Part shown: positions 1 through 64,000 of the stretch, one piece after another
How positions within the stretch are numbered: position 1 is the first letter of the stretch
Layout of the letters: each line of letters begins with the position of its first letter
Source of the DNA: Candidatus Onthoplasma sp.
GTDB lineage: Bacteria; Bacillota; Clostridia; Christensenellales; UBA1242
NCBI GenBank assembly: GCA_045578345.1
Contig: JAZNKB010000008.1
Span: 121,376 to 185,375, forward strand
DNA length: 64,000 nucleotides
Reading direction: 5' to 3'
Notes under the pieces: generated by a model
What the model saw: only the letters and a program-made list of their open reading frames with translations
Told to the model about the DNA's origin: nothing
Databases searched by the model: none
Position numbers and translations under genes: made by a program

Positions 1-516
1 AATGTTGTTTTTTATCTTTAGATAATCTGTATTGTTTACAATGTTATACAAATCTTCTTTATTAACTTTTTCATTATTTGTAAGGGCTAATCTTTCGACT
101 TCGTGTTTTTTCCCTTCAATTGTTGCAAACAGTTTGATTCTTTTATTTATTAGATCAAATATATCTTTTTTATCAATTTCATCCTCTTCAAAATCAGCAC
201 AATTCTTGTCAATAAAAATTCCGCCAAACGGATCAAAATAATACGGATATAGTTTACAAACATCGGGTCTAGCATTGTAAATGGCACATTTCCCATTTAT
301 AAATGCCTTGCATGATCTGTCTTTATTTAAAGCAACAAACGGCATACCATCAATATATTCTATATATTCATCACCAAAATTATTTACAATTGCTTCCAAT
401 TCATCGTCTGAGAGTAATATTTGATTAAATAAGTCTCCATTCGAATGCTTAAAAGCATTAGCCAACCCAACAAAATTATTCCCACAACAGTTATTAGGAC
501 AATTTTCACAGCGCAT
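1..516 (-). CDS. YkgJ-family cysteine-cluster (Zn/Fe-chelating) protein, 3' end outside window
   Basis: Hand translation from ATG at 516 (RBS AAGGAG): MRCENCPNNCCG...RSCKAFINGKCAIYNARPDVCKLYPY; CxxCxxxCC and C-x-IY-xx-RP-xx-C-x-x-YP motifs; open to position 1; absent from the ORF track. Confidence 0.85.
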   Translation of the reverse strand, partial: MRCENCPNNCCGNNFVGLANAFKHSNGDLFNQILLSDDELEAIVNNFGDEYIEYIDGMPFVALNKDRSCKAFINGKCAIYNARPDVCKLYPYYFDPFGGIFIDKNCADFEEDEIDKKDIFDLINKRIKLFATIEGKKHEVERLALTNNEKVNKEDLYNIVNNTDYLKIKNNI

Positions 517-706
517 CAGTCTTTCTCCTTTGATTATTATATAGTAATATTATAGCATATAATAATAATTTCTGATATTCTTTTTTTAAAATTTACCCAT
601 ATTCTTTCTAACAAATTTTAGAACGCCTATTTGTCAGTGGCAAAAACCGTTGATGTGAATGTTGGTTTTGTTTAATAAATTTATAATTAACATATCTTAT
701 TTTTAA

Positions 707-866
707 TGATATTGCTTTGCAATGATATTTGAATTTTACAAATGATATTTTGATTACATCAAAATGATATGATATTCACTAATTTTGCGATAGTAAAATA
801 TCATTTCGTTAGAAATATCATATTTGTGCTAACAAATATATCATTCACTTGTGAATATCATTGCAA
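707..866. repeat. TGATA/TATCA multi-hairpin palindromic repeat element
   Basis: Five TGATA units followed by four TATCA units, mostly separated by short hairpins. Confidence 0.7.
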
Positions 867-867
867 A

Positions 868-890
868 TAAAAAACACCCTTTCGGGTGTT
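868..890. terminator. Intrinsic terminator-like hairpin
   Basis: AAAAAACACCC-TTTC-GGGTGTT. Confidence 0.55.
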
Positions 891-921
891 AAGCACACCA
901 GTGCGGTCCGGTACGACAGGG

Positions 922-959
922 CGAACCCCAGGATGCTGTTAACATCAACGGTTTTCAAG
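922..959 (-). repeat. att-like 38-bp duplicate of tRNA-Ser (anticodon loop to T-arm)
   Basis: CGAACCCCAGGATGCTGTTAACATCAACGGTTTTCAAG is identical to 3673-3710. Confidence 0.9.
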
Positions 960-1235
960 TTTTACCGATTAATTTTTATCTAAGATTATTTTAGTTTATC
1001 TAATCTCTTCTAATCCTTTATTTATAAATCAAAACTGCCAATATAAAGTTTAATAAAGATTAAGTAAGATTAAACACTATTAAATCAAGTTTAGATAAGA
1101 TTTAAACCAAAAACATTCGTTTTATTAGAAATTTTTTAGAACAATCCAACAGTTTTTTAACTACTATTGAAATATTTTTTTAATACATATTGAAATTTTA
1201 AGGATTATATGATATTATATAGGCAAGAGGTAGTT

Positions 1236-2408
1236 ATGTCTAAAAGTATTATACAAAAAATGATAGATGAAGGAGTTTTATCTCAAAGAGATATTGCAGA
1301 TTATTATCAACAAGAACTTAAAGCAATTTATGAAGAACCTCAATTTAGTAAATATGGATCAACGATGATTGCTGGTAAAACTTATGTAGTTCTTAAGAAA
1401 TTTGATGCAAGGGACTTAACAGAATCTGGAGAACCAATTATTAGAAAAGACACTGCTATAATAGGAGAAGATGCTTTCAGAGGTTGTAAAGATATTAAAA
1501 GAATTGTCTTACATAGCGGAATAAAAGAAATAGGAGAAAATGCTTTTGCTGGTTGTAGTAATTTAGAATCTGTAAAATTGCCGGCTCAATTATCTTCAAT
1601 ACGTAGTGGCGCTTTTAGATGGTGCGAAAAATTATTAGATATAAATATCAATGATCTTAAGGGCTATATTGATGTTGGTAAACAAAGTTTATTTGATAAA
1701 AGGCGACGTGATGTATTTTATGGAACACCTATTGAAGATCAGTGTTATGAACAGATTGACAACCATAGGAAATCTCTAAACAAATCATCTGGAATCAACG
1801 AACCAATAAATAGTTGGGTTGTAGAAGGAAAATTGGTAGAATTTGACGACAGGGACTTGGGTGAACATGGAGAATATAACGTTCCATACGGCGTTGTTAT
1901 TATTGGAAAAGAAGTGTTTAATGATAATAGAAAATTGAAAACCATAAAATTTTCATCGAGTGTTAAAAAAATTGAAAAAAGAGCTTTTGCACTCTGTAGA
2001 AATTTAGAAAAAGTTGAGATGTTGGATAGTGTTGAATGTATAAATGATGAGGCATTTTTTAAATGTGAATCTTTAAAAGAGATAATTCTTTCTAATAAAA
2101 TTAGTCATTTACCTTATCGCGTATTTGCAGGGTGTTATGAACTTGAAAAAATTAAACTTCCAGAATCTATAGAGGGTATTGGGGATAGGGCTTTCATGAG
2201 TTGTTTTAAAATACAAAAGTTTAATATACCGAGGGATTTGCGATATGTAAGCGATCATGCATTTGTGTGGGCGCCCTCTGCTGCAGAGAAATTTATGACA
2301 GCTCTTAAAGAAGCTATAGCACAAGGTGTTTTTGGGTATTATAAAATTGATCAAATAGTAGAAGGTGGCTGTTTCTTCTGTGATGGAGAAATAATAAGAG
2401 GTAAGTGA
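1236..2408 (+). CDS. BspA/LRR_5-type leucine-rich repeat protein
   Basis: Repeated IgxxAFxxCxxLxxIxLP units in two blocks; RBS GAGGT before ATG 1236. Confidence 0.85.
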   Translation: MSKSIIQKMIDEGVLSQRDIADYYQQELKAIYEEPQFSKYGSTMIAGKTYVVLKKFDARDLTESGEPIIRKDTAIIGEDAFRGCKDIKRIVLHSGIKEIGENAFAGCSNLESVKLPAQLSSIRSGAFRWCEKLLDININDLKGYIDVGKQSLFDKRRRDVFYGTPIEDQCYEQIDNHRKSLNKSSGINEPINSWVVEGKLVEFDDRDLGEHGEYNVPYGVVIIGKEVFNDNRKLKTIKFSSSVKKIEKRAFALCRNLEKVEMLDSVECINDEAFFKCESLKEIILSNKISHLPYRVFAGCYELEKIKLPESIEGIGDRAFMSCFKIQKFNIPRDLRYVSDHAFVWAPSAAEKFMTALKEAIAQGVFGYYKIDQIVEGGCFFCDGEIIRGK

Positions 2409-2698
2409 TAATATTAAATTGCTATAGCACAATTAAAAAGTAATACAAACGTATTGCTTTTTTTAATTAACATTAATAAAACTAACAATAAAAAAGAAGT
2501 GGGTGTCCCACTTGCTTTAAGGGTTATGTGGAGCGATTCAAAATGCATCTCGGGGTGTGTTCAACTGAACCACCAAAAATCCCTTTATTTTAAGGGGTTT
2601 TTAGAGTTAAAATTTTAATTTTGAATCTGCTCCTTATCCTGCTCCCTAAAATTTTATTAAAAAACACCCAAACTTTTGTTGGTTGAGTGTTAATAAAA

Positions 2699-3376
2699 TT
2701 ATTTGATTAGAATATCTTCTTCGCTGGAAGGGTCCGGTTCGCTTGCTTTTCTTTTAGCTAAACGTTTTTCTTGTAATAATTTGATTTGTTCATTTATGGA
2801 GTTGATTTCTTCTTCTATTTCTTTTTCTTCTTGGGTTAATACTATGCAATTATTATGTAATTCAGTTATAAGTTGTTCAAGTTCTAAGTATTTTAAATAA
2901 ATTAAAACTGCTTCTGCTTGTGCTTTTTTATTAGGGTCAATCTTCAACTCTTCACCCTTTTCTAAATATTCTTCTAGCATATTATATAAAGATTCTTGAT
3001 CGTATTCTAGATCTAAATCTATAGATTTTTTTACTGATTTAATCGATAAGCGTTTTTCCGCTATTTCTTTATTTTTCTTTTCATGCCATTTAGACCTTTC
3101 TTCACCGTCAAAAAAAATAGGTGTTGCACAAAGAGTTACTAGTCCAGGTTCATCGAACTGATTACGCTTCCTGCTAAAACTATTTTCATATATTCTAAAA
3201 CTTCTACCTTCTCTTAGTCCTCGTTCAGTCATAATGTTAAACCAATCTCTAAAATAAAAGATATGAGAATCTTCTCTTTCCCTCGCTCTAACACCAGAAC
3301 TTTCTGGATAACCAGTGCTGTCCCAAAAAAATGAATTTAAAATATCTTCAATTTGTTTTTCACCAATTTTATTCAT
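2699..3376 (-). CDS. Hypothetical protein with C-terminal coiled coil
   Basis: 225-aa ORF, RBS GGAG, E/K-rich heptads. Confidence 0.7.
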   Translation of the reverse strand: MNKIGEKQIEDILNSFFWDSTGYPESSGVRAREREDSHIFYFRDWFNIMTERGLREGRSFRIYENSFSRKRNQFDEPGLVTLCATPIFFDGEERSKWHEKKNKEIAEKRLSIKSVKKSIDLDLEYDQESLYNMLEEYLEKGEELKIDPNKKAQAEAVLIYLKYLELEQLITELHNNCIVLTQEEKEIEEEINSINEQIKLLQEKRLAKRKASEPDPSSEEDILIK

Positions 3377-3653
3377 TTTGAACTCCTATAACAATTTTAT
3401 ATTATCACAAATCAATAAAATTTACAACCCCAAGATTAAAAATTTATCTAATGTTGTGTCTAATATTTTTCTAACAAATTTCATTAGACACGAAAAAAGT
3501 GTGATTTTTCTGTTAGACATTTTGTTAGACATGATTTGTTAGTGTTAAAAACTGACGAGGTGAAAGTTGTTTTTGTTTATTTTAGATTTTACAATATATA
3601 GTATTGAGTTCATTATTAAATAAAAAAGAACACCGTATTTGGTGCTCTTTGTC

Positions 3654-3742
3654 TGGCGCAGAGTTAGGGATTCGAACCCCAGGATGCTGTTAACATCAAC
3701 GGTTTTCAAGACCGCCGCTTTCGACCGCTCAGCCAACTCTGC
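3654..3742 (-). tRNA. tRNA-Ser(UGA)
   Basis: GCAGAGTTGGCTGAGCGGTCGAAAGCGGCGGTC-TTGAAA-ACCGTTGATGTTAACAGCATCCTGGGGTTCGAATCCCTAACTCTGCGCCA; long variable arm, encoded CCA. Confidence 0.97.
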
Positions 3743-3978
3743 ATATCGGTTTACTTTATTATGTTAACATATTAATTTTGTTTTGGCAAGTGTTTAACTA
3801 AAAATTTTTTATTTTTTTATTGTTATTATCAACAAAACACATTTTCGCTAGAAAATTGTTTTCTTTAGCAACAGTTTCTTATGTTTTAATTTACATCTTT
3901 GCTATCAAACAAGTTTCAGACGAAAGCATGCTCTTTTTAGAAGTAATAAAAAACACCACATTTATGGTGTTTCTTAGA

Positions 3979-5067
3979 TTATTTTAAATTTTTTATTTGT
4001 TCCCAAGTGTATTCGCTCCAACCGAAATGACCAAAACTTGCAGTTTGTTTATATATTGGCTTTAATAAATCCAATTCTTTTATCATATTCGCTGGGCGGA
4101 AATCGAAGTTATCGTTTACATATTTATAGATTTTTTCCAATTTAACTTTTTCAGTTCCAAACGTTTCTATATACATTGAAAGCGGTTTTGCAATTCCAAT
4201 TCCATAAGAAACTTGAATTTCACATCTTTCAGCGAAACCATTCGCAACAATATTTTTTGCCACATATCTAGCATAATATGCTCCGCTCCTATCTATCTTT
4301 GTTGCATTCTTACTGCTAAAACATCCGCCACCAACACGGCCAACACCGCCATAAGTGTCGACAATAATTTTTCTTCCAACACAACCGCTGTCACCAAAAG
4401 AACCCCAAATTGTAAACTTACCGCTTGGATTGATTATATACTCAGTGTCTTTGACCAATTCCTTATATTCTTTTAAAACAGGGTTAATCACATTTTTAAT
4501 GATTAATTCACGAATCTCTTTGTTGTTTAAACTTTCATTGTGCGAAGCTGAAACAAGAATTGTTGTAAACCTCATTGGTTTTTCTTTATCGTATTCAACA
4601 CTAACTTGACATTTTGCATCTGCAAAGAATTTATCACCCAATCTTCTATATTCGTCGTATTTTTTCATTAGCTTATGAGCAACCATGATTGGAAGTGGCA
4701 TAAATTCTTTTGTTTCATTTGTTGCATAGCCATATGCCATACCTTGGTCATTTGCGCAAATTTCATCTCCCAACACCGCTTTATTGATTTCTGGACTTTG
4801 AATTGAAATTTGTTTTACAATTTTAAACTTTTGAGTGTAACCAATTTGCTTTAGCGCATTTTTTGCAATTTTTTCATAATCAACCTTTGCTTTGGTTGTT
4901 GCTTCACCATAAACAAAAAGTTTGTTATCTTTAATGGCGCACTCAACTGCCATCATTGAATTTGGGTCTTGGCTTAGTGCTTCATCTAAAAAGCAATCTG
5001 CAATGTAGTCGCAGGTTTTGTCTGGATGTCCAATATTCACAGACTCACTTGTTACAATTTTTTTCAT
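3979..5067 (-). CDS. metK: S-adenosylmethionine synthetase
   Basis: SESVxxGHPDK, NDQG, GRKIIVDTYGG, GGGCFSSK, DRSGAYYAR, FGHFG motifs. Confidence 0.96.
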   Translation of the reverse strand: MKKIVTSESVNIGHPDKTCDYIADCFLDEALSQDPNSMMAVECAIKDNKLFVYGEATTKAKVDYEKIAKNALKQIGYTQKFKIVKQISIQSPEINKAVLGDEICANDQGMAYGYATNETKEFMPLPIMVAHKLMKKYDEYRRLGDKFFADAKCQVSVEYDKEKPMRFTTILVSASHNESLNNKEIRELIIKNVINPVLKEYKELVKDTEYIINPSGKFTIWGSFGDSGCVGRKIIVDTYGGVGRVGGGCFSSKNATKIDRSGAYYARYVAKNIVANGFAERCEIQVSYGIGIAKPLSMYIETFGTEKVKLEKIYKYVNDNFDFRPANMIKELDLLKPIYKQTASFGHFGWSEYTWEQIKNLK

Positions 5068-5161
5068 TTTTTCTCCTTACAAAAATATATTTCCACAAAG
5101 TAATCGGTCTTTAAAAATAAAACAATTTTCCACAAAAATATGTTTCGTTGTTAATCACAAT

Positions 5162-5183
5162 AAAAAAACCATCGTACTGATGG
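5162..5183 (-). terminator. Riboswitch expression-platform terminator
   Basis: CCATC-AGTAC-GATGG followed by a T7 tract on the minus strand; CCATCAG can alternatively pair with CTGATGG of the P1 3' strand. Confidence 0.75.
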
Positions 5184-5193
5184 CAAAACACAC

Positions 5194-5277
5194 ATCCATC
5201 AGTCAGCCTTTAGCACCACGAATAACTCAGGTTGCTGTGTGGTCAACGGGGCTGTCCCTCGCACACTCTTTATGGAT
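5194..5277 (-). ncRNA. SAM-I clan riboswitch (compact, apparently lacking P4)
   Basis: ATCCAT-AAAGAG...GAGGGACAGCCCCGTTGACC...GCAACC...GGTGCT...GATGGAT directly upstream of metK. Confidence 0.88.
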
Positions 5278-5409
5278 ACTTATATATTACAACATTTAAA
5301 ATACATTTTGCAAATGATTTTTTAATGTTTTTTACATTTAACAAAACACATTATTAATAAAATACTCTTTTCAGTGAAAAAAGGTCTAGCAATCAGCTAA
5401 ACCTTTTAA

Positions 5410-6666
5410 TTAGATTTCACCTCTCCAAGAATTCATATTCTTTTCAAACATTAAGATTCCGCAATTGCTAACTTTTGATTGCAATTCATCCATATCAAGC
5501 AAAGCCTTAATATAATAACCTTCTTCTGAACGTAAAGATTCAAAGTCTTTAAGTGATTTTGCAAGTATATCAACAGTGTTAATGTCTTTTGTTGATTTAT
5601 AGAAGAAATGACCAAATAGCCCTGCAAACACCTTGAGCATTGAAAGTTTCTTATTATATGTTTTGATGTCAATAAATGCGTTATAGGCAAGTTTTACATA
5701 TTTTTCGATTTTCTCATCAGTAACTTCTGTTAGAACAATTCCATATCTTTCTTTTGCTTTAAGAGTGTTTTGGAATAATTCTGTTTCGAAAATTGTTTTA
5801 CAAGTATGAACAATGTGTTCTTCTTTAACTCTATTTTTTGCCATTAAGAAGAAATCCCAGAAGAAGAAATCAAAACTTCTAACATATTGCAATTCATCTT
5901 TCTTGTTTGGGAAGAACTTTGTTAATGAATTAACTCTATATTCGTGATTCTTCATACCCATGTGCCAAATTGTACTTTTCTTTTCCCAGAAGAAATCTTG
6001 AGAATAAATTGAATTTACAGCACTTGCTGGCAAGTTTGGATTATATGGTGCACAATAATAATGATGCAACACTTCATCAGTGAAAGCAATCTTTTTCATA
6101 TTGTGCAAGTTGTCAAGATTGTATAATTCATCTTCATTAAATTTAACACCTGGCACGAATGATTCTGTTAAACATTCTCTTTTTGTAATCTTATTCCAAG
6201 GAACACCTAGAACAAAGAAGTCTTGATAAAATTCCAAGAAGTCCTTTTCGTTTAACATATCAAAAACTCTATCACCTTTTGTGTGTTGTTCAAAACAAGG
6301 ATGTGTAAAATTACACACACACATATCCGCGCCTGTTTCTTCTATTTTATTATACATCTTTTCAATTGCCATTGGAGTTGTGTAATTGTCGTCAGCATCC
6401 AAGAACATAACATAATCTCCACTTGCAGCAGAAACTCCATTGTTTCTTGCAACCGAAACACCTGCATTTTCTTGAGTGATAACACGAATACGATCATCAA
6501 TCATTGCAAATTGTTTTGCAACATCCAATGTTCCATCACAACTTCCATCATTAACAATGATAATTTCCAAATTTTTATAACTTTGTTCACGCAAACTATT
6601 TAATGAGATTGGCAAACATTTCTCAGCATTGTAGCATGGAATAATTACAGATATTAAATCTTTCAT
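5410..6666 (-). CDS. Glycosyltransferase family 2
   Basis: ISVIIPCYN, VNDGSCD, ARNxG, FLDADD, PWNK, ED motifs. Confidence 0.92.
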   Translation of the reverse strand: MKDLISVIIPCYNAEKCLPISLNSLREQSYKNLEIIIVNDGSCDGTLDVAKQFAMIDDRIRVITQENAGVSVARNNGVSAASGDYVMFLDADDNYTTPMAIEKMYNKIEETGADMCVCNFTHPCFEQHTKGDRVFDMLNEKDFLEFYQDFFVLGVPWNKITKRECLTESFVPGVKFNEDELYNLDNLHNMKKIAFTDEVLHHYYCAPYNPNLPASAVNSIYSQDFFWEKKSTIWHMGMKNHEYRVNSLTKFFPNKKDELQYVRSFDFFFWDFFLMAKNRVKEEHIVHTCKTIFETELFQNTLKAKERYGIVLTEVTDEKIEKYVKLAYNAFIDIKTYNKKLSMLKVFAGLFGHFFYKSTKDINTVDILAKSLKDFESLRSEEGYYIKALLDMDELQSKVSNCGILMFEKNMNSWRGEI

Positions 6667-7002
6667 AAATATATTAAACCCCTAAATATTTCCTTTTATA
6701 AATTTTTGAAAAGTTAAACCATAATGCTTTTAAACTTTAACTCTTCATTCCCCAATAAGATTACCTTATTGTTGATTGTATCTTAACAATAAATACTCAT
6801 TTTATCAATAGAATTTGCAATTTTTTACTATAATATTTAAAAACCAAAAAATAGAGTAATTCTACTTTTATGAGAGTTGATTTTTTAAGGTCTAATTTTG
6901 AGAGAATTTGCAAATTTATTTGCTTTATTTATTTAAATATGCTAATATCTTAGTATAAAAGTTGATGATTAAAGCAAAATCAACCCATAAATTGAGGTGA
7001 AA

Positions 7003-7698
7003 ATGGAAGAAAATAAGGATTTTAATGCTATTGTTGGCAAAAACTTACTTACACTTCGTAAAAATATGAAATTAACTCAAATGGAAGTTGCAGAGAGATT
7101 TAATTATTCTGATAAGTCGATTTCCAAATGGGAAAAAGGTGAATCTCTACCAAGTGTGGATGTTTTGTGTGAGTTGGCAAACTTTTATGGCGTAACTTTG
7201 GATGATTTAACCAAAAAAATTACTGAAATTCCACAACCAGTAGAGTTAAAAAAGACAAAAAAACAAAAAAAAGAACGCACACCACGTGCATTTTCAACAC
7301 ATTTAATGATAACATTAATCAGTGTTGGTGCGGTTTGGCTTTGCGCAACTATTTTATTTGTTTTACTCAAACTATTTGCTGAAACAAATTATTATATGAG
7401 CTTTATGTGGGCTGGCGTTGCTTCGCTGATTGTATTGATTATATTCAATTCAATTTGGGGCAGAATGAGATATCTCTTCCCTATTCTTACAGTTCTTTTG
7501 TGGTTGTTCCTTGCTTGTTTACAAATTCAAATTTATCTTCCAACCCATATTAATATTTGGCCAATTTATGTTCTTGGAATTCCTCTTCAAGTTTTAATTG
7601 TGCTTTGGGGAATCATGATTAAAAAGCCAAAAGGTTATAATAAAAAGAAAAAAGAACAAGTAACAACCGAAAACACAGAAATTGAGACAAATTCTTAA
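7003..7698 (+). CDS. XRE-family HTH protein with four C-terminal TM helices
   Basis: LTQMEVAERFNYSDKSISKWEKGESLPS followed by hydrophobic segments. Confidence 0.88.
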   Translation: MEENKDFNAIVGKNLLTLRKNMKLTQMEVAERFNYSDKSISKWEKGESLPSVDVLCELANFYGVTLDDLTKKITEIPQPVELKKTKKQKKERTPRAFSTHLMITLISVGAVWLCATILFVLLKLFAETNYYMSFMWAGVASLIVLIIFNSIWGRMRYLFPILTVLLWLFLACLQIQIYLPTHINIWPIYVLGIPLQVLIVLWGIMIKKPKGYNKKKKEQVTTENTEIETNS

Positions 7699-7786
7699 TC
7701 AACGAAAAAGACACTCCAAAAATGAGTGTCTTTTTTATAGTCTAACAACAAGCATATTTCGTAAAAAATTATGTTTAATTCAAATT

Positions 7787-8701
7787 CTATTTAGCTTTAC
7801 CGTTTGATTTGCAAATATGTTTTATGCGGTGAATTGCACATTTTTTCACTTCTTCAATTCCAGCCAGACCATATGTTCTTGGGCAAAATTTATCTGCATA
7901 AGTGTCCATATATTCACGAACAGCTGAAGTGTAAGCTAGGCGGAAATCTGTGTCCATATTAATTTTTGCAATATGGGTTTTATGTGCATTCTTTAACAAA
8001 TCTTTATTCCCCGCTGATTTTTTAATAAATCCTCCATGATTATTGATGTTATCAACATATTCTTGGTCAACAAGCGACGCACCATGTAAAACTATTGGAG
8101 TGTTTGGAATTTCCTTTTCAATTTCTTTTAAGATATCATATCTAATTTTTGGCTCTCCAACATATTTATTAACACCATGATTTGTTCCAATTGAAACAGC
8201 AAGCGAATCAACACCTGTTAGTTCAACAAATTCTTTTGCTTGTTTTGGGTTAGTAAATCTTTCGCCATCACTAAGCATGCCATCATCATTTGAAACTGAA
8301 AGAACACCAAGTTCTCCTTCAACTGAAACATTGAACTTATGTGCATATGTCACAACTTTCTTTGTTTGCTTAACATTTTCCTTAAAAGGAAGAGTTGAGC
8401 CATCAATCATAACACTATCAAAACCAAGTTTTATCACTCTTTTACATATTTCAAAATCTTTTCCATGGTCAAGATGTATTGAAATTGGCAACTTGATTTT
8501 TTTCACAGCTTGAATTATTCCAAACATTATATCGTCAGAGAAATAATTCAATGCACTTTCACTAACTTGCAATATGACTGGTGATTTTGTTTCAACACAA
8601 GCGTCAATTACCCCTCTTAAAATTTCAAAATTAGCAAAATTAAACGCTGGAACAATATAATTATTCTTAATTGCATCTTTAAGCATTTTAACTTGTTTCA
8701 T
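7787..8701 (-). CDS. fba: Class II fructose-bisphosphate aldolase
   Basis: HLDHG, SVMIDGS, VEGELG, GTNHG, VLHGAS, KINMDTD. Confidence 0.92.
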   Translation of the reverse strand: MKQVKMLKDAIKNNYIVPAFNFANFEILRGVIDACVETKSPVILQVSESALNYFSDDIMFGIIQAVKKIKLPISIHLDHGKDFEICKRVIKLGFDSVMIDGSTLPFKENVKQTKKVVTYAHKFNVSVEGELGVLSVSNDDGMLSDGERFTNPKQAKEFVELTGVDSLAVSIGTNHGVNKYVGEPKIRYDILKEIEKEIPNTPIVLHGASLVDQEYVDNINNHGGFIKKSAGNKDLLKNAHKTHIAKINMDTDFRLAYTSAVREYMDTYADKFCPRTYGLAGIEEVKKCAIHRIKHICKSNGKAK

Positions 8702-8938
8702 TTTCACCCCTTAAAATTATTAATTTAGATTAAGCTGAAACTAATTTTTAAATCATCCTCTTAATTTAAATCATGAACTGATTACGTTGAGCCTTTTGTG
8801 CTAACACCGAAGCGAAACGCAACTATTAAGATTATTTTATCACAATTTTAATAAAACACAAATAAATTTAACAATTAACGACAAATTGTTTTTAAATTTG
8901 GTTAAAATATTGTATAATGAAAATAATAGGGGAAAATT

Positions 8939-9673
8939 ATGAAGGTTGTTTATGTCGTTGACAGCATTAGTGAACTTACGCAAAAAATCAATTTAATCAA
9001 AAATCGATTTGGTGACAACATTCTTTATGTTGTTCGCGCCGACTTGGTTGATTTGTTTAAAACTTATGGTTTTATGCCAAATGCTGTGTATTATAATAAT
9101 TTAACATCAATCATTCACTCAATGCTTTTAAAGTGTGAAGTTGACGATTTAATTATTTGTTACTCCAGCTTAAAATTTGATGATAAATTATTAAACAAAT
9201 TCATCACTGCGATTGGAAACAAAATAAAAATTGTTAATTTAATGCCCCAATATAATATATTTGAACAAGTGTGCAATTCTGCATACAATGTTTATGTGAA
9301 GTCTTTGTTTAAAGTTAAAGACAGTTTGGTTAGCCCAAAATTGCAATTCATTCCACAAGAGATGTCTATTAATTTAATTTCTTCTCACTTAGGAAATAGA
9401 TTATTCGAATTAGACCCTGAAATGAGCAAAAATATAACCGTTGAAAACCCTGAGATTAATAGAACCATGAAAACAAAATCTCCATGCTTAAAATTCAATT
9501 TGATTGCTTGCATCATTGCTTTAGTTATCACAATAGGACTTATGTCATCAATAGCATGGTTTAAACCGCACTTTTTGATTATTTTAACTTGCATTATTTT
9601 ATATATCTTAGACATTATGCTAACTATAATATTCCTATGCAAAGCGAAATTCGACCGACGATTTTTAAAATAA
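8939..9673 (+). CDS. Membrane protein resembling a degenerate GtrB-type GT2 (two C-terminal TMs)
   Basis: 244-aa ORF with RBS; GT-A-like strand pattern, amphipathic helix and two terminal TMs, but no DxD. Confidence 0.6.
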   Translation: MKVVYVVDSISELTQKINLIKNRFGDNILYVVRADLVDLFKTYGFMPNAVYYNNLTSIIHSMLLKCEVDDLIICYSSLKFDDKLLNKFITAIGNKIKIVNLMPQYNIFEQVCNSAYNVYVKSLFKVKDSLVSPKLQFIPQEMSINLISSHLGNRLFELDPEMSKNITVENPEINRTMKTKSPCLKFNLIACIIALVITIGLMSSIAWFKPHFLIILTCIILYILDIMLTIIFLCKAKFDRRFLK

Positions 9674-9743
9674 CACAATTTCTACGAAAATATGTTTTGT
9701 TGTTAATAACATAAAAAACGGCTTAAAACAAGCCGTTTTTTTA

Positions 9744-10181
9744 TTATCCTTGATTAATTATGGTAGGATTTGCTTTTTGTATATGCAATAATTTAGAATC
9801 GGATGACATTTCAATAGTTCCCATTCTACCACGTCTAAATTCTGCCTTGTAAAATTTTTCAACACTATTAACAAAAATTTCTACAACTTTATATTTCATG
9901 TATTCTCGTTGCAATTTATCCAAAAGGAACTTCTCATCTAAACATTTTTCGCCATATCTAATAAACAATATTTGTATAATGTTTTCAAAATCCACAACTT
10001 CTTGTTCTGAAAAATCAATTCTTTGAGAAACCGGCGAAATTTCATATAAATACACAGCATCTAAAACTTCACCTTTTTCAACAACCTTATGTAAATCGTT
10101 TTTACTGTGCATTTCAATATCTTCAGTTATAATTTCCTTTCTTGTTATAGTTCCATACACATTATCTAAACTTCTAACCAT
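9744..10181 (-). CDS. Hypothetical protein
   Basis: ORF with RBS AGGAG and own TTGACA/TATAAT promoter. Confidence 0.65.
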   Translation of the reverse strand: MVRSLDNVYGTITRKEIITEDIEMHSKNDLHKVVEKGEVLDAVYLYEISPVSQRIDFSEQEVVDFENIIQILFIRYGEKCLDEKFLLDKLQREYMKYKVVEIFVNSVEKFYKAEFRRGRMGTIEMSSDSKLLHIQKANPTIINQG

Positions 10182-10265
10182 AAATTCTCCTATCAATTAT
10201 ATAATATCAACAAATTTAAAATTTGTCAATAAGAAAAAGAACTGATTTAATCAGTTCTTTTTTAA

Positions 10266-10547
10266 CTAAATTTTTGCTTCGACTGTTGCAACTTTTCTGC
10301 CACGACCATCTTTCTTGAAACGAACGATTCCGTCGATTAATGCAAACAATGTGTAATCTTTACCACATCCAACGTTTGTTGAAGGATAAATCTTTGTGCC
10401 TCTTTGACGAACGATAATTGCACCAGCGTGAACGAATTGTCCATCACCAGTTTTCACACCAAGACGTTTTGATTCACTATCTCTACCATTTTTGGTGCTA
10501 CCGCCACCTTTTTTATGGGCAAATAATTGAATATTAAACTTAATCAT
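10266..10547 (-). CDS. rpmA: 50S ribosomal protein L27 with Prp-cleaved N-terminal extension
   Basis: MIKFNIQLF|[21 protein letters not shown]. Confidence 0.98.
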
Positions 10548-10875
10548 TTTGCTTCTCCTTTATTTTAATGAATTTCTTGTAACCATCGGCAACACCCTTA
10601 ATTCCCAACAATGTTGATTGCATGAGAATTTGTGCATATTTACACTTTTCTGTGTCAACTTCTGCTAATGTTACTGAAAGGTGTGGAATGCTTTCATCCA
10701 CTTTCACTTCAACTTTAGCTTTAACCACTTCGGTTAAACCGTTTGCCAAAGTTTCCATGAGAGTTGAAACAGCACTGCAAACAATGTCTGATCCCTCTTC
10801 TGCGTAACCTGAATGACCTGTTGCTTCAATGGTTTTTATGGTTTGTTTTTCCTTGATAACGATAATGTTAATCAT
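10540..10875 (-). CDS. prp: Ribosomal-processing cysteine protease Prp
   Basis: GHSGY...DIVCSAVS motif; located between rplU and rpmA. Confidence 0.93.
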
Positions 10876-10879
10876 AAAC

Positions 10880-11185
10880 TTAACCTATACTTTCGATTGT
10901 AATCTTGGTGTATGGTTGTCTGTGACCTTGTTTCTTACGTTCATTCTTTTTAGGTTTATACTTGTAAACTGTAATTTTCTTGTCTTGAACGTGAGCAACA
11001 ACTTTTGCCTTAACAACTACATCTTTAATCACAGGTGTGCCAGCTTTAACTTTGCTTCCATCAACAGTAAGCATAACTGGGAAAGACACTTCGTCCCCAA
11101 CTTCTGCATTTAATCTGTCAACCACAATAGTGTTGCCAACTTCAACTTTAAATTGTTTTCCTGAAATTTCTGCGATTGCGTACAT
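10880..11185 (-). CDS. rplU: 50S ribosomal protein L21
   Basis: MYAIAEISGKQFKV...KKQGHRQPYT. Confidence 0.98.
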   Translation of the reverse strand: MYAIAEISGKQFKVEVGNTIVVDRLNAEVGDEVSFPVMLTVDGSKVKAGTPVIKDVVVKAKVVAHVQDKKITVYKYKPKKNERKKQGHRQPYTKITIESIG

Positions 11186-11189
11186 TAGT

Positions 11190-11262
11190 TACCTCCTATA
11201 AAGACTCACTCTTAAGGTAATCTTACGATTTTTGAAACCTTTTCAACGTGGTACTACGTTTG
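11190..11262 (-). promoter_or_regulatory. Probable L21 leader RNA
   Basis: GC-richer structured leader between the TTGACA/TATAAT promoter and the rplU RBS; position expected for the L21 leader. Confidence 0.5.
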
Positions 11263-11409
11263 GTATTATAACAAAAACAAAACCTTTTGTCAACGGGTTA
11301 ATTGAATTTTATTTTTGATTTTTATGTTTTATTAAAGTATCGCCACATCTATTCTTTAGCACAAAAAAAACGATAGATGATATCGTTTTTGCTTTTTGTT
11401 ATTTTTATT

Positions 11410-11841
11410 TTAAAAATTATCTTGTTTAATGCTAGAATTTTGCTCTATTTTTTCACAATTTATTGAATCAATAACTTTTACTAATGAAATTCCAAAGATT
11501 TTATAGAACATTGAATCAAACTTACCAAAATTTGAATATAAATTTCTGCAAGATTTAAGATTTCTCTTCAAGTTTAACCTCTTAAACAGACTTAAACTTT
11601 TAAAATAGTCTGATTTAGTTAAGTCTTCAACTCTTTTCAATTTTCTTTCTGCAATATCATGAATTTCATAATATTTCTTTGTGAAATTTCTTAATTCTAA
11701 ATCTTCAATATTCAAATCTTCATATGAAACAACCAAATTAAATAAGTGATTTTTAGCTTCATTGAAAATGTTTGTGTCCACCTTATCTTTAAAACTTAAA
11801 TCAAAATAATATAAAATATATTCTTTTTTCATATGCATCAT
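11410..11841 (-). CDS. Hypothetical protein
   Basis: 143-aa ORF with own TTGACA..TATAAT promoter and terminator. Confidence 0.6.
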   Translation of the reverse strand: MMHMKKEYILYYFDLSFKDKVDTNIFNEAKNHLFNLVVSYEDLNIEDLELRNFTKKYYEIHDIAERKLKRVEDLTKSDYFKSLSLFKRLNLKRNLKSCRNLYSNFGKFDSMFYKIFGISLVKVIDSINCEKIEQNSSIKQDNF

Positions 11842-11885
11842 CCTTTTTTGTGATTATACCAAACTTTCATAATTTGTCAATAGAA

Positions 11886-12677
11886 TTAACGTATTTCATT
11901 AATCATTGTTGTTAATGAATGTTTTAGTGATAATTCAATGATGTTGTCCTCATCAAAATATTTGTTAAGTTTTGGTGCATAGAAAATCGTATAATGATAT
12001 GTTTTTATTTGTTTTATTAGATTAAAAAGAGTTTCAGTTTCATTAACTTTCAAAATCACAACTTTATCAAACTGTTTATTTTGATTAAACTTAAATATCG
12101 ACATCGTTGGCGCATGTTTTCCTTTACTAGTTAAAAAGAAAATTGCAATAATTAGAAGCAAAAAGTTAACATCTCCAAAGCAAGACAACACAAATGCACA
12201 TAGGAACAAACCTGCAAGTGAATATCTTATAACACAATCTAAAATCTTATAAGTTTTATTGCTTTTTATCATTCCGCGAAAAATCTTTCCACCGTCAAGC
12301 GGATATACAGGAAGAAGATTAAAAATTGCCAAAATTAAATTTGCAAAACAAAACGTGTTTAAATAATGAAAACTAATTGGAACTAACCAATAAAGTGCCA
12401 TGCAAACAATACTTAACATCAAATTAAAAACTGGGCCAGCGACATTGATTTTAAAAGAGTCTTTGTCGTCAATTGTTTCATTTAGTTCAACTGACAAACC
12501 AAACATATCTAATTTGATAAATTTCAACGAATAACCTGATTTCACCGCCACCCACAGGTGTGCCAATTCGTGCAATGTTAGAGCTAACATATAGTTAACA
12601 ATCAAACCCATGTTTTTTGTCAACAACCCGAATAATATAAGTAAAATTAAACTTGTCCCAACCTTAAATTTTTTCAT
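11886..12677 (-). CDS. spoIVFB: SpoIVFB-like M50 intramembrane metalloprotease
   Basis: HELAH, AGP, NLLPVYPLDGG; sigmaE-like promoter (TCATATA..CATATATT); synteny between minE and rplU. Confidence 0.8.
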   Translation of the reverse strand: MKKFKVGTSLILLILFGLLTKNMGLIVNYMLALTLHELAHLWVAVKSGYSLKFIKLDMFGLSVELNETIDDKDSFKINVAGPVFNLMLSIVCMALYWLVPISFHYLNTFCFANLILAIFNLLPVYPLDGGKIFRGMIKSNKTYKILDCVIRYSLAGLFLCAFVLSCFGDVNFLLLIIAIFFLTSKGKHAPTMSIFKFNQNKQFDKVVILKVNETETLFNLIKQIKTYHYTIFYAPKLNKYFDEDNIIELSLKHSLTTMINEIR

Positions 12678-12719
12678 GCTTTAATATATGAGATTTTTAT
12701 GAGTTATATGAAAATAAAA

Positions 12720-12922
12720 TGTCATTTTGAGTGAAGCATAGCGAAATCGAAGAATCCCCTAAGCGAAGTGATAAATATGTCATGTTGAACGCAATAAAGT
12801 GAGCATAAACGCTTCACTTTGTCATATATGATCCCCCTAAACGTAGTCACGTGTTCTAATTATGGGATACACTCGACTCCGTCACACTCCGCTCGGTATG
12901 ACATATGCCACTTAGGATGACA
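12720..12922. repeat. REP-like GTCAT...ATGAC palindromic element (nested/degenerate)
   Basis: TGTCATTTTGAGTGAAG..CGAAGAATCCC ... GGGAT..TCGACT..CGCTCGGTATGACA; related copies at 13979, 42570 and 53125. Confidence 0.7.
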
Positions 12923-12945
12923 TGTGGAGCTAGGAACAATAAAGA

Positions 12946-13173
12946 TTAATTTGGTAACATCTGCATGATTTTCATTCTATCACCTTTGCAAGTGATTACA
13001 ATTTCATATTTATCTTTAACAACATCAACTTCAATGTTGATATCATCAAAATCCACCTCAAAATAGTTGTTAATTAGATAGTAGAAATCTGATTTTATAA
13101 CATCAATTAGATATTTCGGGTTGTTAACTTTATCTTTTTGTATAACTTGGTTAAGACGTTTTTTTAAATCCAT
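12946..13173 (-). CDS. minE: Cell division topological specificity factor MinE
   Basis: KKRLNQVIQKDK, IKSD...YFEVD; overlaps the minD stop. Confidence 0.8.
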   Translation of the reverse strand: MDLKKRLNQVIQKDKVNNPKYLIDVIKSDFYYLINNYFEVDFDDINIEVDVVKDKYEIVITCKGDRMKIMQMLPN

Positions 13174-13964
13174 TAAACACTCCTTTTTAAGAGTTTCTTG
13201 ATTGACCCAAACAACCCCTTATATTTATATGTACAATCAAACATCTTCCTTTCATTGTGAATTATATTATTCGCCAAAATATCAAACGCGCGATTGCAAG
13301 CAATTTTATAATTTTGTATGTCGCTACTTGTGTTTACAATTATCTTATCATCTTCTGGAATCACACCACCAAAATCAATATTGAGAGTTTTTCCAATATC
13401 GTAAACATCTATCATAACTTTATCTTGAATTAAATCTCCACGCGCACGATTAACAACAAATCTCTTGTTCATAATGTTGTAACTGGTAAGAATAGTAACA
13501 ACTTTATCTGCATCTCGAACACTACTTAAATGTGGGGTGGTGATTACAATTGCTTCGTCCGCACAACTTACCGCACGTTTAAACCCTGCATCAATCCCTG
13601 CAGGACAATCAATGAGAACAAAGTCAAAAAGATTGCTTAGTTCATTAACAACTTGTTTGATTTGACTAAGCCCAATTGACAAGTTTTGATTAAGTCCACC
13701 ACTGGACAATATGTAAAGAAGCGGAAAATGATCGTCTTGAATTAAAGCTTCTTTGAGTCTGCATTTATGTTCAATAACGTCAATCATAGTGTACATTACT
13801 CTATCTTCCATGTTCATTACAACATCAAGATTGTTAAGCCCAATATCCATGTCTATCATGCAAACTCTATAATTTTTATTTGCCAAATGCATTCCAAGAT
13901 TGGCGGTTACGGTTGTTTTACCAACTCCCCCCTTGCCTGACGTTAATACAATAACTCTTGACAT
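13173..13964 (-). CDS. minD: Septum site-determining ATPase MinD
   Basis: SGKGGVGKTT, DMDIGLNNLD, IDCPAG, VRDAD, C-terminal amphipathic helix. Confidence 0.95.
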   Translation of the reverse strand: MSRVIVLTSGKGGVGKTTVTANLGMHLANKNYRVCMIDMDIGLNNLDVVMNMEDRVMYTMIDVIEHKCRLKEALIQDDHFPLLYILSSGGLNQNLSIGLSQIKQVVNELSNLFDFVLIDCPAGIDAGFKRAVSCADEAIVITTPHLSSVRDADKVVTILTSYNIMNKRFVVNRARGDLIQDKVMIDVYDIGKTLNIDFGGVIPEDDKIIVNTSSDIQNYKIACNRAFDILANNIIHNERKMFDCTYKYKGLFGSIKKLLKRSV

Positions 13965-13978
13965 ATTGCCTCCACCAT

Positions 13979-14077
13979 TGTCATCCTAAGCGAAACAAAC
14001 TATAGCCGAAGAAACCATAAACTGTGTGACATATTCTGATTAACAGATGTTTCGGCTTCGTTATGCTCAATATGACA
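13979..14077. repeat. REP-like GTCAT...ATGAC element
   Basis: TGTCATCCTAAGCGAA..GCCGAAG ... TTCGGCTTCG..GCTCAATATGACA. Confidence 0.65.
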
Positions 14078-14203
14078 TATAATAAACACTCATATCATAT
14101 CAAACCAAACAAAAAAAAGCGAAGACTTTATCCGTTAATTTCCATCTTCGCCAATATAAGACATTTTTTATTATGAAAGCGAAGAAATTATCTTCGCCTA
14201 TTT

Positions 14204-15199
14204 TTATAAATTGATTTTTAAAAATTCGCCATTTGAGTTTAAAAGTTTTCCCGCTCCTAAAATCACAGCATCTTGAGGATCATCAGGAACAATAATTGGA
14301 AGGTCAAGTTTTTGACGAGCATATTCATATAGCCCTGCAATTTTGCTTGCTCCACCAACAAACATAATTCCGTTGTTATAAATATCCGCAACAATATCTT
14401 TTGGTAATTCATGCAAAACATTGTTAATCAACTCAAAGATTTTGTCATATAGGTTCACTATCGCAACTTTAACTTCGCTTGCAGTTATGTCACGACGAAC
14501 AAATTTATTATTTTCATCAATACCAATATATTCGGTTTTATATAAATCTCTATCATACAATGAAGCAATTTCGTTTTTAATTGCTTCACTTGTCATATTG
14601 CTTACTTCAACGTTGTAGTTATCTTGAATGAATGACGTTAAACTTTCATCCATGTTTTCACCGCCAATGAAATACATTCTTCCAAAATCGAAATTGTAAT
14701 CGTTCATAACTGAAATATCGGTGATATATTTCCCAATGTCAACAACCATTACTCTTGAATGTGTGTCTATATCCAAATTACTTCTGGCGCAAACACCATT
14801 TTGAACAAAAGTGATTTTGTTAACTCCTGCAACATGAAGAGTTTTCTTAATTTTATCAAGTTGGCTTTCGTTTAATGCACACGGAACTGCCACCAATAAG
14901 TTTATATGCGTCAACAAAAACTTGTCTGGAATAACATTTTTTATCACTTCTTCAATCAAAATTGATGCCATTTTATCATTCACAATTTCACTGTTAATGA
15001 TTGGTTGATAAACTGTTACATTACTTGACTTGCTGTGAAATAATTTTTCTGCTTCTTTACCTGTTGCTTTAACTTTTATTTTGCTTCCATTTTCTTGAAC
15101 GGCAAGATAGGCAGGAACTTTTTCCACAATTCCGAAACCCTTTCTAAAAACAATGATTTCATTACTTCCAAATTTAATGGCAAGTTCAACATTAAACAT
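14204..15199 (-). CDS. mreB: MreB/Mbl-like actin homologue, divergent
   Basis: Actin-fold layout (VAVPC, VVDIG, EAIKNEIAS, GIMFVGGAS, VILGAG); phosphate-1 motif degenerate. Confidence 0.8.
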   Translation of the reverse strand: MFNVELAIKFGSNEIIVFRKGFGIVEKVPAYLAVQENGSKIKVKATGKEAEKLFHSKSSNVTVYQPIINSEIVNDKMASILIEEVIKNVIPDKFLLTHINLLVAVPCALNESQLDKIKKTLHVAGVNKITFVQNGVCARSNLDIDTHSRVMVVDIGKYITDISVMNDYNFDFGRMYFIGGENMDESLTSFIQDNYNVEVSNMTSEAIKNEIASLYDRDLYKTEYIGIDENNKFVRRDITASEVKVAIVNLYDKIFELINNVLHELPKDIVADIYNNGIMFVGGASKIAGLYEYARQKLDLPIIVPDDPQDAVILGAGKLLNSNGEFLKINL

Positions 15200-15234
15200 A
15201 ATTTCCCCCTTAAATTAGTTTTTATTGTTTAAAA

Positions 15235-16740
15235 TTATAAAATTTGTAAGTTCTTTCCATAAACCTTTTTAAAGTCACCAGCGATTGACATTGCTTGACT
15301 GATTTCAAGAGTTGCATCTCTTTCAACTTCTGTTTTTAAGATTACAGTATCTCCCAAAACATCGCAAGCAACATCTTTAATTGAGTTGGAATTTGTGATA
15401 TTCATCATGCTTGCCATTTTAATGATTATTGCAAGTTTTTTAACTGCATCCATATCTTCATCTGTTACAATGTCTTTATATCTAACCCATTCGTTTAAAC
15501 TGAAGTCATCAACATTTTGACTACTAGCAACAAATGCTGCTAAGATTATATCTTTATGGCTTGCACCATATATGTTGCTGTTGAGAATCACAGGGAAACT
15601 ATTTCTTTGATAGTTTTCAAAAGAAATGATTTTTCCGCTGTTACACATACTTGCAGCAATTCTAAGCACTTTCACATATGGACGAGTGAGTTTATGAAGA
15701 ACTTTGAGTTGTTTATATAAAATTACCGCCAATGAATAGTTGTTATCTACATTTGTGTTTGTTTGAGTGAATTCGTTGATTGCACTTAATGAGTAACCCA
15801 AAATGTCAAGCAAAGGTTTTTCACCTGTTTGCCCAAGCAAATTTTTGGCAACAATTCCATACATTTCACCATTTGTTGAAATTTTCATGCAAGTTCTCAC
15901 AAATTCGTTATATGCAACTTTAACAACAGCCAAACCAACAGCAATTATATCTGCACGTTTGTCTGAAATACCTTTGAGTTTCTTTGCTTTATCTAAATCA
16001 AGACCACGAATGAGATTATAAACATTTTGGAAACTTTCAGTTGTTACTTCATAGTTGTGTGCGCTATCAAGCGGATAACGAGAAGATTTTCTTGAAAGTT
16101 TACCAATTGCCTCAAACACTTCTCCAACACCAATGAAATCACTTTCTTCATCAAGGTTGTATAACCAATCACACTTTTTGAATTCAGCTGTCATAATTTC
16201 AACAACTTTGTCCATTCTTTCCGCCATTGATTTTTCTTTAACTTGCTCTAAAAGTGTTACTGTTCCAACTGGAATTGAAACACTGTTTGTTACAACTCTA
16301 CGATTAAATCTTACAAGTTCAGTTGAATGATCCCCAACTTGAACAATCACACCACGAGTCATTGAGAATGAATACATGATTGCATTGTGAAGTGCTGAAA
16401 TTTGTTCTTCAGCAGTTAACACTTTAAAATATAGAGAAACAGTTTTATAAACTTCATCCAAGAATGCAATTTGGTTTCTTGCATTTGCAATCACTGGAGC
16501 GGCATAGCAAATGTAGTTATCAATTTTTGCGCCGTCAACAATACGCCTGAAACTTTTTAAAACGTTAATTGTTTCTTGAATTCTGATTGGTTTGATGTAA
16601 CCATCTCTTTCCATATCCTGAGTGAGTTTCACTGGTTCAATAATTTGAGATTCCGCAGCAAAGAATCCATTTGGTGAATACTTATAGATTGTTAACTTAA
16701 TATCGTTAACTCCCAATTCATAAACTGCTAATTTATTCAT
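15235..16740 (-). CDS. Ppx/GppA-family protein with C-terminal HD-like domain, catalytic motifs degenerate
   Basis: Overall Ppx layout (STELV, SIPVG, GISDKRADIIAVG); ELGVN, EEQI, QVGDHSTE and MCNSG replace the canonical motifs. Confidence 0.85.
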   Translation of the reverse strand: MNKLAVYELGVNDIKLTIYKYSPNGFFAAESQIIEPVKLTQDMERDGYIKPIRIQETINVLKSFRRIVDGAKIDNYICYAAPVIANARNQIAFLDEVYKTVSLYFKVLTAEEQISALHNAIMYSFSMTRGVIVQVGDHSTELVRFNRRVVTNSVSIPVGTVTLLEQVKEKSMAERMDKVVEIMTAEFKKCDWLYNLDEESDFIGVGEVFEAIGKLSRKSSRYPLDSAHNYEVTTESFQNVYNLIRGLDLDKAKKLKGISDKRADIIAVGLAVVKVAYNEFVRTCMKISTNGEMYGIVAKNLLGQTGEKPLLDILGYSLSAINEFTQTNTNVDNNYSLAVILYKQLKVLHKLTRPYVKVLRIAASMCNSGKIISFENYQRNSFPVILNSNIYGASHKDIILAAFVASSQNVDDFSLNEWVRYKDIVTDEDMDAVKKLAIIIKMASMMNITNSNSIKDVACDVLGDTVILKTEVERDATLEISQAMSIAGDFKKVYGKNLQIL

Positions 16741-17190
16741 TTCTTTCTCCTTACCATTTTGTTGTTTTTACGCTTACTTTGAAATAAGCATTTTAGAAGA
16801 CTTATATCTTCTTTTATATTCCTTATATAATAAGTTGTCCGTAAATGCTTTTTTGTTAGTATTCTTTTAGCACCTTTTTCGAATATAGTCAATACCTTTT
16901 TGAAAAATTTTTTAAACTTTTTTTGGTTTGGTAAAAACATCTCATCTAAGTTTGTTTCAATCATATTACCATAAAATTTTAAAAAGTTTATTATATTTTT
17001 AAAAAATTATTAAAAAACCCTTAAAAATGATAAAATTTCAATAAAAAACTATTGTTTTTTGCTATAAAATAGATTTTTATTAAGTTTTTTTAAAATTATT
17101 TTTTGTTAATATATTAATAATTAAAAAATTGTTTTTTATTGATACACAAAAAAAGAAAATGACCTTTTCAATCATTTTCTGATTACTTTT

Positions 17191-17889
17191 TTAATTAATT
17201 TTCTTTTCAATCACATCTTCAAAAAGTTTGAATGCTGGATTGTTGTAATCTGGCGCAACAGTGAAACGCATATTTTCTTTTGTTGTTGGATGAGTAAATG
17301 TTAATTCGTATGCCCAAAGAGCAAGGCTTCCACCGTGTTCTTTATCTCCATACTTAAAGTCTCCAAAAATTGGACAATTAAGTTGAGATGACATTTGAAC
17401 ACGAATTTGATGACTTCTTCCTGTGATTAAATTTACATCAATTAAAGAATACTTACTCTTAGAATCAACAACCTCATACTCTAAAATCGCTTCTTTGCTA
17501 CCTTCCTCAAGTTTTGGTGCAATTTTAACTGTGTTTGTTTTTTCATCTTTTTTAAGATACGTTACAAGCCTGTTGGTTCTCAACTGCGGACAACCATTTA
17601 CAACACAAAGGTAATGTTTCTTAAGATGTTTATCTTTGAGTTCTTTACTAAGTCTACTTGCAGCCTTGCTTGTTTTTGCAAACACCATAACTCCGCCAGT
17701 TGGGCGGTCAAGACGATGCACCAAACCTAGGAAAACATTTCCTGGCTTATTGTCTCTTTGCTTTAAAAATTCTTTAATGATAGTTAGCATATCCGGATCT
17801 TTACTTTCATCTTCTTGCACAGAAATATTATGTGGTTTGATTACCACAATAACATGATTGTCTTCGTATATTATATTTGGTTCTAGCAT
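17191..17889 (-). CDS. RluA-family pseudouridine synthase
   Basis: VHRLDRPTGG, TGRSHQIRVQ, GDFKYG. Confidence 0.95.
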   Translation of the reverse strand: MLEPNIIYEDNHVIVVIKPHNISVQEDESKDPDMLTIIKEFLKQRDNKPGNVFLGLVHRLDRPTGGVMVFAKTSKAASRLSKELKDKHLKKHYLCVVNGCPQLRTNRLVTYLKKDEKTNTVKIAPKLEEGSKEAILEYEVVDSKSKYSLIDVNLITGRSHQIRVQMSSQLNCPIFGDFKYGDKEHGGSLALWAYELTFTHPTTKENMRFTVAPDYNNPAFKLFEDVIEKKIN

Positions 17890-18746
17890 ATATTTTTTCC
17901 TTTATTAAAAACTTTGATTGCACTGCATCCACATGGAAGAACAATTCCTTCTTCTTCGGTTTTTAGACCCACTTCATAAGCCTCAGTTTTCCCTCCGCTG
18001 ATTGTTGCATTTAAAATGTTTGCCATCACAGTTGGTTGCAAACCTGTTGTGTATGAGTTTATAAGAACAAACAATGGATTTTCACTTAAAACACGTCCAC
18101 ACAAACGAACAAACTCAAAAATATTTTCTTCAATTTTCCAAGTTTCACCTTTTGGTCCTCTTCCAAATGATGGTGGATCCATAATTATTGCATCATAAGT
18201 GTTGCCTCTTCTAATTTCACGTTCAACAAATTTTTGACAATCATCAAGAATATATCTGATGGTATCAATGTTGTTTAAGCCAGCATTTATTTTGGCAATG
18301 TCAATCATGCTCTTTGCTGCATCAACGTGAGTAACCTTTGCACCTGCCTTAGCACACGCAACGCTTGCTCCACCTGTGTATGCAAACAAATTGAGAACTT
18401 TAATTTCGCGTTTTGCCGATTTTATCAAATCAGTCATAATATCCCAATTGACCGCTTGTTCAGGAAACAAACAAATATGTTTAAAACTCATTGGTTCAAT
18501 GTGAAATTTTAAGTTTTTGCGTTTGATCACGAAACTCTTTGGCATTTTAGGATTAAGTTTCCATTCACCAGATTTGTTTTCTGTCCTTTTATAACACGCA
18601 TCAACTTTTGTTGACAATTTCTTATCTGTGTTCCAAATCACTTGCGGATCGGGACGCAAAAAAGTGTATCCACCAATACGTTCCATTTTTTCTCCGTTTG
18701 CGGTGGATAACACAATATAGTCTTTCCAGTCTGTTGCTATTTTCAT
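17883..18746 (-). CDS. Class I SAM-dependent (RlmI/YccW-like) methyltransferase
   Basis: VLNLFAYTGG, VDAAK, MDPPSFGRG. Confidence 0.92.
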   Translation of the reverse strand: MKIATDWKDYIVLSTANGEKMERIGGYTFLRPDPQVIWNTDKKLSTKVDACYKRTENKSGEWKLNPKMPKSFVIKRKNLKFHIEPMSFKHICLFPEQAVNWDIMTDLIKSAKREIKVLNLFAYTGGASVACAKAGAKVTHVDAAKSMIDIAKINAGLNNIDTIRYILDDCQKFVEREIRRGNTYDAIIMDPPSFGRGPKGETWKIEENIFEFVRLCGRVLSENPLFVLINSYTTGLQPTVMANILNATISGGKTEAYEVGLKTEEEGIVLPCGCSAIKVFNKGKNIC

Positions 18747-19465
18747 TAGTAAACGTCCAATATCCTTTTCATGTCTATTATATCAGCATTTGAAATAATT
18801 TTCAATGGCTTTCCAGTATCTTTTCCGTCTTTTGTTATTAAAATTATTAACAATTTTCGGTTGTTTTCGAAAAAATTCATTGCACTGTCAATCGTAAGCT
18901 TTTGATCTGCCAACATAAAATAGTAATCTTCTCCCATGCTTGGCAACACTTCCTCAACTGTTGTTTCTCTTGCAAAAGTTTCAAGATTAACACCCAAACC
19001 TACCTTTTCACCAAGAACTCCAATCAACTTCCTACCATTTAATATTCCGATCAATTTATCACCATCATATGTTGGAAGATTTGAATATCCTGTTCTATAT
19101 ATAAGTTCCATAGCTTGAGCAAGTTTCATATCGTGATTTATTGTTATAACTTCTTTATTTCCAACCATATCAACAGCAAGTGGTGGTTCGGTGATTAAAT
19201 CTGCCAAACGTTCAATGTTTTCAACAATATCATCGTGCGGTTCTGCAATAATAAACTTATGATTACCTTGGTGCACAATTGCATTACGTAATCTTCCATA
19301 GTCAATCAAATCATCTTCGTATTTTCTCACAACAGAATTTAAAACAACACTACGACGAACAACGTCGCTAAATGACATACTGCGCTTAAATCCATAGATT
19401 GTACGCAAACCGTAATCTATATTGTTGTAAGCTGTTAAGAATCTTTCAGCATTTGATTTTTTCAT
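18746..19465 (-). CDS. HEPN-like N-terminal domain plus CBS-pair protein
   Basis: RLRNAIVH (R-x4-H) followed by two CBS repeats (YSNLPTYDG..GIL; ILITKDG..IIS). Confidence 0.8.
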   Translation of the reverse strand: MKKSNAERFLTAYNNIDYGLRTIYGFKRSMSFSDVVRRSVVLNSVVRKYEDDLIDYGRLRNAIVHQGNHKFIIAEPHDDIVENIERLADLITEPPLAVDMVGNKEVITINHDMKLAQAMELIYRTGYSNLPTYDGDKLIGILNGRKLIGVLGEKVGLGVNLETFARETTVEEVLPSMGEDYYFMLADQKLTIDSAMNFFENNRKLLIILITKDGKDTGKPLKIISNADIIDMKRILDVY

Positions 19466-19610
19466 TGTAAAACTCCCCTTTTATACTTTCATCTTTGTTT
19501 TTTATTATATCATATGAAAAAAAATTTGCAAATGGTTTTTAACAAACTAGGCAATCTTTATTTTGTAAAACACTATTGAAAATGTTGATTTTGTGTGATA
19601 TACTTAAAAC

Positions 19611-20561
19611 ATGAATGAAAATAACAATGAAATTTATTTAAATAATCCCGATTATGATTTACTTGGTGAAAAATTGTTAACTATGCCTGAGTATAATTTT
19701 TATGACGTATCCACTGAAGAAATTAAATCAAGAGTTTACCATTGTTCAAACGAAAGATTGAATGCCTATTTTAAAGATTTAAAATTAGATGGTGCAACCG
19801 TTGCAACAGTCGGCTCAAGTGGTGACCAAGTTCTAAATGCAATTTTTTATGGCGCAACAAACATAACGCTTATTGATGCAAACATATTCACACGTGCATA
19901 TTTTGAATATAAAACCGCAATGATTAAAAATTTAAGTCACAGTTATTTTATGAAAGTTCTTGGCACATTTGAAATGTTTAACTGGAAAATATATTCATTA
20001 ATAAGCCATGATTTAAGCAAACAAACACAACAATTTTTTGATGAATTAATGCTCAATCAAGATGTTAATTTTCATGATTATGATGAGGGCTATCTAACTG
20101 ACTCCTTAATCAGAAACAATCTTTTCCACACTCCTTGTGAAGATTATAAAGATGAATCAGAAAATTTATTTTATAACAACCGCCACGATTATACAAAACT
20201 ACAACAACTTCTAATAAAAAATGATTTTAAAATAGATTATATCAATGCAGATATAACTGAATTTCCAAACAAACTAAAAGGTAAATTTGATTATATTTTC
20301 TTATCCAATATTTATGACTATGTAGATAAAAAAATTATGATACCTATTATTAAAAAATTATATAGAAAACTTAATGCTGGCGGTGCAATTCAATATTATT
20401 ACACTTTTGGTTGCCGTCCAAAAGAAGAAAATTTAATTTCAAAATTAGCAAACATAAAAATTCTTCAATCTAACAAGAATCAATATTTAAACGATCACAA
20501 TGTTTATTTTATTGAAAAACCCGCAAAACAGAAAAATGATAAATTACGCATTGAATGTTAA
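19611..20561 (+). CDS. DUF3419/BtaA-like SAM-binding protein
   Basis: SNE..., TVGSSGDQVLN, IDAN, FDYIFLSNIYDY. Confidence 0.7.
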   Translation: MNENNNEIYLNNPDYDLLGEKLLTMPEYNFYDVSTEEIKSRVYHCSNERLNAYFKDLKLDGATVATVGSSGDQVLNAIFYGATNITLIDANIFTRAYFEYKTAMIKNLSHSYFMKVLGTFEMFNWKIYSLISHDLSKQTQQFFDELMLNQDVNFHDYDEGYLTDSLIRNNLFHTPCEDYKDESENLFYNNRHDYTKLQQLLIKNDFKIDYINADITEFPNKLKGKFDYIFLSNIYDYVDKKIMIPIIKKLYRKLNAGGAIQYYYTFGCRPKEENLISKLANIKILQSNKNQYLNDHNVYFIEKPAKQKNDKLRIEC

Positions 20562-20683
20562 ATTGAAATGTTTAAATAAAATTTATGCTTTAGACATAAA
20601 AATTGAGAACATTTAAAAATTTAACTATTTTATTTTTAAAAAACACTTGTAATTTTTCAAACTTTGTAATATAATACTTGTGA

Positions 20684-20951
20684 GTTGTGCTAGGTGGGGA
20701 GCTAGTGGTGCCCTGAACCCAGAATCCACTACACTGGGGCCAAACATCTAATTGCGGGGCAAATTCAGTTGTGTTGAGTAGTTTTAATTCATGTTGAGAT
20801 TAAGGTCTCATACAATGTTGCCCTACGAACCATGTCAGGACCGGAAGGTAGCAGCATTAAGAAGGATACAACATGTGCTATGGGGTTGCTTTAATGGAGT
20901 GACTTATTATTATGCCAGCAGTTGTTTTGTTTCAAATTTAGACCGTGCAAC
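20684..20951 (+). ncRNA. ffs: Large (Alu-domain) SRP RNA
   Basis: 5' GTGCTAGGTGGGGAG..GGTGCCCTG; S-domain TCAGGACCGGAAGGTAGCAGCA; terminal pairing GTTGTGC/GTGCAAC; TATAAT upstream. Confidence 0.93.
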
Positions 20952-21100
20952 TTACCATAAAGAGCTCTCGCTCTTTTTTTGATAAAGTCTATTTATATAA
21001 TTATGAGAACTTAAAAATTTTTTACAAAATTATAAATTTTTATAATTGCATATTGACTAACAATAAAATTAGTGTTATGATAAATTTAAAAGAGGAAGAA

Positions 21101-21610
21101 ATGAGTTTAGAAGAACAAAATCAAAAGAGAATTGAACTTAATGATGAATTAAACATATACAAGAAAAAATGGAATATTATTGAAACAAACAGAAGTGTTT
21201 GGAGCAACATAAAGAAACGCTTACAAACAGGGAAAAACAAATCACAAAAAACTTTCAGTTATCATTTTCGTCGTAGTTTAGCTGCTGCAATTTTAGGTTC
21301 AGTGTTCTTAATTCTTCCACTAACAATCCCACTTGCAATGTTCTTGTATTCAATTTCAGGATATCATGGCATTAGAATGATAATTTTTGGTTATTGTTTC
21401 TTAAAACTAAAAAAAGGCATTGAAACAACAAACAAAATTAACAATATATATACAAACAAAAAATTGGCAATTGAAAAAAACGAAGAAATCATATATAAAC
21501 AATTAGACCAACTTAATGAATTTCCAAGTGTAACTGCCACTCATTCTCTTTTAAAAGAATGCATTGAAAGAACAGAGCAACATTCTAAAAATAATGATTT
21601 AACATTATAA
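21101..21610 (+). CDS. Hypothetical coiled-coil protein with central hydrophobic hairpin
   Basis: RBS GAGGA before ATG 21101; own TTGACT promoter. Confidence 0.65.
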   Translation: MSLEEQNQKRIELNDELNIYKKKWNIIETNRSVWSNIKKRLQTGKNKSQKTFSYHFRRSLAAAILGSVFLILPLTIPLAMFLYSISGYHGIRMIIFGYCFLKLKKGIETTNKINNIYTNKKLAIEKNEEIIYKQLDQLNEFPSVTATHSLLKECIERTEQHSKNNDLTL

Positions 21611-21634
21611 AAAACACAGCATTGCTGTGTTTTT

Positions 21635-22942
21635 TTAATCTTTTGTATATTCATCTTTAATTACAGTATATTTCTGTGCATATTTTTTAATTAACGCCCT
21701 AATAAATAAGGTTAATGATAATATAAGAGGAACAGCGAAAATTGCAATGTAAACAATATTTGTTAATCCATAATTATCACCAAATCCTGCTAGCAGTGCT
21801 GCATAGACCGAACTTACAACTGCATAACCAAGATATTCAACCATTGTTCGAATTGAATAAACTCGCTCAATGTTTTTCTTTGATGTGCAAACTTGCATGT
21901 AATTATTTAAGAATATCTGATTTGGGATTCTTAATGCACTTAAGATGTATGACAATATAACAATAACAATAATAGACACAATTGATGTTGGATTGATTAA
22001 AAACATAGTTCCTGTCACAACGAAAGATAAAACTATTAAAACATTGAAAATTATTAAACTTTTAACACCAAACTTGAGGTTAAATTTAAATTGATATTTG
22101 CTGGATAACGCACTAACTATTCTTGAGCCAGCATAGATATATCCATATGCCCAAATTGGAATTGTTCCCACATCAATTAAATAATTTAAGTAAATTTTGA
22201 AAGCTGAGCCAGTGATTGACAACACCCCTCTAATGAAAAACGCATATATTAGCAATAAAATAAAGAAAGATGATTTTATAATTTTTATAAACGAATCTGG
22301 TTTTTTCACTGCTTTTGTTTCAACACTTGCATTAATATCCACATTTCTTTCCATAAATTTAATTGGATCTTTATAAAAGAATGTTAACAAAAGACAAATT
22401 GAAACAACCCCAAGCGAACAAACAAAAACCATGGCAGGTTCCCAGTTATACACATATGTTATCACAACTGCTCCAACACATTCAATTATGTAATATAAAC
22501 TTAAACCCTTTCCGTAAATACGTTGATAATCTTTGTCTCGTTTCACAACAGCCAAACTATCGTTTAAAACACTGTTAACTTTAACCGACATAACAGCATA
22601 CCCAAACGCCAAAAATGGCTGAGCTAAAACAAATGTTGCAAAATTTGTTCCGAAAATACAAAGCAACAAATATCCAACAAAACCAATCATTCCAATTCTA
22701 ACCGCTTTAATTGGTCTCACATTTTGGAAAAGTTTGCCAACTGGGACGCAAAATAAACATCCAAAAACCATCAAAATTGAATCAAGCGAAATCACTTGTG
22801 CATTTGATATTCCTTTAACGTTTGTGAAATATAAAGTTGAAATTACCCAAATAAAAATAACGTCCCATGTGAGAGCAATGATTGATGGGCTTAATTTGAT
22901 ATTCCTATTAATATAAAAATTTTTACGTTCTTCATTTGTCAT
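21635..22942 (-). CDS. MFS transporter
   Basis: About 12 hydrophobic helices in two halves. Confidence 0.85.
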   Translation of the reverse strand: MTNEERKNFYINRNIKLSPSIIALTWDVIFIWVISTLYFTNVKGISNAQVISLDSILMVFGCLFCVPVGKLFQNVRPIKAVRIGMIGFVGYLLLCIFGTNFATFVLAQPFLAFGYAVMSVKVNSVLNDSLAVVKRDKDYQRIYGKGLSLYYIIECVGAVVITYVYNWEPAMVFVCSLGVVSICLLLTFFYKDPIKFMERNVDINASVETKAVKKPDSFIKIIKSSFFILLLIYAFFIRGVLSITGSAFKIYLNYLIDVGTIPIWAYGYIYAGSRIVSALSSKYQFKFNLKFGVKSLIIFNVLIVLSFVVTGTMFLINPTSIVSIIVIVILSYILSALRIPNQIFLNNYMQVCTSKKNIERVYSIRTMVEYLGYAVVSSVYAALLAGFGDNYGLTNIVYIAIFAVPLILSLTLFIRALIKKYAQKYTVIKDEYTKD

Positions 22943-23057
22943 TGTAATAATATTATAATAAAAAACAAAAAACTCAAACTGTTTTTTAAACAATTTAAGT
23001 TTTTCCGTACATAATTCTTAATTTTTTATTAACTCAATATTTGTTATGTGGTCAAAT

Positions 23058-23190
23058 TTCGAGTTTATATAAATTAAATCCACTTTTTCTTTAAACGAGA
23101 ATCTTTCGCCCGAACAACTTATGATTTAATGAATACTCTTGTTAACGTATTCAGAAAATCATCTTAGTGAGCGGTGAAAACTTCGAGTTT
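23058..23190. repeat. AACGAGAA...TTCGAGT structured repeat, type B unit
   Basis: Shares linker and ends with the 45249-45572 array; abuts the polA stop codon. Confidence 0.8.
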
Positions 23191-25714
23191 ACTTGGCATC
23201 AAAAAGCGTTTTACCCTCTTCAACTTCAACCAAAAGCGGAACTTTTAGGTTAACAACACTTTCCATTTCTTCCTTTAAAATTTTTTTAATTACTCCACTT
23301 TCACCAGGATAACAATCAACAACAAGTTCGTCGTGAATTTGCAAAACTAATTTACTTTTTAAATTTTCATTTTTAATTCTGTTATAAACTTTAATCATTG
23401 CAATTTTAATGATATCACTTGCACTTCCCTGAAGTGGCATATTTTTTGCAACACGTTCAGCAAAACTTCTCACAACATGATTGTTTGAATTGATATCGTT
23501 TAAATGACGAATTCTCCCCATAAATGTTGTTGCATATCCCTTTTCTCTTGCAACGCGCACACACTCGTCACCATATTCTTTAACTTGCGGATAAATTTCC
23601 ATATATTTTTTAATAAATTCATTGGCTTCTTTAACCGTTGAATTAATGTTTTGACTAAGACCATACGCCCCAATCCCATAAATAATTCCGAAGTTAACAG
23701 ACTTTGCAACTCTTCTCATGTTCTTGGTCACATCATCCAATTCAACTCCAAATATTTTACTTGCTGTTGCAGTGTGAATATCTTTTCCGCTTAAATAATC
23801 ATTAATCATGGTTTCATCACCGCTAAAATTTGCAATTAGACGCAACTCAATTTGATTGTAATCCGCACTTATCATTGTTCCACCATCAAAAGAACTTAAA
23901 AACATTTTTCTCAAAACTCTGCCTTCATCATCACGAATTGGTAAGTTTTGAAGATTTGGCTCTCTGCTTGAAAGTCTGCCTGTTGAAGTTGTTCGTTGCA
24001 TGAAAGTTGTGTGAATTTTATTGTCACTGGAAACATAATTTAACATTCCATCTAAATACGTGCTTATAAGTTTTGCAATTTTACGATACCTTATGATATA
24101 TTCAACAATTTCATGTTTATCTTTAATTGAATTTAAAACTTCAATTGATGTACCCTGTTTTCCTTTATATTCGATTTTGAGTTTATCAAACAAAATTGAT
24201 TGCAATTGTTTCGGACTATTTATGTTAAATTCAACACCCGCCAGTTCATAAATTTTTGATGTTAATTCTTCAAGTTCTTTATGATAAACTTCACTTAAGT
24301 TTTTAATTTGTTCGGTATCGATTTTAATTCCTGTTTGCTCCATATCAAATAAAACTTCAACAAGCGGAAGTTCAATCTCGCTATACAATTTCAATTGTAG
24401 AGATTTGATTAGTTGATTGATATAGATTTCTTTTAATTTTAAAAGCAATATTGCTCTTCCATTTGAACTAAGTTGATTAAGTTTTATTGCGTCATCAAAA
24501 GTTATTTCTGCATCCATTTCATTGACAATATAAATTGCAAGAGAAACATCAAAATAATTATTTAATTGAATTCCATAAAAACTCAATTCTTTCATTAAAC
24601 TTTTAACATCAAAACAAATTTTTTGTTTTTCACTTGAAAATAATTCTTTTATTTTATCTTCGTTAAATGCAAACATCATACCACTTGTGTATAACACAAA
24701 TTCTTTGTTATCTTTTGCAAATCTAATTGTCATTTCATCTGTTAAAACAGCAAATGAATCTCCTAAAAACTCAACCATTTCGTCAAACATTTCGTTGGTT
24801 TCAATTTCTATAATTTCGGCAGTTATTTCGTTAGTTACATCCTCAACTACTTCGTAAGTTTCTGAAAACAATTCTTTTCTTTTAAGCATTGATTTAAAAT
24901 CTAAATCTTGCATGATTTGATATGTTTCTTTGTTAAATGGCAATTTATATTCACAATCACTTAAAGTGCAATCTAAATCAACATCAAGTTTAATGGTTGC
25001 AAGTTGTTTTGAAAGATATGCCATTTCCTTGTTTTCAATAAGTTTTGCCTGAATTCCTTTTGCCAAACTTTCAATATTAACATATATGTTATCCAAATCT
25101 CCATATTCTGCAATAAGTTTGTTTGCACCAACTTTTCCAATTCCTGCAACACCTGGAATGTTATCCGAACTATCACCCATGATTGCTTTTAGTTCAATCA
25201 CTTGATAAGGTTCAAGATTAAATTCGGATTTCAAAACTTCTGGGGTAACTTTTAATACGTTGCTTATTCCTTTTTGAGTGAGCCAAACAGTTGTGTTGTC
25301 GTTCACAAGTTGCAACAAATCCTTATCTCCAGAAATAAGCATAAATTCTTCGTTAAACTTTCTCGTTAAAGTTCCAACAATGTCATCTGCCTCAATTTCT
25401 TTCTTTTCTAATGTTAAGATTCCCATTGTATTCAAAAGATGTTTAAGGTCCACAAGTTGAGAATGTAAATCTTCTGGCATCGGGCCACGAGTTCCTTTGT
25501 AGTCTGCAAACATATTATGCCTAAATGTATGTTTCCCTGCATCAAAAACACAAACCAAATATTTTGGTTTTTCACTTGTGACAACACTTAACATCATGTT
25601 AATAAATCCATAAATCGCACCACAAGGTTTTCCAGATAAACTTTTAAGCATTGGCATTCCATAATATGCACGATTGATTAAACTATTTCCGTCAATAATA
25701 ACAAATTTTTCCAT
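23189..25714 (-). CDS. polA: DNA polymerase I
   Basis: 5'-3' exonuclease (DGNSL, EADD, GDSSDNIPGV) and polymerase motifs (TGRLSS, ADYNQIELR, KSVNFGIIYG, QIHDE). Confidence 0.97.
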   Translation of the reverse strand: MEKFVIIDGNSLINRAYYGMPMLKSLSGKPCGAIYGFINMMLSVVTSEKPKYLVCVFDAGKHTFRHNMFADYKGTRGPMPEDLHSQLVDLKHLLNTMGILTLEKKEIEADDIVGTLTRKFNEEFMLISGDKDLLQLVNDNTTVWLTQKGISNVLKVTPEVLKSEFNLEPYQVIELKAIMGDSSDNIPGVAGIGKVGANKLIAEYGDLDNIYVNIESLAKGIQAKLIENKEMAYLSKQLATIKLDVDLDCTLSDCEYKLPFNKETYQIMQDLDFKSMLKRKELFSETYEVVEDVTNEITAEIIEIETNEMFDEMVEFLGDSFAVLTDEMTIRFAKDNKEFVLYTSGMMFAFNEDKIKELFSSEKQKICFDVKSLMKELSFYGIQLNNYFDVSLAIYIVNEMDAEITFDDAIKLNQLSSNGRAILLLKLKEIYINQLIKSLQLKLYSEIELPLVEVLFDMEQTGIKIDTEQIKNLSEVYHKELEELTSKIYELAGVEFNINSPKQLQSILFDKLKIEYKGKQGTSIEVLNSIKDKHEIVEYIIRYRKIAKLISTYLDGMLNYVSSDNKIHTTFMQRTTSTGRLSSREPNLQNLPIRDDEGRVLRKMFLSSFDGGTMISADYNQIELRLIANFSGDETMINDYLSGKDIHTATASKIFGVELDDVTKNMRRVAKSVNFGIIYGIGAYGLSQNINSTVKEANEFIKKYMEIYPQVKEYGDECVRVAREKGYATTFMGRIRHLNDINSNNHVVRSFAERVAKNMPLQGSASDIIKIAMIKVYNRIKNENLKSKLVLQIHDELVVDCYPGESGVIKKILKEEMESVVNLKVPLLVEVEEGKTLFDAK

Positions 25715-25768
25715 GTGATTATTATAACCAAAAATAAAAAATTTGCAAAATAAAAAGCGGCAATATTT

Positions 25769-27028
25769 CTAATTGTCGCTATTATTAGTTTCTTCAGTGT
25801 TGACATTATTATTGTCTAATAAGCTAAATTCTTCTGGAACGTATGATAATAATTTTTCTTTATATTCAGCATAAACTTGTATAACTGCTTGCAATTTTGC
25901 CTCAAAAATTTCTTCCCTGCAACATCCGTTTTCCATTGTTTTTCCTGATTCTAAGATTAATTCATCTCTACGTTGTTTCATTTCATCTAAATATGGAATT
26001 TCTTCAACTTCAGTTCTTGCCATTCTTGAAGATTTTAAATGTTTGTGTTTTAGGCCATACATATTTAACAACTCTGAAACACTAATTCCCATCTGAACTG
26101 ACTTTTTAACAACCTTTCCATAATCTTTTGGATCAACATCTTTAGCAACAACGACATTGTCTTTGCATTGAATTTTTAAGTTTATAATTGCTTGATCAAT
26201 GTTGGTGTTTTCCCTTGTAACATCCCAAAATCTATGTTCAACATCACTAAGCCCAAAGATTTCCAACCAATCAAGTTTGCTAAATCCTAATTCGCTACCA
26301 TCACTATAATATCTGGTTAAATATTCAAATGCATTGTAAACTTTTGGATGATCTCTTCTAATTCCAACAAAAGTCCCATATTTTTTTGCATGATTTTTCA
26401 ACATTCTTTCAGTGAATTTAACTTTATCCACTTCAATTATGTATGATGTTTGTTTTTCATCACACAATAAGCAAATAATAAAATAATATGGCACACGATA
26501 TGTTATTGCAATATCTTTCACATATGTTCTTAAATGTTCGTTGTTTCTATAACTGTCTATATAGCCATTTTCGTCTCTAAAGTCTTTTAACTTTTCAAGA
26601 TCCTTACAACGATAATAATCATCAGAAAAATTTAAATAACCCAAATCGAATTTCATGATTTGTTCGTGAGTTTTGAACTCTCCCCGCCTTTCCAAATGGT
26701 TTGAATATGTTGCCAATTGTTCATAAAACGGTAATTTCTTTCTTGGAATATGAAAACTTTTCCCTTGTGCAACATAATCAGCAACCGCTTCAACAAGTGC
26801 AAGCCGTGTGTCTTTCACGTATTTTGCATTTCTTGGATGATGCAATTTTTTAAACTTCTCTTCCAAAGTTAAAACCTTACCATTTTCTCCAACAACTCTT
26901 GTGTTTTTAATGTATTTATATTCTTTATCATCCTTTCCAAGATTGTTAACGTCTCCACCTGATGCTACATAATCATCCAACATTTTCTTTGCTTTAACAA
27001 AAAAAATTGTATCTTCAAAAAGCGACAT
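25769..27028 (-). CDS. Hypothetical protein with about five degenerate 55-70 aa helical repeats
   Basis: 419-aa ORF, RBS GGAGG, own promoter. Confidence 0.75.
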   Translation of the reverse strand: MSLFEDTIFFVKAKKMLDDYVASGGDVNNLGKDDKEYKYIKNTRVVGENGKVLTLEEKFKKLHHPRNAKYVKDTRLALVEAVADYVAQGKSFHIPRKKLPFYEQLATYSNHLERRGEFKTHEQIMKFDLGYLNFSDDYYRCKDLEKLKDFRDENGYIDSYRNNEHLRTYVKDIAITYRVPYYFIICLLCDEKQTSYIIEVDKVKFTERMLKNHAKKYGTFVGIRRDHPKVYNAFEYLTRYYSDGSELGFSKLDWLEIFGLSDVEHRFWDVTRENTNIDQAIINLKIQCKDNVVVAKDVDPKDYGKVVKKSVQMGISVSELLNMYGLKHKHLKSSRMARTEVEEIPYLDEMKQRRDELILESGKTMENGCCREEIFEAKLQAVIQVYAEYKEKLLSYVPEEFSLLDNNNVNTEETNNSDN

Positions 27029-27142
27029 AACTCCTCCAATTCTTGTTATAATAACATGAAAAAATGAAATTTACAATAATTTTTTCAAAAATGCTTGTCA
27101 AAGCTCATTTTGTGTGATATAATTCAAATGTTAAAAAAACAA

Positions 27143-27228
27143 GCCGGTGTGGCGAAATGGCAGACGCACAAGACTCAAAATCTTGCGGGAGCAATCCCGT
27201 GTCGGTTCGACCCCGACCACCGGCACCA
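27143..27228 (+). tRNA. tRNA-Leu(CAA)
   Basis: GCCGGTGTGGCGAAATGGCAGACGCACAAGA-CTCAAAA-TCTTG...GTTCGACCCC..CACCGGCACCA. Confidence 0.97.
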
Positions 27229-27555
27229 CGTCGCAACTCGATTTTTTAGTTGAGTTGCATTTTTTATGCAACTTAAACCTTTTTATTGGTTGCTCCTTAA
27301 TCCCATGCGAAGCACTTTGTTTGCTTCTTTGGGAACCCTGCAGAAATCATATACTACTTCTTTTTTTGTTCTTTAATTGTTCGTTTTTAGGTTGTCGCCT
27401 AGCGCCGTCAAGTTCGTGCAAGCGCTCTCATTCATTACTCTAAGACTTGCCAAATTTAGTCACAATAAAACTAATTTATTTGCTTTGCTCATAAATATAG
27501 TTTGTTGTTAGTCACAATAAAAAATCTCATTCTGATAAATGAGATTTTTTTTAGA

Positions 27556-30480
27556 TTATGGTAACTCAGGTTGAGCGTTAATATCGAAGATCATCATTGG
27601 AACAACACCACTTATCATTGAGTATCTTCCACTTCCTGAATACATATAACCATCGAATTCACCAGATTCATTAATATATGGCATAGCATCATATCTACTA
27701 GTGTAATCTTTATGTCTAATAGAAATGTCGTCAGCAGGATCTAAGAAATTACTTCTCATGAAGTATTCATCATAACCTAATCCTTGCATCTTAGAGTAAT
27801 CAGTACTTGTTTTTGATAATTCTAATCCTTCCTCTATTAATTGTTTTAGAGTGTTAGCATTGGCAAGGAATATATTGTCACATACATCAATAGCTCCAGG
27901 ATTATCACTTGTCTTGTATAATGATAATTCACTATTTCCATATTTGGTTTCGATTATTTTACGTTCATTATTATCATAGTATACATAATCTTCAGTAGAA
28001 GAATCAATGTATAGTTTATCTTCGTTTCTTTCCTGATGATAGTCTGAATTAGTGCCACTCCAACGAGTCGCTACCATCTGTCTTTCATAATAACCAAATG
28101 CGGTATTATAGAAACTTTCGTTTAGCCATTTTCTAAGTGAACTTGCATACCAAGCAGTGTTATGAACACCCGAAGTAAAATATTTTCTATTAGAAGCATT
28201 GTATGTATAATGATGAAGTTTATTTGAAATCCACACTTCTGACTCTGTATACCCATCTTGATATTGTTGAGCATCGATGATCAGGTCGCTCATCAATAAG
28301 TATTTACCATTTTCTTCGCCAATAATATTCCATTTAATAGGTTCGTACTTAAACCAATATAAAGTTCTGAGTGCATAACCATTATTGTCTTGATAAGAAT
28401 TATCTGCAGTTGCATTATCAACAGCGTCTATTGGTCTATATGCTATTAAGTAAACAGCTCTATATTTATTGCCTTCGTATTCAAGGTCATGATAATAGTT
28501 ACTACAATAATCTGCTGGTCTATAGTTATAATTAAAACTTGATAGATATGGATATTCAGTCCAGAAATTGCCATTATAAAGGGCATCACTCGGATAATTT
28601 ACACTCTCAGTATTTTTTTCTTCGAGGGCGTTTTTTAATGCATTCATCAATGTTTCATCAGTTACTTGACCTTGAGGGTACATACCGAAGCAGATAACGC
28701 CTCTATCTTCGTGTATACAATACATATTTGCATCATATTGAATACTTGATTGATTCAATGTGTGATTCTCAGTATTACATATACAATAACAATCAACAAA
28801 TTCATGTTCGGTACATAATTCCCATTTTGCTACATAGTTCTTGGTTTGAGTAGATATGATCTCCTCGAATGTCTGATCTGTTGTCACTAATTCTTCGTTT
28901 AAGTGCCAACCTTGCCAAATATATCCAACTTTTGGCTCAGCTTTGATTGTGGCAGGTTTACCATATACAGGGAATTGATCCATACTAACTGTGCCACCCT
29001 CTTCGTCTGTGCTAGATACTGAGACAGAACATACTTCCCAAGTAGGTGTAATACTATACGATTCGTCAGTAATAGTTAATGTTAAAGTATACTCAGAACT
29101 AATGATAGTGCCACTATCTTTGTATCCAATCCATGTGTAGATTTTACCATTGCTAGCAGGGGTTGTATATGGTTCTGTTGTAATAGTAACAGAACTTCCT
29201 CTTTCTATCATTTCATAGAAATTACCTAGATTACCACCAGCTCCATCAGACTTATATACTAATTCTTTAGTAGTGGTAGGAGATTTAACAGTTATCTTTC
29301 CACGAACAGGGTTTGGGTATGGATATTTTACAGACACATAATAATAAGTCCATCTCGCTTCATAAGTAGCGTCTTCATAGATAGTTATTTTTTGTCTGAG
29401 TTCTTCAGTGAATAGTTCACCATCTTTGTACCAACCTAAGAATGTATAACCTTTGTTTGTTGTAGCATTAAGAGTTAGTTGATGTCCATAATTGAATTCT
29501 CTATCAGTAAAGTCATTGGTAGTACCTGCGTTAGCGTTATTTCCTATTATAGATATTGTATATTTATAGATATCGAATTTAGCCTCTATTGAATAATTAC
29601 TATATGGCATAATGAATGTATATTCTTTATCTTCACTAATTAGAGTGCCATCATTTTTATTGTACCAACCTACAAAGTAACAACCACTTTCAGGGAATGC
29701 TTTTAAAGTGATAGGTGTACCAGCAACGGCCACATTTCCAGTGGAACCAGTGTGCGGACTATGTGATCCACGATAGTAGTTATTTGACTCTATGAAGTAC
29801 TTGTATTCGGTGAAATAAGCATAGAAAGTCTTGTTTGTATTATAAGAATACACATCAATAGATACACCGTTTGGCTCTGTAACAGCATTTAAACTATATT
29901 TACTAGTGGACCAACCATTGAATGTATAAGTAGTGCCCTTAGTAACTACAGGTAGGGTGAATGACTCACCATATTCTACCTGAATAGTAGTCTCGCCGTC
30001 CATCTCGCCACCATTTAAATCTAAAGTAATTGTGTAGTAAATTGGCTCAGGTTCTGGTTCTGGCTCAGGTTCCGGTGTAGGATCCTCTGGAATAGGATCA
30101 TCTGGCGTTGGAGTGTCAGGTGTTGGATCGTCTGGAATAGGATCATCTGGAGTGTTGTCTCCAGCGTTAGGATCTACAATCCATTTAGCATACACCTCAG
30201 CGTTATTGGTGATTTCGCCTCTAAACAGTTGAGATTCATCTAATTTGATATGCCATACGCCTTCGTCCCAATACCAACCGTCGAATATCATTCCTTCTTT
30301 TACAGGATCTTGTGGCATATTGATTTCGTCAAAATCTTCTAGAACAATCGTTTCATATACATCACCGTCTACTATGAATTTAAGTTTAGCTTTTTTATCT
30401 TTTTGCAGACAACCCATAGAGAAGACCGATATGATTACTAACAAGGTTGATAGAACAATCATGCCCAATTTTTTCTTCAT
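27556..30480 (-). CDS. Surface lipoprotein: InlB B-repeats, Pro/acidic linker, divergent InlB repeats, C-terminal DUF6273-like domain
   Basis: Lipobox FSMGC; F-x-GWY repeats; PDDPTP/PEPEPE linker; EPIKWNI..LLMSD..WYASSLRKWLN. Confidence 0.8.
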   Translation of the reverse strand: MKKKLGMIVLSTLLVIISVFSMGCLQKDKKAKLKFIVDGDVYETIVLEDFDEINMPQDPVKEGMIFDGWYWDEGVWHIKLDESQLFRGEITNNAEVYAKWIVDPNAGDNTPDDPIPDDPTPDTPTPDDPIPEDPTPEPEPEPEPEPIYYTITLDLNGGEMDGETTIQVEYGESFTLPVVTKGTTYTFNGWSTSKYSLNAVTEPNGVSIDVYSYNTNKTFYAYFTEYKYFIESNNYYRGSHSPHTGSTGNVAVAGTPITLKAFPESGCYFVGWYNKNDGTLISEDKEYTFIMPYSNYSIEAKFDIYKYTISIIGNNANAGTTNDFTDREFNYGHQLTLNATTNKGYTFLGWYKDGELFTEELRQKITIYEDATYEARWTYYYVSVKYPYPNPVRGKITVKSPTTTKELVYKSDGAGGNLGNFYEMIERGSSVTITTEPYTTPASNGKIYTWIGYKDSGTIISSEYTLTLTITDESYSITPTWEVCSVSVSSTDEEGGTVSMDQFPVYGKPATIKAEPKVGYIWQGWHLNEELVTTDQTFEEIISTQTKNYVAKWELCTEHEFVDCYCICNTENHTLNQSSIQYDANMYCIHEDRGVICFGMYPQGQVTDETLMNALKNALEEKNTESVNYPSDALYNGNFWTEYPYLSSFNYNYRPADYCSNYYHDLEYEGNKYRAVYLIAYRPIDAVDNATADNSYQDNNGYALRTLYWFKYEPIKWNIIGEENGKYLLMSDLIIDAQQYQDGYTESEVWISNKLHHYTYNASNRKYFTSGVHNTAWYASSLRKWLNESFYNTAFGYYERQMVATRWSGTNSDYHQERNEDKLYIDSSTEDYVYYDNNERKIIETKYGNSELSLYKTSDNPGAIDVCDNIFLANANTLKQLIEEGLELSKTSTDYSKMQGLGYDEYFMRSNFLDPADDISIRHKDYTSRYDAMPYINESGEFDGYMYSGSGRYSMISGVVPMMIFDINAQPELP

Positions 30481-30702
30481 ATTTCCTCCTTTATAAAATT
30501 GCACATTTATTATCTTGATAAAATGTGTTAAGATATTATTATGATAGTATATTGTGTCATAAAAATCAACCAATTGACATGTCTTTAGAAATATTACCAC
30601 CACTCGAAAGCACAAGCTAAATGCTTGTGCTTTTTTTATTTCAAAAAAACACATAAGAAACCAAGAAAAAACTAAATCGTACTCGATTTAGTTTTTTTGT
30701 TT

Positions 30703-32124
30703 TTACTTTAATTTATATGTTGTTCCTTCTTTTGTGTCGATTAATTCAATGCCTTTTTCGGCTAGTTCATTTCTGATTTCATCTGCTTTTTGATAGTTCT
30801 TTTCTACTTTTGCTTTTTTACGTTGTTCAATCATTTTTTCAACATACGCTTTGAGTTCACCATCAATTTCAACTTCTACTTCAACTTCAGTTTTTAAATT
30901 GAACGCATCTGCTAACCCCAAATTTAAAACAGTGTCGAAATCTTTAATTAAAGCAATCTTAGTGTCGTTATTAACATCCGCTTTTAACACATCAAAAATT
31001 GTTGTTATTGCCGTTGCTGTGTTTAAATCATTCGCTAAGCATTTTTGGAACTTTTCTTTATGCTCATTAAACTTTTCCATATCAACTGGCAAGTTTTCAG
31101 CTTTTAAGTTTGTTAAACGTTTGATGAGTTTATCATATGCTGATTTTGCCATATCAAGACCTTCGTATGAGAAAACAAGTTGACGTCTATAATGAGATTG
31201 CAAACAGAAGAACTTGTAAACCATAGGTGAATAACCTTTTTCTTCAAGCAAACTTAAAGTTAAAAATTCACCTTTGCTCTTGCTCATTTTTCCGATTGTT
31301 GTGTTTAAGTGTTCTGAATGGAACCAATAATTACACCATTTATGACCAACAAAACTTTCTGTTTGAGCAATTTCATTTGTGTGATGCGGGAATTTATTGT
31401 CAACTCCACCACAGTGTATATCTAAATATTCTCCTAAGTATTTATGCGAAATTCCCGAACATTCAATATGCCAACCAGGGTAACCCTCGCCCCATGGACT
31501 ATCCCATTTAAGAGCATGGTTTTCAAATTTAGACTTGGTAAACCATAAAACAAAGTCATTTTGATTTCTTTTACCTACATCTTCTTCAACATCATCTCTT
31601 GCACCAACAACCATGTCATCACTTGTTTGATTTCCAAATTTATAATAACTATCTAGTTTTGATGTGTCAAAATAGATATTGCCATTGCTATGATAAGCAT
31701 ATCCTTTTTCAAGAAGTGTTGAAATGATTATTATATATTCATCAATACATGATGTTGCAGGAACAACAATTTCAGGCCATTTCAAATTTAATTTTTCACA
31801 ATCATTTTTGAAACAATCTGTGTAAAACTTTGCAATTTCCATAACTGTTTTATTTTCTCTTTTTGCACCCATGAGCATTTTATCTTCACCTGTGTCGCCA
31901 TCACTTTGGAGGTGTCCAACATCTGTGATGTTCATTGCTCTTGTTACATTATAACCCAAATAGTTAAGAGAACGTTCCAAAATATCTTCCATTATGTAAG
32001 TTCTCAAATTCCCAATGTGAGCAAAATGATATACTGTTGGACCACAAGTGTACATCTTAACATTTTTGCCATCGTTGGGAATAAAATCTTCCACTTCTCG
32101 GGATAATGAATTGTATAATTTCAT
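30703..32124 (-). CDS. cysS: Cysteine-tRNA ligase
   Basis: CGPTVY, HIGN, PGWHIECS, KMSKS. Confidence 0.97.
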   Translation of the reverse strand: MKLYNSLSREVEDFIPNDGKNVKMYTCGPTVYHFAHIGNLRTYIMEDILERSLNYLGYNVTRAMNITDVGHLQSDGDTGEDKMLMGAKRENKTVMEIAKFYTDCFKNDCEKLNLKWPEIVVPATSCIDEYIIIISTLLEKGYAYHSNGNIYFDTSKLDSYYKFGNQTSDDMVVGARDDVEEDVGKRNQNDFVLWFTKSKFENHALKWDSPWGEGYPGWHIECSGISHKYLGEYLDIHCGGVDNKFPHHTNEIAQTESFVGHKWCNYWFHSEHLNTTIGKMSKSKGEFLTLSLLEEKGYSPMVYKFFCLQSHYRRQLVFSYEGLDMAKSAYDKLIKRLTNLKAENLPVDMEKFNEHKEKFQKCLANDLNTATAITTIFDVLKADVNNDTKIALIKDFDTVLNLGLADAFNLKTEVEVEVEIDGELKAYVEKMIEQRKKAKVEKNYQKADEIRNELAEKGIELIDTKEGTTYKLK

Positions 32125-32195
32125 TTTTAACTCCTTTAATTTTTATATATATTATACTAATTGCCAAAAATTTGCAACTTTAAATTTAAACAATT

Positions 32196-33632
32196 TTAAC
32201 CAATTTTGCTTTCAAAGAACTTAATTAAACATTTCTTGGCAAAATCAGTGTTCACGTAAGCAAACCATTTTAATTCTGCGTTATTTATAATTTCACCATT
32301 TTCTTCTTTGTCAAAAATAATTTCAATCATATCTCCATCATAAAGTTTTGTGTATGGTGGAGATTTTGTTTTTGATCCATTTATGATTGCATATTTAAAT
32401 CCAAACCCTATTTCCTTATGGATTTTGAATGCAAAGTCTAAAACAGTGCTATTCTTTTGAATGTATCTTGTTTCTCCTGAACGTGTTTTAACTTTAATGA
32501 GTTCAACGTCTAAACTATCTAAGTTATCTTCATCCAGCATATTGCTATCATAACCATCAAGAGTTCCATTTCTTTGCATAATATAATCTGAAATACTTTC
32601 AATGTAAACATTAAATTTATTTTTGTAATTATCTTCAATTTGATAATATGGTTTTTTGGTGAAATTCCCAATTTTTGCATCAATAATTTTAATGCTACTC
32701 ATACTTTTATTAAATATGCTTAAAACTTCAGACATGACATCTGAATAATTTTTCCCCGCCTTATATAAAAGGTATATGTTATAATTGGTAACTTTTAAAA
32801 TTTGACCCTGTGAAACTTTTGAAATATTGATATTTTTAAACAGTTTCCTTAAATCGTCAAAAACTTTATATTCTTTAACATCTTTTATCTTTATTGTTGT
32901 GATTTGACTGTTTTGGAAAACCTTATTAAACCTTTCAAGCAAATACTCAATATGCTCTTTATTTGAGTTGTGATAGTCATTATATCTCCTTAAAAAATTT
33001 TGACCATCTATTCTATGTTTGATTTTAAAACATTCATTTGAAATTGCACGGAAAAAATATTCAGCATTCATTGTTTTTGCAATTGGAATAATCCATTTTT
33101 CTGTTTCTTTAACCTTTTCAAGTTGCTTGTTATAATCAAAACTTTCAATCGTTCTAAGATTATGAAGTCGGTCTGCAAACTTAATTGCAAAACCAAGCGG
33201 ATTTTTCTTACCAATTGCAATCAATTTTTTAAATGATTGTTCTTCAAGTGATGCTTTTTGGAAATTAACATCAACATAAACATCATCTTCGTCAAAAACA
33301 AATTTTGTTTTGTCGATTGCGCTAACACAATCCACCATCTCGGCAATTTTTTTGTTAAATTCGTTTGTTATTGTTTCGATGGTGCAATCACAATCTTCAA
33401 CCACATCATGCAAAAGTGCAGCACAAACAACATTTTCATCAAAATCAAGTTGAGAAAGTGTGTGAGCAACTTCAACTGGGTGAGAAATATATAATTTCCC
33501 ATCCTTTCTTCTTTGATCTTTATGCATAAGTTTTGCAAACTCATATGCTTTTTCTATCAAATGAGTTGAACTATCATTTTGAATGAAAACCTTTTTGATT
33601 TGATTAAATCTTTTATCAATCTCAGCGAACAT
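32196..33632 (-). CDS. RelA/SpoT homologue: intact HD hydrolase, degenerate synthetase, TGS; no ZFD/ACT
   Basis: RKDG..HP..LHDVVED..KFADRLHN; TGS TVLDFAFKIH. Confidence 0.88.
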   Translation of the reverse strand: MFAEIDKRFNQIKKVFIQNDSSTHLIEKAYEFAKLMHKDQRRKDGKLYISHPVEVAHTLSQLDFDENVVCAALLHDVVEDCDCTIETITNEFNKKIAEMVDCVSAIDKTKFVFDEDDVYVDVNFQKASLEEQSFKKLIAIGKKNPLGFAIKFADRLHNLRTIESFDYNKQLEKVKETEKWIIPIAKTMNAEYFFRAISNECFKIKHRIDGQNFLRRYNDYHNSNKEHIEYLLERFNKVFQNSQITTIKIKDVKEYKVFDDLRKLFKNINISKVSQGQILKVTNYNIYLLYKAGKNYSDVMSEVLSIFNKSMSSIKIIDAKIGNFTKKPYYQIEDNYKNKFNVYIESISDYIMQRNGTLDGYDSNMLDEDNLDSLDVELIKVKTRSGETRYIQKNSTVLDFAFKIHKEIGFGFKYAIINGSKTKSPPYTKLYDGDMIEIIFDKEENGEIINNAELKWFAYVNTDFAKKCLIKFFESKIG

Positions 33633-34587
33633 CAACGCCCTCCTTGATTAATTTATAAACAACATCATCTTCTCTGTTTGTTATTTTTGCAAATCTGAAA
33701 ACATTTGCTTCCAAAATTTCATTGAAATGATATTCAATTTTATTTTGCAATATTGCAAGTTTTTGATTTTCATTTAAACTTAAAGATATTTCATTTTTTT
33801 CTGCAAACAAACGTTTAAACAAATCTGCCATATCTTTAATTGCGTAATCAAGATTCACGTTTATTTTATCAAACTTCAAACAATCGTAGATTTCACCGTC
33901 TGGCTTATCAATCAACTTCTGAGACAAAATTATAAATTGCACGCAAGGATTATGTTCTCTTCCCCTTGCCATTGTGTTAACAGTCCCAACTCCGCCAATA
34001 TATTTTGTGTTTGATGGTGGATTATTGAATATCATATTACATTGGTCACCATTAAACTTATTGTATAAATCGAAGTATATGCTTTGTTTTGTTGAATTTA
34101 AATTTCCTTTATAATAATTCTTTGTTGCATGATAAATCCTGATTATTTCTTCACCAGACTGAGAAAGATTTAGGTCTCTTAAAATGTTAACCGCTTCACT
34201 TTTATCTTTCATAAATACACCATAAACCAAAACATTATTGTTTAATTCTTTTTCTTTAACAACACTAATAACACCATAATTTAATGTGTTTGAAAGATTT
34301 GTGTGCACTTCGCCTTTATATGAATTATTATTATAATAATAAACTAAATAGTTTCCAATAAATCTATCAAAACTAACTTGATTTTCGGTTTCAATTTCGG
34401 AAAACAAAAAATCATCAATGCAAATTCCAAAAGCATTTTTAAGCGCAATCAAAAATTGAATCGAAGGTTCGCTTGACTTTGTTAAATAGTTATTTATACT
34501 GGCTTGTGAAAACCCAGTTTGCTCAGCAATGTGTTTCTGAGTGTATTGACTTGCCAAAACTTTTAAATTCTTTTGAAAATTACTCAT
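33622..34587 (-). CDS. XRE-family HTH regulator fused to a predicted beta-barrel domain
   Basis: TQKHIAEQTGFSQASINNYL..EPS; strand-rich C-terminal domain; stop overlaps the RSH start. Confidence 0.8.
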   Translation of the reverse strand: MSNFQKNLKVLASQYTQKHIAEQTGFSQASINNYLTKSSEPSIQFLIALKNAFGICIDDFLFSEIETENQVSFDRFIGNYLVYYYNNNSYKGEVHTNLSNTLNYGVISVVKEKELNNNVLVYGVFMKDKSEAVNILRDLNLSQSGEEIIRIYHATKNYYKGNLNSTKQSIYFDLYNKFNGDQCNMIFNNPPSNTKYIGGVGTVNTMARGREHNPCVQFIILSQKLIDKPDGEIYDCLKFDKINVNLDYAIKDMADLFKRLFAEKNEISLSLNENQKLAILQNKIEYHFNEILEANVFRFAKITNREDDVVYKLIKEGVDVR

Positions 34588-34800
34588 GACATACTCCTTT
34601 AAACGTTCATCAAATTGTTAATTCATATAAATATTTTAATCTATAATATAGTAAAAGTCAAGACGTAAATACAAAAAAGTGAATATATTATTAAAAATCT
34701 GATAAACGTAATTCATTTTTCTGAATTTCGATTTAATAAATATGAAAATCTTTCTTCTTTCTAACAAAAAAAAGGAATGTTCGAACATTCCTTTTTTTTA

Positions 34801-37800
34801 TTAAGCACTAATTATTTTGTATAGCTTATAATCTAATCTCAAATTCATATGATTTAATGGAGTATATGTAAATTGGATTTTTTCTGGTTGTGTAAATTGA
34901 ATTGACATGCCATAATCAGAAAGACTAATTTCCTCCTGAGCACCAGTGCCATAGTTAATGTAAGCATTTAAGCTATTAGCGCTTAATATGACAACAATAT
35001 CTTCACCATCATTTCCTGACACGTGAATTGCGTGTAATTCTCTATCATTCGCAATCCTCTGAATTTCAATTGTTGCTTTAATATTATATTTTTGTTGCTT
35101 TGAAGCATCTAAAATACCATTAACCCAATCATTCTCCTCTTCCACTTCTTCCGGATTTTTACCTTGGAATTGTTCCAAAGTATTATACACTGTTTCAGAA
35201 ACATTAACAGAATAAACCTTTGGTTCAATCTTAAGAGTTTTACTAACATTTTCATCAAGAGTTATTATTTCATTACCAAATCCTAATCTATCATAAACAT
35301 TCGAGTTAAATGTAATATTATACTTTCCTTCAATGATTGTTTCGGCAGCAAGTGTGATTTCAGTTCCCGAATCACAATAAGTTCCTGAAACATATCCTGG
35401 GAAACCAACTTTATTATAAACAAGTTTTAAACTATTTTCCTTTAAGTATTGAACACCTTCAAGAGTTAAGTTAAACTTATAACGCTTAATTGGCACAACT
35501 CCCAAATTGATTGTTGTTCCACATCTAGTTATAACTTCACTTGTTATTTTGAAAGTTGTGTTTGGTGTTCCTGTTTGTGTTCCATCATTTGTTAAGTAAA
35601 CATATTGCGTTCCAAGAGTTGGATCCTCATATGTATAGAAGAAACAACCTAACCTTTCTTCATTAACTTCTTCACAAGTTAAATTGATTTCTTGACCAAC
35701 ATAAAGGTTTGCTAAACTTGTTTTTCCATTAATATAGTAATTCGCCAAAAGACCATCTGTGTTCAAAATTGCTGAAATTGTGACTTTATCAATCAAAATC
35801 AAATAATCTCCACAATCCACTTCCGGATTGTAATTAGTAATTGCTGAAATTTTACTACCAACTAAAGCAGGAGCAGTTTTTTCATTTGTTCCGTGCTTAA
35901 TTCCCGAATAAACATAGCCCGCATTTAATGAAATTTCAAAATCAACATTTCTTCCAACAATAATTGTAACATCATTCGCTTGTTCAACATTTTCTGCTTT
36001 CGCAATATTGTTTTCATACACTGTCATTGTTCCATATTCATCATCAATGAAATGTTTTAAATCGTAATCAATGAGCTGATATCTAACATTGATTTTTGAG
36101 TTATCTTTCATTTTTATAATAACATTAATCAAGATTCTTTCATAGTCATAATCAAAATTATTAACTGTATAAGCATAATTCATTATGTTGCCATCAATTG
36201 TTGCAGAAATTGTGTTATTATTAATTACAACAATAACATTGTAATCTGGATGCAATTCTAAGATTGAATACGTGAACTCATCACCAATTACCATATCTCT
36301 AGAAATTGTTGCACTGTTGTCAGTTATATAATTTGAAACTGCGCCTTGTGGAACACTAACACCATCAACAGTGTAAGCATATTCAACTTTAAGTGATGAT
36401 GGGATATACTTAATTATTAAAAGGGAATCTTCTTCAACAACGAAATTTGAAGTTTCTAAAGGTTCAACTGAGCCATTTAAATAATATTCAGCTTCAACAT
36501 ATCTCTTTGAATCAAACACTGAAGTCAGTTTGTTAATTAAGCCATCATATGTGTATGCTTTAACTTCGGTTGTTCCATTTGATGTTTTAAAGTAACCCGA
36601 TTCAATTATTGCGCTAGATGCGACTTCTATATTTTTATTATTGTTTGTTCCATTTGTTAAAGTTGTAGTTCTTGTTTTTGAATTTGTGTCATTTGCAAGT
36701 GCTTGAACTTTCATTGTGATTTCCAACAATTCTCTAACTTCAAGCATGATGTAAATTTGTCTGTTGCTAGACGGAATTATCACACCTCTTGAATAATTAT
36801 TAACCATGTAACTTAAAATGTTTGGATTTAATTTAAATTGTTTATCTGGAGCATTTTCAAGCAAGAAATCGTATTGTGTGTAGTGATTATCATTTGTTTT
36901 AGTGTAATTTGCTGGGAAGAACATTCTGCTTGAAAGCAATGCATAATTTGTTGTAACTTCTTCTTTGTTGTCACCCTCACCAACAGTTTCTGAATGTTGA
37001 TAATAGAAGAAACCAAGATCAGATTTTAAGCAAGAATCAAATTTTGCAGTAAAGCCATAACCATTGCCACTTTCAAATTTAAATGTTGCAAAATTTTCTG
37101 TTGTTTCAATTAATTCCCAAGGATCAACTCCATCGTTGGATTCATAAACTTTAATATCTAATTTAAACTCAATTGGGTCTGTTTTAATTGTTATTGTTCC
37201 CAAATCCGTAAATGTAACATTGTATGAATCAGGATTTGTTTCATAATCATTATAGAAAAACTTTCTTAACCATTCCGCATTTAAGCTTGTTTCTCCCTCT
37301 CCCTTTGACAAGATATATTTCTGACTAATTAATGCTAGATTTTCATTTCCAGCATCAACGGATTGTTTGTATCCCTCTTCATCATATTCCTGAAGAGTTC
37401 CCGCAACGACTGAATTTGCTTTATTAGTAATAATAAATGCTTTATATTCTAATGCATAACCCGCAAATGAGAAATATGAAACTTGGATTGTGTCTCCAAC
37501 AACCCTGTTTTCTAATGTGTAAGGTTCTTTTTGATAAGCTGAACTTACCAAATTTGAATACACTTCAAATTCACCAGCGTTCTTATCGTCAATTTCAAAT
37601 TTAACTTTATATACAATTTTTTCGAAAGGAACTGTTATTGTGATCTTTTCACCATTTTCATATCCAATATCAGCAACATCATCTTTACCTATGTCGAAAT
37701 TATATCCAGTTGATATGTTAAACAATGCTTTATCAACCTTTTCAGACGACTGTGTAATTTCACCAGAATATTTATAGCCAATCATTTCATCAAAACTACC

Positions 37801-40800
37801 AGTGTGCATTGCCTTAGGATCTTTACTCTGGTCTTTAACATAGAAATTTAAATTGCAGCCTTCATATAATAACAAATGGTCATTTTTAATTAATTCATCG
37901 TCAGTTAAAAGATTTGCTCCTTTTAGCCCATTATCGGCATCATAGATATAAGTACCAGTTAATGAATTAAAATCATTTTCCCAATATCCATCCACTGCTT
38001 TGTAGATAACCATCGTTCCTGGATTGTCTTTTGAAGCAATGATTACATATTCTCCGCCTCGGTCATTAATTGTATTATCAACGGTTCCTATGAGATCTAG
38101 ATGATATACCCAGTCAACAATGCTAACATGAACATAACCTCTTCTATCTATATTGCCATCAAAAAGTGTTTGAATATCCAGTTCATAATATTTTCTGAAA
38201 TAATGACTGGTAAACGACACCTCTCCTCCATTCGATCCGTCAGTGTAATACCATATATCATCATTACGAACAGCGTGTTCGTCTTCTTTAATTTCACTGG
38301 CATGTAAACTATCATCAAACATATGAGTTTTATAAACAAAAGTTTTTCCGTTGTTTGCACATCCACCATCCGTACAGTCAATTGCGTTACATGCGGTATG
38401 TTCATTATCATTTTTCCAGAAAATTAATGCATAATAATCTTTGTTGAACACAGGCATTTCACCAGTTTTTTGACCATTGGCAAGATAAATATTAAATGTT
38501 GGTGTTTCAGATGAATTCAAAGTCAAATTGTCAGTTTTTGAGCCTACGCTATAATACACTTTTCTGAATATATTAAAGTCATTATTGGAATCACCATCAA
38601 TACCTTCTTCAAATATTCCTTTCCAATTTTTCAAATCATCTATGTAAGAATCCATTAATGGATATGAAGAAGAAGAATATTTTTCAAATTGATAACCAGT
38701 ATATTTATTTGCGAATGTTAAACAAGATATATCATTCTCTGTATATGCTCCGTTTGAATCATTAAACGTATAAGAACATTCACTGGTTAATGTGTATGTG
38801 TTTGTACCTGAAGGTTTAACATCATTTAATGTAACTTTATAAATGTTATCTAGGAACACTGGAGTAACCGGCAAAGTATAAGTTCCTTTACCAATATTTC
38901 CGTCAGATGTAGTGTAACTTGTGTATTCACCATATGAAATTGAATGATAGTTCCACACCCCTGCGTTACTATAATTATTTGCAACTGAAGCTATTAAAGT
39001 ATTATTTACATCATTTTCATCATAAGCATAAGCGAACAAACTTTTTCCAGCAGGAGCAACTAGTTGAGTTGCAGAATATAGACTGTTAAATGAAGTTGTA
39101 ATAACTGTATCGATTTCACTCTTTGCCTCAATTGAAACAGCTGACCATACTGGAATTAGTGTAATGCTTTTATTCATATCATAAGCAAAGTATTCATCCG
39201 CATATTCGGCGAAATTTGCTAAAGATGCTAAATTTTCTCCAGTTCCAACCAAGGAATCGATATCAATAGGAATTCCTGTTCCTTCATCGCATCCCCATTC
39301 GCCTGCATTTTTTGTCAAGTAATGAGAAGTGTCAAGTTTTAAGTAATATCCAGAGATGTAATATCCATAATTATACAAATAATAATAATTTGAACCAGCA
39401 GAAGATATAGCACCTACATATGAAGCATCTGCAAGATTCTGTTCCCAATCTGATTGTTTCCAGAAAGATAAACCTTGTGTTCCATCTTTTGTATATTCAG
39501 AATCAAAGAATGGATATTCATAGCCTTCTGCATTTGCAATTTTGAATGTTACAGATGCTGAATCAATATCTGCATATGAACTATGATAAACACCACGTAA
39601 CTCGTTTTTAGTGGTATCATCAATTAAACCGTTATAGCCAACACTATCCCAATCTGAAGTTCCTTGAATATCTACTGTTAAATCATAAAGTTTTGACCAT
39701 TTTGCAGTTAAGAATGGATCATCTTGCACCACAACACCTTCACCTTGAAGATGAGAAATGTAATAATAATTGTGGAAAGGATTTTTTCCGGTTACTGTCA
39801 TTGTGAGAGTTACACCATCTTTACTAGCTGTTATATACCCTGTTTTATTCTCATCATTATACTTGTCATAATTAACAGCCCATCTATTATTTTCATTTAC
39901 CGCAACTTCAGCATTGAACATCCAAGAGCCAAATGTGTGATCAGCTGGTTTTTCATCATCTCCAACCTGTAAATTTGGAATTTCTGTTGAAGTGTATGTC
40001 CCATACCATTGAGATTTTACTGTGTCAAGACTTTCAATATTATTTTCATAATACAAATCTGCCCTATAAACATAGTAAGGTGTTGCATTCACTCCATAAT
40101 TCAATATCCAATTTGATTGTGCAGTGTAATTATTATCTTCCGCATTGTCCTCGTCATCAATTTCTTTTACAAAATCATTTTCGTAATTACTTGTTTTGAA
40201 AACATTTGTTCCAAGTTTCCAGAAAATCAAATTTTGATAATCACTTGCAAATCCTGGCATAACAGTGTCACCCAAACCTTCGTCATTTGTGAGATAAATG
40301 TAGAAACTGGCCTCTGACGCATCTGACAAAGTTTTTCCATCTGCACTTGGTGTTCCGCTTGTGTAATGCACATTTTTAAATATATCTGAACAATCATCAT
40401 TTGCTCTATCAGTTAAGGTTGCCCAATTAGTGATATATTCTTCTAGTTTTGCAATGTAATCATCAATTGGTTTGTTGGTTCCATCGTCCCAAGCATCATA
40501 ATCCTCAAAAGCATCTCCACCTAATATTGATGAATCTTTGAATGTGTAGCAATCTTGACTGTATATATTTTCACCAGAATAGAATTCATGACCTGTGTTT
40601 AATTGATATTTGTTTGATTCGATTGTGCAAGGGGTGTTTAAATTGATTTTATATACATTGTTTAGATACTCGGGTTCCACCTTTACAACATAACCAACAA
40701 TATCATCAACATACTCATAAATATCACTCACACCTTCAGAACAATAATTCCAGTTGCCAGACATTGCAATTTTGAATTCGTCACTTTTATAAGCAACTTG

Positions 40801-42450
40801 AGTTTGTCCTGAAGACGTTTGTGCTGTTAGCGTATAATCTGTTAAGATTTCTAAATTGTCCTCTGAACCACCAACATATTTAACACTAAACTGTTGTTTT
40901 GCCCAAGTTGGAGTTATTGTAACCGTTGGTAAATCAGCACCATCAAGATACACCATATCCAAATATGCCACAATTTTATCAAAAGTAGTACCTGAGTTTG
41001 TAATGTCAACTGAGATTGTTCCTGAACTTGATAAACTAAATTTACCACTAGCATCTAAATTTAAATATTGAGAACCAACAGTTACAGTGTAGTCAGTTAT
41101 ATGATATCCATAGTTAAACACATAGTAGTAATTAGATCCTGCTGTTGATCTATAATCAGCATTATCCAAATATGTATCCTTTCTTCCGAACACGGAGTGA
41201 TTTGAATCCATCACGTCATCCATAAATTGATATGCATATGTAGAGCTGTTAGCAACCGTGATTGATGTTTCTGTAAGTTGTTCATTTTCCAGATCTTTAC
41301 CATATGAACCTACACCATAAAGATTATTTACATAAACACCTGTTGGCAATGTTGTTACATTTTCCCAATCCGATTCTCCACTTACAATAGTGAAATTATA
41401 AATGTTTGTCCATGCTGCAAAAATTATAGGTTTTTCATCACTTTGTGGAGCTGCATTTTGCCACAAACTTCCGCTTCCATAAACACTTGTTACAATGTAA
41501 TATTTATGATTATGTCCACAAGTGGAATTAGTGAAACTATCTGAATATCCAAACGTTAAGTCAACAGACGAATGTTCACCATGTGCTCCTTCAACAGTAA
41601 TTTCGTTATTTTCATCAGCAGTTATAGTATATCCATTGCTAGAAGCAACACATTCATCAAACACCCAACCTCTGAATGTTGCACCATTATTAGGCTTTTT
41701 GTCCTCACCAGGATCTTCAACTTCATTTCTGAAAGTTACAACTTTCTCTGGATCATTGTAGTATATAATATCATTATTTTCCCATTCCTCGTAATGGCTA
41801 GGATCTGTTCCATCGCAGCCTGTTTTGATTTCATGGTTTATATCCATATAATTTCCGGATTCTAATTTATAAAACAAATCCAATCCATATGGTTTATAAT
41901 CCCATACAACCTTAAAAAATAATTCTCCGCTATAATTAGGGTCCAGAGTTTCAGTTGTTACATCTGTAATGCTTATTATTGGGGTTACATTAGAAGAGTT
42001 GTAGTACTTTTCTGTCCCATTCTCTTTACAACCAATTTGAAAACCTTTGAAAATATAATCATCACCCATTTCCACAGTTGCTGTGTAAGGAGGATTTGTG
42101 CCATCATTAAATGTAATCACACTACCACTTATTGAAATTTTTGTTCCACCATAAATTACATCTGGAATATTAGAAGTATCAAATTTATAAAATTCATTTG
42201 AGCCTGTCTTGTTAGTTTTTGATAAAGGTTTGATTGTTTTGTTGGGTTTTTTATTTTTATCCCATTTTAAAATTAAAGCAGAATCATCAATCTCATTTGT
42301 TTCTTCAGTTTCAATTGAAACAGCGTTTACGTTTTGAGTTTGTTTTTGATTAAACACAAAAAGGCTTGCGCAAGACAAACCAAACAAAAAACAAACAAGA
42401 GAAATGATTGTTAATTTTAAACTGAAAAATTTACCCCTATTACCAAACAT
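34801..42450 (-). CDS. Giant (~2550 aa) secreted/surface protein with internal duplications
   Basis: N-terminal hydrophobic signal/anchor; Y/N/D/T-rich beta repeats; GGGGG RBS-like before ATG 42450 (alternative start 42462). Confidence 0.85.
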   Translation of the reverse strand: MFGNRGKFFSLKLTIISLVCFLFGLSCASLFVFNQKQTQNVNAVSIETEETNEIDDSALILKWDKNKKPNKTIKPLSKTNKTGSNEFYKFDTSNIPDVIYGGTKISISGSVITFNDGTNPPYTATVEMGDDYIFKGFQIGCKENGTEKYYNSSNVTPIISITDVTTETLDPNYSGELFFKVVWDYKPYGLDLFYKLESGNYMDINHEIKTGCDGTDPSHYEEWENNDIIYYNDPEKVVTFRNEVEDPGEDKKPNNGATFRGWVFDECVASSNGYTITADENNEITVEGAHGEHSSVDLTFGYSDSFTNSTCGHNHKYYIVTSVYGSGSLWQNAAPQSDEKPIIFAAWTNIYNFTIVSGESDWENVTTLPTGVYVNNLYGVGSYGKDLENEQLTETSITVANSSTYAYQFMDDVMDSNHSVFGRKDTYLDNADYRSTAGSNYYYVFNYGYHITDYTVTVGSQYLNLDASGKFSLSSSGTISVDITNSGTTFDKIVAYLDMVYLDGADLPTVTITPTWAKQQFSVKYVGGSEDNLEILTDYTLTAQTSSGQTQVAYKSDEFKIAMSGNWNYCSEGVSDIYEYVDDIVGYVVKVEPEYLNNVYKINLNTPCTIESNKYQLNTGHEFYSGENIYSQDCYTFKDSSILGGDAFEDYDAWDDGTNKPIDDYIAKLEEYITNWATLTDRANDDCSDIFKNVHYTSGTPSADGKTLSDASEASFYIYLTNDEGLGDTVMPGFASDYQNLIFWKLGTNVFKTSNYENDFVKEIDDEDNAEDNNYTAQSNWILNYGVNATPYYVYRADLYYENNIESLDTVKSQWYGTYTSTEIPNLQVGDDEKPADHTFGSWMFNAEVAVNENNRWAVNYDKYNDENKTGYITASKDGVTLTMTVTGKNPFHNYYYISHLQGEGVVVQDDPFLTAKWSKLYDLTVDIQGTSDWDSVGYNGLIDDTTKNELRGVYHSSYADIDSASVTFKIANAEGYEYPFFDSEYTKDGTQGLSFWKQSDWEQNLADASYVGAISSAGSNYYYLYNYGYYISGYYLKLDTSHYLTKNAGEWGCDEGTGIPIDIDSLVGTGENLASLANFAEYADEYFAYDMNKSITLIPVWSAVSIEAKSEIDTVITTSFNSLYSATQLVAPAGKSLFAYAYDENDVNNTLIASVANNYSNAGVWNYHSISYGEYTSYTTSDGNIGKGTYTLPVTPVFLDNIYKVTLNDVKPSGTNTYTLTSECSYTFNDSNGAYTENDISCLTFANKYTGYQFEKYSSSSYPLMDSYIDDLKNWKGIFEEGIDGDSNNDFNIFRKVYYSVGSKTDNLTLNSSETPTFNIYLANGQKTGEMPVFNKDYYALIFWKNDNEHTACNAIDCTDGGCANNGKTFVYKTHMFDDSLHASEIKEDEHAVRNDDIWYYTDGSNGGEVSFTSHYFRKYYELDIQTLFDGNIDRRGYVHVSIVDWVYHLDLIGTVDNTINDRGGEYVIIASKDNPGTMVIYKAVDGYWENDFNSLTGTYIYDADNGLKGANLLTDDELIKNDHLLLYEGCNLNFYVKDQSKDPKAMHTGSFDEMIGYKYSGEITQSSEKVDKALFNISTGYNFDIGKDDVADIGYENGEKITITVPFEKIVYKVKFEIDDKNAGEFEVYSNLVSSAYQKEPYTLENRVVGDTIQVSYFSFAGYALEYKAFIITNKANSVVAGTLQEYDEEGYKQSVDAGNENLALISQKYILSKGEGETSLNAEWLRKFFYNDYETNPDSYNVTFTDLGTITIKTDPIEFKLDIKVYESNDGVDPWELIETTENFATFKFESGNGYGFTAKFDSCLKSDLGFFYYQHSETVGEGDNKEEVTTNYALLSSRMFFPANYTKTNDNHYTQYDFLLENAPDKQFKLNPNILSYMVNNYSRGVIIPSSNRQIYIMLEVRELLEITMKVQALANDTNSKTRTTTLTNGTNNNKNIEVASSAIIESGYFKTSNGTTEVKAYTYDGLINKLTSVFDSKRYVEAEYYLNGSVEPLETSNFVVEEDSLLIIKYIPSSLKVEYAYTVDGVSVPQGAVSNYITDNSATISRDMVIGDEFTYSILELHPDYNVIVVINNNTISATIDGNIMNYAYTVNNFDYDYERILINVIIKMKDNSKINVRYQLIDYDLKHFIDDEYGTMTVYENNIAKAENVEQANDVTIIVGRNVDFEISLNAGYVYSGIKHGTNEKTAPALVGSKISAITNYNPEVDCGDYLILIDKVTISAILNTDGLLANYYINGKTSLANLYVGQEINLTCEEVNEERLGCFFYTYEDPTLGTQYVYLTNDGTQTGTPNTTFKITSEVITRCGTTINLGVVPIKRYKFNLTLEGVQYLKENSLKLVYNKVGFPGYVSGTYCDSGTEITLAAETIIEGKYNITFNSNVYDRLGFGNEIITLDENVSKTLKIEPKVYSVNVSETVYNTLEQFQGKNPEEVEEENDWVNGILDASKQQKYNIKATIEIQRIANDRELHAIHVSGNDGEDIVVILSANSLNAYINYGTGAQEEISLSDYGMSIQFTQPEKIQFTYTPLNHMNLRLDYKLYKIISA

Positions 42451-42569
42451 GTCAACCCCCATAAACTGACAAATTAATATTTAATATTAATTGTATTTTA
42501 CCACAATGGACATAATTTTACAAATAATTTGATTATATTTTATAATTTTTTATTTGTTGATTTTCTATA

Positions 42570-42726
42570 TCATGTTAAGTGGAGTGTAACGGAATAAAGT
42601 GAGCGTAAAACAAGCGAAACATCCCATAATCAGAACGTAGTGCTTCGCGTTAAGGGATCCTTCGACTTCGCTCAGATCTCGCAAAATAAGATTTTGTGAG
42701 GTCCTTTCGCTTCGCTCAGGATGAAA
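42570..42726. repeat. REP-like element
   Basis: GGGATCCTTCGACTTCGCTCAG and TTCGCTTCGCTCAGGATGA; similar to 12780-12900. Confidence 0.7.
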
Positions 42727-42883
42727 ATTGTATTATTTTTTTACTGTTTAATTTATTGGCAAAAAACATATAAAACACGGCATTACAATAAAAAATTTGA
42801 TTTTTTTATTATTTTTTTAAAAATTTTTAATTTTTATCGTAAAAAAACAAAAAAAGGATTAAAAAATCCTTAATTTTTATTTT

Positions 42884-43960
42884 TTATTCAACAATTGAAA
42901 TTGTTTCGTTTGAAATATTTAATCTTTTGTCCGCAAGTTTTTCAACTTGATTGAAACCATTATGTGGCATTACTGCAATCAAACTTATTGACCCTTTACC
43001 CTTTGTTTCTTTTGCAAGTGAAACAAAATTTTTCATCAACATATCACCATTTTTTTCGATCCCATAAATTGAAGACATATCGTCAACAACAAGCAAAACA
43101 TCTTCCTCAATTTCCAAAATTCTTTTGGCACGTTCAATTGCAAGATTAACAATTCTTTTCACAATATCAGTTTCATCCATAATACTTGAAATGAAATTTT
43201 CTGTATTTTTAAGTTCTGATAAATAAATTTGATTTTTGCCTGCAACTGCAACATTTACATAAAGTTTGTTTGCAATTTTCGCATTGTTAAGCAAGCGAAT
43301 TACAGTTTGAGTGTTTTGATTATTATTTGTTCCATACACATAAGTATTTTCGCCAAGTTTTATGTTTAAAGAATTTAAATCTTGTTCATTAAATTTTAGA
43401 TCCCTATTTGGAAGCACGTTTTCAATTGAGTCATAACTTTTTCTTTTTGCTGGAAGATTTAAAATTGGAGAATCATTGATTGAGAAAATTCTTTTAACAA
43501 CTTTTTGATTTTCATCAACATTAACTTCCGCAACAATTCTATCGCCCATTCTCACTTGATAATCCTGCAGAACTACGCTTGGAACAAAATAGTTTTCATT
43601 TTTAAAATTTTTCTGAACCCACAAAATTCCCGCATTGTTGTTAACAAGTTCAAGCCAACCAGCAACAGTTACAATATCTTCAGTTTTATATTCAGTGACA
43701 TCCTGATGCAAAGTTTGAACAGATGAAATTTGATTTTCATTGCCAGAATCAAAAACATTTGCAAAGTTATAATCAAAAACTTTCGGCGGTCTGCCCTGTT
43801 TTGACTTGGAAGTTGTTGGAGACTTTTTCCCAGTTGTTATTTCAACAATTTCATTAATAAGTTGTTCTTTCTTTTTGCTTGTTGGAGAATTAACACCTGT
43901 TTTTCTTGCCAAATCTCTTAATGCAAAGATGTTAAGTTCATTTAATTTTTTTTCTAACAT
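42884..43960 (-). CDS. Rho-like protein (Rho_N + OB RNA-binding + degenerate, truncated ATPase)
   Basis: LRDLARKTGV..KKKEQLI; GWLEL..GD.I; AIERAKRILEIEEDVLLVVDD; no GKT Walker A. Confidence 0.8.
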   Translation of the reverse strand: MLEKKLNELNIFALRDLARKTGVNSPTSKKKEQLINEIVEITTGKKSPTTSKSKQGRPPKVFDYNFANVFDSGNENQISSVQTLHQDVTEYKTEDIVTVAGWLELVNNNAGILWVQKNFKNENYFVPSVVLQDYQVRMGDRIVAEVNVDENQKVVKRIFSINDSPILNLPAKRKSYDSIENVLPNRDLKFNEQDLNSLNIKLGENTYVYGTNNNQNTQTVIRLLNNAKIANKLYVNVAVAGKNQIYLSELKNTENFISSIMDETDIVKRIVNLAIERAKRILEIEEDVLLVVDDMSSIYGIEKNGDMLMKNFVSLAKETKGKGSISLIAVMPHNGFNQVEKLADKRLNISNETISIVE

Positions 43961-44128
43961 ATTTTCACCTTTCGACATTTTCTCTTAAATATTAACACAT
44001 ATTCGACATTTTGTAAAGAATTTTGTACAAAATTATTTTTTGAACAATTTGATAATTCAATAAAAAAGTTTAGGATTGTTTCCTAAACTAATAGTTTGTT
44101 ATACCCATTACCCAAGCTAAGGTTTGGT

Positions 44129-44476
44129 TTAGCTTGTAATTCCCAAGCTAATCATCATTGCAATATCAACTTGATTCATTTTCAATTTGTCTATTGAGCA
44201 AACTTTATCTTTCAACCTTCTTTTATCCAGTGTTCTAATTTGCTCAAGCAATATAACACTATCTTTGTTAAGGTTATATTTATCTTTGCTAAGTTCAATA
44301 TGAGTTGGCAGTTTTGCTTTTTCAAGTTGACTTGTTATTGCAGCAATGATAACCGTTGGGCTAAATTTGTTTCCAATATCATTTTGAATCACCAAAACCG
44401 GGCGAACACCACCCTGTTCACTTCCAATAACAGGGCTAAGGTCTGCATAATAAATGTCGCCACGAGCAATGTCCAT
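44129..44476 (-). CDS. ndoA: MazF/NdoA (PemK-family) endoribonuclease toxin
   Basis: [32 protein letters not shown]...LEQIRTLDK. Confidence 0.95.
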
Positions 44477-44667
44477 CAATCTCCTTTTAAATACCTTATG
44501 GTCACACACTCATCATCAATTAAATCATATTCAAACATAATGTTTTCAATTGCCAACAAGTATTCATTATCAGTATATGCCATTAGGTTAAATTTTGGCA
44601 TTAGCGGTTTTTGCACCATACCAAAATTTAAGAGATATTTAATATATTCGTTTATCTCTTCGTCCAT
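44476..44667 (-). CDS. Small acidic protein, putative antitoxin
   Basis: 63 aa, RBS GGGAG, TGATG overlap with the mazF start. Confidence 0.6.
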
Positions 44668-44689
44668 ATATTCTCCCTAAATTTTATTC

Positions 44690-45130
44690 TTAAACTTTAG
44701 ATAGTTGTTTTTTTAATTTTTCGTAAAAATCTTCTTGCATTTTCTTAAATTCGGCAACCATAAGATTGAGATCTTCATTTTTTGTTTTTAAGTCTTTTTC
44801 CGCTTTAATTGTGTCAACAATACCCATAACTGTTCCGTTAATCATCATTTCAACAATATGTCTGGGTGATTTATCCATCCACAACATCATATAAAGCATT
44901 ACAGTTTGTTTTGTTTTTTTGAAAAAACTGTTTTCCTTAATTTCAAAATCGTTATTAACAGCAAAAACATCACACTTGTTTGCAAATTTTTCATACATAT
45001 CGTATTGTTTTGCAAACAATTTCTTCAAGGTTTCATTTTCTATCTTTTTTAAAATTTTATCAATTGCAAGCATTCCAACTGTTGCATCTTGATAAATTCT
45101 GTTTGCCAAAGTCATTTCTTTTTGTTCCAT
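44690..45130 (-). CDS. Conserved clostridial four-helix (ferritin-like) hypothetical protein
   Basis: RBS GGAGG; IYQDATVG..IVEMMINGTVMGI pattern. Confidence 0.7.
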   Translation of the reverse strand: MEQKEMTLANRIYQDATVGMLAIDKILKKIENETLKKLFAKQYDMYEKFANKCDVFAVNNDFEIKENSFFKKTKQTVMLYMMLWMDKSPRHIVEMMINGTVMGIVDTIKAEKDLKTKNEDLNLMVAEFKKMQEDFYEKLKKQLSKV

Positions 45131-45248
45131 CTTATCCTCCGAGTTTAGTTTTCTCTGTTTACTCATAATTATGCAACAAAAAAGAGACCTCTTAATTAGG
45201 TCTCAATTTAAATTAAAAATCTTAAGTCAATGCATATAAATACAACGA

Positions 45249-45572
45249 TTCGAGTTTATTTAACAATCATCCGCTTCTTCATAAAACGAGAATTGATTGC
45301 GTTTTACGACTTTGCGTAAGCACTCAAGTAAAACACAATAATTCGAGTTTCTTTAACAATCTCCACTTTTCCTTATAACGAGAAGTTTTCACCTGAACGA
45401 CTTAGCATGAGTTTTGGCCTCTTTGCATCAAAGTGTACCAAAAGGAATGCGTTTAGTGAGCGGTGAAACTTCGAGTATTTATAAACAACATCCGCTTCTT
45501 CCTAAAACGAGAATTGATTGCGTTTTGCGACTTTGCGTAAGCACTTAAGTAAAACACAACAATTCGAGTTTC
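45249..45572. repeat. A-B-A tandem array of AACGAGAA...TTCGAGT structured repeats
   Basis: TTCGAG at 45249, 45342, 45470 and 45563 (periods 93/128/93 bp); the two A units are nearly identical. Confidence 0.9.
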
Positions 45573-45573
45573 T

Positions 45574-46512
45574 TTAAATCCATATTAACCCATATCCTAA
45601 GATTAAGCTTGGAATGATTAACATACAAACAATAAATAAATTCACTTTCCAATTCTTGTTTTGTTTAAAGAGCATAATTAACCCAAGCCCAGCATTAACA
45701 CACAATCCTGCAACCAATGCACCAAAAGACAAACCTTTAAGCAAGAATAATTCAGTTAAAACAACACTAGATGCACAATTTGGAATTAAACCTATTATAA
45801 CTGCAAGCAGTGGCTGAGCATATTTCCCAGTATTTAAGAAAGAAATTAATTTTTCTTCTCCAACCCAAATATGTGTTATAAACCCAAAGATTATATTAAT
45901 AATCAATATAAACGCACTAATTTTAATACAGTGCAACATTGGGTGCCACCAATCAAATGATTTTGTTTCTACGTTATGATGACAACAACCACCATGTGCC
46001 ACTTCAAGTTCTTCTTCATGATTATGGTCTTCATTATGGTTCTTATGTTCAGCTTTAGTTTCATTGTGTTTTTCTTGTTCCAAAATCTCAGAATGGATTT
46101 TCTTTCTAAATAAGACTTTATACAAACCAATTGATAGATAACCAATTAAAACAGCAAAAACAATTTTTACGCCAATTAAAAGCAACATCCATAAAAATGA
46201 TTTTGGTTGAGCTATCATAAGTGGCAAAGCTTCATCACTGGTTGCAATGTACACTGCAATTAAAGCTCCAATGCTAAGTTTTCCTTTACTAAATAAATCT
46301 GTTGACACAACTGAGAATCCACATTGCGGAACACATCCTAAAACTGCACCAGCAACAGGGCTTGCCTTTCCTTTAAGCAACTTGCTTTTATGGATATGTC
46401 CTGCATTTTTAAACTCAATTAATTCAATCAAATAATAGACAACAAAAAGAATCGGTAAAACTTTTACCATGTCAACAAGCGCTTCTAAAATTACGTGCCA
46501 ATACTCGTGCAT
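45574..46512 (-). CDS. Putative manganese/metal transporter (permease with His-rich loop)
   Basis: GCVPQCGFSV, ATSDEA, GLIPNCASSV; His-rich linker. Confidence 0.8.
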   Translation of the reverse strand: MHEYWHVILEALVDMVKVLPILFVVYYLIELIEFKNAGHIHKSKLLKGKASPVAGAVLGCVPQCGFSVVSTDLFSKGKLSIGALIAVYIATSDEALPLMIAQPKSFLWMLLLIGVKIVFAVLIGYLSIGLYKVLFRKKIHSEILEQEKHNETKAEHKNHNEDHNHEEELEVAHGGCCHHNVETKSFDWWHPMLHCIKISAFILIINIIFGFITHIWVGEEKLISFLNTGKYAQPLLAVIIGLIPNCASSVVLTELFLLKGLSFGALVAGLCVNAGLGLIMLFKQNKNWKVNLFIVCMLIIPSLILGYGLIWI

Positions 46513-46647
46513 TTAAATTCCTTTTGTGTTTAACTTGTAAATTATACCATACACAAAGAAAAAAATCAATCCTTGCCTTAATAAAAAATGTAAAAATTTA
46601 ACATTTTTATTTCTTTAATGTTTACTTTGTCGAAACATATCTTGAGC

Positions 46648-47154
46648 CTATATGAAACGACAACAAAAGCACGCAAGTATGCAACAAACAACATTGCACA
46701 ATAATGCTATTGGAATTGTGAGCCCTGTTTTCTTCACTTTTGTGGTTGCAAAATATATGCTACTAACATAGAAAATTGTGTCACTACTTCCCATAATAAC
46801 GCTTGCACATTTTCCAACATAACTATCCACACCATAACGCGAAAAAATATCACGTAAGAGCACATAACCAGCATTTGAACTAAACGGTCTAATCAATGTT
46901 AATTCACACACCTCAGGTGGAACTCCAACAAGACGAAAAACTGGGGATAAAAATTTGCAAAGATAATCACTCAATCCACTGTTTCTAAACAACTCCACCG
47001 CAACAAACATTGCAATCATATACGGCAAAAGAGAAGCCATCAGCGGAAGCGCACCTTTTGCTCCTTTAACAAAACCAGAATAAGCATCAACACCTTTAAT
47101 TAAAGCATAAACAAGCACAAAAGCAATCAAAATAGGAATGAATAAATCAACCAT
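46648..47154 (-). CDS. spmB: Spore maturation protein B
   Basis: RPFSS, GVDSY, MGSSDTIFYV. Confidence 0.9.
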   Translation of the reverse strand: MVDLFIPILIAFVLVYALIKGVDAYSGFVKGAKGALPLMASLLPYMIAMFVAVELFRNSGLSDYLCKFLSPVFRLVGVPPEVCELTLIRPFSSNAGYVLLRDIFSRYGVDSYVGKCASVIMGSSDTIFYVSSIYFATTKVKKTGLTIPIALLCNVVCCILACFCCRFI

Positions 47155-47725
47155 TTTTCACCTGCTTTTTCTTTGCTTTTTGATAAATTAATGCAACTAA
47201 AATAATTCCCAAAATTGTTGGAATAAATGTTGCTACAATGGTTGGCCAAAGAATACAGCTTGGACTAACACTTCCAACCATTGCCCGCATTCCAATAACC
47301 GTTGTTGGAAGAAGTTGAATCCCTGTTGAATTTATCACAACCAGCATAATCATTGCACGTGTCGCTTTGTCACTACCATTATCAAGCCCCTTCATTGCCT
47401 TGATTCCATAAGGTGTTGCTGCAGAGCCAATTCCTATTATGTTTGAAGCAATGTTTAAGCATATGTTTTTTTCAGTTTCTTTGTCTGTTTGGCCAAAAAT
47501 TCTTCTAACTGGTCTAGACAATATTGAAGACAACTTATGACTAAGTTTACAATCATCCAAAACCTGCATCAGCCCCATCCAAACAGCATAAATCCCAATA
47601 AATTCAATTGCCATAGTAACACCCATTTTTGCAGCATTCATCATTGTTGAAATTATGCTCGAAGGCGCAGTAAAAGAAGTCATTGCCAAACTTGAAATCA
47701 TAATAATTAACCAAATTTTACTCAT
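47147..47725 (-). CDS. spmA: Spore maturation protein A
   Basis: SNIIGIGSAATPYGIKAM, QLLPTTV; sigmaE-like promoter. Confidence 0.9.
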   Translation of the reverse strand: MSKIWLIIMISSLAMTSFTAPSSIISTMMNAAKMGVTMAIEFIGIYAVWMGLMQVLDDCKLSHKLSSILSRPVRRIFGQTDKETEKNICLNIASNIIGIGSAATPYGIKAMKGLDNGSDKATRAMIMLVVINSTGIQLLPTTVIGMRAMVGSVSPSCILWPTIVATFIPTILGIILVALIYQKAKKKQVKNG

Positions 47726-47843
47726 GTTATAATTTATGCTTAAATAATTTGTATATGAAAAAATAGAAACTTAAATTTGATAATTATTTTTAATACATTA
47801 AAATTGAATTGAAAAAGATATGCACTCAGCATATCTTTCTTGT

Positions 47844-48593
47844 TTATTTTGTAACATTAATATTTAAGAAAACTTTATCTTGCGATTCATAAATTGCACT
47901 TACAATTTTTTCACAAATTCCTGAAATTTCTTCACCTTCTTCGATTCCGAAATCTGTTGCAGAACCAATTGCATATGCTTGGAATGTGAATGAAATGCTT
48001 GCATTTTGATAGTCGTTACCCATTGCACCAGCTAATGATAATTTGTTTTCACCTATTACAGTGATTCCATTATCCCCGCTTTGAGTTGGTTCGAAATCAA
48101 CCATTGAAACTAAGCAACGATAAACAACATCTCCTTCAGCTGGATTAAACACATAATCCACCCAATCTGTGTTTTTCACATTTTTCTTTGAACTTTCTTC
48201 AGGATATAATGCATTTACATATTCAACACCTAAACCCAACACTGGATCTATGTGTTGATCCACAATTTCTTTCTTATCTTCATCAAATGCTTTAATTTCA
48301 TACACAACAACTAATCTAATGCTTACACTTGATAAATTTCTAACAACCAATGGTGAATTTTCAAGCGGTTGACCAGGAACCACATTAATACCATTTGATA
48401 TTACAATTTCACTCTTATCACTTGTTCCCGATTCCATTGTTATTTTCAAGTTAGCCATAACAATTCTACCAGAAACCTGATTGGATCTTGCACTGTAATA
48501 AGCAAAGACTCCACCAAAACTAATTGTGAGCATTAACATCACAGCCAAAATTATGATAGCGATTGTTTGCCCAGACACTTTCTTCTTTACCAT
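47844..48593 (-). CDS. Exported protein with SipW-type signal (TasA/CalY-like)
   Basis: Signal ending GGVFAYYS; VVPG; GNDYQNASISFTFQAYA. Confidence 0.6.
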   Translation of the reverse strand: MVKKKVSGQTIAIIILAVMLMLTISFGGVFAYYSARSNQVSGRIVMANLKITMESGTSDKSEIVISNGINVVPGQPLENSPLVVRNLSSVSIRLVVVYEIKAFDEDKKEIVDQHIDPVLGLGVEYVNALYPEESSKKNVKNTDWVDYVFNPAEGDVVYRCLVSMVDFEPTQSGDNGITVIGENKLSLAGAMGNDYQNASISFTFQAYAIGSATDFGIEEGEEISGICEKIVSAIYESQDKVFLNINVTK

Positions 48594-48773
48594 TTTTACC
48601 CCTATTGTTTGATTGGCACAATCCACCAAAAATTCTTTAACAAAATTATTTTAATTAATTAAAATTTAATTGTCAAATAAAAATGGAAAAATATTGAATT
48701 TTTTTGAAATTTAATGAAATATGTCTTATTTTAATAAAAACATCAATACCAGTTGCATTTACTTATTGGTGTA

Positions 48774-49139
48774 CTACATAATTTGTTGTATAATATAATT
48801 TCTAACAAGATAAACAAATTCTCTGCACGTTGGACACATATTTGGCGGATAATAAGTGTTTAATTTAGTCATCATGTCATAGTTCCAACATTTATGAATC
48901 AAATTTCTTATATTTCTTTCAATTGTACAATCCGTTTTACCATATTTCATTGCAATTTGCGGATAAACTTCTTTTGAAAATGAAATTATTCTTCTTTCTT
49001 CATTAATTAACATTTGCATTATTTCAACTAATAAATAAAAACCAGTGTATTTTCTGAAGATTCCCAAATTATCTAACTGTTTTAAAAAGTAAACATTACT
49101 CGCAACATTCTTTCCATATCTCATTTCTTTAGGACTCAT
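48774..49139 (-). CDS. Stand-alone Spo0A C-terminal DNA-binding domain protein
   Basis: LGI...GFYLL...SKEVYPQIAMKY....IERNIR...PTCREF; no receiver domain. Confidence 0.85.
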   Translation of the reverse strand: MSPKEMRYGKNVASNVYFLKQLDNLGIFRKYTGFYLLVEIMQMLINEERRIISFSKEVYPQIAMKYGKTDCTIERNIRNLIHKCWNYDMMTKLNTYYPPNMCPTCREFVYLVRNYIIQQIM

Positions 49140-49287
49140 TTTAACCTCCTTTTCATTTCTTTTAACACATTTTAAAAACCATGTCAATCATTTTTGTACA
49201 AAACATTCCATATTTTTGTACAAAATTAAATATTTCGACAAAAAACGCATAAAAAAGGTCTGTACATAAAGCACAAACCTTAAAATT

Positions 49288-51441
49288 TTATTCAATACCT
49301 TTCATTGTTAGTGAAATTCTTTTCTTTGTTAAGTCAACAGAAAGAACTTTAACTTTAACCTTTTCACCAACTTTAAGCACATCACTTGGATGAGAAATAA
49401 ACGCATTAGAAATTTGAGATATGTGAACAAGACCATCTTGATGAACACCGATATCAACAAAGGCACCAAAGTCGATAACATTTCTCACAACACCATCAAG
49501 AACCATATCTGGTTTCAAATCTTCCATACTCAAAATATCGCTTCTAAGTTCTGGCAACGGCATATCTTCACGAATATCACGACCTGGTTTTAAAAGTTCT
49601 TTAACAATATCTTGAAGAGTTGGAACACCAACACCAATAACTTCTGCAACGCTATTCTCACCCTTTTGATCAATTAAGTTTGGAAGCATGCTAAGTTCAT
49701 TGTTTTTGATATGCTCATGAGTTAAATTAAATAATTTTAACAATTTATTAACAGCGTCATAACTTTCAGGGTGAACTGCAGTGTTATCTAAAATATTATT
49801 ACCATCCGTAATTCTCAAGAAACCTGCACATTGTTCATATGCTTTTGGTCCCATTTTCTTAACGTTCATAAGTTCACTTCTATCACTAATGTGCTTAACT
49901 TGACTGCGGTAATCCACAATGTTTTCAGCAAGGCTGTTTGAAATTCCTGAAACGTAAGCAAGAAGGCTCACTGACGCGGTGTTAAGGTCAACACCAACAC
50001 TGTTAACACAATCTTCCACTGTGTTTGTTAAAACTTCTGTTAAACGGTTTTGAGGCATGTCATGTTGATATTGTCCAACACCGATTGATTTAACATCAAT
50101 TTTAATAAGTTCAGCAAGTGGATCTTGCAATCTTCTTGCAATTGAAACCGCACTACGCAAATTAACATCATAATCTGGGAATTCTTTTGCTGCAAGTTTA
50201 GATGCTGAGTAAACTGATGCCCCTGCTTCGTTTACCATTGCATAACTAACTTTTCTATCTAAAGTTTTAATCATGTCAGCAACCAAAATTTCACTTTCTT
50301 TGCTTGCTGTTCCGTTTCCGATTGCAATAATGTCAACATTATTTTTTGCAATCATTTGACTTAGTTTTACCTTTGCTTCTTCAACCTTGTTTTGTGGTGG
50401 AGTTGGATGAACAACTGCAGTGTCAAGCACGTCCCCTTTTGTGTCAATAACTGCAATTTTACAACCATTATAATATCCAGGGTCATAACCCATGATAACA
50501 TTGTTTTTAAGCGGTGCTTGAAGCAACAATGGTTTTAAGTTAACTTCAAACATTTTAATTGCTTGTTCATTTGCTCTGTCAGTCAATGTTCTTCTACATT
50601 CATTTTCAAGAGATGGGAACAACAATCTATCATAACTATCTTTGATTGTGTCTAAGATGATTTGGTCTGTAAATTCATTTTCTTTTTTATATATTTTTTC
50701 GATTTCAGTTAAAGTTAATTTTTCATTAATTTCAACGTTAACTTTTAAGCAGTCTTCTTTTTCACCACGGTTAAGAGCCAAAATTCTGTGACTTGGAAGT
50801 TTTACAACTTCTCCTTTGAAATCTTTATAGTTTTCATAAGTTTTGTTTTCGTCCGCTTCTTCATCCCAAACAGCAGTGATTTGTGCTTTTTTTGCAATGA
50901 TTTCACGAAGAACTTTTCTTAGATTTGCGTCATCACTAATTCTTTCAGCAATAATATCCATTGCTCCAGCGATTGCTTCTTCAGAGCTCTTCACACCTTT
51001 TTCTTCATCTATGTATTGTGATGCAATATTTTCAACAGGTTCTGTAACTTCTTGCGCTTGAATGATGTCTGCAAGCGGTTCAAGACCTTTTGCAATTGCC
51101 ATTGTAGCCCTTGTTTTACGTTTTGGCTTATATGGCCTATATATATCTTCAACTTCAGTGAGAGTTAACGCATCAGCGAGAGCCTTTGCAATCTCATCAG
51201 TCCATTTTTCTTGTTCCTTGATTACCTTTTCAACTTTTTCTTTTTCTTTGTTAAGGTTTCTTAAATAATTAAGTCTATCAGCAAAGTCACGCAAGACTTG
51301 GTCATCACAAGCACCATGCATTTCTTTACGATAACGCGCAATGAAAGGAATTGTGTTTCCCTCATCAATCAAATTAATGATGTTTTCAGCATATGATTCT
51401 TTAAGATTAAATTCATATGCCAATTGTTGTTGTAATTCCAT
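49288..51441 (-). CDS. tex: Tex-family RNA-binding transcription accessory protein
   Basis: TIPFIARYRKE, DPG, SIARRLQDPLAEL, GVGQYQHD, C-terminal S1. Confidence 0.95.
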   Translation of the reverse strand: MELQQQLAYEFNLKESYAENIINLIDEGNTIPFIARYRKEMHGACDDQVLRDFADRLNYLRNLNKEKEKVEKVIKEQEKWTDEIAKALADALTLTEVEDIYRPYKPKRKTRATMAIAKGLEPLADIIQAQEVTEPVENIASQYIDEEKGVKSSEEAIAGAMDIIAERISDDANLRKVLREIIAKKAQITAVWDEEADENKTYENYKDFKGEVVKLPSHRILALNRGEKEDCLKVNVEINEKLTLTEIEKIYKKENEFTDQIILDTIKDSYDRLLFPSLENECRRTLTDRANEQAIKMFEVNLKPLLLQAPLKNNVIMGYDPGYYNGCKIAVIDTKGDVLDTAVVHPTPPQNKVEEAKVKLSQMIAKNNVDIIAIGNGTASKESEILVADMIKTLDRKVSYAMVNEAGASVYSASKLAAKEFPDYDVNLRSAVSIARRLQDPLAELIKIDVKSIGVGQYQHDMPQNRLTEVLTNTVEDCVNSVGVDLNTASVSLLAYVSGISNSLAENIVDYRSQVKHISDRSELMNVKKMGPKAYEQCAGFLRITDGNNILDNTAVHPESYDAVNKLLKLFNLTHEHIKNNELSMLPNLIDQKGENSVAEVIGVGVPTLQDIVKELLKPGRDIREDMPLPELRSDILSMEDLKPDMVLDGVVRNVIDFGAFVDIGVHQDGLVHISQISNAFISHPSDVLKVGEKVKVKVLSVDLTKKRISLTMKGIE

Positions 51442-51488
51442 GTAATTTTTCCTTTTAATGTTTTGTGAAATAAATACCACTTAAGTTT

Positions 51489-51567
51489 AAGCGAGAATTG
51501 ATTTCCCGAACGACTTAGGCTTTGCGTAGGCAAATCGCCGTTTAGTAAGAGGAAACAATTCGAGATT
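51489..51567. repeat. AACGAGAA...TTCGAGT family unit in the tex 5' leader
   Basis: GCGAGAATTG..GAACGACTTAG..GTTTAGTAAG..CAATTCGAGA. Confidence 0.75.
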
Positions 51568-51698
51568 TCTCACAAACACCTACATTATAGCAAAAACACA
51601 AAAAAACACAAACAATTTTAACTAGCATTTTAAAAAAATTTTCAATCTTGACAAATTTAATTTTATAATGTATAATTCAAAAAATTTAAGGAGACAAA

Positions 51699-52253
51699 AT
51701 GAAACTTTTTGAAAAAATGAACAAAATTTTAAGAGACAACTCTAAAGCAGAATCATATTCACAATATGTTATTGAAGACTTTAAAAGTGTTGAAAATAAA
51801 CTTGAAAAATGGCATGAAATTTCTCACACTCTTTTAACAACCAGAAAAAAATCTGAAACAAAAAATCGTGAAGAATTAGTTTATCATTTATTAAGAATTT
51901 TAGATTACATTGAAGGTAGTTTGGATACATTTGAATATGATTATATTGACCTTTGTCAATTAATTAGAATTAATCCAGACATGAATTTAAAAACAAAAAT
52001 TAATGAACAAGTTTCATATGCTCTATCAACAAAAAGTGAATTAAAAAAACAGTTTGGAATAATTTATAAAAACTTTCAAAACATGGCAAAGAAACTTGAT
52101 GACATTCCAATGAAAGAAATTTTAAAACGCATGCGTGAAGTTTTTGATTTTGGCGGAACAAAACAATATGAAGAATTTGAGTATGTTCAAAAAAAATATT
52201 TAGCAAATAGGTATTGGGATTCAACGTCAATGACTTTTAGACCATTAAGATAA
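51699..52253 (+). CDS. Hypothetical helical protein
   Basis: TTGACA..TATAAT promoter, RBS AAGGAG. Confidence 0.7.
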   Translation: MKLFEKMNKILRDNSKAESYSQYVIEDFKSVENKLEKWHEISHTLLTTRKKSETKNREELVYHLLRILDYIEGSLDTFEYDYIDLCQLIRINPDMNLKTKINEQVSYALSTKSELKKQFGIIYKNFQNMAKKLDDIPMKEILKRMREVFDFGGTKQYEEFEYVQKKYLANRYWDSTSMTFRPLR

Positions 52254-52255
52254 AT

Positions 52256-52288
52256 AAAAAAACGGACGATTTGTCCGTTTTTTTTAAA
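52256..52288. terminator. Bidirectional terminator (copy 1 of a duplicated pair)
   Basis: A7-CGGACG-ATT-TGTCCG-T8. Confidence 0.8.
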
Positions 52289-52568
52289 GGTCTTCAAGCA
52301 CTTCGAAATATCTACCAAGTTCTATTCCGATTTTTAGCGCAAGAATAACGCAGTTATCTTTTTCTTCCCAATCAACATCATGAATATAATCAGCATAAGC
52401 CCGCAACAAATCTTCTATTTTATCTTTCTCTTCATCATTAAAAGAATTTTTAATTTCTTCATAATCTTTCTTCTTTGTTTCAATGAGTTCTTTTAATTCA
52501 AAATGTTTGCTGTTTCTAAAAATTCTTCCCGCTTGAGTTTCTATAATACTTATTAATGTTGTTATCAT
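52284..52568 (-). CDS. Small helical protein (DUF6809-like)
   Basis: RBS AGGAGGTG; C-terminal LALKIGIELG. Confidence 0.6.
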   Translation of the reverse strand: MITTLISIIETQAGRIFRNSKHFELKELIETKKKDYEEIKNSFNDEEKDKIEDLLRAYADYIHDVDWEEKDNCVILALKIGIELGRYFEVLEDL

Positions 52569-52593
52569 TATTCACCTCCTTTGACATTAATAT

Positions 52594-52643
52594 AATATAT
52601 TTTGCGTAACACTGTCAACTGTTTAAAAATATATTTTGCGTAA
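52594..52643. promoter_or_regulatory. Probable operator pair in divergent promoter
   Basis: AATATATTTTGCGTAA at 52594-52609 and 52628-52643; partial inverted copy near 52661. Confidence 0.65.
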
Positions 52644-52684
52644 TATTTTTATTTGTTATTCAAAATATATTATTATATTAATGT

Positions 52685-53110
52685 ATGAGTAAATTTATTG
52701 AAAGATTAAATAAGCTACTTGAAGAAGAAAATTTGTCGGATAGAAAATTGGCAAATGTTTTAGGTATTTCATCATCTCCTATTTGCAATTGGAAAAAAGG
52801 CAAACAGATTCCAACATTAGAAAATGCTGTAAAAATAGCGGATTATTTTAATTGTTCGCTTGATTATTTGTTTGGACTAGTTGAAATTGATGAAAAAGAT
52901 TCTTTTTTAAAGGGAAATTTTAATTTAAGATTAAAGAAAATTTTAAAAGATAAAAAATTAACACAAAAACAACTCAACGAAGCAACAGGTTTTAATAATG
53001 TTAACACTAATGGTTGGTTAAACAAAAATGTTCAACCCGACATGCCAACTGTAATAAGACTTGCTGAATACTTAAATGTTAGTTTAGACTATCTTGCAGG
53101 AAGAGAATAA
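52685..53110 (+). CDS. Tandem double XRE-HTH repressor
   Basis: Two HTH units ending IADYFNCSLDYLFG and LAEYLNVSLDYLAG. Confidence 0.9.
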   Translation: MSKFIERLNKLLEEENLSDRKLANVLGISSSPICNWKKGKQIPTLENAVKIADYFNCSLDYLFGLVEIDEKDSFLKGNFNLRLKKILKDKKLTQKQLNEATGFNNVNTNGWLNKNVQPDMPTVIRLAEYLNVSLDYLAGRE

Positions 53111-53195
53111 CATTCTTCGTATTTGGGATTCTCGACTGCGCTCAGAATGACAATAGTGGGGACAACTTAGGACTCAACCGCGTTACTCTGAAGAC

Positions 53196-53228
53196 AAAAA
53201 AACGGACGAATCGTCCGTTTTTTTTAAA
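53196..53228. terminator. Bidirectional terminator (copy 2)
   Basis: A7-CGGACG-AAT-CGTCCG-T8; 31/33 identical to 52256-52288. Confidence 0.8.
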
Positions 53229-53255
53229 TTTTGTATAAATAATTTAATTACCGCT

Positions 53256-56200
53256 TTATTTATTTTTATAAGTTTGATTTTTTTCTTTTGCATCTTGCGC
53301 ACTTTTGTTTATGAGTTCAGTTTTGTTTTCGCTATTCACTTTGCTTAAAATTGCAAAGCGGTTTTCAGTTTCAACAAAATCTTTATATTCCATTGTTGGC
53401 TCAAAACTGTCAACTTTCATTGGCTCTTCTTTTGATGGATTATATCTAAACAAAGTTGTGTAACCACTCTTCACTGCATTGTTTGCATGTTCTTGCGAGT
53501 GTTTCATGTCATAGCCATGATTAACACATGGAGCATATGCAATGATAACGCTTGGTCCATCATAACTTTCCGCTTCAATGAAAGCTTGCAAGCATTGTTC
53601 AGGATTTGCTCCCATGCTCACTTGCGCAACATAAACATCTTTATATGTCATGAGTATGCTTGCTAAATCTTTCTTCTTTGTTGTTTTTCCTGCAGCATTA
53701 AATTTTGCAACAGCACCGCGCGGAGTTGACTTACTTGTTTGACCGCCAGTGTTTGAATAAACTTCAGTGTCAAGAATTAAAATATTCACATTTTCTCCAC
53801 TTGCAACAACATGGTCTAATCCACCAAAACCGATATCATAAGCCCAGCCATCACCACCAAAAATCCAAACACTTGAATCAACAATCAAATTCAAATTTTC
53901 AAACAAATATTTTTCGTCATTCTTTAATGTATGACCTTTTTGATATTGTTTTAACTTGATAACAATTTCTTTATTATTTTCATGATTTTGTGGATTTTTT
54001 ATGAAATTTTCAATAATTTCACTGATTTTTTTAGAAAATTTCATGTTTTCGAGCGTTTTTATGAAATTTTTTCTTTGATTTTTTCTTGCAATGGAAATCC
54101 CATAACCAAACTCAGCATTGTCTTCAAACAAGCTGTTTGCCCAACTTGGACCAAATCCGCTGTCATCTTTACTGTACGGACAAGTTGGATAAGTTCCACC
54201 ATAAATTGATGAACATCCTGTTGCATTTGCAATGAGCATTCTATCTCCAAAAAGTTGTGTTGCAAGTTTAACGTATGGAGTTTCACCGCATCCTGCACAA
54301 GCCCCGCTAAATTCAAAATATGGTTTTTTATATTGAACATCTTTCACAAACTTAACATCTTCAATTTTATGTTCTTTTTGATTCAATGCAAACTTATAGT
54401 TTTCAAGTTCCTTTTCTCTTATGTCTTCCGCCTGCTCCATCAAAATTGCTTTAACCGGACAAACACTTGCACAAACCCCACAACCAGTGCAATCCAATGG
54501 ACTCACTTGTTGGCGATATTCTCCGCCACCCGCAAACAACATTCTTGTTTCAAAAGTTTTAGGTTTCTTTTTGTTTTCTTCAACAACAACCGGACGAATT
54601 GCCGCATGCGGACAAGCCATGGTGCACCTTCCACATTGAATACATTTTTCACTAATCCAGTTTGGAAGATTTTGTGCAATTGCGCGCTTTTCGAATTTAG
54701 ATGTGTCAGTTGGCATCTTGCCATCTGGAGTAAACTTGCTTACTGGGATATTGTTTCCATCCAAATCTGCTGTTGGTTTTATAATCTCATTATAATAAGC
54801 ATCTTTAACTTCACACTTACAATTCTCAGCGTTTGAAATTGTTAATTTGCTTGTGTCTAATTTTATTATATTTTCTTCAGCATGCTCAATTGCTTTTAAG
54901 TTTGCTTCAACAACTGTTGCACCTTTCTTTGCATAAGTTTTTTCGATTGTTGATTTTATGTTATTTATTGCAACATCATAAGGTAACAATTTTGTGATTT
55001 TAAACAAAGCTGTTTGCATAATTGTGTTGATTTTGCCTTTAAGCCCATTTTCATTTGCAATTTTATCTGCATCTACCAAATAAACTGAAATGTTTTTCAA
55101 ATTAATGTCAACCTTCATTTTTTGCGGCATGATTTTATCTAAAACATGTTCATCATAGTTTGTGTTTATGATGAGAGTTCCATTTTGCTTTAAACAGTCT
55201 GTAATGTCATACTTTTTAACAAATCCTTCGTTATTACACATCACCACATCAACTTGTGTTGCATTAAACGGTGCATTAATTGGCAAGAAACTTGAGCGCA
55301 TATGTGAAACTGTTAAGCTTCCTGATTTTTTGCTGTCGTAATCGAAATAACCTTGAACAAAACTTGCTGTTTCTTTCCCCAAAATTTTAATTGTGTTTTT
55401 AACTGAGCTTACACTTCCATCACTTCCCAAGCCGTAAACACGCATTGAAAAGTCACTGATGTTATCAACAAATTTATTTTCAATTTCCAAACTTGTGTTG
55501 GTTACGTCATCCGTTACTCCAACTGTGAAAAATTCTTTCTTTGCGCTGTTCATGTTATCAAACACAGCAAAAGCCATGTCAGGAGTGAACTCTTTTCCAC
55601 CCAAGCCAAAACACCCCGAATATGTTTTTGCCTTGATGTTGTTTTTATATAGTGCAGACAAAACAAAACTAGTCAACGTGTCTGTTCCATTCACGTCAAG
55701 ATTACGTTCCAAAATTGTTACGTTCTTAACACCCTTTGGAAGCAATTCAATAAACTTCTTTTCATCAAAAGGTTTAAGCATCCTAACTTTAATGATACCA
55801 ACATTACTTTTTTCTTGTTCTTTTGCAAGAGCAAGAACATCTGCCGAACCTCCCATTGTTACAACCACATTTTTTGCATTAACGTCACCAATATACTCAA
55901 TTGTGTCATATGCTCTTCCTGTTATTTCTTCTTGCTTTTTGATTGCCCACTGAAAGTCTTCAATTGAATTTTTATACCTATTCAGTGCAAGGACTCTATT
56001 TTGCATAAACACATCAGGATTTTGATTTGTACCTGCACAATATGGACTATCCACTTTCATCGAACGATTGTTAAATTCAGCAAATATTGTTGAATCAACA
56101 ATCTTCTTTAAGTCACTTAACTCTGTTTGATAAATCGTGTTGAGTTCATGACTTGTTCTGAAACCATCAAAGAAACATATGTATGGAATTTGAGATTTCA

Positions 56201-56678
56201 TACTTGCAAGTTCACAAGCAATTGCAATGTCGTTTACTTCTTGCACGCTCGAACAATTTACAATGTTAAAACCTGTTTTTAAACACGCATACACGTCGCT
56301 ATAATCACAAAAAATATTGAGAGCATGAGTTGCCAAACTTCTTGCTGCCACATAAAACACAGTTGGCAAACCTTCACCTGCAATTTTATACATATTTGGA
56401 ATCATAAGTAGAAGGCCTTGACTTGAAGTGAACGTTGTTGTTTTGCTTCCTGCAACCAAGCTTCCGTGAACGGCCCCAGCAACACCCGCTTCACTTTGCA
56501 TTTGTCTTACAAGAACTTTGTTTCCAAAAATGTTTTGTTTGTTTTCGTTTGCCCAAACATCCACATTCTCAGCCATTGGACTACTTGGTGTTATTGGATA
56601 AATCACCGCAACATCATTAAACATATATGCAATGTTTGAAGCTGCAGTATTTCCATCAATAGTAATCTTTTTCATCAT
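53256..56678 (-). CDS. nifJ: Pyruvate:ferredoxin (flavodoxin) oxidoreductase
   Basis: YPITPSS, two CxxCxxCxxxCP, FSGACAGCGE, GGDGWAYDIG, YSNTGGQ. Confidence 0.96.
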   Translation of the reverse strand: MMKKITIDGNTAASNIAYMFNDVAVIYPITPSSPMAENVDVWANENKQNIFGNKVLVRQMQSEAGVAGAVHGSLVAGSKTTTFTSSQGLLLMIPNMYKIAGEGLPTVFYVAARSLATHALNIFCDYSDVYACLKTGFNIVNCSSVQEVNDIAIACELASMKSQIPYICFFDGFRTSHELNTIYQTELSDLKKIVDSTIFAEFNNRSMKVDSPYCAGTNQNPDVFMQNRVLALNRYKNSIEDFQWAIKKQEEITGRAYDTIEYIGDVNAKNVVVTMGGSADVLALAKEQEKSNVGIIKVRMLKPFDEKKFIELLPKGVKNVTILERNLDVNGTDTLTSFVLSALYKNNIKAKTYSGCFGLGGKEFTPDMAFAVFDNMNSAKKEFFTVGVTDDVTNTSLEIENKFVDNISDFSMRVYGLGSDGSVSSVKNTIKILGKETASFVQGYFDYDSKKSGSLTVSHMRSSFLPINAPFNATQVDVVMCNNEGFVKKYDITDCLKQNGTLIINTNYDEHVLDKIMPQKMKVDINLKNISVYLVDADKIANENGLKGKINTIMQTALFKITKLLPYDVAINNIKSTIEKTYAKKGATVVEANLKAIEHAEENIIKLDTSKLTISNAENCKCEVKDAYYNEIIKPTADLDGNNIPVSKFTPDGKMPTDTSKFEKRAIAQNLPNWISEKCIQCGRCTMACPHAAIRPVVVEENKKKPKTFETRMLFAGGGEYRQQVSPLDCTGCGVCASVCPVKAILMEQAEDIREKELENYKFALNQKEHKIEDVKFVKDVQYKKPYFEFSGACAGCGETPYVKLATQLFGDRMLIANATGCSSIYGGTYPTCPYSKDDSGFGPSWANSLFEDNAEFGYGISIARKNQRKNFIKTLENMKFSKKISEIIENFIKNPQNHENNKEIVIKLKQYQKGHTLKNDEKYLFENLNLIVDSSVWIFGGDGWAYDIGFGGLDHVVASGENVNILILDTEVYSNTGGQTSKSTPRGAVAKFNAAGKTTKKKDLASILMTYKDVYVAQVSMGANPEQCLQAFIEAESYDGPSVIIAYAPCVNHGYDMKHSQEHANNAVKSGYTTLFRYNPSKEEPMKVDSFEPTMEYKDFVETENRFAILSKVNSENKTELINKSAQDAKEKNQTYKNK

Positions 56679-56814
56679 TCTCTCCTTTTAAAAATGTTTA
56701 TCCTAATTATCTTTAATATAAGTATAAAACAAGTTTTTTTTTATTGCAAATAAATTTATAACATTTTGAACTCCTAAGATTTACTTTTTACAAATGTTGT
56801 GTTACAATATTTTT

Positions 56815-57642
56815 ATGAAAGATTTACACATTCACACAAAATATTCTGACGGCGAACTTGATGAACATGAAATTATTAATGAAGTTTTAAATTCAAATGT
56901 TAGGGAGTTTGCCATTGCCGACCATGACACAATTGAAGGAAGCAAACGTGTTTATAACATTCTTAATGTTAACAATTTAGGTTTAACGTTTCACCCTTCA
57001 GTTGAACTCACTTGCAGAGTTAACACTTATCTTAACGGAATTAATGTTCATTTGCTTGTTCAAGACTTTGATTATGATAATTCAGCATTATTAGATTTGA
57101 TTGACGAAGTGTCTGCCCTTCGCTTTAAAAAAATTCAAATTATGGTTGATTTTATTGAGAAAGAATATGGTGTTATCATCCCTAAAGATGTTTTACAAAA
57201 AAAGATTACTGAAACAAAATCGTTTGGCAAACCACACCTTTATTCAATCTTGCAAAAACTTGGTGATTTCGACAGAGAAAAATATTATCGAACAATGGAC
57301 AAACTTGATACATCTTGTTTGAAATTAGATGCAAAGAAAGTTATTGAAACACTTAAAGATTCTTGCAATGTTGTTCTCGCTCACCCTGTTGAAATTATGG
57401 ATGAATATAATTTTAACTATGATGAGATTGAAAGATTGATTGCTTATTTGAAAAGTTTAGGATTGGCTGGAGTTGAAACATACCACAGCAAGCAAACAAA
57501 ACAAATGCAAGAAAGGTTAACTGAATTTGCAAAGAAATATAATCTTTACGAAAGTTATGGAAGTGATTTCCACGGCGAACACGTAAAACCAAATTTAAAA
57601 ATTGGTCAAATCGTAAAAAAGGAAAAATTATGCGATATTTAA
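56815..57642 (+). CDS. PHP-domain phosphoesterase
   Basis: DLHIHTKYSDG, ADHDT, LAHP, GSDFHG. Confidence 0.92.
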   Translation: MKDLHIHTKYSDGELDEHEIINEVLNSNVREFAIADHDTIEGSKRVYNILNVNNLGLTFHPSVELTCRVNTYLNGINVHLLVQDFDYDNSALLDLIDEVSALRFKKIQIMVDFIEKEYGVIIPKDVLQKKITETKSFGKPHLYSILQKLGDFDREKYYRTMDKLDTSCLKLDAKKVIETLKDSCNVVLAHPVEIMDEYNFNYDEIERLIAYLKSLGLAGVETYHSKQTKQMQERLTEFAKKYNLYESYGSDFHGEHVKPNLKIGQIVKKEKLCDI

Positions 57643-58346
57643 TGATTGTTCAATATAATGGTCTTAATTACAATGGTTTTCAAAAGCAAAAAAACGGAAA
57701 CACCATTCAAAATTTTTTGGAAAACGCTTTAAAAACAATTTTAAAAGAAGACGTGACAACAATTGGAAGTGGCAGAACTGACGCAAAAGTTTCAGCTTTC
57801 ATGCAACCAGTGCATTTTGACACTGAAAATGAAATTGACACAAAAAAAGTTATAAATTCTCTCAATGGAATTTTACCCGCCGACATAAAAGTTTTGTCTT
57901 TAATTAAGTCTAATCTTCATGCAAGATTTGATGCAAAAAGAAAAACCTATTGTTACAAAATGTATGTTTCAAATGTTGATTTACCGCTTTATAATAATGC
58001 CTTAAGACTAAGTCCAAACCTTGATTTCAAGGCAATGAAAAAGTTTTTAAAAATGATTGTTGGGACACATGATTTTAAGTGTTTTCAAGCAAGCGGAAGT
58101 GAAACTGAAACAAGTGTGCGAACAATTTTCTCAGCAAAACTGAAAAAAGAAAATCAATATTTAAATTTTTACATCACAGGCAATGGATTCTTATATAAAA
58201 TGGTTAGAAACATTGTTGGCACAATGCTGAAAGTTGGCGAACATAAACTAAATTTAAAAGAACTTAAAAACACGTTATTCACCACTTTCAAAGCAACCAA
58301 CACTGCCAAACCAGAACATCTTTACATGATGAATGTTGAATATTAA
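57630..58346 (+). CDS. truA: tRNA pseudouridine(38-40) synthase
   Basis: GSGRTDAKV, HARF, GFLYKMVRNIVG. Confidence 0.95.
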   Translation: MRYLMIVQYNGLNYNGFQKQKNGNTIQNFLENALKTILKEDVTTIGSGRTDAKVSAFMQPVHFDTENEIDTKKVINSLNGILPADIKVLSLIKSNLHARFDAKRKTYCYKMYVSNVDLPLYNNALRLSPNLDFKAMKKFLKMIVGTHDFKCFQASGSETETSVRTIFSAKLKKENQYLNFYITGNGFLYKMVRNIVGTMLKVGEHKLNLKELKNTLFTTFKATNTAKPEHLYMMNVEY

Positions 58347-58510
58347 CTCGTTGGTGGTTACAAAACACTAAGTCATTCAAGCAATCAAACTTCACTTTAG
58401 GATAAAACAGATATCTTATCAAAAAAAAGACATCTTTTTGAATGAACAGCACCCATTAAATGACACACTATAAAAAGACAGAAATGAGACCAAGATATTG
58501 GTCTCATTTC

Positions 58511-58920
58511 TTATTTGTAAAAAATATCTTCATCTACTTTTACGCCAAACTTCAATGCTGGGTCATCATCGTGAAATGATTTATCCATTTTTTTAAATTT
58601 TTGTAATTGTTCTTGTGTATGCTTTTTCATTTCAGGGAATTTACTAAAAGCAATAATATTAGCATCATCTTTTACGCGCTTTTTTACTTCATAAACTCCA
58701 TCACATAAAGATACGTACGAAAATTGAGTTAATGTTTTTTAAACATCTTGCACAATAAATCTAATTTTATTTGTATCACCTTCATCTAAACGGTCTGCGG
58801 AGAGATACAATAATTATATAGGTCTTCTTCTGTAAATATTTTATCTTCGATACACATAAACATTCCCGATTTTCTATTTATATAATTAATAATTAAATTA
58901 CAATAGCTTTGTGGTGTCAT
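58511..58920 (-). pseudogene. Decayed ~136-codon passenger gene inside the IS
   Basis: RBS AGGAG + ATG 58920; reading restored by one frameshift near 58800 and read-through of TAA near 58740; ends TAA 58511, followed by a perfect hairpin at 58481-58510. Confidence 0.55.
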
Positions 58921-58992
58921 AACTTCTCCTTAAAAGTATAGAAAGTATAACATATTTGAAAAATAATTACAATACCTAATTAAAAAATTAAA

Positions 58993-59862
58993 CTAACAAA
59001 TATTTTCATTTATATTATGTTGTCTTTCGCTTAAGCCAATTCTTTCGGTCTTATAAAACCAAATCCAGTCAAAAACACCATTTACATACTCGTTAATATT
59101 TTGGTAATCGTTATTGTGCAAAGTCTCTTTCTTAAGTAAACTATGCCAATTTTCAATAACTGCATTATCTAGTGGGCAACCTTTTCTACTCATAGATATT
59201 TGAAAACCTAAATTGTTACAAAATGCTTTGTATTCGTGTGATGTATATTGTGTTCCTTGGTCGCTATGAATTATTACATTTTTAGCCCAATATCTCATTA
59301 AATGCCCAAATTTTAAGGTTTCTATAACTAAATCTACGGTTGGAGAATGATGAACTTTATATGATACAACACTACCATCGTATAGGTCCAAAATAGTAGA
59401 CAAATACATTCTTTTGTTGCCTAATGTTAAATAAGTTATATCGGTAACCCATACCTTATCTGGTGCATCAACATTGAAATGCCTTTTAACTAAATCAGGT
59501 TTTACATTTTCTTCAATTCTTCTATAATGTGGTTTCTTGCATTTGCTCACATATCTAGCCATTAAACCATATTTTCTCATAATCCTAAGTATTTTCTTTT
59601 CATTCATTACCACACCATGTTTAAGTAGTAAAGCTTTCTTAATTCTTCTATATCCATAAGTTTGCATAGAATCATTAAAGACTTCTTTTATAAGGAGATA
59701 ATCTGCTATATCTGAGTCTTTATCATCTCTATGTCTGTAATATGCTCGTTCTGAAATGTCTAGCAAATCACATAACAATCTTACAGGATAATATTCTTTA
59801 AGTGTGTTTATTAAGATTATCTTCTCTCTTTTAGTTGTGTTTTGAAATTCAGGATTTTTTTT
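58993..59862 (-). CDS. IS3-family transposase OrfB (DDE), expressed via -1 frameshift
   Basis: YGYRR, WVTDITY, HSDQG, DNAVIENW; the -1 frame from the A8 run at 59855-59862 is open into OrfB. Confidence 0.9.
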   Translation of the reverse strand, partial: KKNPEFQNTTKREKIILINTLKEYYPVRLLCDLLDISERAYYRHRDDKDSDIADYLLIKEVFNDSMQTYGYRRIKKALLLKHGVVMNEKKILRIMRKYGLMARYVSKCKKPHYRRIEENVKPDLVKRHFNVDAPDKVWVTDITYLTLGNKRMYLSTILDLYDGSVVSYKVHHSPTVDLVIETLKFGHLMRYWAKNVIIHSDQGTQYTSHEYKAFCNNLGFQISMSRKGCPLDNAVIENWHSLLKKETLHNNDYQNINEYVNGVFDWIWFYKTERIGLSERQHNINENIC

Positions 59863-60110
59863 AGTAACATATATTTCTCTTTATAATCAATATTTGCCAC
59901 TCTTGGTCTGCCATAGCCCAAACTCCTATGGTCTGTGTAAAAATCTTCTCCGTTTTTACATTTGATTATCCAGTTTCTTATTGTCCCACGGGGTATCCCG
60001 TACATCTTGGACAACTTAGTATCTGGAATAAACTCATTAAAGTGTTTTACCAACACTTCGTATTTCAAGTCATTAGAATAACTTTGAAAATACTGTCCTT
60101 TCTTTGCCAT
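59817..60110 (-). CDS. IS3-family OrfA (HTH)
   Basis: MAKKGQ..YS...HTH..IRNW; ends LLKK at the slippery site. Confidence 0.88.
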   Translation of the reverse strand: MAKKGQYFQSYSNDLKYEVLVKHFNEFIPDTKLSKMYGIPRGTIRNWIIKCKNGEDFYTDHRSLGYGRPRVANIDYKEKYMLLKKILNFKTQLKERR

Positions 60111-60729
60111 AATATTTATCTCCTTTTATTCGTGGTAGTCATCTACCATCTATATAGAGTATAACATAGTATATCTTATTATTGGACACAAAAAAAGAAA
60201 GAAATAGCATTAAACTATCTCTTTCTAAACTCATACTTTTTTTCGTATGTCAGTTTTGGGTTGCACTGCAGTAACCGCCTTTTATATTATTTGTAGTATA
60301 GCATATAATAAAACTAAAATACAAATATATTGTCGGAATTTTTGTTTTTTTTAGCAATAAATTTTTACAAATAAATATTTATCAACTCTCTGCTTATTTA
60401 TAGATTTTCTCGCAATTTTAAACTATTTTTTTAATATTCTAATAAATTTCATAAAAAACTCTTAAAAATTAACAAATTTTTGTATGTTTTCAAAAATTTT
60501 TATATTTTTTTTAAAATTTATTATAAAAAAACAACTCAGAATTATTTCTTCACACCACACCTTAACAAACTCAGAATTAACACACATCCAACCCCAAATA
60601 TCATATCGTTTTAAATCAACATCCAAAATAGACACACTAAAATTAATCATTCTCTTTACACACGGACACGTTTTTATTAAAAATTTTGTTAAAATCTATT
60701 GACAATTTATTTGTTTTACTTTATAATGA

Positions 60730-60820
60730 GTTCGTATTGCTCGTTAGAGCGGTTTTTTCTGCCACACGGAAGAAACAAAGTTCTAACATTTAAGCCGAAC
60801 GCGAAATAAGGCTTAACAAT
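60730..60820 (+). promoter_or_regulatory. rplM promoter/leader (possible L13 leader)
   Basis: TTGACA-17-TATAAT at 60699-60727 followed by a ~120-nt structured leader. Confidence 0.5.
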
Positions 60821-60847
60821 TATATTAATAGGGAGAATTTATAAATT

Positions 60848-61285
60848 ATGAAAACTGTAATGTTAAATAAAGCTACAGTTGAAAAGAAATGGTACATTAT
60901 TGATGCTGAAGGTAAAGCTTTAGGTAGAGTTGCAGCTGAAGCAGCTACTCTTCTTCGTGGTAAACACAAAGCAACTTTCACTCCAAATGTAGACTGTGGT
61001 GATTATGTTATTATCTTAAACAGCGACAAATTGGTGTTGACTGGTAAAAAAGAAGAACAAAAATACTTCAAACGTTATTCTGGTTATCAATCAGGATTAC
61101 ACTTAACTCAATATAAGAAAATGATGGCTGAACATAGCGACGTTGCTTTGTTAAGAGCAATCAAAGGTATGCTTCCAAAGAATGCTTTGGGAAGAGCTAT
61201 GGCTACTCACTGTCATATCTATAAAGGTGCTGAACACAACAATCAAGCACAAAAACCAGAAGTTTGGAACGGAGGTAAAATCTAA
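60848..61285 (+). CDS. rplM: 50S ribosomal protein L13
   Basis: [32 protein letters not shown]. Confidence 0.98.
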
Positions 61286-61740
61286 TGAGTGAAGAAATCG
61301 TAGAAAAGAAAGTTAGAAAAACTACTGATAAGAAATCAACAAAAACTGCAAAAGCTCAAGAATTCTTAGGAACTGGTAGAAGAAAATGTTCAGTTGCTCG
61401 TGTACGTATCAGTGTTGGTACAGGTAAAATCACAATCAACGAACAAGATATCAATGAATATTTTGAATTAGAAACCTTGAAAACAATTGTTAAACAACCT
61501 TTGGTGTTAACTGAAACAACTGACAGTGTTGACGTTGTTGTTAACATCTATGGTGGTGGAAAAACTGGTCAAGCTGGTGCAATCCGTCACGGAATCACAA
61601 GAGCTTTAATGGAATTCAGACCTGAACTTAGACCTGAACTTAAGAAAGCTGGTTTCGTAACTCGTGATGCAAGAAAGAAAGAACGTAAAAAATACGGTCT
61701 TAAGAAAGCTCGTCGTGCTCCACAATTCAGCAAGAGATAA
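61285..61740 (+). CDS. rpsI: 30S ribosomal protein S9
   Basis: [40 protein letters not shown]. Confidence 0.98.
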
Positions 61741-61936
61741 TATTATATATCAAAAAACAGAGTGTTCACCACTCTGTTTTTATTTTAAATGTTCAACATA
61801 AAACCCTACTAGAAAAAGAAAAGGGGAGCAATGAGGGGAAAAGAAGTTTGTCCCCTCATATAAATGCGCCGATACGCTTGAAAATGAAGTTTGAATAATG
61901 CGTATTCAAACGATTAAAGAAGGCGATATCGGCGCA

Positions 61937-62152
61937 AAAAAAGAGACGTTGTAAACGTTCGAAATTGTACATCATCTAAGTTTTTAAAATCAAATTAACT
62001 TTATTTCATTAATTTCGAAATATTCTGATCATCAGAACATTATAATCTAAAAACAAATAGCACAATTTTTATAGAACATAAAACTGTCTCTTTTCTTATG
62101 TAAGAATATAAAGAAATCCTTCAACTAAGTTTTGGATAACTTACACCTTACA
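61937..62152 (-). ncRNA. Candidate structured ncRNA
   Basis: 5' hairpin plus a ~155-nt rod ending in a U tract; several G-U pairs form only on the minus strand. Confidence 0.4.
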
Positions 62153-62259
62153 TTATTATCATGAGAAGAATTTTTAAATTTATTCATAAATTTTTATTTT
62201 TTTAAAAGTTTACCAATCTTTTACTAAAACATATTAAAAAAGCAGAAAATTTCTGCTTT

Positions 62260-63999
62260 TTATTTTTTTATTTGCTTCTTTATTTTATTTACTAAAGTTT
62301 TCAAATCATAACCATAATATTGCTTAATGCTTGCAGAATCACCAGAAACTCCAAACTTTGCAACATTAAATATTTTACTCTCATCAGTATATTTTAAATA
62401 TTTAACACAAGTGCTTGTTTCAATCACAAACAAAGGTTTATTTAAAAATTTGTTTTTTACTTTCAGTGGTTGATTTTCAAAAACTTCCAAACTAAACATA
62501 CTTATCACGTTCGCTTTAATGTTTTCTTTTTGCAATTCATTTTTAACATCCATTGCAATTTGCACATCCGCACCACTGCTCATTATGTTAATATCTGCTT
62601 TATCGTTTGAAACAAAATACGCACCAACACTCATTTCTTCTTTTGATTCAATCGGACTTGTTGCAGTTTTTGAAACACACAAGCACATTGGTTTTTTATT
62701 TTCAAAGAACCAATCATAAGCTGCTTTACATTCCGCCATATCATTAACTCTAAAGGTTGTTAAATTTGGCATCAATCTTAAACAGTCCAAATGTTCCACT
62801 GGAATGTGAGTTATGCCATCTCTAACTTCATATACACTTGAATGACAGAATGTGAAGATGACAGGCAAATTCATAACGCTAGCCATTCTAACTGCTGGCA
62901 TCATGTAGTTTGCAAAAACCAAATAAGTTGATGTTACAGGAACAAGTCCACCATGCAAGGCAATACCATTTGCAATTGCACCCATTGCGTGCTCACGGAT
63001 TCCAACAGCAATATTTTTACCAAGTCTGTTTTCTGCAGAATAATTTCCACCTTCATTAATCATAACTTTTGTGCTTGAAGACAAATCTGCTGAAAGACAA
63101 ACAATATTGTCTTGTGCCATCGAAATTTGATTTAAAACCTTATTATTATATTTCCTAATTTCGGTTTTTTCTTTATCAAATTTAATTTTATATTTTAATG
63201 GATTATTAATAAAATAATTATATTTTTTTAATTTTTCTTTATTTTTTTCGATTTTTTCATTAAATTTATTAATTTTTTCATTAAATTTTGAATTTATTTC
63301 TAATTTTTTATTAATTAAATATTTTTTTGTTTCTTCATTTAATGATAAATATTCATTATTTATTTGATATAATTTCTTAAGTTTTTCAATTTCTTCAGTT
63401 GGATAAACCGCGCCATGACTTTTATTACTATTTTCCAAATTTGTGTCTTTTCCCATTTTTGTTTTCAGAATTATCACAGTTGGTTTTTCTTTGCTTTGTT
63501 TCGCTTTAATTATTGCTTTATCAATTTTTTCAATATTATGACCATCACATTTAATAACATTAAAATTCATTGATTTAAATTTAAGCTCAATATTATCACT
63601 TGAAGAAATGCTTAGTTTACCATCAAGAGTCACATCATTTTTGTCATATAACAAAATAAACTTATTTAGTTTATACAACCCTGCAACTGACAAAGCTTCA
63701 AGAGCGACACCTTCTTGCAAACATCCATCTCCCGCCATGCAATATGTGTAATGCTCCATTTCAAACTGCTTATTCATAATGGTTTCTGCAATACACATTC
63801 CAACTGCATTTGCAATACCTTGACCAAGCGGACCGGTGTTAGAATCGACCGCTGAAACCTCAATTTCAGGATGACCCGTTAAACTTCCACCAAACTTTCT
63901 AAAGTTTTTAATTTCTTCAAAATCGACATAACCTAAACCAGCCAGAACAGAATAAAGGCTTGCACAGACATGTCCATTGCTTAAAACAAATCTGTCTCT
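62260..63999 (-). CDS. tkt: Transketolase (5' end outside window)
   Basis: RDRFVLSNGH, TGPLGQG, GDGCLQEG, GIREHAM, DGITH. Confidence 0.93.
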   Translation of the reverse strand, partial: RDRFVLSNGHVCASLYSVLAGLGYVDFEEIKNFRKFGGSLTGHPEIEVSAVDSNTGPLGQGIANAVGMCIAETIMNKQFEMEHYTYCMAGDGCLQEGVALEALSVAGLYKLNKFILLYDKNDVTLDGKLSISSSDNIELKFKSMNFNVIKCDGHNIEKIDKAIIKAKQSKEKPTVIILKTKMGKDTNLENSNKSHGAVYPTEEIEKLKKLYQINNEYLSLNEETKKYLINKKLEINSKFNEKINKFNEKIEKNKEKLKKYNYFINNPLKYKIKFDKEKTEIRKYNNKVLNQISMAQDNIVCLSADLSSSTKVMINEGGNYSAENRLGKNIAVGIREHAMGAIANGIALHGGLVPVTSTYLVFANYMMPAVRMASVMNLPVIFTFCHSSVYEVRDGITHIPVEHLDCLRLMPNLTTFRVNDMAECKAAYDWFFENKKPMCLCVSKTATSPIESKEEMSVGAYFVSNDKADINIMSSGADVQIAMDVKNELQKENIKANVISMFSLEVFENQPLKVKNKFLNKPLFVIETSTCVKYLKYTDESKIFNVAKFGVSGDSASIKQYYGYDLKTLVNKIKKQIKK

Positions 64000-64000
64000 A

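Follow-up and report, generated by a model that had tools for sequence, protein, structure and literature searches.

A hairpin repeat family anchored at stop codons in a small Clostridia genome: a probable non-autonomous mobile element

Several described systems resemble the hairpin family reported here. YPAL/RU-2 of Yersinia is described as a non-autonomous element of 100–170 nt with internal inverted repeats and no terminal TA, and it shares with our family the occurrence of filled and empty sites, targets next to dyad symmetry and co-transcription with upstream genes (PMC2229807). REP/BIME/REPIN sequences with RAYT are likewise extragenic palindromes downstream of genes, sometimes giving the stop codon, and are species-restricted, mosaic-forming and built on a bulged single-strand hairpin; individual REPs are described as 20–40 bp long with a GTAG or CGTC tag (PMC3733652). 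The Ssn-NTS/SRM system offers a further parallel in its hairpin, conserved orienting flank and single-strand recognition, and for SsnA acting on NTS the orientation-giving flank beside the hairpin is reported to be crucial (PMC11893778). Integron attC sites fold from the antisense strand with extrahelical bases and a variable apex, and lie behind stop codons (PMC4792948). ERIC/IRU and other MITEs are long stem-loops of ~100–130 nt in transcribed intergenic DNA (PMC2229807), and the MIRU of mycobacteria are mobile repeats at a translation signal that do little harm to the gene (PMC12548453). The mode of movement of the ERIC, YPAL, BOX and MIRU repeats is given as unproven in the account of these families in PMC2229807.

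The family differs from each of these. Compared by description with YPAL/RU-2, on whose side of the comparison a 3–26-bp duplication is counted (PMC2229807), it is asymmetric, with a one-sided leader and tail and strand-specific tandem G·A pairs, and it has a fixed orientation, lies 0–6 nt from stops and forms head-to-tail arrays. The REP tag is missing (GTAG occurs in 1, CTAC in 6, CGTC in 0 and GACG in 3 of 111 hairpin feet), the units within an array share one direction and the element has no linked RAYT/Y1 gene. In contrast to Ssn-NTS/SRM, what flanks the genus's small GIY-YIG genes is a TGTC repeat and not the hairpin family. Compared with integron attC, it lacks a conserved AAC/GTT and an IntI above cut-off, and follows core genes rather than cassettes; and whereas MIRU insert at start codons with a coupled ORF (PMC12548453), our family sits at stops in 27 of 32 loci. 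Assignment to the MITEs (ERIC, RUP, Correia) was rejected because terminal inverted repeats are lacking and the hairpin has its leader and tail on a single flank. Our best reading is that the family is a REP/YPAL-type single-strand DNA element with unusually strict placement.

The window analysed is a 64,000-nt stretch of contig JAZNKB010000008.1 of Candidatus Onthoplasma sp. An earlier note, made from the letters alone, had described five repeat units here, and all five were located, with hairpins from 23095–23187 through 51491–51564; the count was incomplete, since a sixth copy lies at 8751–8840. The long-apex polA unit (23075–23197, + strand; CCACTT leader at 23080, hairpin 23095–23187, 39.9 bits) lies 1 nt behind the polA stop codon (TAA, 23189–23191, − strand), which is at its natural position and kept in relatives; the insertion itself is missing in 5/5 relatives. 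Also behind polA is an array remnant (23058–23074, +), the foot of a decayed second unit with its AT spacer. The second locus is an array on the + strand, consisting of a truncated further unit whose foot closes the array (45249–45265), short unit A1 (45266–45357; leader 45271, hairpin 45286–45347, 94.5 bits), long-apex unit B (45358–45485; leader 45363, hairpin 45378–45475, 50.1 bits) and short unit A2 (45487–45578; leader 45492, hairpin 45507–45568, 98.5 bits), where A1 and A2, both training copies of the model, are 91% identical over 108 nt. A2 lies 5 nt behind the stop codon of an ArsP_2-type permease (TAA, 45574–45576, −), and this site is without the element in 4/5 relatives and holds a 5’ remnant in the fifth (G079). 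The claim that units adjoin the stops of polA and a metal permease thus holds at both genes (stops at 23189 and 45574).

Unit C (51471–51574, +; leader motif 51477, hairpin 51491–51564, 67 bits, also a training copy) occupies the tex 5’ leader, between a TATAAT box (51584–51589, − strand) and the tex ATG (51441), which agrees with the promoter-to-start position first proposed for it; it is missing in the 4/4 relatives shown. Among the listed sequencing-run contigs matched to 44300–52300, none crosses the array or the tex unit. The sixth copy (8751–8840, +, 43.7 bits) is degenerate and occupies the 5’ leader of a class II aldolase gene (7787–8707, −), closely following a −10-like box. Finally, a half-copy with one arm deleted (58347–58412, −) starts 0 nt behind the + strand truA stop, its orientation reversed along with the gene. 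The single orientation seen among the five units is therefore not a property of the window as a whole, and instead follows the transcript.

Each repeat unit is 90–130 bases long and consists of a TCCRCTT leader and a single long bulged hairpin (60–100 nt across the family), in the order AT tail, leader, tandem G·A foot, bulged stem, RC-RAY-TT/WA-GY core and free apex. The leader lies 15–16 nt before the hairpin foot in 72 of the 77 copies with a called leader, and ~25 nt of conserved unpaired sequence is present on one side of the hairpin only. The conserved linker of ~44 bp in the earlier note is no part of its own but is made up of one hairpin's foot, the AT spacer, the TCCRCTT leader and the foot of the next hairpin. 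The conserved core is present, in a register other than the ACT/AGT first assigned to it: it pairs as RC/GY with a 3-nt RAY bulge, and columns 42/80 are GC in 12, AT in 9 and GT in 1 of 22 copies. A C-G core pair is kept in 31/31 and 41/41 copies, and a minimal core of ~30 nt is common to distant lineages. The outer stems vary from locus to locus, and covariation in the larger set of copies, whose absence would have refuted the reading of the earlier note, is strong: we counted 164 double changes against 55.7 in shuffled alignments, and 225 against 73.5, with 0 of 500 shuffles reaching the observed value and 20–62 double changes in slid-alignment controls. Covariation is also strong among copies left out of model training, and the hairpin base triplets covary (39 copies).

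The + strand of the five window units folds better than shuffled sequence (z of −2.2 to −4.6), and the mRNA strand folds too (z of −2.3 to −4.4). Across 130 copies the + strand of the element folded better in 98 with DNA parameters and 107 with RNA parameters; the mean advantage of this antisense strand was 1.3 kcal/mol with DNA parameters compared to 4.7 kcal/mol with RNA parameters, and because the former is small, folding does not tell DNA from RNA. The mismatches are strand-biased. In 73 copies from other genomes GA+AG mismatches number 183 against 30 TC+CT, and GT+TG 69 against 38 AC+CA; TT/AA interchanges en bloc with GA/GA tandem pairs, and the context around the GA/GA cores is 5’-YGAR-3’ in 41/41. 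From the tandem G·A/TT-AA swap and the bias toward G·T, the strand predicted to fold is the template strand, opposite the mRNA.

A covariance model found 40 copies in the source genome, a small Clostridia genome, and 1–49 copies in each of 17–18 of 63 other genomes of the genus, leaving 45–46 without a copy. The model was needed for this, as BLASTN of the array found matches in 0 of 40 relatives; an HMM of the 5’ arm, run on the reversed genome as a chance control, gave 0 matches at E<1, and a loose descriptor scan was dropped after it returned 69 matches compared to 57 in the reversed control at −10 kcal/mol. No copy was found in 150 genomes of the order or 149 of the class (28–33 candidates scored per genome), and two element patterns had no match in viral contigs. 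A match to a described Rfam family, ribozymes included, would have spoken against the reading of the earlier note and was not found: no match reached the gathering score for the window or for 7 loci, and the best hit, by E-value 5.1, was to nothing relevant. We found no description of the hairpin family in the published literature outside subscription journals and supplements. The distribution of bearers on a 24-genome UvrC tree requires at least 3 gains or losses, and relatives have empty sites at prfA (5/5), prmC (4/4) and ligA (4/4). Because remnants exist and some sites are common to different species (ftsY, argS, rplQ, sleB), some empty sites may be losses. The copy number, empty sites and covarying stems are in keeping with the structure-recognised, mobile, array-forming module that the earlier note suggested.

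The element is oriented antisense to the gene before it and directly adjoins that gene's stop codon. Nineteen of 32 loci lie 0–6 nt from an in-frame stop (1.9% at random) and 27 lie within −25 to +12 of one (5.1% at random). Upstream of the element stand core genes in synteny, among them polA, ligA, prfA, lepA, argS and ftsY, and the arrays contain no ORFs. Stop-like triplets also precede the inner units of arrays by 0–6 nt (7/7) and four of the five non-stop loci. In the search for a target-site duplication, a triplet of this kind turned up 8–9 nt past the leader in 30 of 77 copies, arrays included, compared to 1–11 at other positions. At ligA the insertion is at an out-of-frame TAA ~4 codons before the natural stop and the old gene end is displaced behind the element, with TTAAA on both element sides; the empty alleles compared here come from other species. 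A triplet target alone is insufficient for this anchoring, because real stops make up only 3.9% of 24,944 stop-like triplets at intergenic edges. Most copies (33 of 36) face the leading-strand template; replication alone as the cause of orientation was rejected, since the copy at C7:150741 keeps its transcript orientation behind a lagging-strand gene.

Our searches for a cognate enzyme covered several families. The HUH or tyrosine recombinase that the earlier note had suggested looking for was not found in association with the element: Y1_Tnp is lacking in the source genome, and of the 8 genomes out of 64 that do have it just 2 are bearers, none of its 12 loci having an element next to it; Y2_Tnp, the transposase of IS91-type rolling-circle elements, was found in 0 of 64 genomes, in a search where no positive control matched; a HUH-motif regex over source-genome ORFs of 90–330 aa returned no match; and for the 3 tyrosine recombinases in the source genome a link to the element is not supported. 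Of 8 loci of small GIY-YIG genes, 6 were scanned and none of these adjoins the family (best 13.3 bits), and two such loci that were read have TGTC repeats on their flanks. Pfam searches of 42 proteins, mostly neighbours without a source-genome homologue, identified no nuclease or recombinase family.

On balance, we consider that this stop-anchored repeat, whose sites vary between genomes, is probably a non-autonomous mobile element whose template strand would fold as single-stranded DNA for a putative strand-transfer enzyme, although the apical loops are GNA/GNNA in only 23 of 93 regex-called loops, which counts against it. The enzyme would join the 3’ end of the element beside TTA/CTA/TCA of the template strand, which reads TAA/TAG/TGA in the mRNA, and a new unit may land at the triplet ending the tail of the previous unit, which would produce head-to-tail arrays of mixed types. 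Insertions deeper inside genes would be purged by purifying selection, and a transcription- or terminator-linked bias could account for the rare use of other intergenic triplets. It is fairly unlikely that the hairpin is instead a cis-acting RNA, acting in the mRNA immediately past the terminating ribosome, on stability, RNase processing or release, or as an antisense barrier at gene ends in the absence of canonical Rho, with duplicated copies kept where useful. The transcript-following copy at C7:150741, the folding of the mRNA strand (z down to −4.4), the placement of copies at the start of untranslated RNA (at stop codons, in leaders and at tRNA 3’ ends), the terminator-like A and T tracts of related tRNA-lineage hairpins and the orientation-dependent mRNA-stability effects described for ERIC (PMC2229807) would all suit such a role. 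Rho is also below cut-off in 5/5 genomes, but it is lacking in non-bearers as well, and most genomes of the genus do without any copy. Moreover, the favoured GA, GT and TT mismatches and the better fold are on the strand antisense to the mRNA, which disfavours the mRNA-processing role proposed earlier, and native terminators persist downstream of the element at prfA, polA and ligA. An intrinsic terminator was rejected, as a U-tract directly behind the stem is lacking: on the folded (antisense) strand, the 8 nt that follow the foot contain 6 or more T in only 8 of 111 copies, the mRNA strand being inspected by eye only.

Insertion through RNA and cDNA, in which transcripts whose ends are set by the ribosome or by processing (stop, tRNA CCA) acquire the element, which is then copied to cDNA and recombined back, appears improbable to us. 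A comparable route has reportedly been put forward for how integron cassettes are made. For the present family, it would explain the nucleotide-level anchoring at natural stops, the same core behind tRNA-Ala and tmRNA ends and the identity of the folded strand with the cDNA strand. However, a reverse transcriptase (RVT_1) is found in 0 of 17 other bearers and in 10 non-bearers, that of the source genome adjoins a recombinase-like ORF, the DNA upstream of the promoter-proximal copies (tex, aldolase) is untranscribed, and eight loci, ligA among them, are not in frame with the natural stop. About equally improbable is spread with no dedicated enzyme, in which a short core seeded terminator-like palindromes, arm-to-arm repair and ectopic recombination made and dispersed the stems, and covariation reflects copying, not selection. 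The fruitless enzyme searches, the locus-to-locus variation of the outer stems, the dyad-symmetry targets of YPAL (PMC2229807) and the terminator foot at the insertion point in several empty alleles (polA, prfA, ligA) fit this account, but the empty alleles at the filled sites ftsY, spmB and prmC have no terminator and the leader spacing is fixed. Such a process also predicts erased mismatches and bulges, yet the tandem GA, RAY bulge and C-G core pair remain, which counts against it. We regard integron attC sites or a CALIN-like array as highly improbable. The imperfect palindrome with extrahelical bases and a free apex, the predicted antisense fold and the position right behind ORFs are attC-like, but AAC/GTT ends, which the earlier note had reported, occur in only 5 of 39 copies, though attC conserves an AAC crossover (PMC4792948). 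Furthermore, 0 of 5 high-copy genomes have an IntI above the TIGR02249 cut-off (best 36 compared to 265 bits, with control genomes also below), the upstream genes are housekeeping genes and the arrays lack ORFs, all of which speak against membership in this class.

If translation or transcription sets the anchoring of the preferred single-strand DNA element, mobile DNA would gain a targeting rule that is new, and one that bears on how integron cassettes arose; if the anchoring is not so read, the family is another lineage-specific repeat and a useful strain marker. Its ~30-nt core, its fixed strand, a placement precise almost to the base and its numerous filled and empty sites make it a sharp test case. 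In other lineages the same core caps hairpins 4–8 nt behind the 3’ ends of tRNA-Ala and tmRNA; these hairpins carry A and T tracts and look terminator-like, and among 42 proteins near them we found one IS3-type rve ORF, the rest being metabolic, membrane or without family. We give only a small chance to the idea of a general process, guided by ribosome or RNA-fold release and carried out by a putative new enzyme class, that appends a strand-specific attC-like signal to exact gene and tRNA 3’ ends; if true, it would be a tractable model for the acquisition of attC behind stop codons in integron cassettes.

An inverted pair of repeats in L227 corresponds to two convergent 3’ ends, with no enzyme between the repeats, and G014 also has a repeat pair, of which one side was examined. 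A 172-aa protein that recurs as a neighbour is a DUF6560-like membrane protein.

The five hairpin units that an earlier note had picked out in the window (23058-23190, three in 45249-45572, and 51489-51567) lie where it placed them, and on the + strand their folding beats shuffled sequences with z of -2.2 to -4.6. The stop-anchored family to which they belong is real. R1, a covariance model of the kind that note had called for, was built from 22 short copies and scanned over the source genome G000 (1.09 Mb, about 31% G+C, 94.7% complete, sporulation genes present; the window is C8:121376-185375) and its relatives; it gave 40 copies in G000 at E ≤ 0.01, among them a sixth in the window (8751-8840), and further copies in relatives. 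Closure by BLAST yielded 42 G000 loci, ~10 from a sister family, and a 5'-arm HMM yielded 40 anchors, a few of them spurious, and none on the reversed genome. On the strand first read (the reader's strand) a unit runs from an AT-rich tail through a TCCRCTT leader into a single long hairpin, with the leader starting 15-16 nt ahead of the hairpin foot in 72 of the 77 copies with a called leader (111 copies in the set). The foot has 3-4 variable base pairs and then a CGAG/CGAG tandem G·A; the stem has a bulged A (GATTG/CAAC) and, at a second position, TT/AA or GA/GA; the upper part comprises an RC/GY pair, a 3-nt RAY bulge, TT/WA, a 3' bulge and GC/GC, below a free apex that varies from 3 to about 55 nt. 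The supposed conserved linker is not a separate part, consisting of foot, spacer, leader and foot.

The stems covary, as had been proposed. In 31 R1 matches from other genomes 79.8% of cells are paired, with 164 double changes compared to 55.7 in shuffles (0 of 500 as high; slid controls 20-54), and 41 distinct matches in the relative G079 gave 225 compared to 73.5, in alignments that are fitted to the model and hence lean towards it, and in counts that ignore relatedness. TT/AA exchanges en bloc with GA/GA (of 22 copies, 13 have TA and 8 have GA in one column, and 11 have TA and 7 have AG in the adjoining one), and all 41 called GA/GA cores lie in 5'-YGAR-3', the context of sheared G·A pairs. 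In 73 foreign copies GA+AG outnumber TC+CT (183 vs 30), GT+TG outnumber AC+CA (69 vs 38) and TT outnumber AA (85 vs 16). Predicted folding favours the reader's strand in 107 of 130 copies with RNA parameters and 98 of 130 with DNA parameters. That strand is antisense to the mRNA of the neighbouring gene and is the predicted folded molecule, be it DNA or RNA.

The units are placed at gene ends. Aligning 39 of the 40 G000 copies gave 32 gene-proximal loci. At 19 of these an in-frame stop of the opposite strand precedes the unit by 0-6 nt (random intergenic, 1.9%), and 27 lie within -25 to +12 of such a stop (5.1%), with a binomial P of about 6e-25 for copies that are not independent. A 5-nt gap is commonest both in G000 and in the 73 foreign copies, where 30 lie at 0-6 nt, 14 at -23 to -1, and 5 had no stop found on the antisense strand, the only one scanned. 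Genes upstream include ftsK, asnS, argS, rnj, ruvA, ligA, ftsY, ruvX, yidC, sleB, spoIVA, lepA, prmC, prfA, rplQ and polA. The leading-strand template is faced by 33 of 36 copies, but one copy on a lagging-strand gene takes its orientation from that gene. Two of the five non-stop loci are 5' leaders right behind a -10 box (tex, aldolase). The tex unit splits a TTGTGA...TCACA palindrome (window 51560-51580) that is intact in the tex leader of the relatives G049 and G050 and resembles a regulator site.

A sequence triplet is involved in this placement: TAA, TAG or TGA stands 0-6 nt ahead of 7/7 inner array units and 4/5 non-stop loci. At ligA, entry was at a TAA that is out of frame and lies about four codons ahead of the natural stop, at the terminator foot, and the displaced old gene end is now behind the unit; at eight loci the reading frame runs into the unit. 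Because no more than 3.9% of the triplets on offer are real stops, the anchoring takes more than a triplet combined with selection against disrupted genes. A further bias towards gene ends is needed, the cause of which we infer rather than observe.

R1 found copies in at least 17 of the 63 other genomes of the genus, with 1-49 per genome (floors, with 67-79 candidates scored per genome), and a second model in at least 18; none were found in the 150 order and 149 class genomes sampled. On a UvrC tree covering 24 of the 64 genomes the bearer pattern needs 5 changes, 3 of them forced by supported branches, with one genome labelled empty later giving one match with the second model. The G000 sites are empty in 5/5 relatives at polA and prfA, in 4/4 at prmC, ligA and the tex leader, and in 4/5 at the permease, where G079 has a remnant; between filled relatives and their G000 orthologues the stop aligned by eye in at least 10 of 20 listed pairs. 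The proposed mobility of the module is supported by these sites and the tree, and a pure gain story is weakened because some sites (ftsY, argS, rplQ, sleB) are common to several species and decayed remnants exist.

On balance, we think the family is probably a non-autonomous element whose template strand would fold as single-stranded DNA and be joined next to a TTA-type triplet, presumably by a cognate enzyme, and each new unit would land at the triplet that ends the preceding tail. Unit anatomy, strand bias, placement and the gain and loss of copies come directly from the data, and the enzyme and a DNA substrate are inferred from them. The earlier note had left single-stranded DNA and RNA side by side, and we lean to DNA; that the family is a cis-acting RNA seems unlikely. 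Insertion via cDNA is somewhat less likely still, with a reverse transcriptase in 0/17 other bearer genomes, and we give equally little credence to enzyme-free palindrome repair as the origin of the units. Integron attC sites have a strand logic in common with the family (PMC4792948), but the family fails a defining attC test and no IntI was found for it, making this identity very improbable. The suggested HUH or tyrosine recombinase did not emerge from the Y1 HUH and IntI searches, a Y2 profile search run without a positive control found none, the genes neighbouring units gave no candidate, and the viral sequences searched held no copy. These enzyme negatives are weak because old elements can outlive their enzyme. 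A small GIY-YIG/Ssn enzyme was rejected since it goes with TGTC repeats instead; such genes in G079 and the relative G024 are flanked by the TGTC-tagged repeat, and G000 has none. A 498-aa reverse transcriptase next to a recombinase-like ORF (locus L176:1003-2499, -; G000:C3 near 36,300) looks like part of a mobile or defence island.

The family behaves like YPAL, REP/BIME and ERIC as portrayed in PMC2229807 and PMC3733652, and was also compared with BOX and SPRITE repeats (PMC3049150). A look for a target-site duplication of the YPAL kind showed a stop-like triplet 8-9 nt past the leader in 30 of 77 copies, arrays included, and TTAAA on either side of the unit at ligA, against empty alleles from other species. 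The earlier note had named a match to a described REP, MITE or Rfam family as counting against it; there is no Rfam match, and the family fails one defining test each of REP and MITE, as also of MIRU. The openly accessible articles searched contained no description of it, and the sequence family appears to be new.

Scanning species genomes with a sequence pattern yielded 21 loci, of which R1 recognised 19 and rejected two; their records are mostly labelled 'Candidatus Onthoplasma sp.' or 'uncultured Clostridia', and two lie in 3-Mb genomes labelled Mageeibacillus and Eubacteriales (38.2 and 30.6 bits). In 15 of 16 metagenome loci, with a G+C of 40-49%, a perfect stem with A and T tracts is topped by the same core of 27-28 nt. 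Most of these hairpins begin 4-8 nt past the CCA end of tRNA-Ala or tmRNA, or follow a tRNA 3' fragment that has been displaced; they are antisense again and sometimes tandem, and one overlaps a GNAT gene end. A common core, carried by stems particular to each lineage, therefore sits at the 3' ends of transcribed units. At five loci (L216, L218, L221, L225, L260) tandem paralogous DUF6560-like membrane genes end within decayed hairpin copies beside tRNA-Ala, and displaced tRNA 3' fragments there suggest island integration at tRNA-Ala. Between a GNAT gene and tmRNA, another locus (L227:3190-3600) carries an array of some seven repeats of 60 nt that contain CCTACTCAATCG.

Three kinds of repeat in G000 are directed at landmarks defined by RNA: stop-anchored, tRNA-adjacent and Shine-Dalgarno. 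The sister hairpin family, which has an ATGAAG/CGATTA core and in some copies shares the CGAG/CGAG foot, occurs at window 61795-61950 and at G000 C1:63017, C4:115414, C3:149014 and C8:87205; two copies adjoin tRNA 5' ends (tRNA-Glu, tRNA-Gln), the purine-rich strand being the transcribed one. A third repeat (~29 segments, e.g. C7:145565-145678) sits on and duplicates Shine-Dalgarno sequences. The TGTC-tagged palindromic repeat, in ~96 segments across G000 (e.g. C5:10429-13565, C6:69720), frequently runs straight into the foot or the tail of stop-anchored units.

The window also holds a large SRP RNA (20685-20950, +), a SAM riboswitch upstream of metK (5166-5278, -), a PemK/MazF-like toxin-antitoxin gene (44129-44509, -) and an IS3-type rve transposase ORF (58993-59778, -). 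A degenerate Rho-like protein of 364 aa (42884-43978, -; 28 bits vs a cut-off of 509) has counterparts in 3/4 relatives, and the 5 genomes examined have no canonical Rho. An identical 38-nt tRNA-Ser piece at 922-959 and 3673-3710, 2.75 kb apart around an LRR gene, possibly marks a small island at tRNA-Ser.

Follow-up and report, generated by a model that had tools for sequence, protein, structure and literature searches.

A conserved gene pair of an XRE-type regulator with a predicted beta-barrel and a truncated, probably hydrolase-only long RSH protein in Candidatus Onthoplasma and other Clostridia

The window, i.e. the whole 64,000 nt stretch of Candidatus Onthoplasma sp. DNA that was analysed, contains two overlapping genes on the minus strand. 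The first gene of the pair (33622..34587) codes for a protein of 321 aa with an XRE-type helix–turn–helix (HTH) domain and a predicted beta-barrel, termed the XRE-barrel protein in the following. The second gene (32196..33635) codes for a truncated long RelA/SpoT homologue (RSH) of 479 aa when read from a TTG codon or of 478 aa when read from the ATG at 33632; both genes overlap by 14 nt or 11 nt, respectively. A Shine–Dalgarno sequence AAGGAGG (33639..33645, minus strand) is situated inside the final codons of the XRE-barrel gene, with 6 nt between it and the ATG at 33632, and this ATG is therefore more likely to be the start than the TTG. This arrangement suggests that translation of the RSH could be coupled to translation of the XRE-barrel protein. 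The XRE-barrel gene has a Shine–Dalgarno sequence of its own, AAAGGAG (34594..34600, minus strand), and is preceded by a sigma-A-type promoter TTGACT-17-TAAAAT (34633..34661, minus strand, 10/12 match). Both open reading frames and the promoter were thus found as the original prediction had described them. Further upstream, at the end of a gene for a protein of 2553 aa, lies a hairpin followed by eight T residues (34766..34799, minus strand, −19.9 kcal/mol), which resembles an intrinsic terminator. As this hairpin presumably closes the upstream gene, transcription of the pair likely begins separately. A terminator-like hairpin was also sought between the RSH gene and cysS, and none was found.

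Taken alone, the promoter match in the window is weak, as the DNA is AT-rich and has 42 promoter-like sites compared with 29.0 ± 5.8 in shuffled sequences. A sigma-A-like site with at least 10/12 matches is present in 31 of 39 upstream regions of relatives and in 157 of 470 background upstream regions. We searched the upstream regions of 41 relatives for a common palindrome that could serve as operator and did not find one. The word ATAATGAT is enriched upstream of relatives (8/37 against 4/470 in the background, the relatives being kin and not independent) and does not occur in the window. A second motif, TTATCA-N6-TGATAA, was seen upstream in two loci only (L021 and L022) and has 0 copies in this genome. 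Neither CodY nor Fur was found in this genome.

In the RSH protein Pfam recognized HD_4 (residues 30-180) as well as TGS (380-440); a RelA_SpoT domain was not recognized. The HD hydrolase domain (33096..33548, minus strand; HD_4, 88 bits) contains R43, Y49, H52, H76, D77, E80, D81, K152, D155, R156, N159 and T162, and every hydrolase residue listed for Acinetobacter baumannii SpoT in the available part of PMC9974481 has a counterpart in the window RSH. The claim that the protein keeps the hydrolase residues and the TGS domain was therefore confirmed. The HD domain is followed by a pseudo-synthetase region (about residues 245-357; 32565..32903, minus strand), whose catalytic motifs are replaced. 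Three motifs of the RSH synthetase site were considered, RxKxxxSxxxK, YxSLH and ExQIRT. When aligned to Rel, the window RSH has KDVKEYKVFDD at the position of RxKxxxSxxxK and NVYIES at that of ExQIRT. Neither motif was found among 98 distinct RSHs of the family (0/98 each); YxSLH occurred in 2/98, with regular expression matches counted anywhere in the protein. The replacement of these motifs had been predicted and stands for RxKxxxSxxxK and ExQIRT, while the proposed equivalence of GYQSLH and PYYQIE is uncertain: the corresponding position lies a few residues off, and the alignment falls across GNFTKKPYY.

Between the end of the synthetase region and the TGS domain, where the Core is located, the median length is 23 aa in 45 family rows versus 52-54 aa in the Rel groups; relative to Rel, the family has lost about 30 aa from the end of the synthetase and from the Core linker. 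The TGS domain (residues 380-440; 32316..32498, minus strand) contains the sequence DFAF and His406. Within the family D400 and A402 are invariant (98/98) and His406 is present in 91/98; three of the seven proteins missing it (L157, L158 and L159) have also lost the HD site. In Rel and RelA the TGS histidine binds the tRNA CCA end. Only the first helix of the helical domain follows (32208..32282, minus strand), with a tryptophan, W457, conserved in 98/98. The protein ends after this helix, about 35 aa past TGS, and has neither ZFD nor ACT, as had been predicted. The invariance of D400, A402 and W457 may be structural, because ordinary Rel conserves the same residues. The full-length model TIGR00691 scored 181 bits, which is below its cut-off. 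The order of HD domain, SYNTH-derived region and TGS, taken from Pfam and the Rel alignment, is that of a long RSH. Judged by its residues, the window RSH very probably hydrolyses (p)ppGpp in a Mn-dependent manner, and the loss of RxKxxxSxxxK and ExQIRT makes it almost certain that it would not synthesize (p)ppGpp. The description of the protein as hydrolase-only is in line with these results.

The XRE-barrel protein consists of three parts. The XRE/Cro-type HTH domain (residues 1-64; 34396..34587, minus strand) was recognized by Pfam HTH_3 with 23.9 bits (cut-off 23), which is the only Pfam match of the protein; its structural matches are P22 c2, DdrO and SinR with Z about 9. Residues 78-222 (33922..34356, minus strand) are predicted by AlphaFold2 to form an 8-stranded beta-barrel with an inserted helical hairpin, and a C-terminal helical domain (residues 230-320; 33628..33900, minus strand) with conserved L237, N295, D307 and Y311 completes the model. 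With an alignment of 123 rows the model reached a mean pLDDT of 92.5 and a pTM of 0.82, and the barrel that had been proposed from the strand pattern is thus borne out by the prediction. Conserved residues of the barrel are G78-x-Y-x-x-Y, Y159-x-G161, D181, YIGGxG, G209, P214 and Q217. The family is large, with 431 close homologues and 880 clusters at E ≤ 0.001. No name beyond 'HTH' was obtained for it from the homologues, ESM Atlas clusters and PDB sequence searches: the ESM Atlas returned unnamed clusters only, the PDB search with the XRE profile matched the HTH part only, and looking up the clusters of 10 distant homologues did not yield names either. Longer or fused forms were not found among 1157 candidates of 563-2000 aa, which is weak evidence.

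We considered whether the barrel could bind an alarmone-like nucleotide and control the transcription of the hydrolase only, resulting in a feedback loop that does not involve protein contact. Small 8-stranded barrels often bind ligands, the HTH gene is the first of the operon and has its own conserved promoter, and the barrel has conserved polar and glycine residues. With a first model (pLDDT 75.8) Cap15 (7n34) was matched with Z 8.0 and an rmsd of 3.1 over 102 residues. A Firmicute regulator that binds (p)ppGpp, PurR, is described in the available text of PMC10117726. With the better model, however, Cap15 is not among the 50 matches listed, a list that is largely filled by HTH matches. Among the barrel matches VIA-align placed designed barrels on top (Z 8.0-8.6), followed by QH-amine dehydrogenase with 7.8 and streptavidin with 7.0, a range of Z that the program regards as a common arrangement. 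Foldseek searches with the partner models gave nothing at E ≤ 0.001. The barrel is thus predicted, with no specific relative found, and the proposed sensing of an alarmone-like nucleotide is not supported. The feedback loop is further disfavoured by the lack of a palindrome common to the relatives' upstream regions, and it leaves unexplained why the pair is retained with a dead hydrolase site (see below). We regard it as unlikely.

The pairing of both genes was examined in several genome sets. The RSH gene is located directly behind the XRE-barrel gene in 22/22 GTDB loci, which belong to Ca. Onthoplasma and other Clostridia MAGs and have varying flanks. In the host family 24 of 121 genomes carry the XRE-barrel gene and the RSH adjoins it in 24/24; one locus (L026/L027) is common to both sets. 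A 25th RSH of the host family (in genome G066) is present without XRE. The order was sampled with 301 genomes, in which three distant XREs of full length turned up in three families other than that of the host; behind each of them lies an HD-TGS RSH (3/3). A reciprocal search with the RSH in 291 order genomes arrived at these three short-frame members again. When metagenomes were scanned with a query from the distant subgroup, 68 loci were obtained, some of which are near-copies or members of the clade of the host family. The RSH is paired in 64/68 of them, 60 having a downstream RSH match and four an RSH N-terminus at the contig end; of the others, three have at most 61 nt of downstream sequence and one (L137) has 340 nt and no RSH. 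One locus, L162, has a second RSH copy that is internally deleted. Pairing holds down to about 20-30% identity, with the genes overlapping or nearly abutting. It is therefore near-obligate over deep divergence, and the expected conservation of the pair was found.

The pairwise identities of XRE and RSH are correlated (Pearson 0.95, 91 pairs), which is expected from linkage alone. Covariation between the two proteins (91 paired rows, effective number 68) gave noise, and the within-chain control missed the strand pairings. The distribution of the pair is patchy: besides the 24/121 family genomes, it is missing from 3/3 genomes of the same genus, and thus the pair is dispensable. In class-wide samples of 400 and 399 genomes, with five candidates scored per genome, a full-length XRE-barrel protein was found only in this genome. 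Many of the pairs are flanked by housekeeping genes; in some distant copies the neighbourhood includes Fic, integrase, transposase or coupling-protein-like genes.

An overlapping bicistron with the HTH gene first, patchy spread and varying flanks could also be the signs of a toxin–antitoxin-like or defence module, in which the XRE protein would restrain a harmful RSH-derived protein or the HD domain would act on another nucleotide. RSH-based toxin–antitoxin bicistrons exist (10.1101/575399, available part), and these neighbours of some distant copies would fit as well. The toxins of those bicistrons, however, are synthetases, whereas ExQIRT and RxKxxxSxxxK are absent from all 98 RSHs of the family. 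PADLOC gave no match to the RSH and matched the XRE protein in the HTH region only, two scans of viral contigs confirmed 0 of 8 and 0 of 19 pattern matches, the housekeeping flanks of many pairs do not point to such a module, and an RSH occurs without XRE in G066. This explanation is in our view very unlikely.

The host genome (1.09 Mb, 94.7% complete) has relatives that include Ca. Onthoplasma (Christensenellales), which the available part of PMC12306168 assigns to the reduced-genome family UBA1242. We found one synthetase match and two HD_4 matches in this genome, the latter being the window RSH and a second RSH. The second RSH (606 aa) has its synthetase motifs intact and is devoid of HD motifs, and hence the window RSH is the only intact RSH hydrolase found in the genome. 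The original view of a self-contained circuit is therefore incomplete, since a search for a separate rel revealed this synthetase-only long RSH. One possible reason for the existence of the pair is a re-invented division of labour as between RelA and SpoT: the RSH would supply the hydrolase that a synthetase-only Rel has lost, and the XRE protein would tune expression. In addition to the two HD_4 genes of this genome, the state of Rel in the family fits in part, as Rel is HD-dead in 18 of the 24 pair-bearing family genomes. Rel is HD-intact, however, in five others (a long Rel is absent in one) and in 3/3 pair carriers of other families. Conversely, 29-31 family genomes have an HD-dead Rel and no pair, two Rels (G055 and G095) being doubtful. 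The association of the pair with the HD state of Rel is 18/47 against 5/21 (Fisher p=0.28), or 18/49 against 5/19 (p=0.57) when the two doubtful Rels are counted as dead, with kin not independent in both cases. Since the presence of the pair does not follow the HD state of Rel in the family as a whole, the division of labour is weakened as the reason for the pair. It probably fits the role of the RSH in this genome and not the reason why the pair exists, and as a general explanation we consider it improbable.

The partner RSHs that have lost the hydrolase site are informative in this respect. The window RSH keeps all 11 HD residues that were checked; among the 98 distinct partner RSHs all were kept in 83, two were lost in two proteins and at least three were lost in 13. 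Among these 13 HD-dead RSHs are five near-copies and one N-terminally cut protein; in the quick tree they are scattered over at least three different positions. They stay long open reading frames and are paired with XRE proteins that keep the barrel core. Ten pairs of sequences were used to compute dN/dS, several of which were saturated or near-identical. In L178/L189, an HD-dead pair, dN/dS amounts to 0.56 for the HD domain, 0.17 for the pseudo-synthetase middle and 0.11 for the TGS end, which puts TGS under purifying selection; the contrast comes from a single unsaturated HD-dead pair with few changes and without a formal test. L178/L191 gave 0.38 and 0.11 for the first two parts, with TGS saturated, and in HD-intact pairs with finite dS the HD values are 0.05-0.15. 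The L178/L189 lineage carries two TGS-helix modules, i.e. the TGS is duplicated.

In A. baumannii SpoT the TGS domain scaffolds the HD site (PMC9974481, available part). Such scaffolding cannot explain that TGS is retained in HD-dead copies, because there the active site is gone. As the pair is kept and TGS is selected after decay of the HD domain, hydrolysis does not appear to be the whole job of the protein. We infer that the RSH likely has a second, non-catalytic job that is tied to the XRE partner. A circuit acting through transcription alone, as originally proposed, is not supported by these data: no common operator was found upstream of the 41 relatives, and several lineages have kept the pair after losing the hydrolase site.

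How could the two proteins work together? They would be co-translated as a pair, and the RSH would contact the XRE factor directly; the formation of such a physical complex appears slightly more probable than its absence. That the conserved operon provides an RSH which hydrolyses (p)ppGpp in this organism and also signals directly to the XRE-barrel factor, probably via its TGS end, is a reading for which we see the chances as even. The input could be uncharged tRNA, read by TGS off the ribosome after loss of the ribosome-docking ZFD and ACT domains, which seems plausible but falls somewhat short of even likelihood. The translation-stress state of the RSH subunit would then set the DNA binding of the XRE subunit, and in most copies the same RSH subunit would clear the alarmone; in this genome its hydrolase would oppose the synthetase-only Rel. 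Taken as a whole, this amounts to a long RSH that has become the sensing half of a transcription switch built from two proteins, in which TGS reads uncharged tRNA off the ribosome and the state is passed by contact to the XRE-barrel factor. Such a switch could run without alarmone turnover, as in the HD-dead, TGS-duplicated copies. We put this complete model forward tentatively and as the less probable outcome.

According to the part of PMC10117726 available, the (p)ppGpp-degrading RSH of Firmicutes is a single bifunctional Rel. Here a Firmicute lineage has a clade of long RSHs that appear hydrolase-only, have lost the Core and the ribosome-docking domains and are tied to an unnamed family of transcription factors. 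If the two proteins bind each other, an RSH would be wired directly to a DNA-binding output, for which no counterpart was found in the literature searched. If the tRNA-reading switch is true, gene regulation resembling the stringent response could proceed without alarmone turnover. The natural series of HD-intact, HD-dead and TGS-duplicated copies makes the role of TGS off the ribosome testable, as well as HD activity in the absence of Core, ZFD and RRM. The pair also bears on starvation control in reduced-genome gut bacteria, of which this one has no detected CodY or Fur.

In a tree calculated from the HD and TGS columns the family forms one clade (100/100) on a long stem. It groups with the Rel of the host family (98/86) when rooted with E. 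coli SpoT, and long-branch attraction is possible. The mixture-model tree comprised 44 of 110 aligned rows, with HD-dead Rels, E. coli RelA and A. baumannii SpoT left out, and the quick tree 99 rows. A full-length RSH of genus g47 with a decaying synthetase was considered as ancestor; it joined the family weakly in the quick tree (88) and did not do so in the mixture-model tree.

A description of the XRE-RSH pair was not found in the full-text collection searched, which covers few subscription papers. The available part of 10.1101/575399 distinguishes 13 long-RSH subfamilies, among which the window family may already have a name. As originally proposed, the window RSH fits neither the small alarmone hydrolases (SAHs) nor full-length Rel. 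The SAHs (Mesh1, paSpo, pbcSpo and the SAH antitoxins) are likewise hydrolase-only and some are encoded in bicistrons, but they are single-domain proteins of about 180-200 aa, whereas the window RSH has 479 aa with pseudo-SYNTH and TGS; among known structures it matches Rel/SpoT with 108-144 bits and SAHs with 39-68 bits. From bifunctional Rel[HS] it differs in having no intact synthetase motifs, no ZFD and no ACT/RRM, and from toxSAS in lacking the toxic synthetase motifs. On the side of the partner, the barrel is similar to Cap15 and streptavidin-like barrels in size and predicted strand count (5-11% identity, Z 7-8), but forms one protein with an HTH and a helical tail, and a helical hairpin is inserted in it. 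DarB and PurR, as far as described in the accessible part of PMC10117726, show that in Firmicutes a long RSH can be bound by a protein partner and (p)ppGpp can be read by a transcription factor, respectively. Neither belongs to the XRE-barrel proteins or is encoded together with an RSH dedicated to it. DarB is not known to act as a transcription factor.

Two long RSHs are closer to the window protein. RshC[HS] of Bacillus is, in the available text of PMC3153485, also a second long RSH copy in Firmicutes that breaks off inside the helical domain just past TGS. By description it differs from the window family in being classed as a carrier of both HD and SYNTH and in being limited to six Bacillus strains, and that text mentions no XRE partner. 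SpoT[Hs] of Moraxellaceae (A. baumannii SpoT, PDB 7qpr; PMC9974481, available part) shares with the window RSH an intact HD domain, a pseudo-synthetase, a short interdomain linker and TGS, and both occur alongside a synthetase-only long RSH, in the case of the window RSH in this genome. The window family, however, is from Firmicutes and forms a separate clade that appears to derive from Rel and not from proteobacterial SpoT. SpoT[Hs] has a full CTD (HEL, ZFD, RRM) and the Core, whereas the window family is without the remainder of HEL, ZFD, RRM/ACT and Core; truncation to a length like that of the window RSH impaired SpoT-Ab according to the same source. The histidine of TGS that contacts the CCA end is kept in 91/98 members of the window family and lost in SpoT-Ab. 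Compared with SpoT[Hs], the near-obligate XRE-barrel partner and the paired copies with a dead HD site are features of the window family.

The main long RSH of the host genome (G000) is a protein of 606 aa that is encoded at positions 82531-84351 of contig C3, corresponding to 6532-8352 of locus L004. By motif inspection its synthetase, TGS and ZFD-like motifs are all intact, and the HD motifs as well as the ACT domain are absent. Loss of the HD motifs is widespread in the host family: in 47-49 of the 68 family genomes examined the long Rels are exclusively HD-dead, and several of the genomes with an HD-dead long Rel, e.g. G013 and G065, contain no further HD_4 match at all.

HD_4 had no match in 33 of the 121 family genomes sampled and RelA_SpoT had none in 39 (about a quarter to a third), and completeness exceeds 90% for many of the genomes lacking a match to one or the other. 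The stringent factor has thus probably been lost more than once in this family of reduced genomes. In G000 a single Nudix gene passed the cut-off, which could possibly encode an alternative alarmone hydrolase. Neither CodY nor Fur was found in this whole genome (94.7% complete).

Aminoacyl-tRNA synthetase genes appear to be frequent near the pair of XRE-barrel and truncated RSH genes, in otherwise unrelated contexts. Such a neighbour is present in the window (cysS, 30703-32124) and at L012, L018, L021, L036, L146, L163, L167, and L170. A terminator was looked for between the pair and cysS in the window and none was found. At the relatives' loci the neighbours are hisS, aspS, and a ThrRS/ProRS-type gene (by Pfam); trpS, metG, and argS were called by eye from the N-termini. 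Elsewhere in the window, a 364-aa Rho-like protein (42884-43978) gave weak Rho_N and Rho RNA-binding matches, its ATPase part being apparently degenerate, and a 419-aa protein (25769-27028) without Pfam match has a counterpart beside polA in a relative (45% identity).

The pair itself varies. At L178, L189, L191, and L201 the partner RSHs (593 aa) are HD-dead with a tandemly duplicated TGS and helix module, and a radical-SAM gene cluster precedes the pair on the same strand. Ca. Onthoplasma faecipullorum carries the whole pair twice, as divergent copies about 70 kb apart on one contig (L020 and L022).

In genus g47 a full-length RSH (L120 in G119, L121 in G088, L122 in G047) keeps its HD intact, and its synthetase motifs (WPERYYS, SVMIRT) are in decay. 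It coexists with another Rel, which is HD-dead in G047 and G088. Judged from these motifs, the arrangement represents a second, independent hydrolase/synthetase split. In the host, which is a Firmicute, the 606-aa RSH is predicted from its sequence to be RelA-like and capable of synthesis only.
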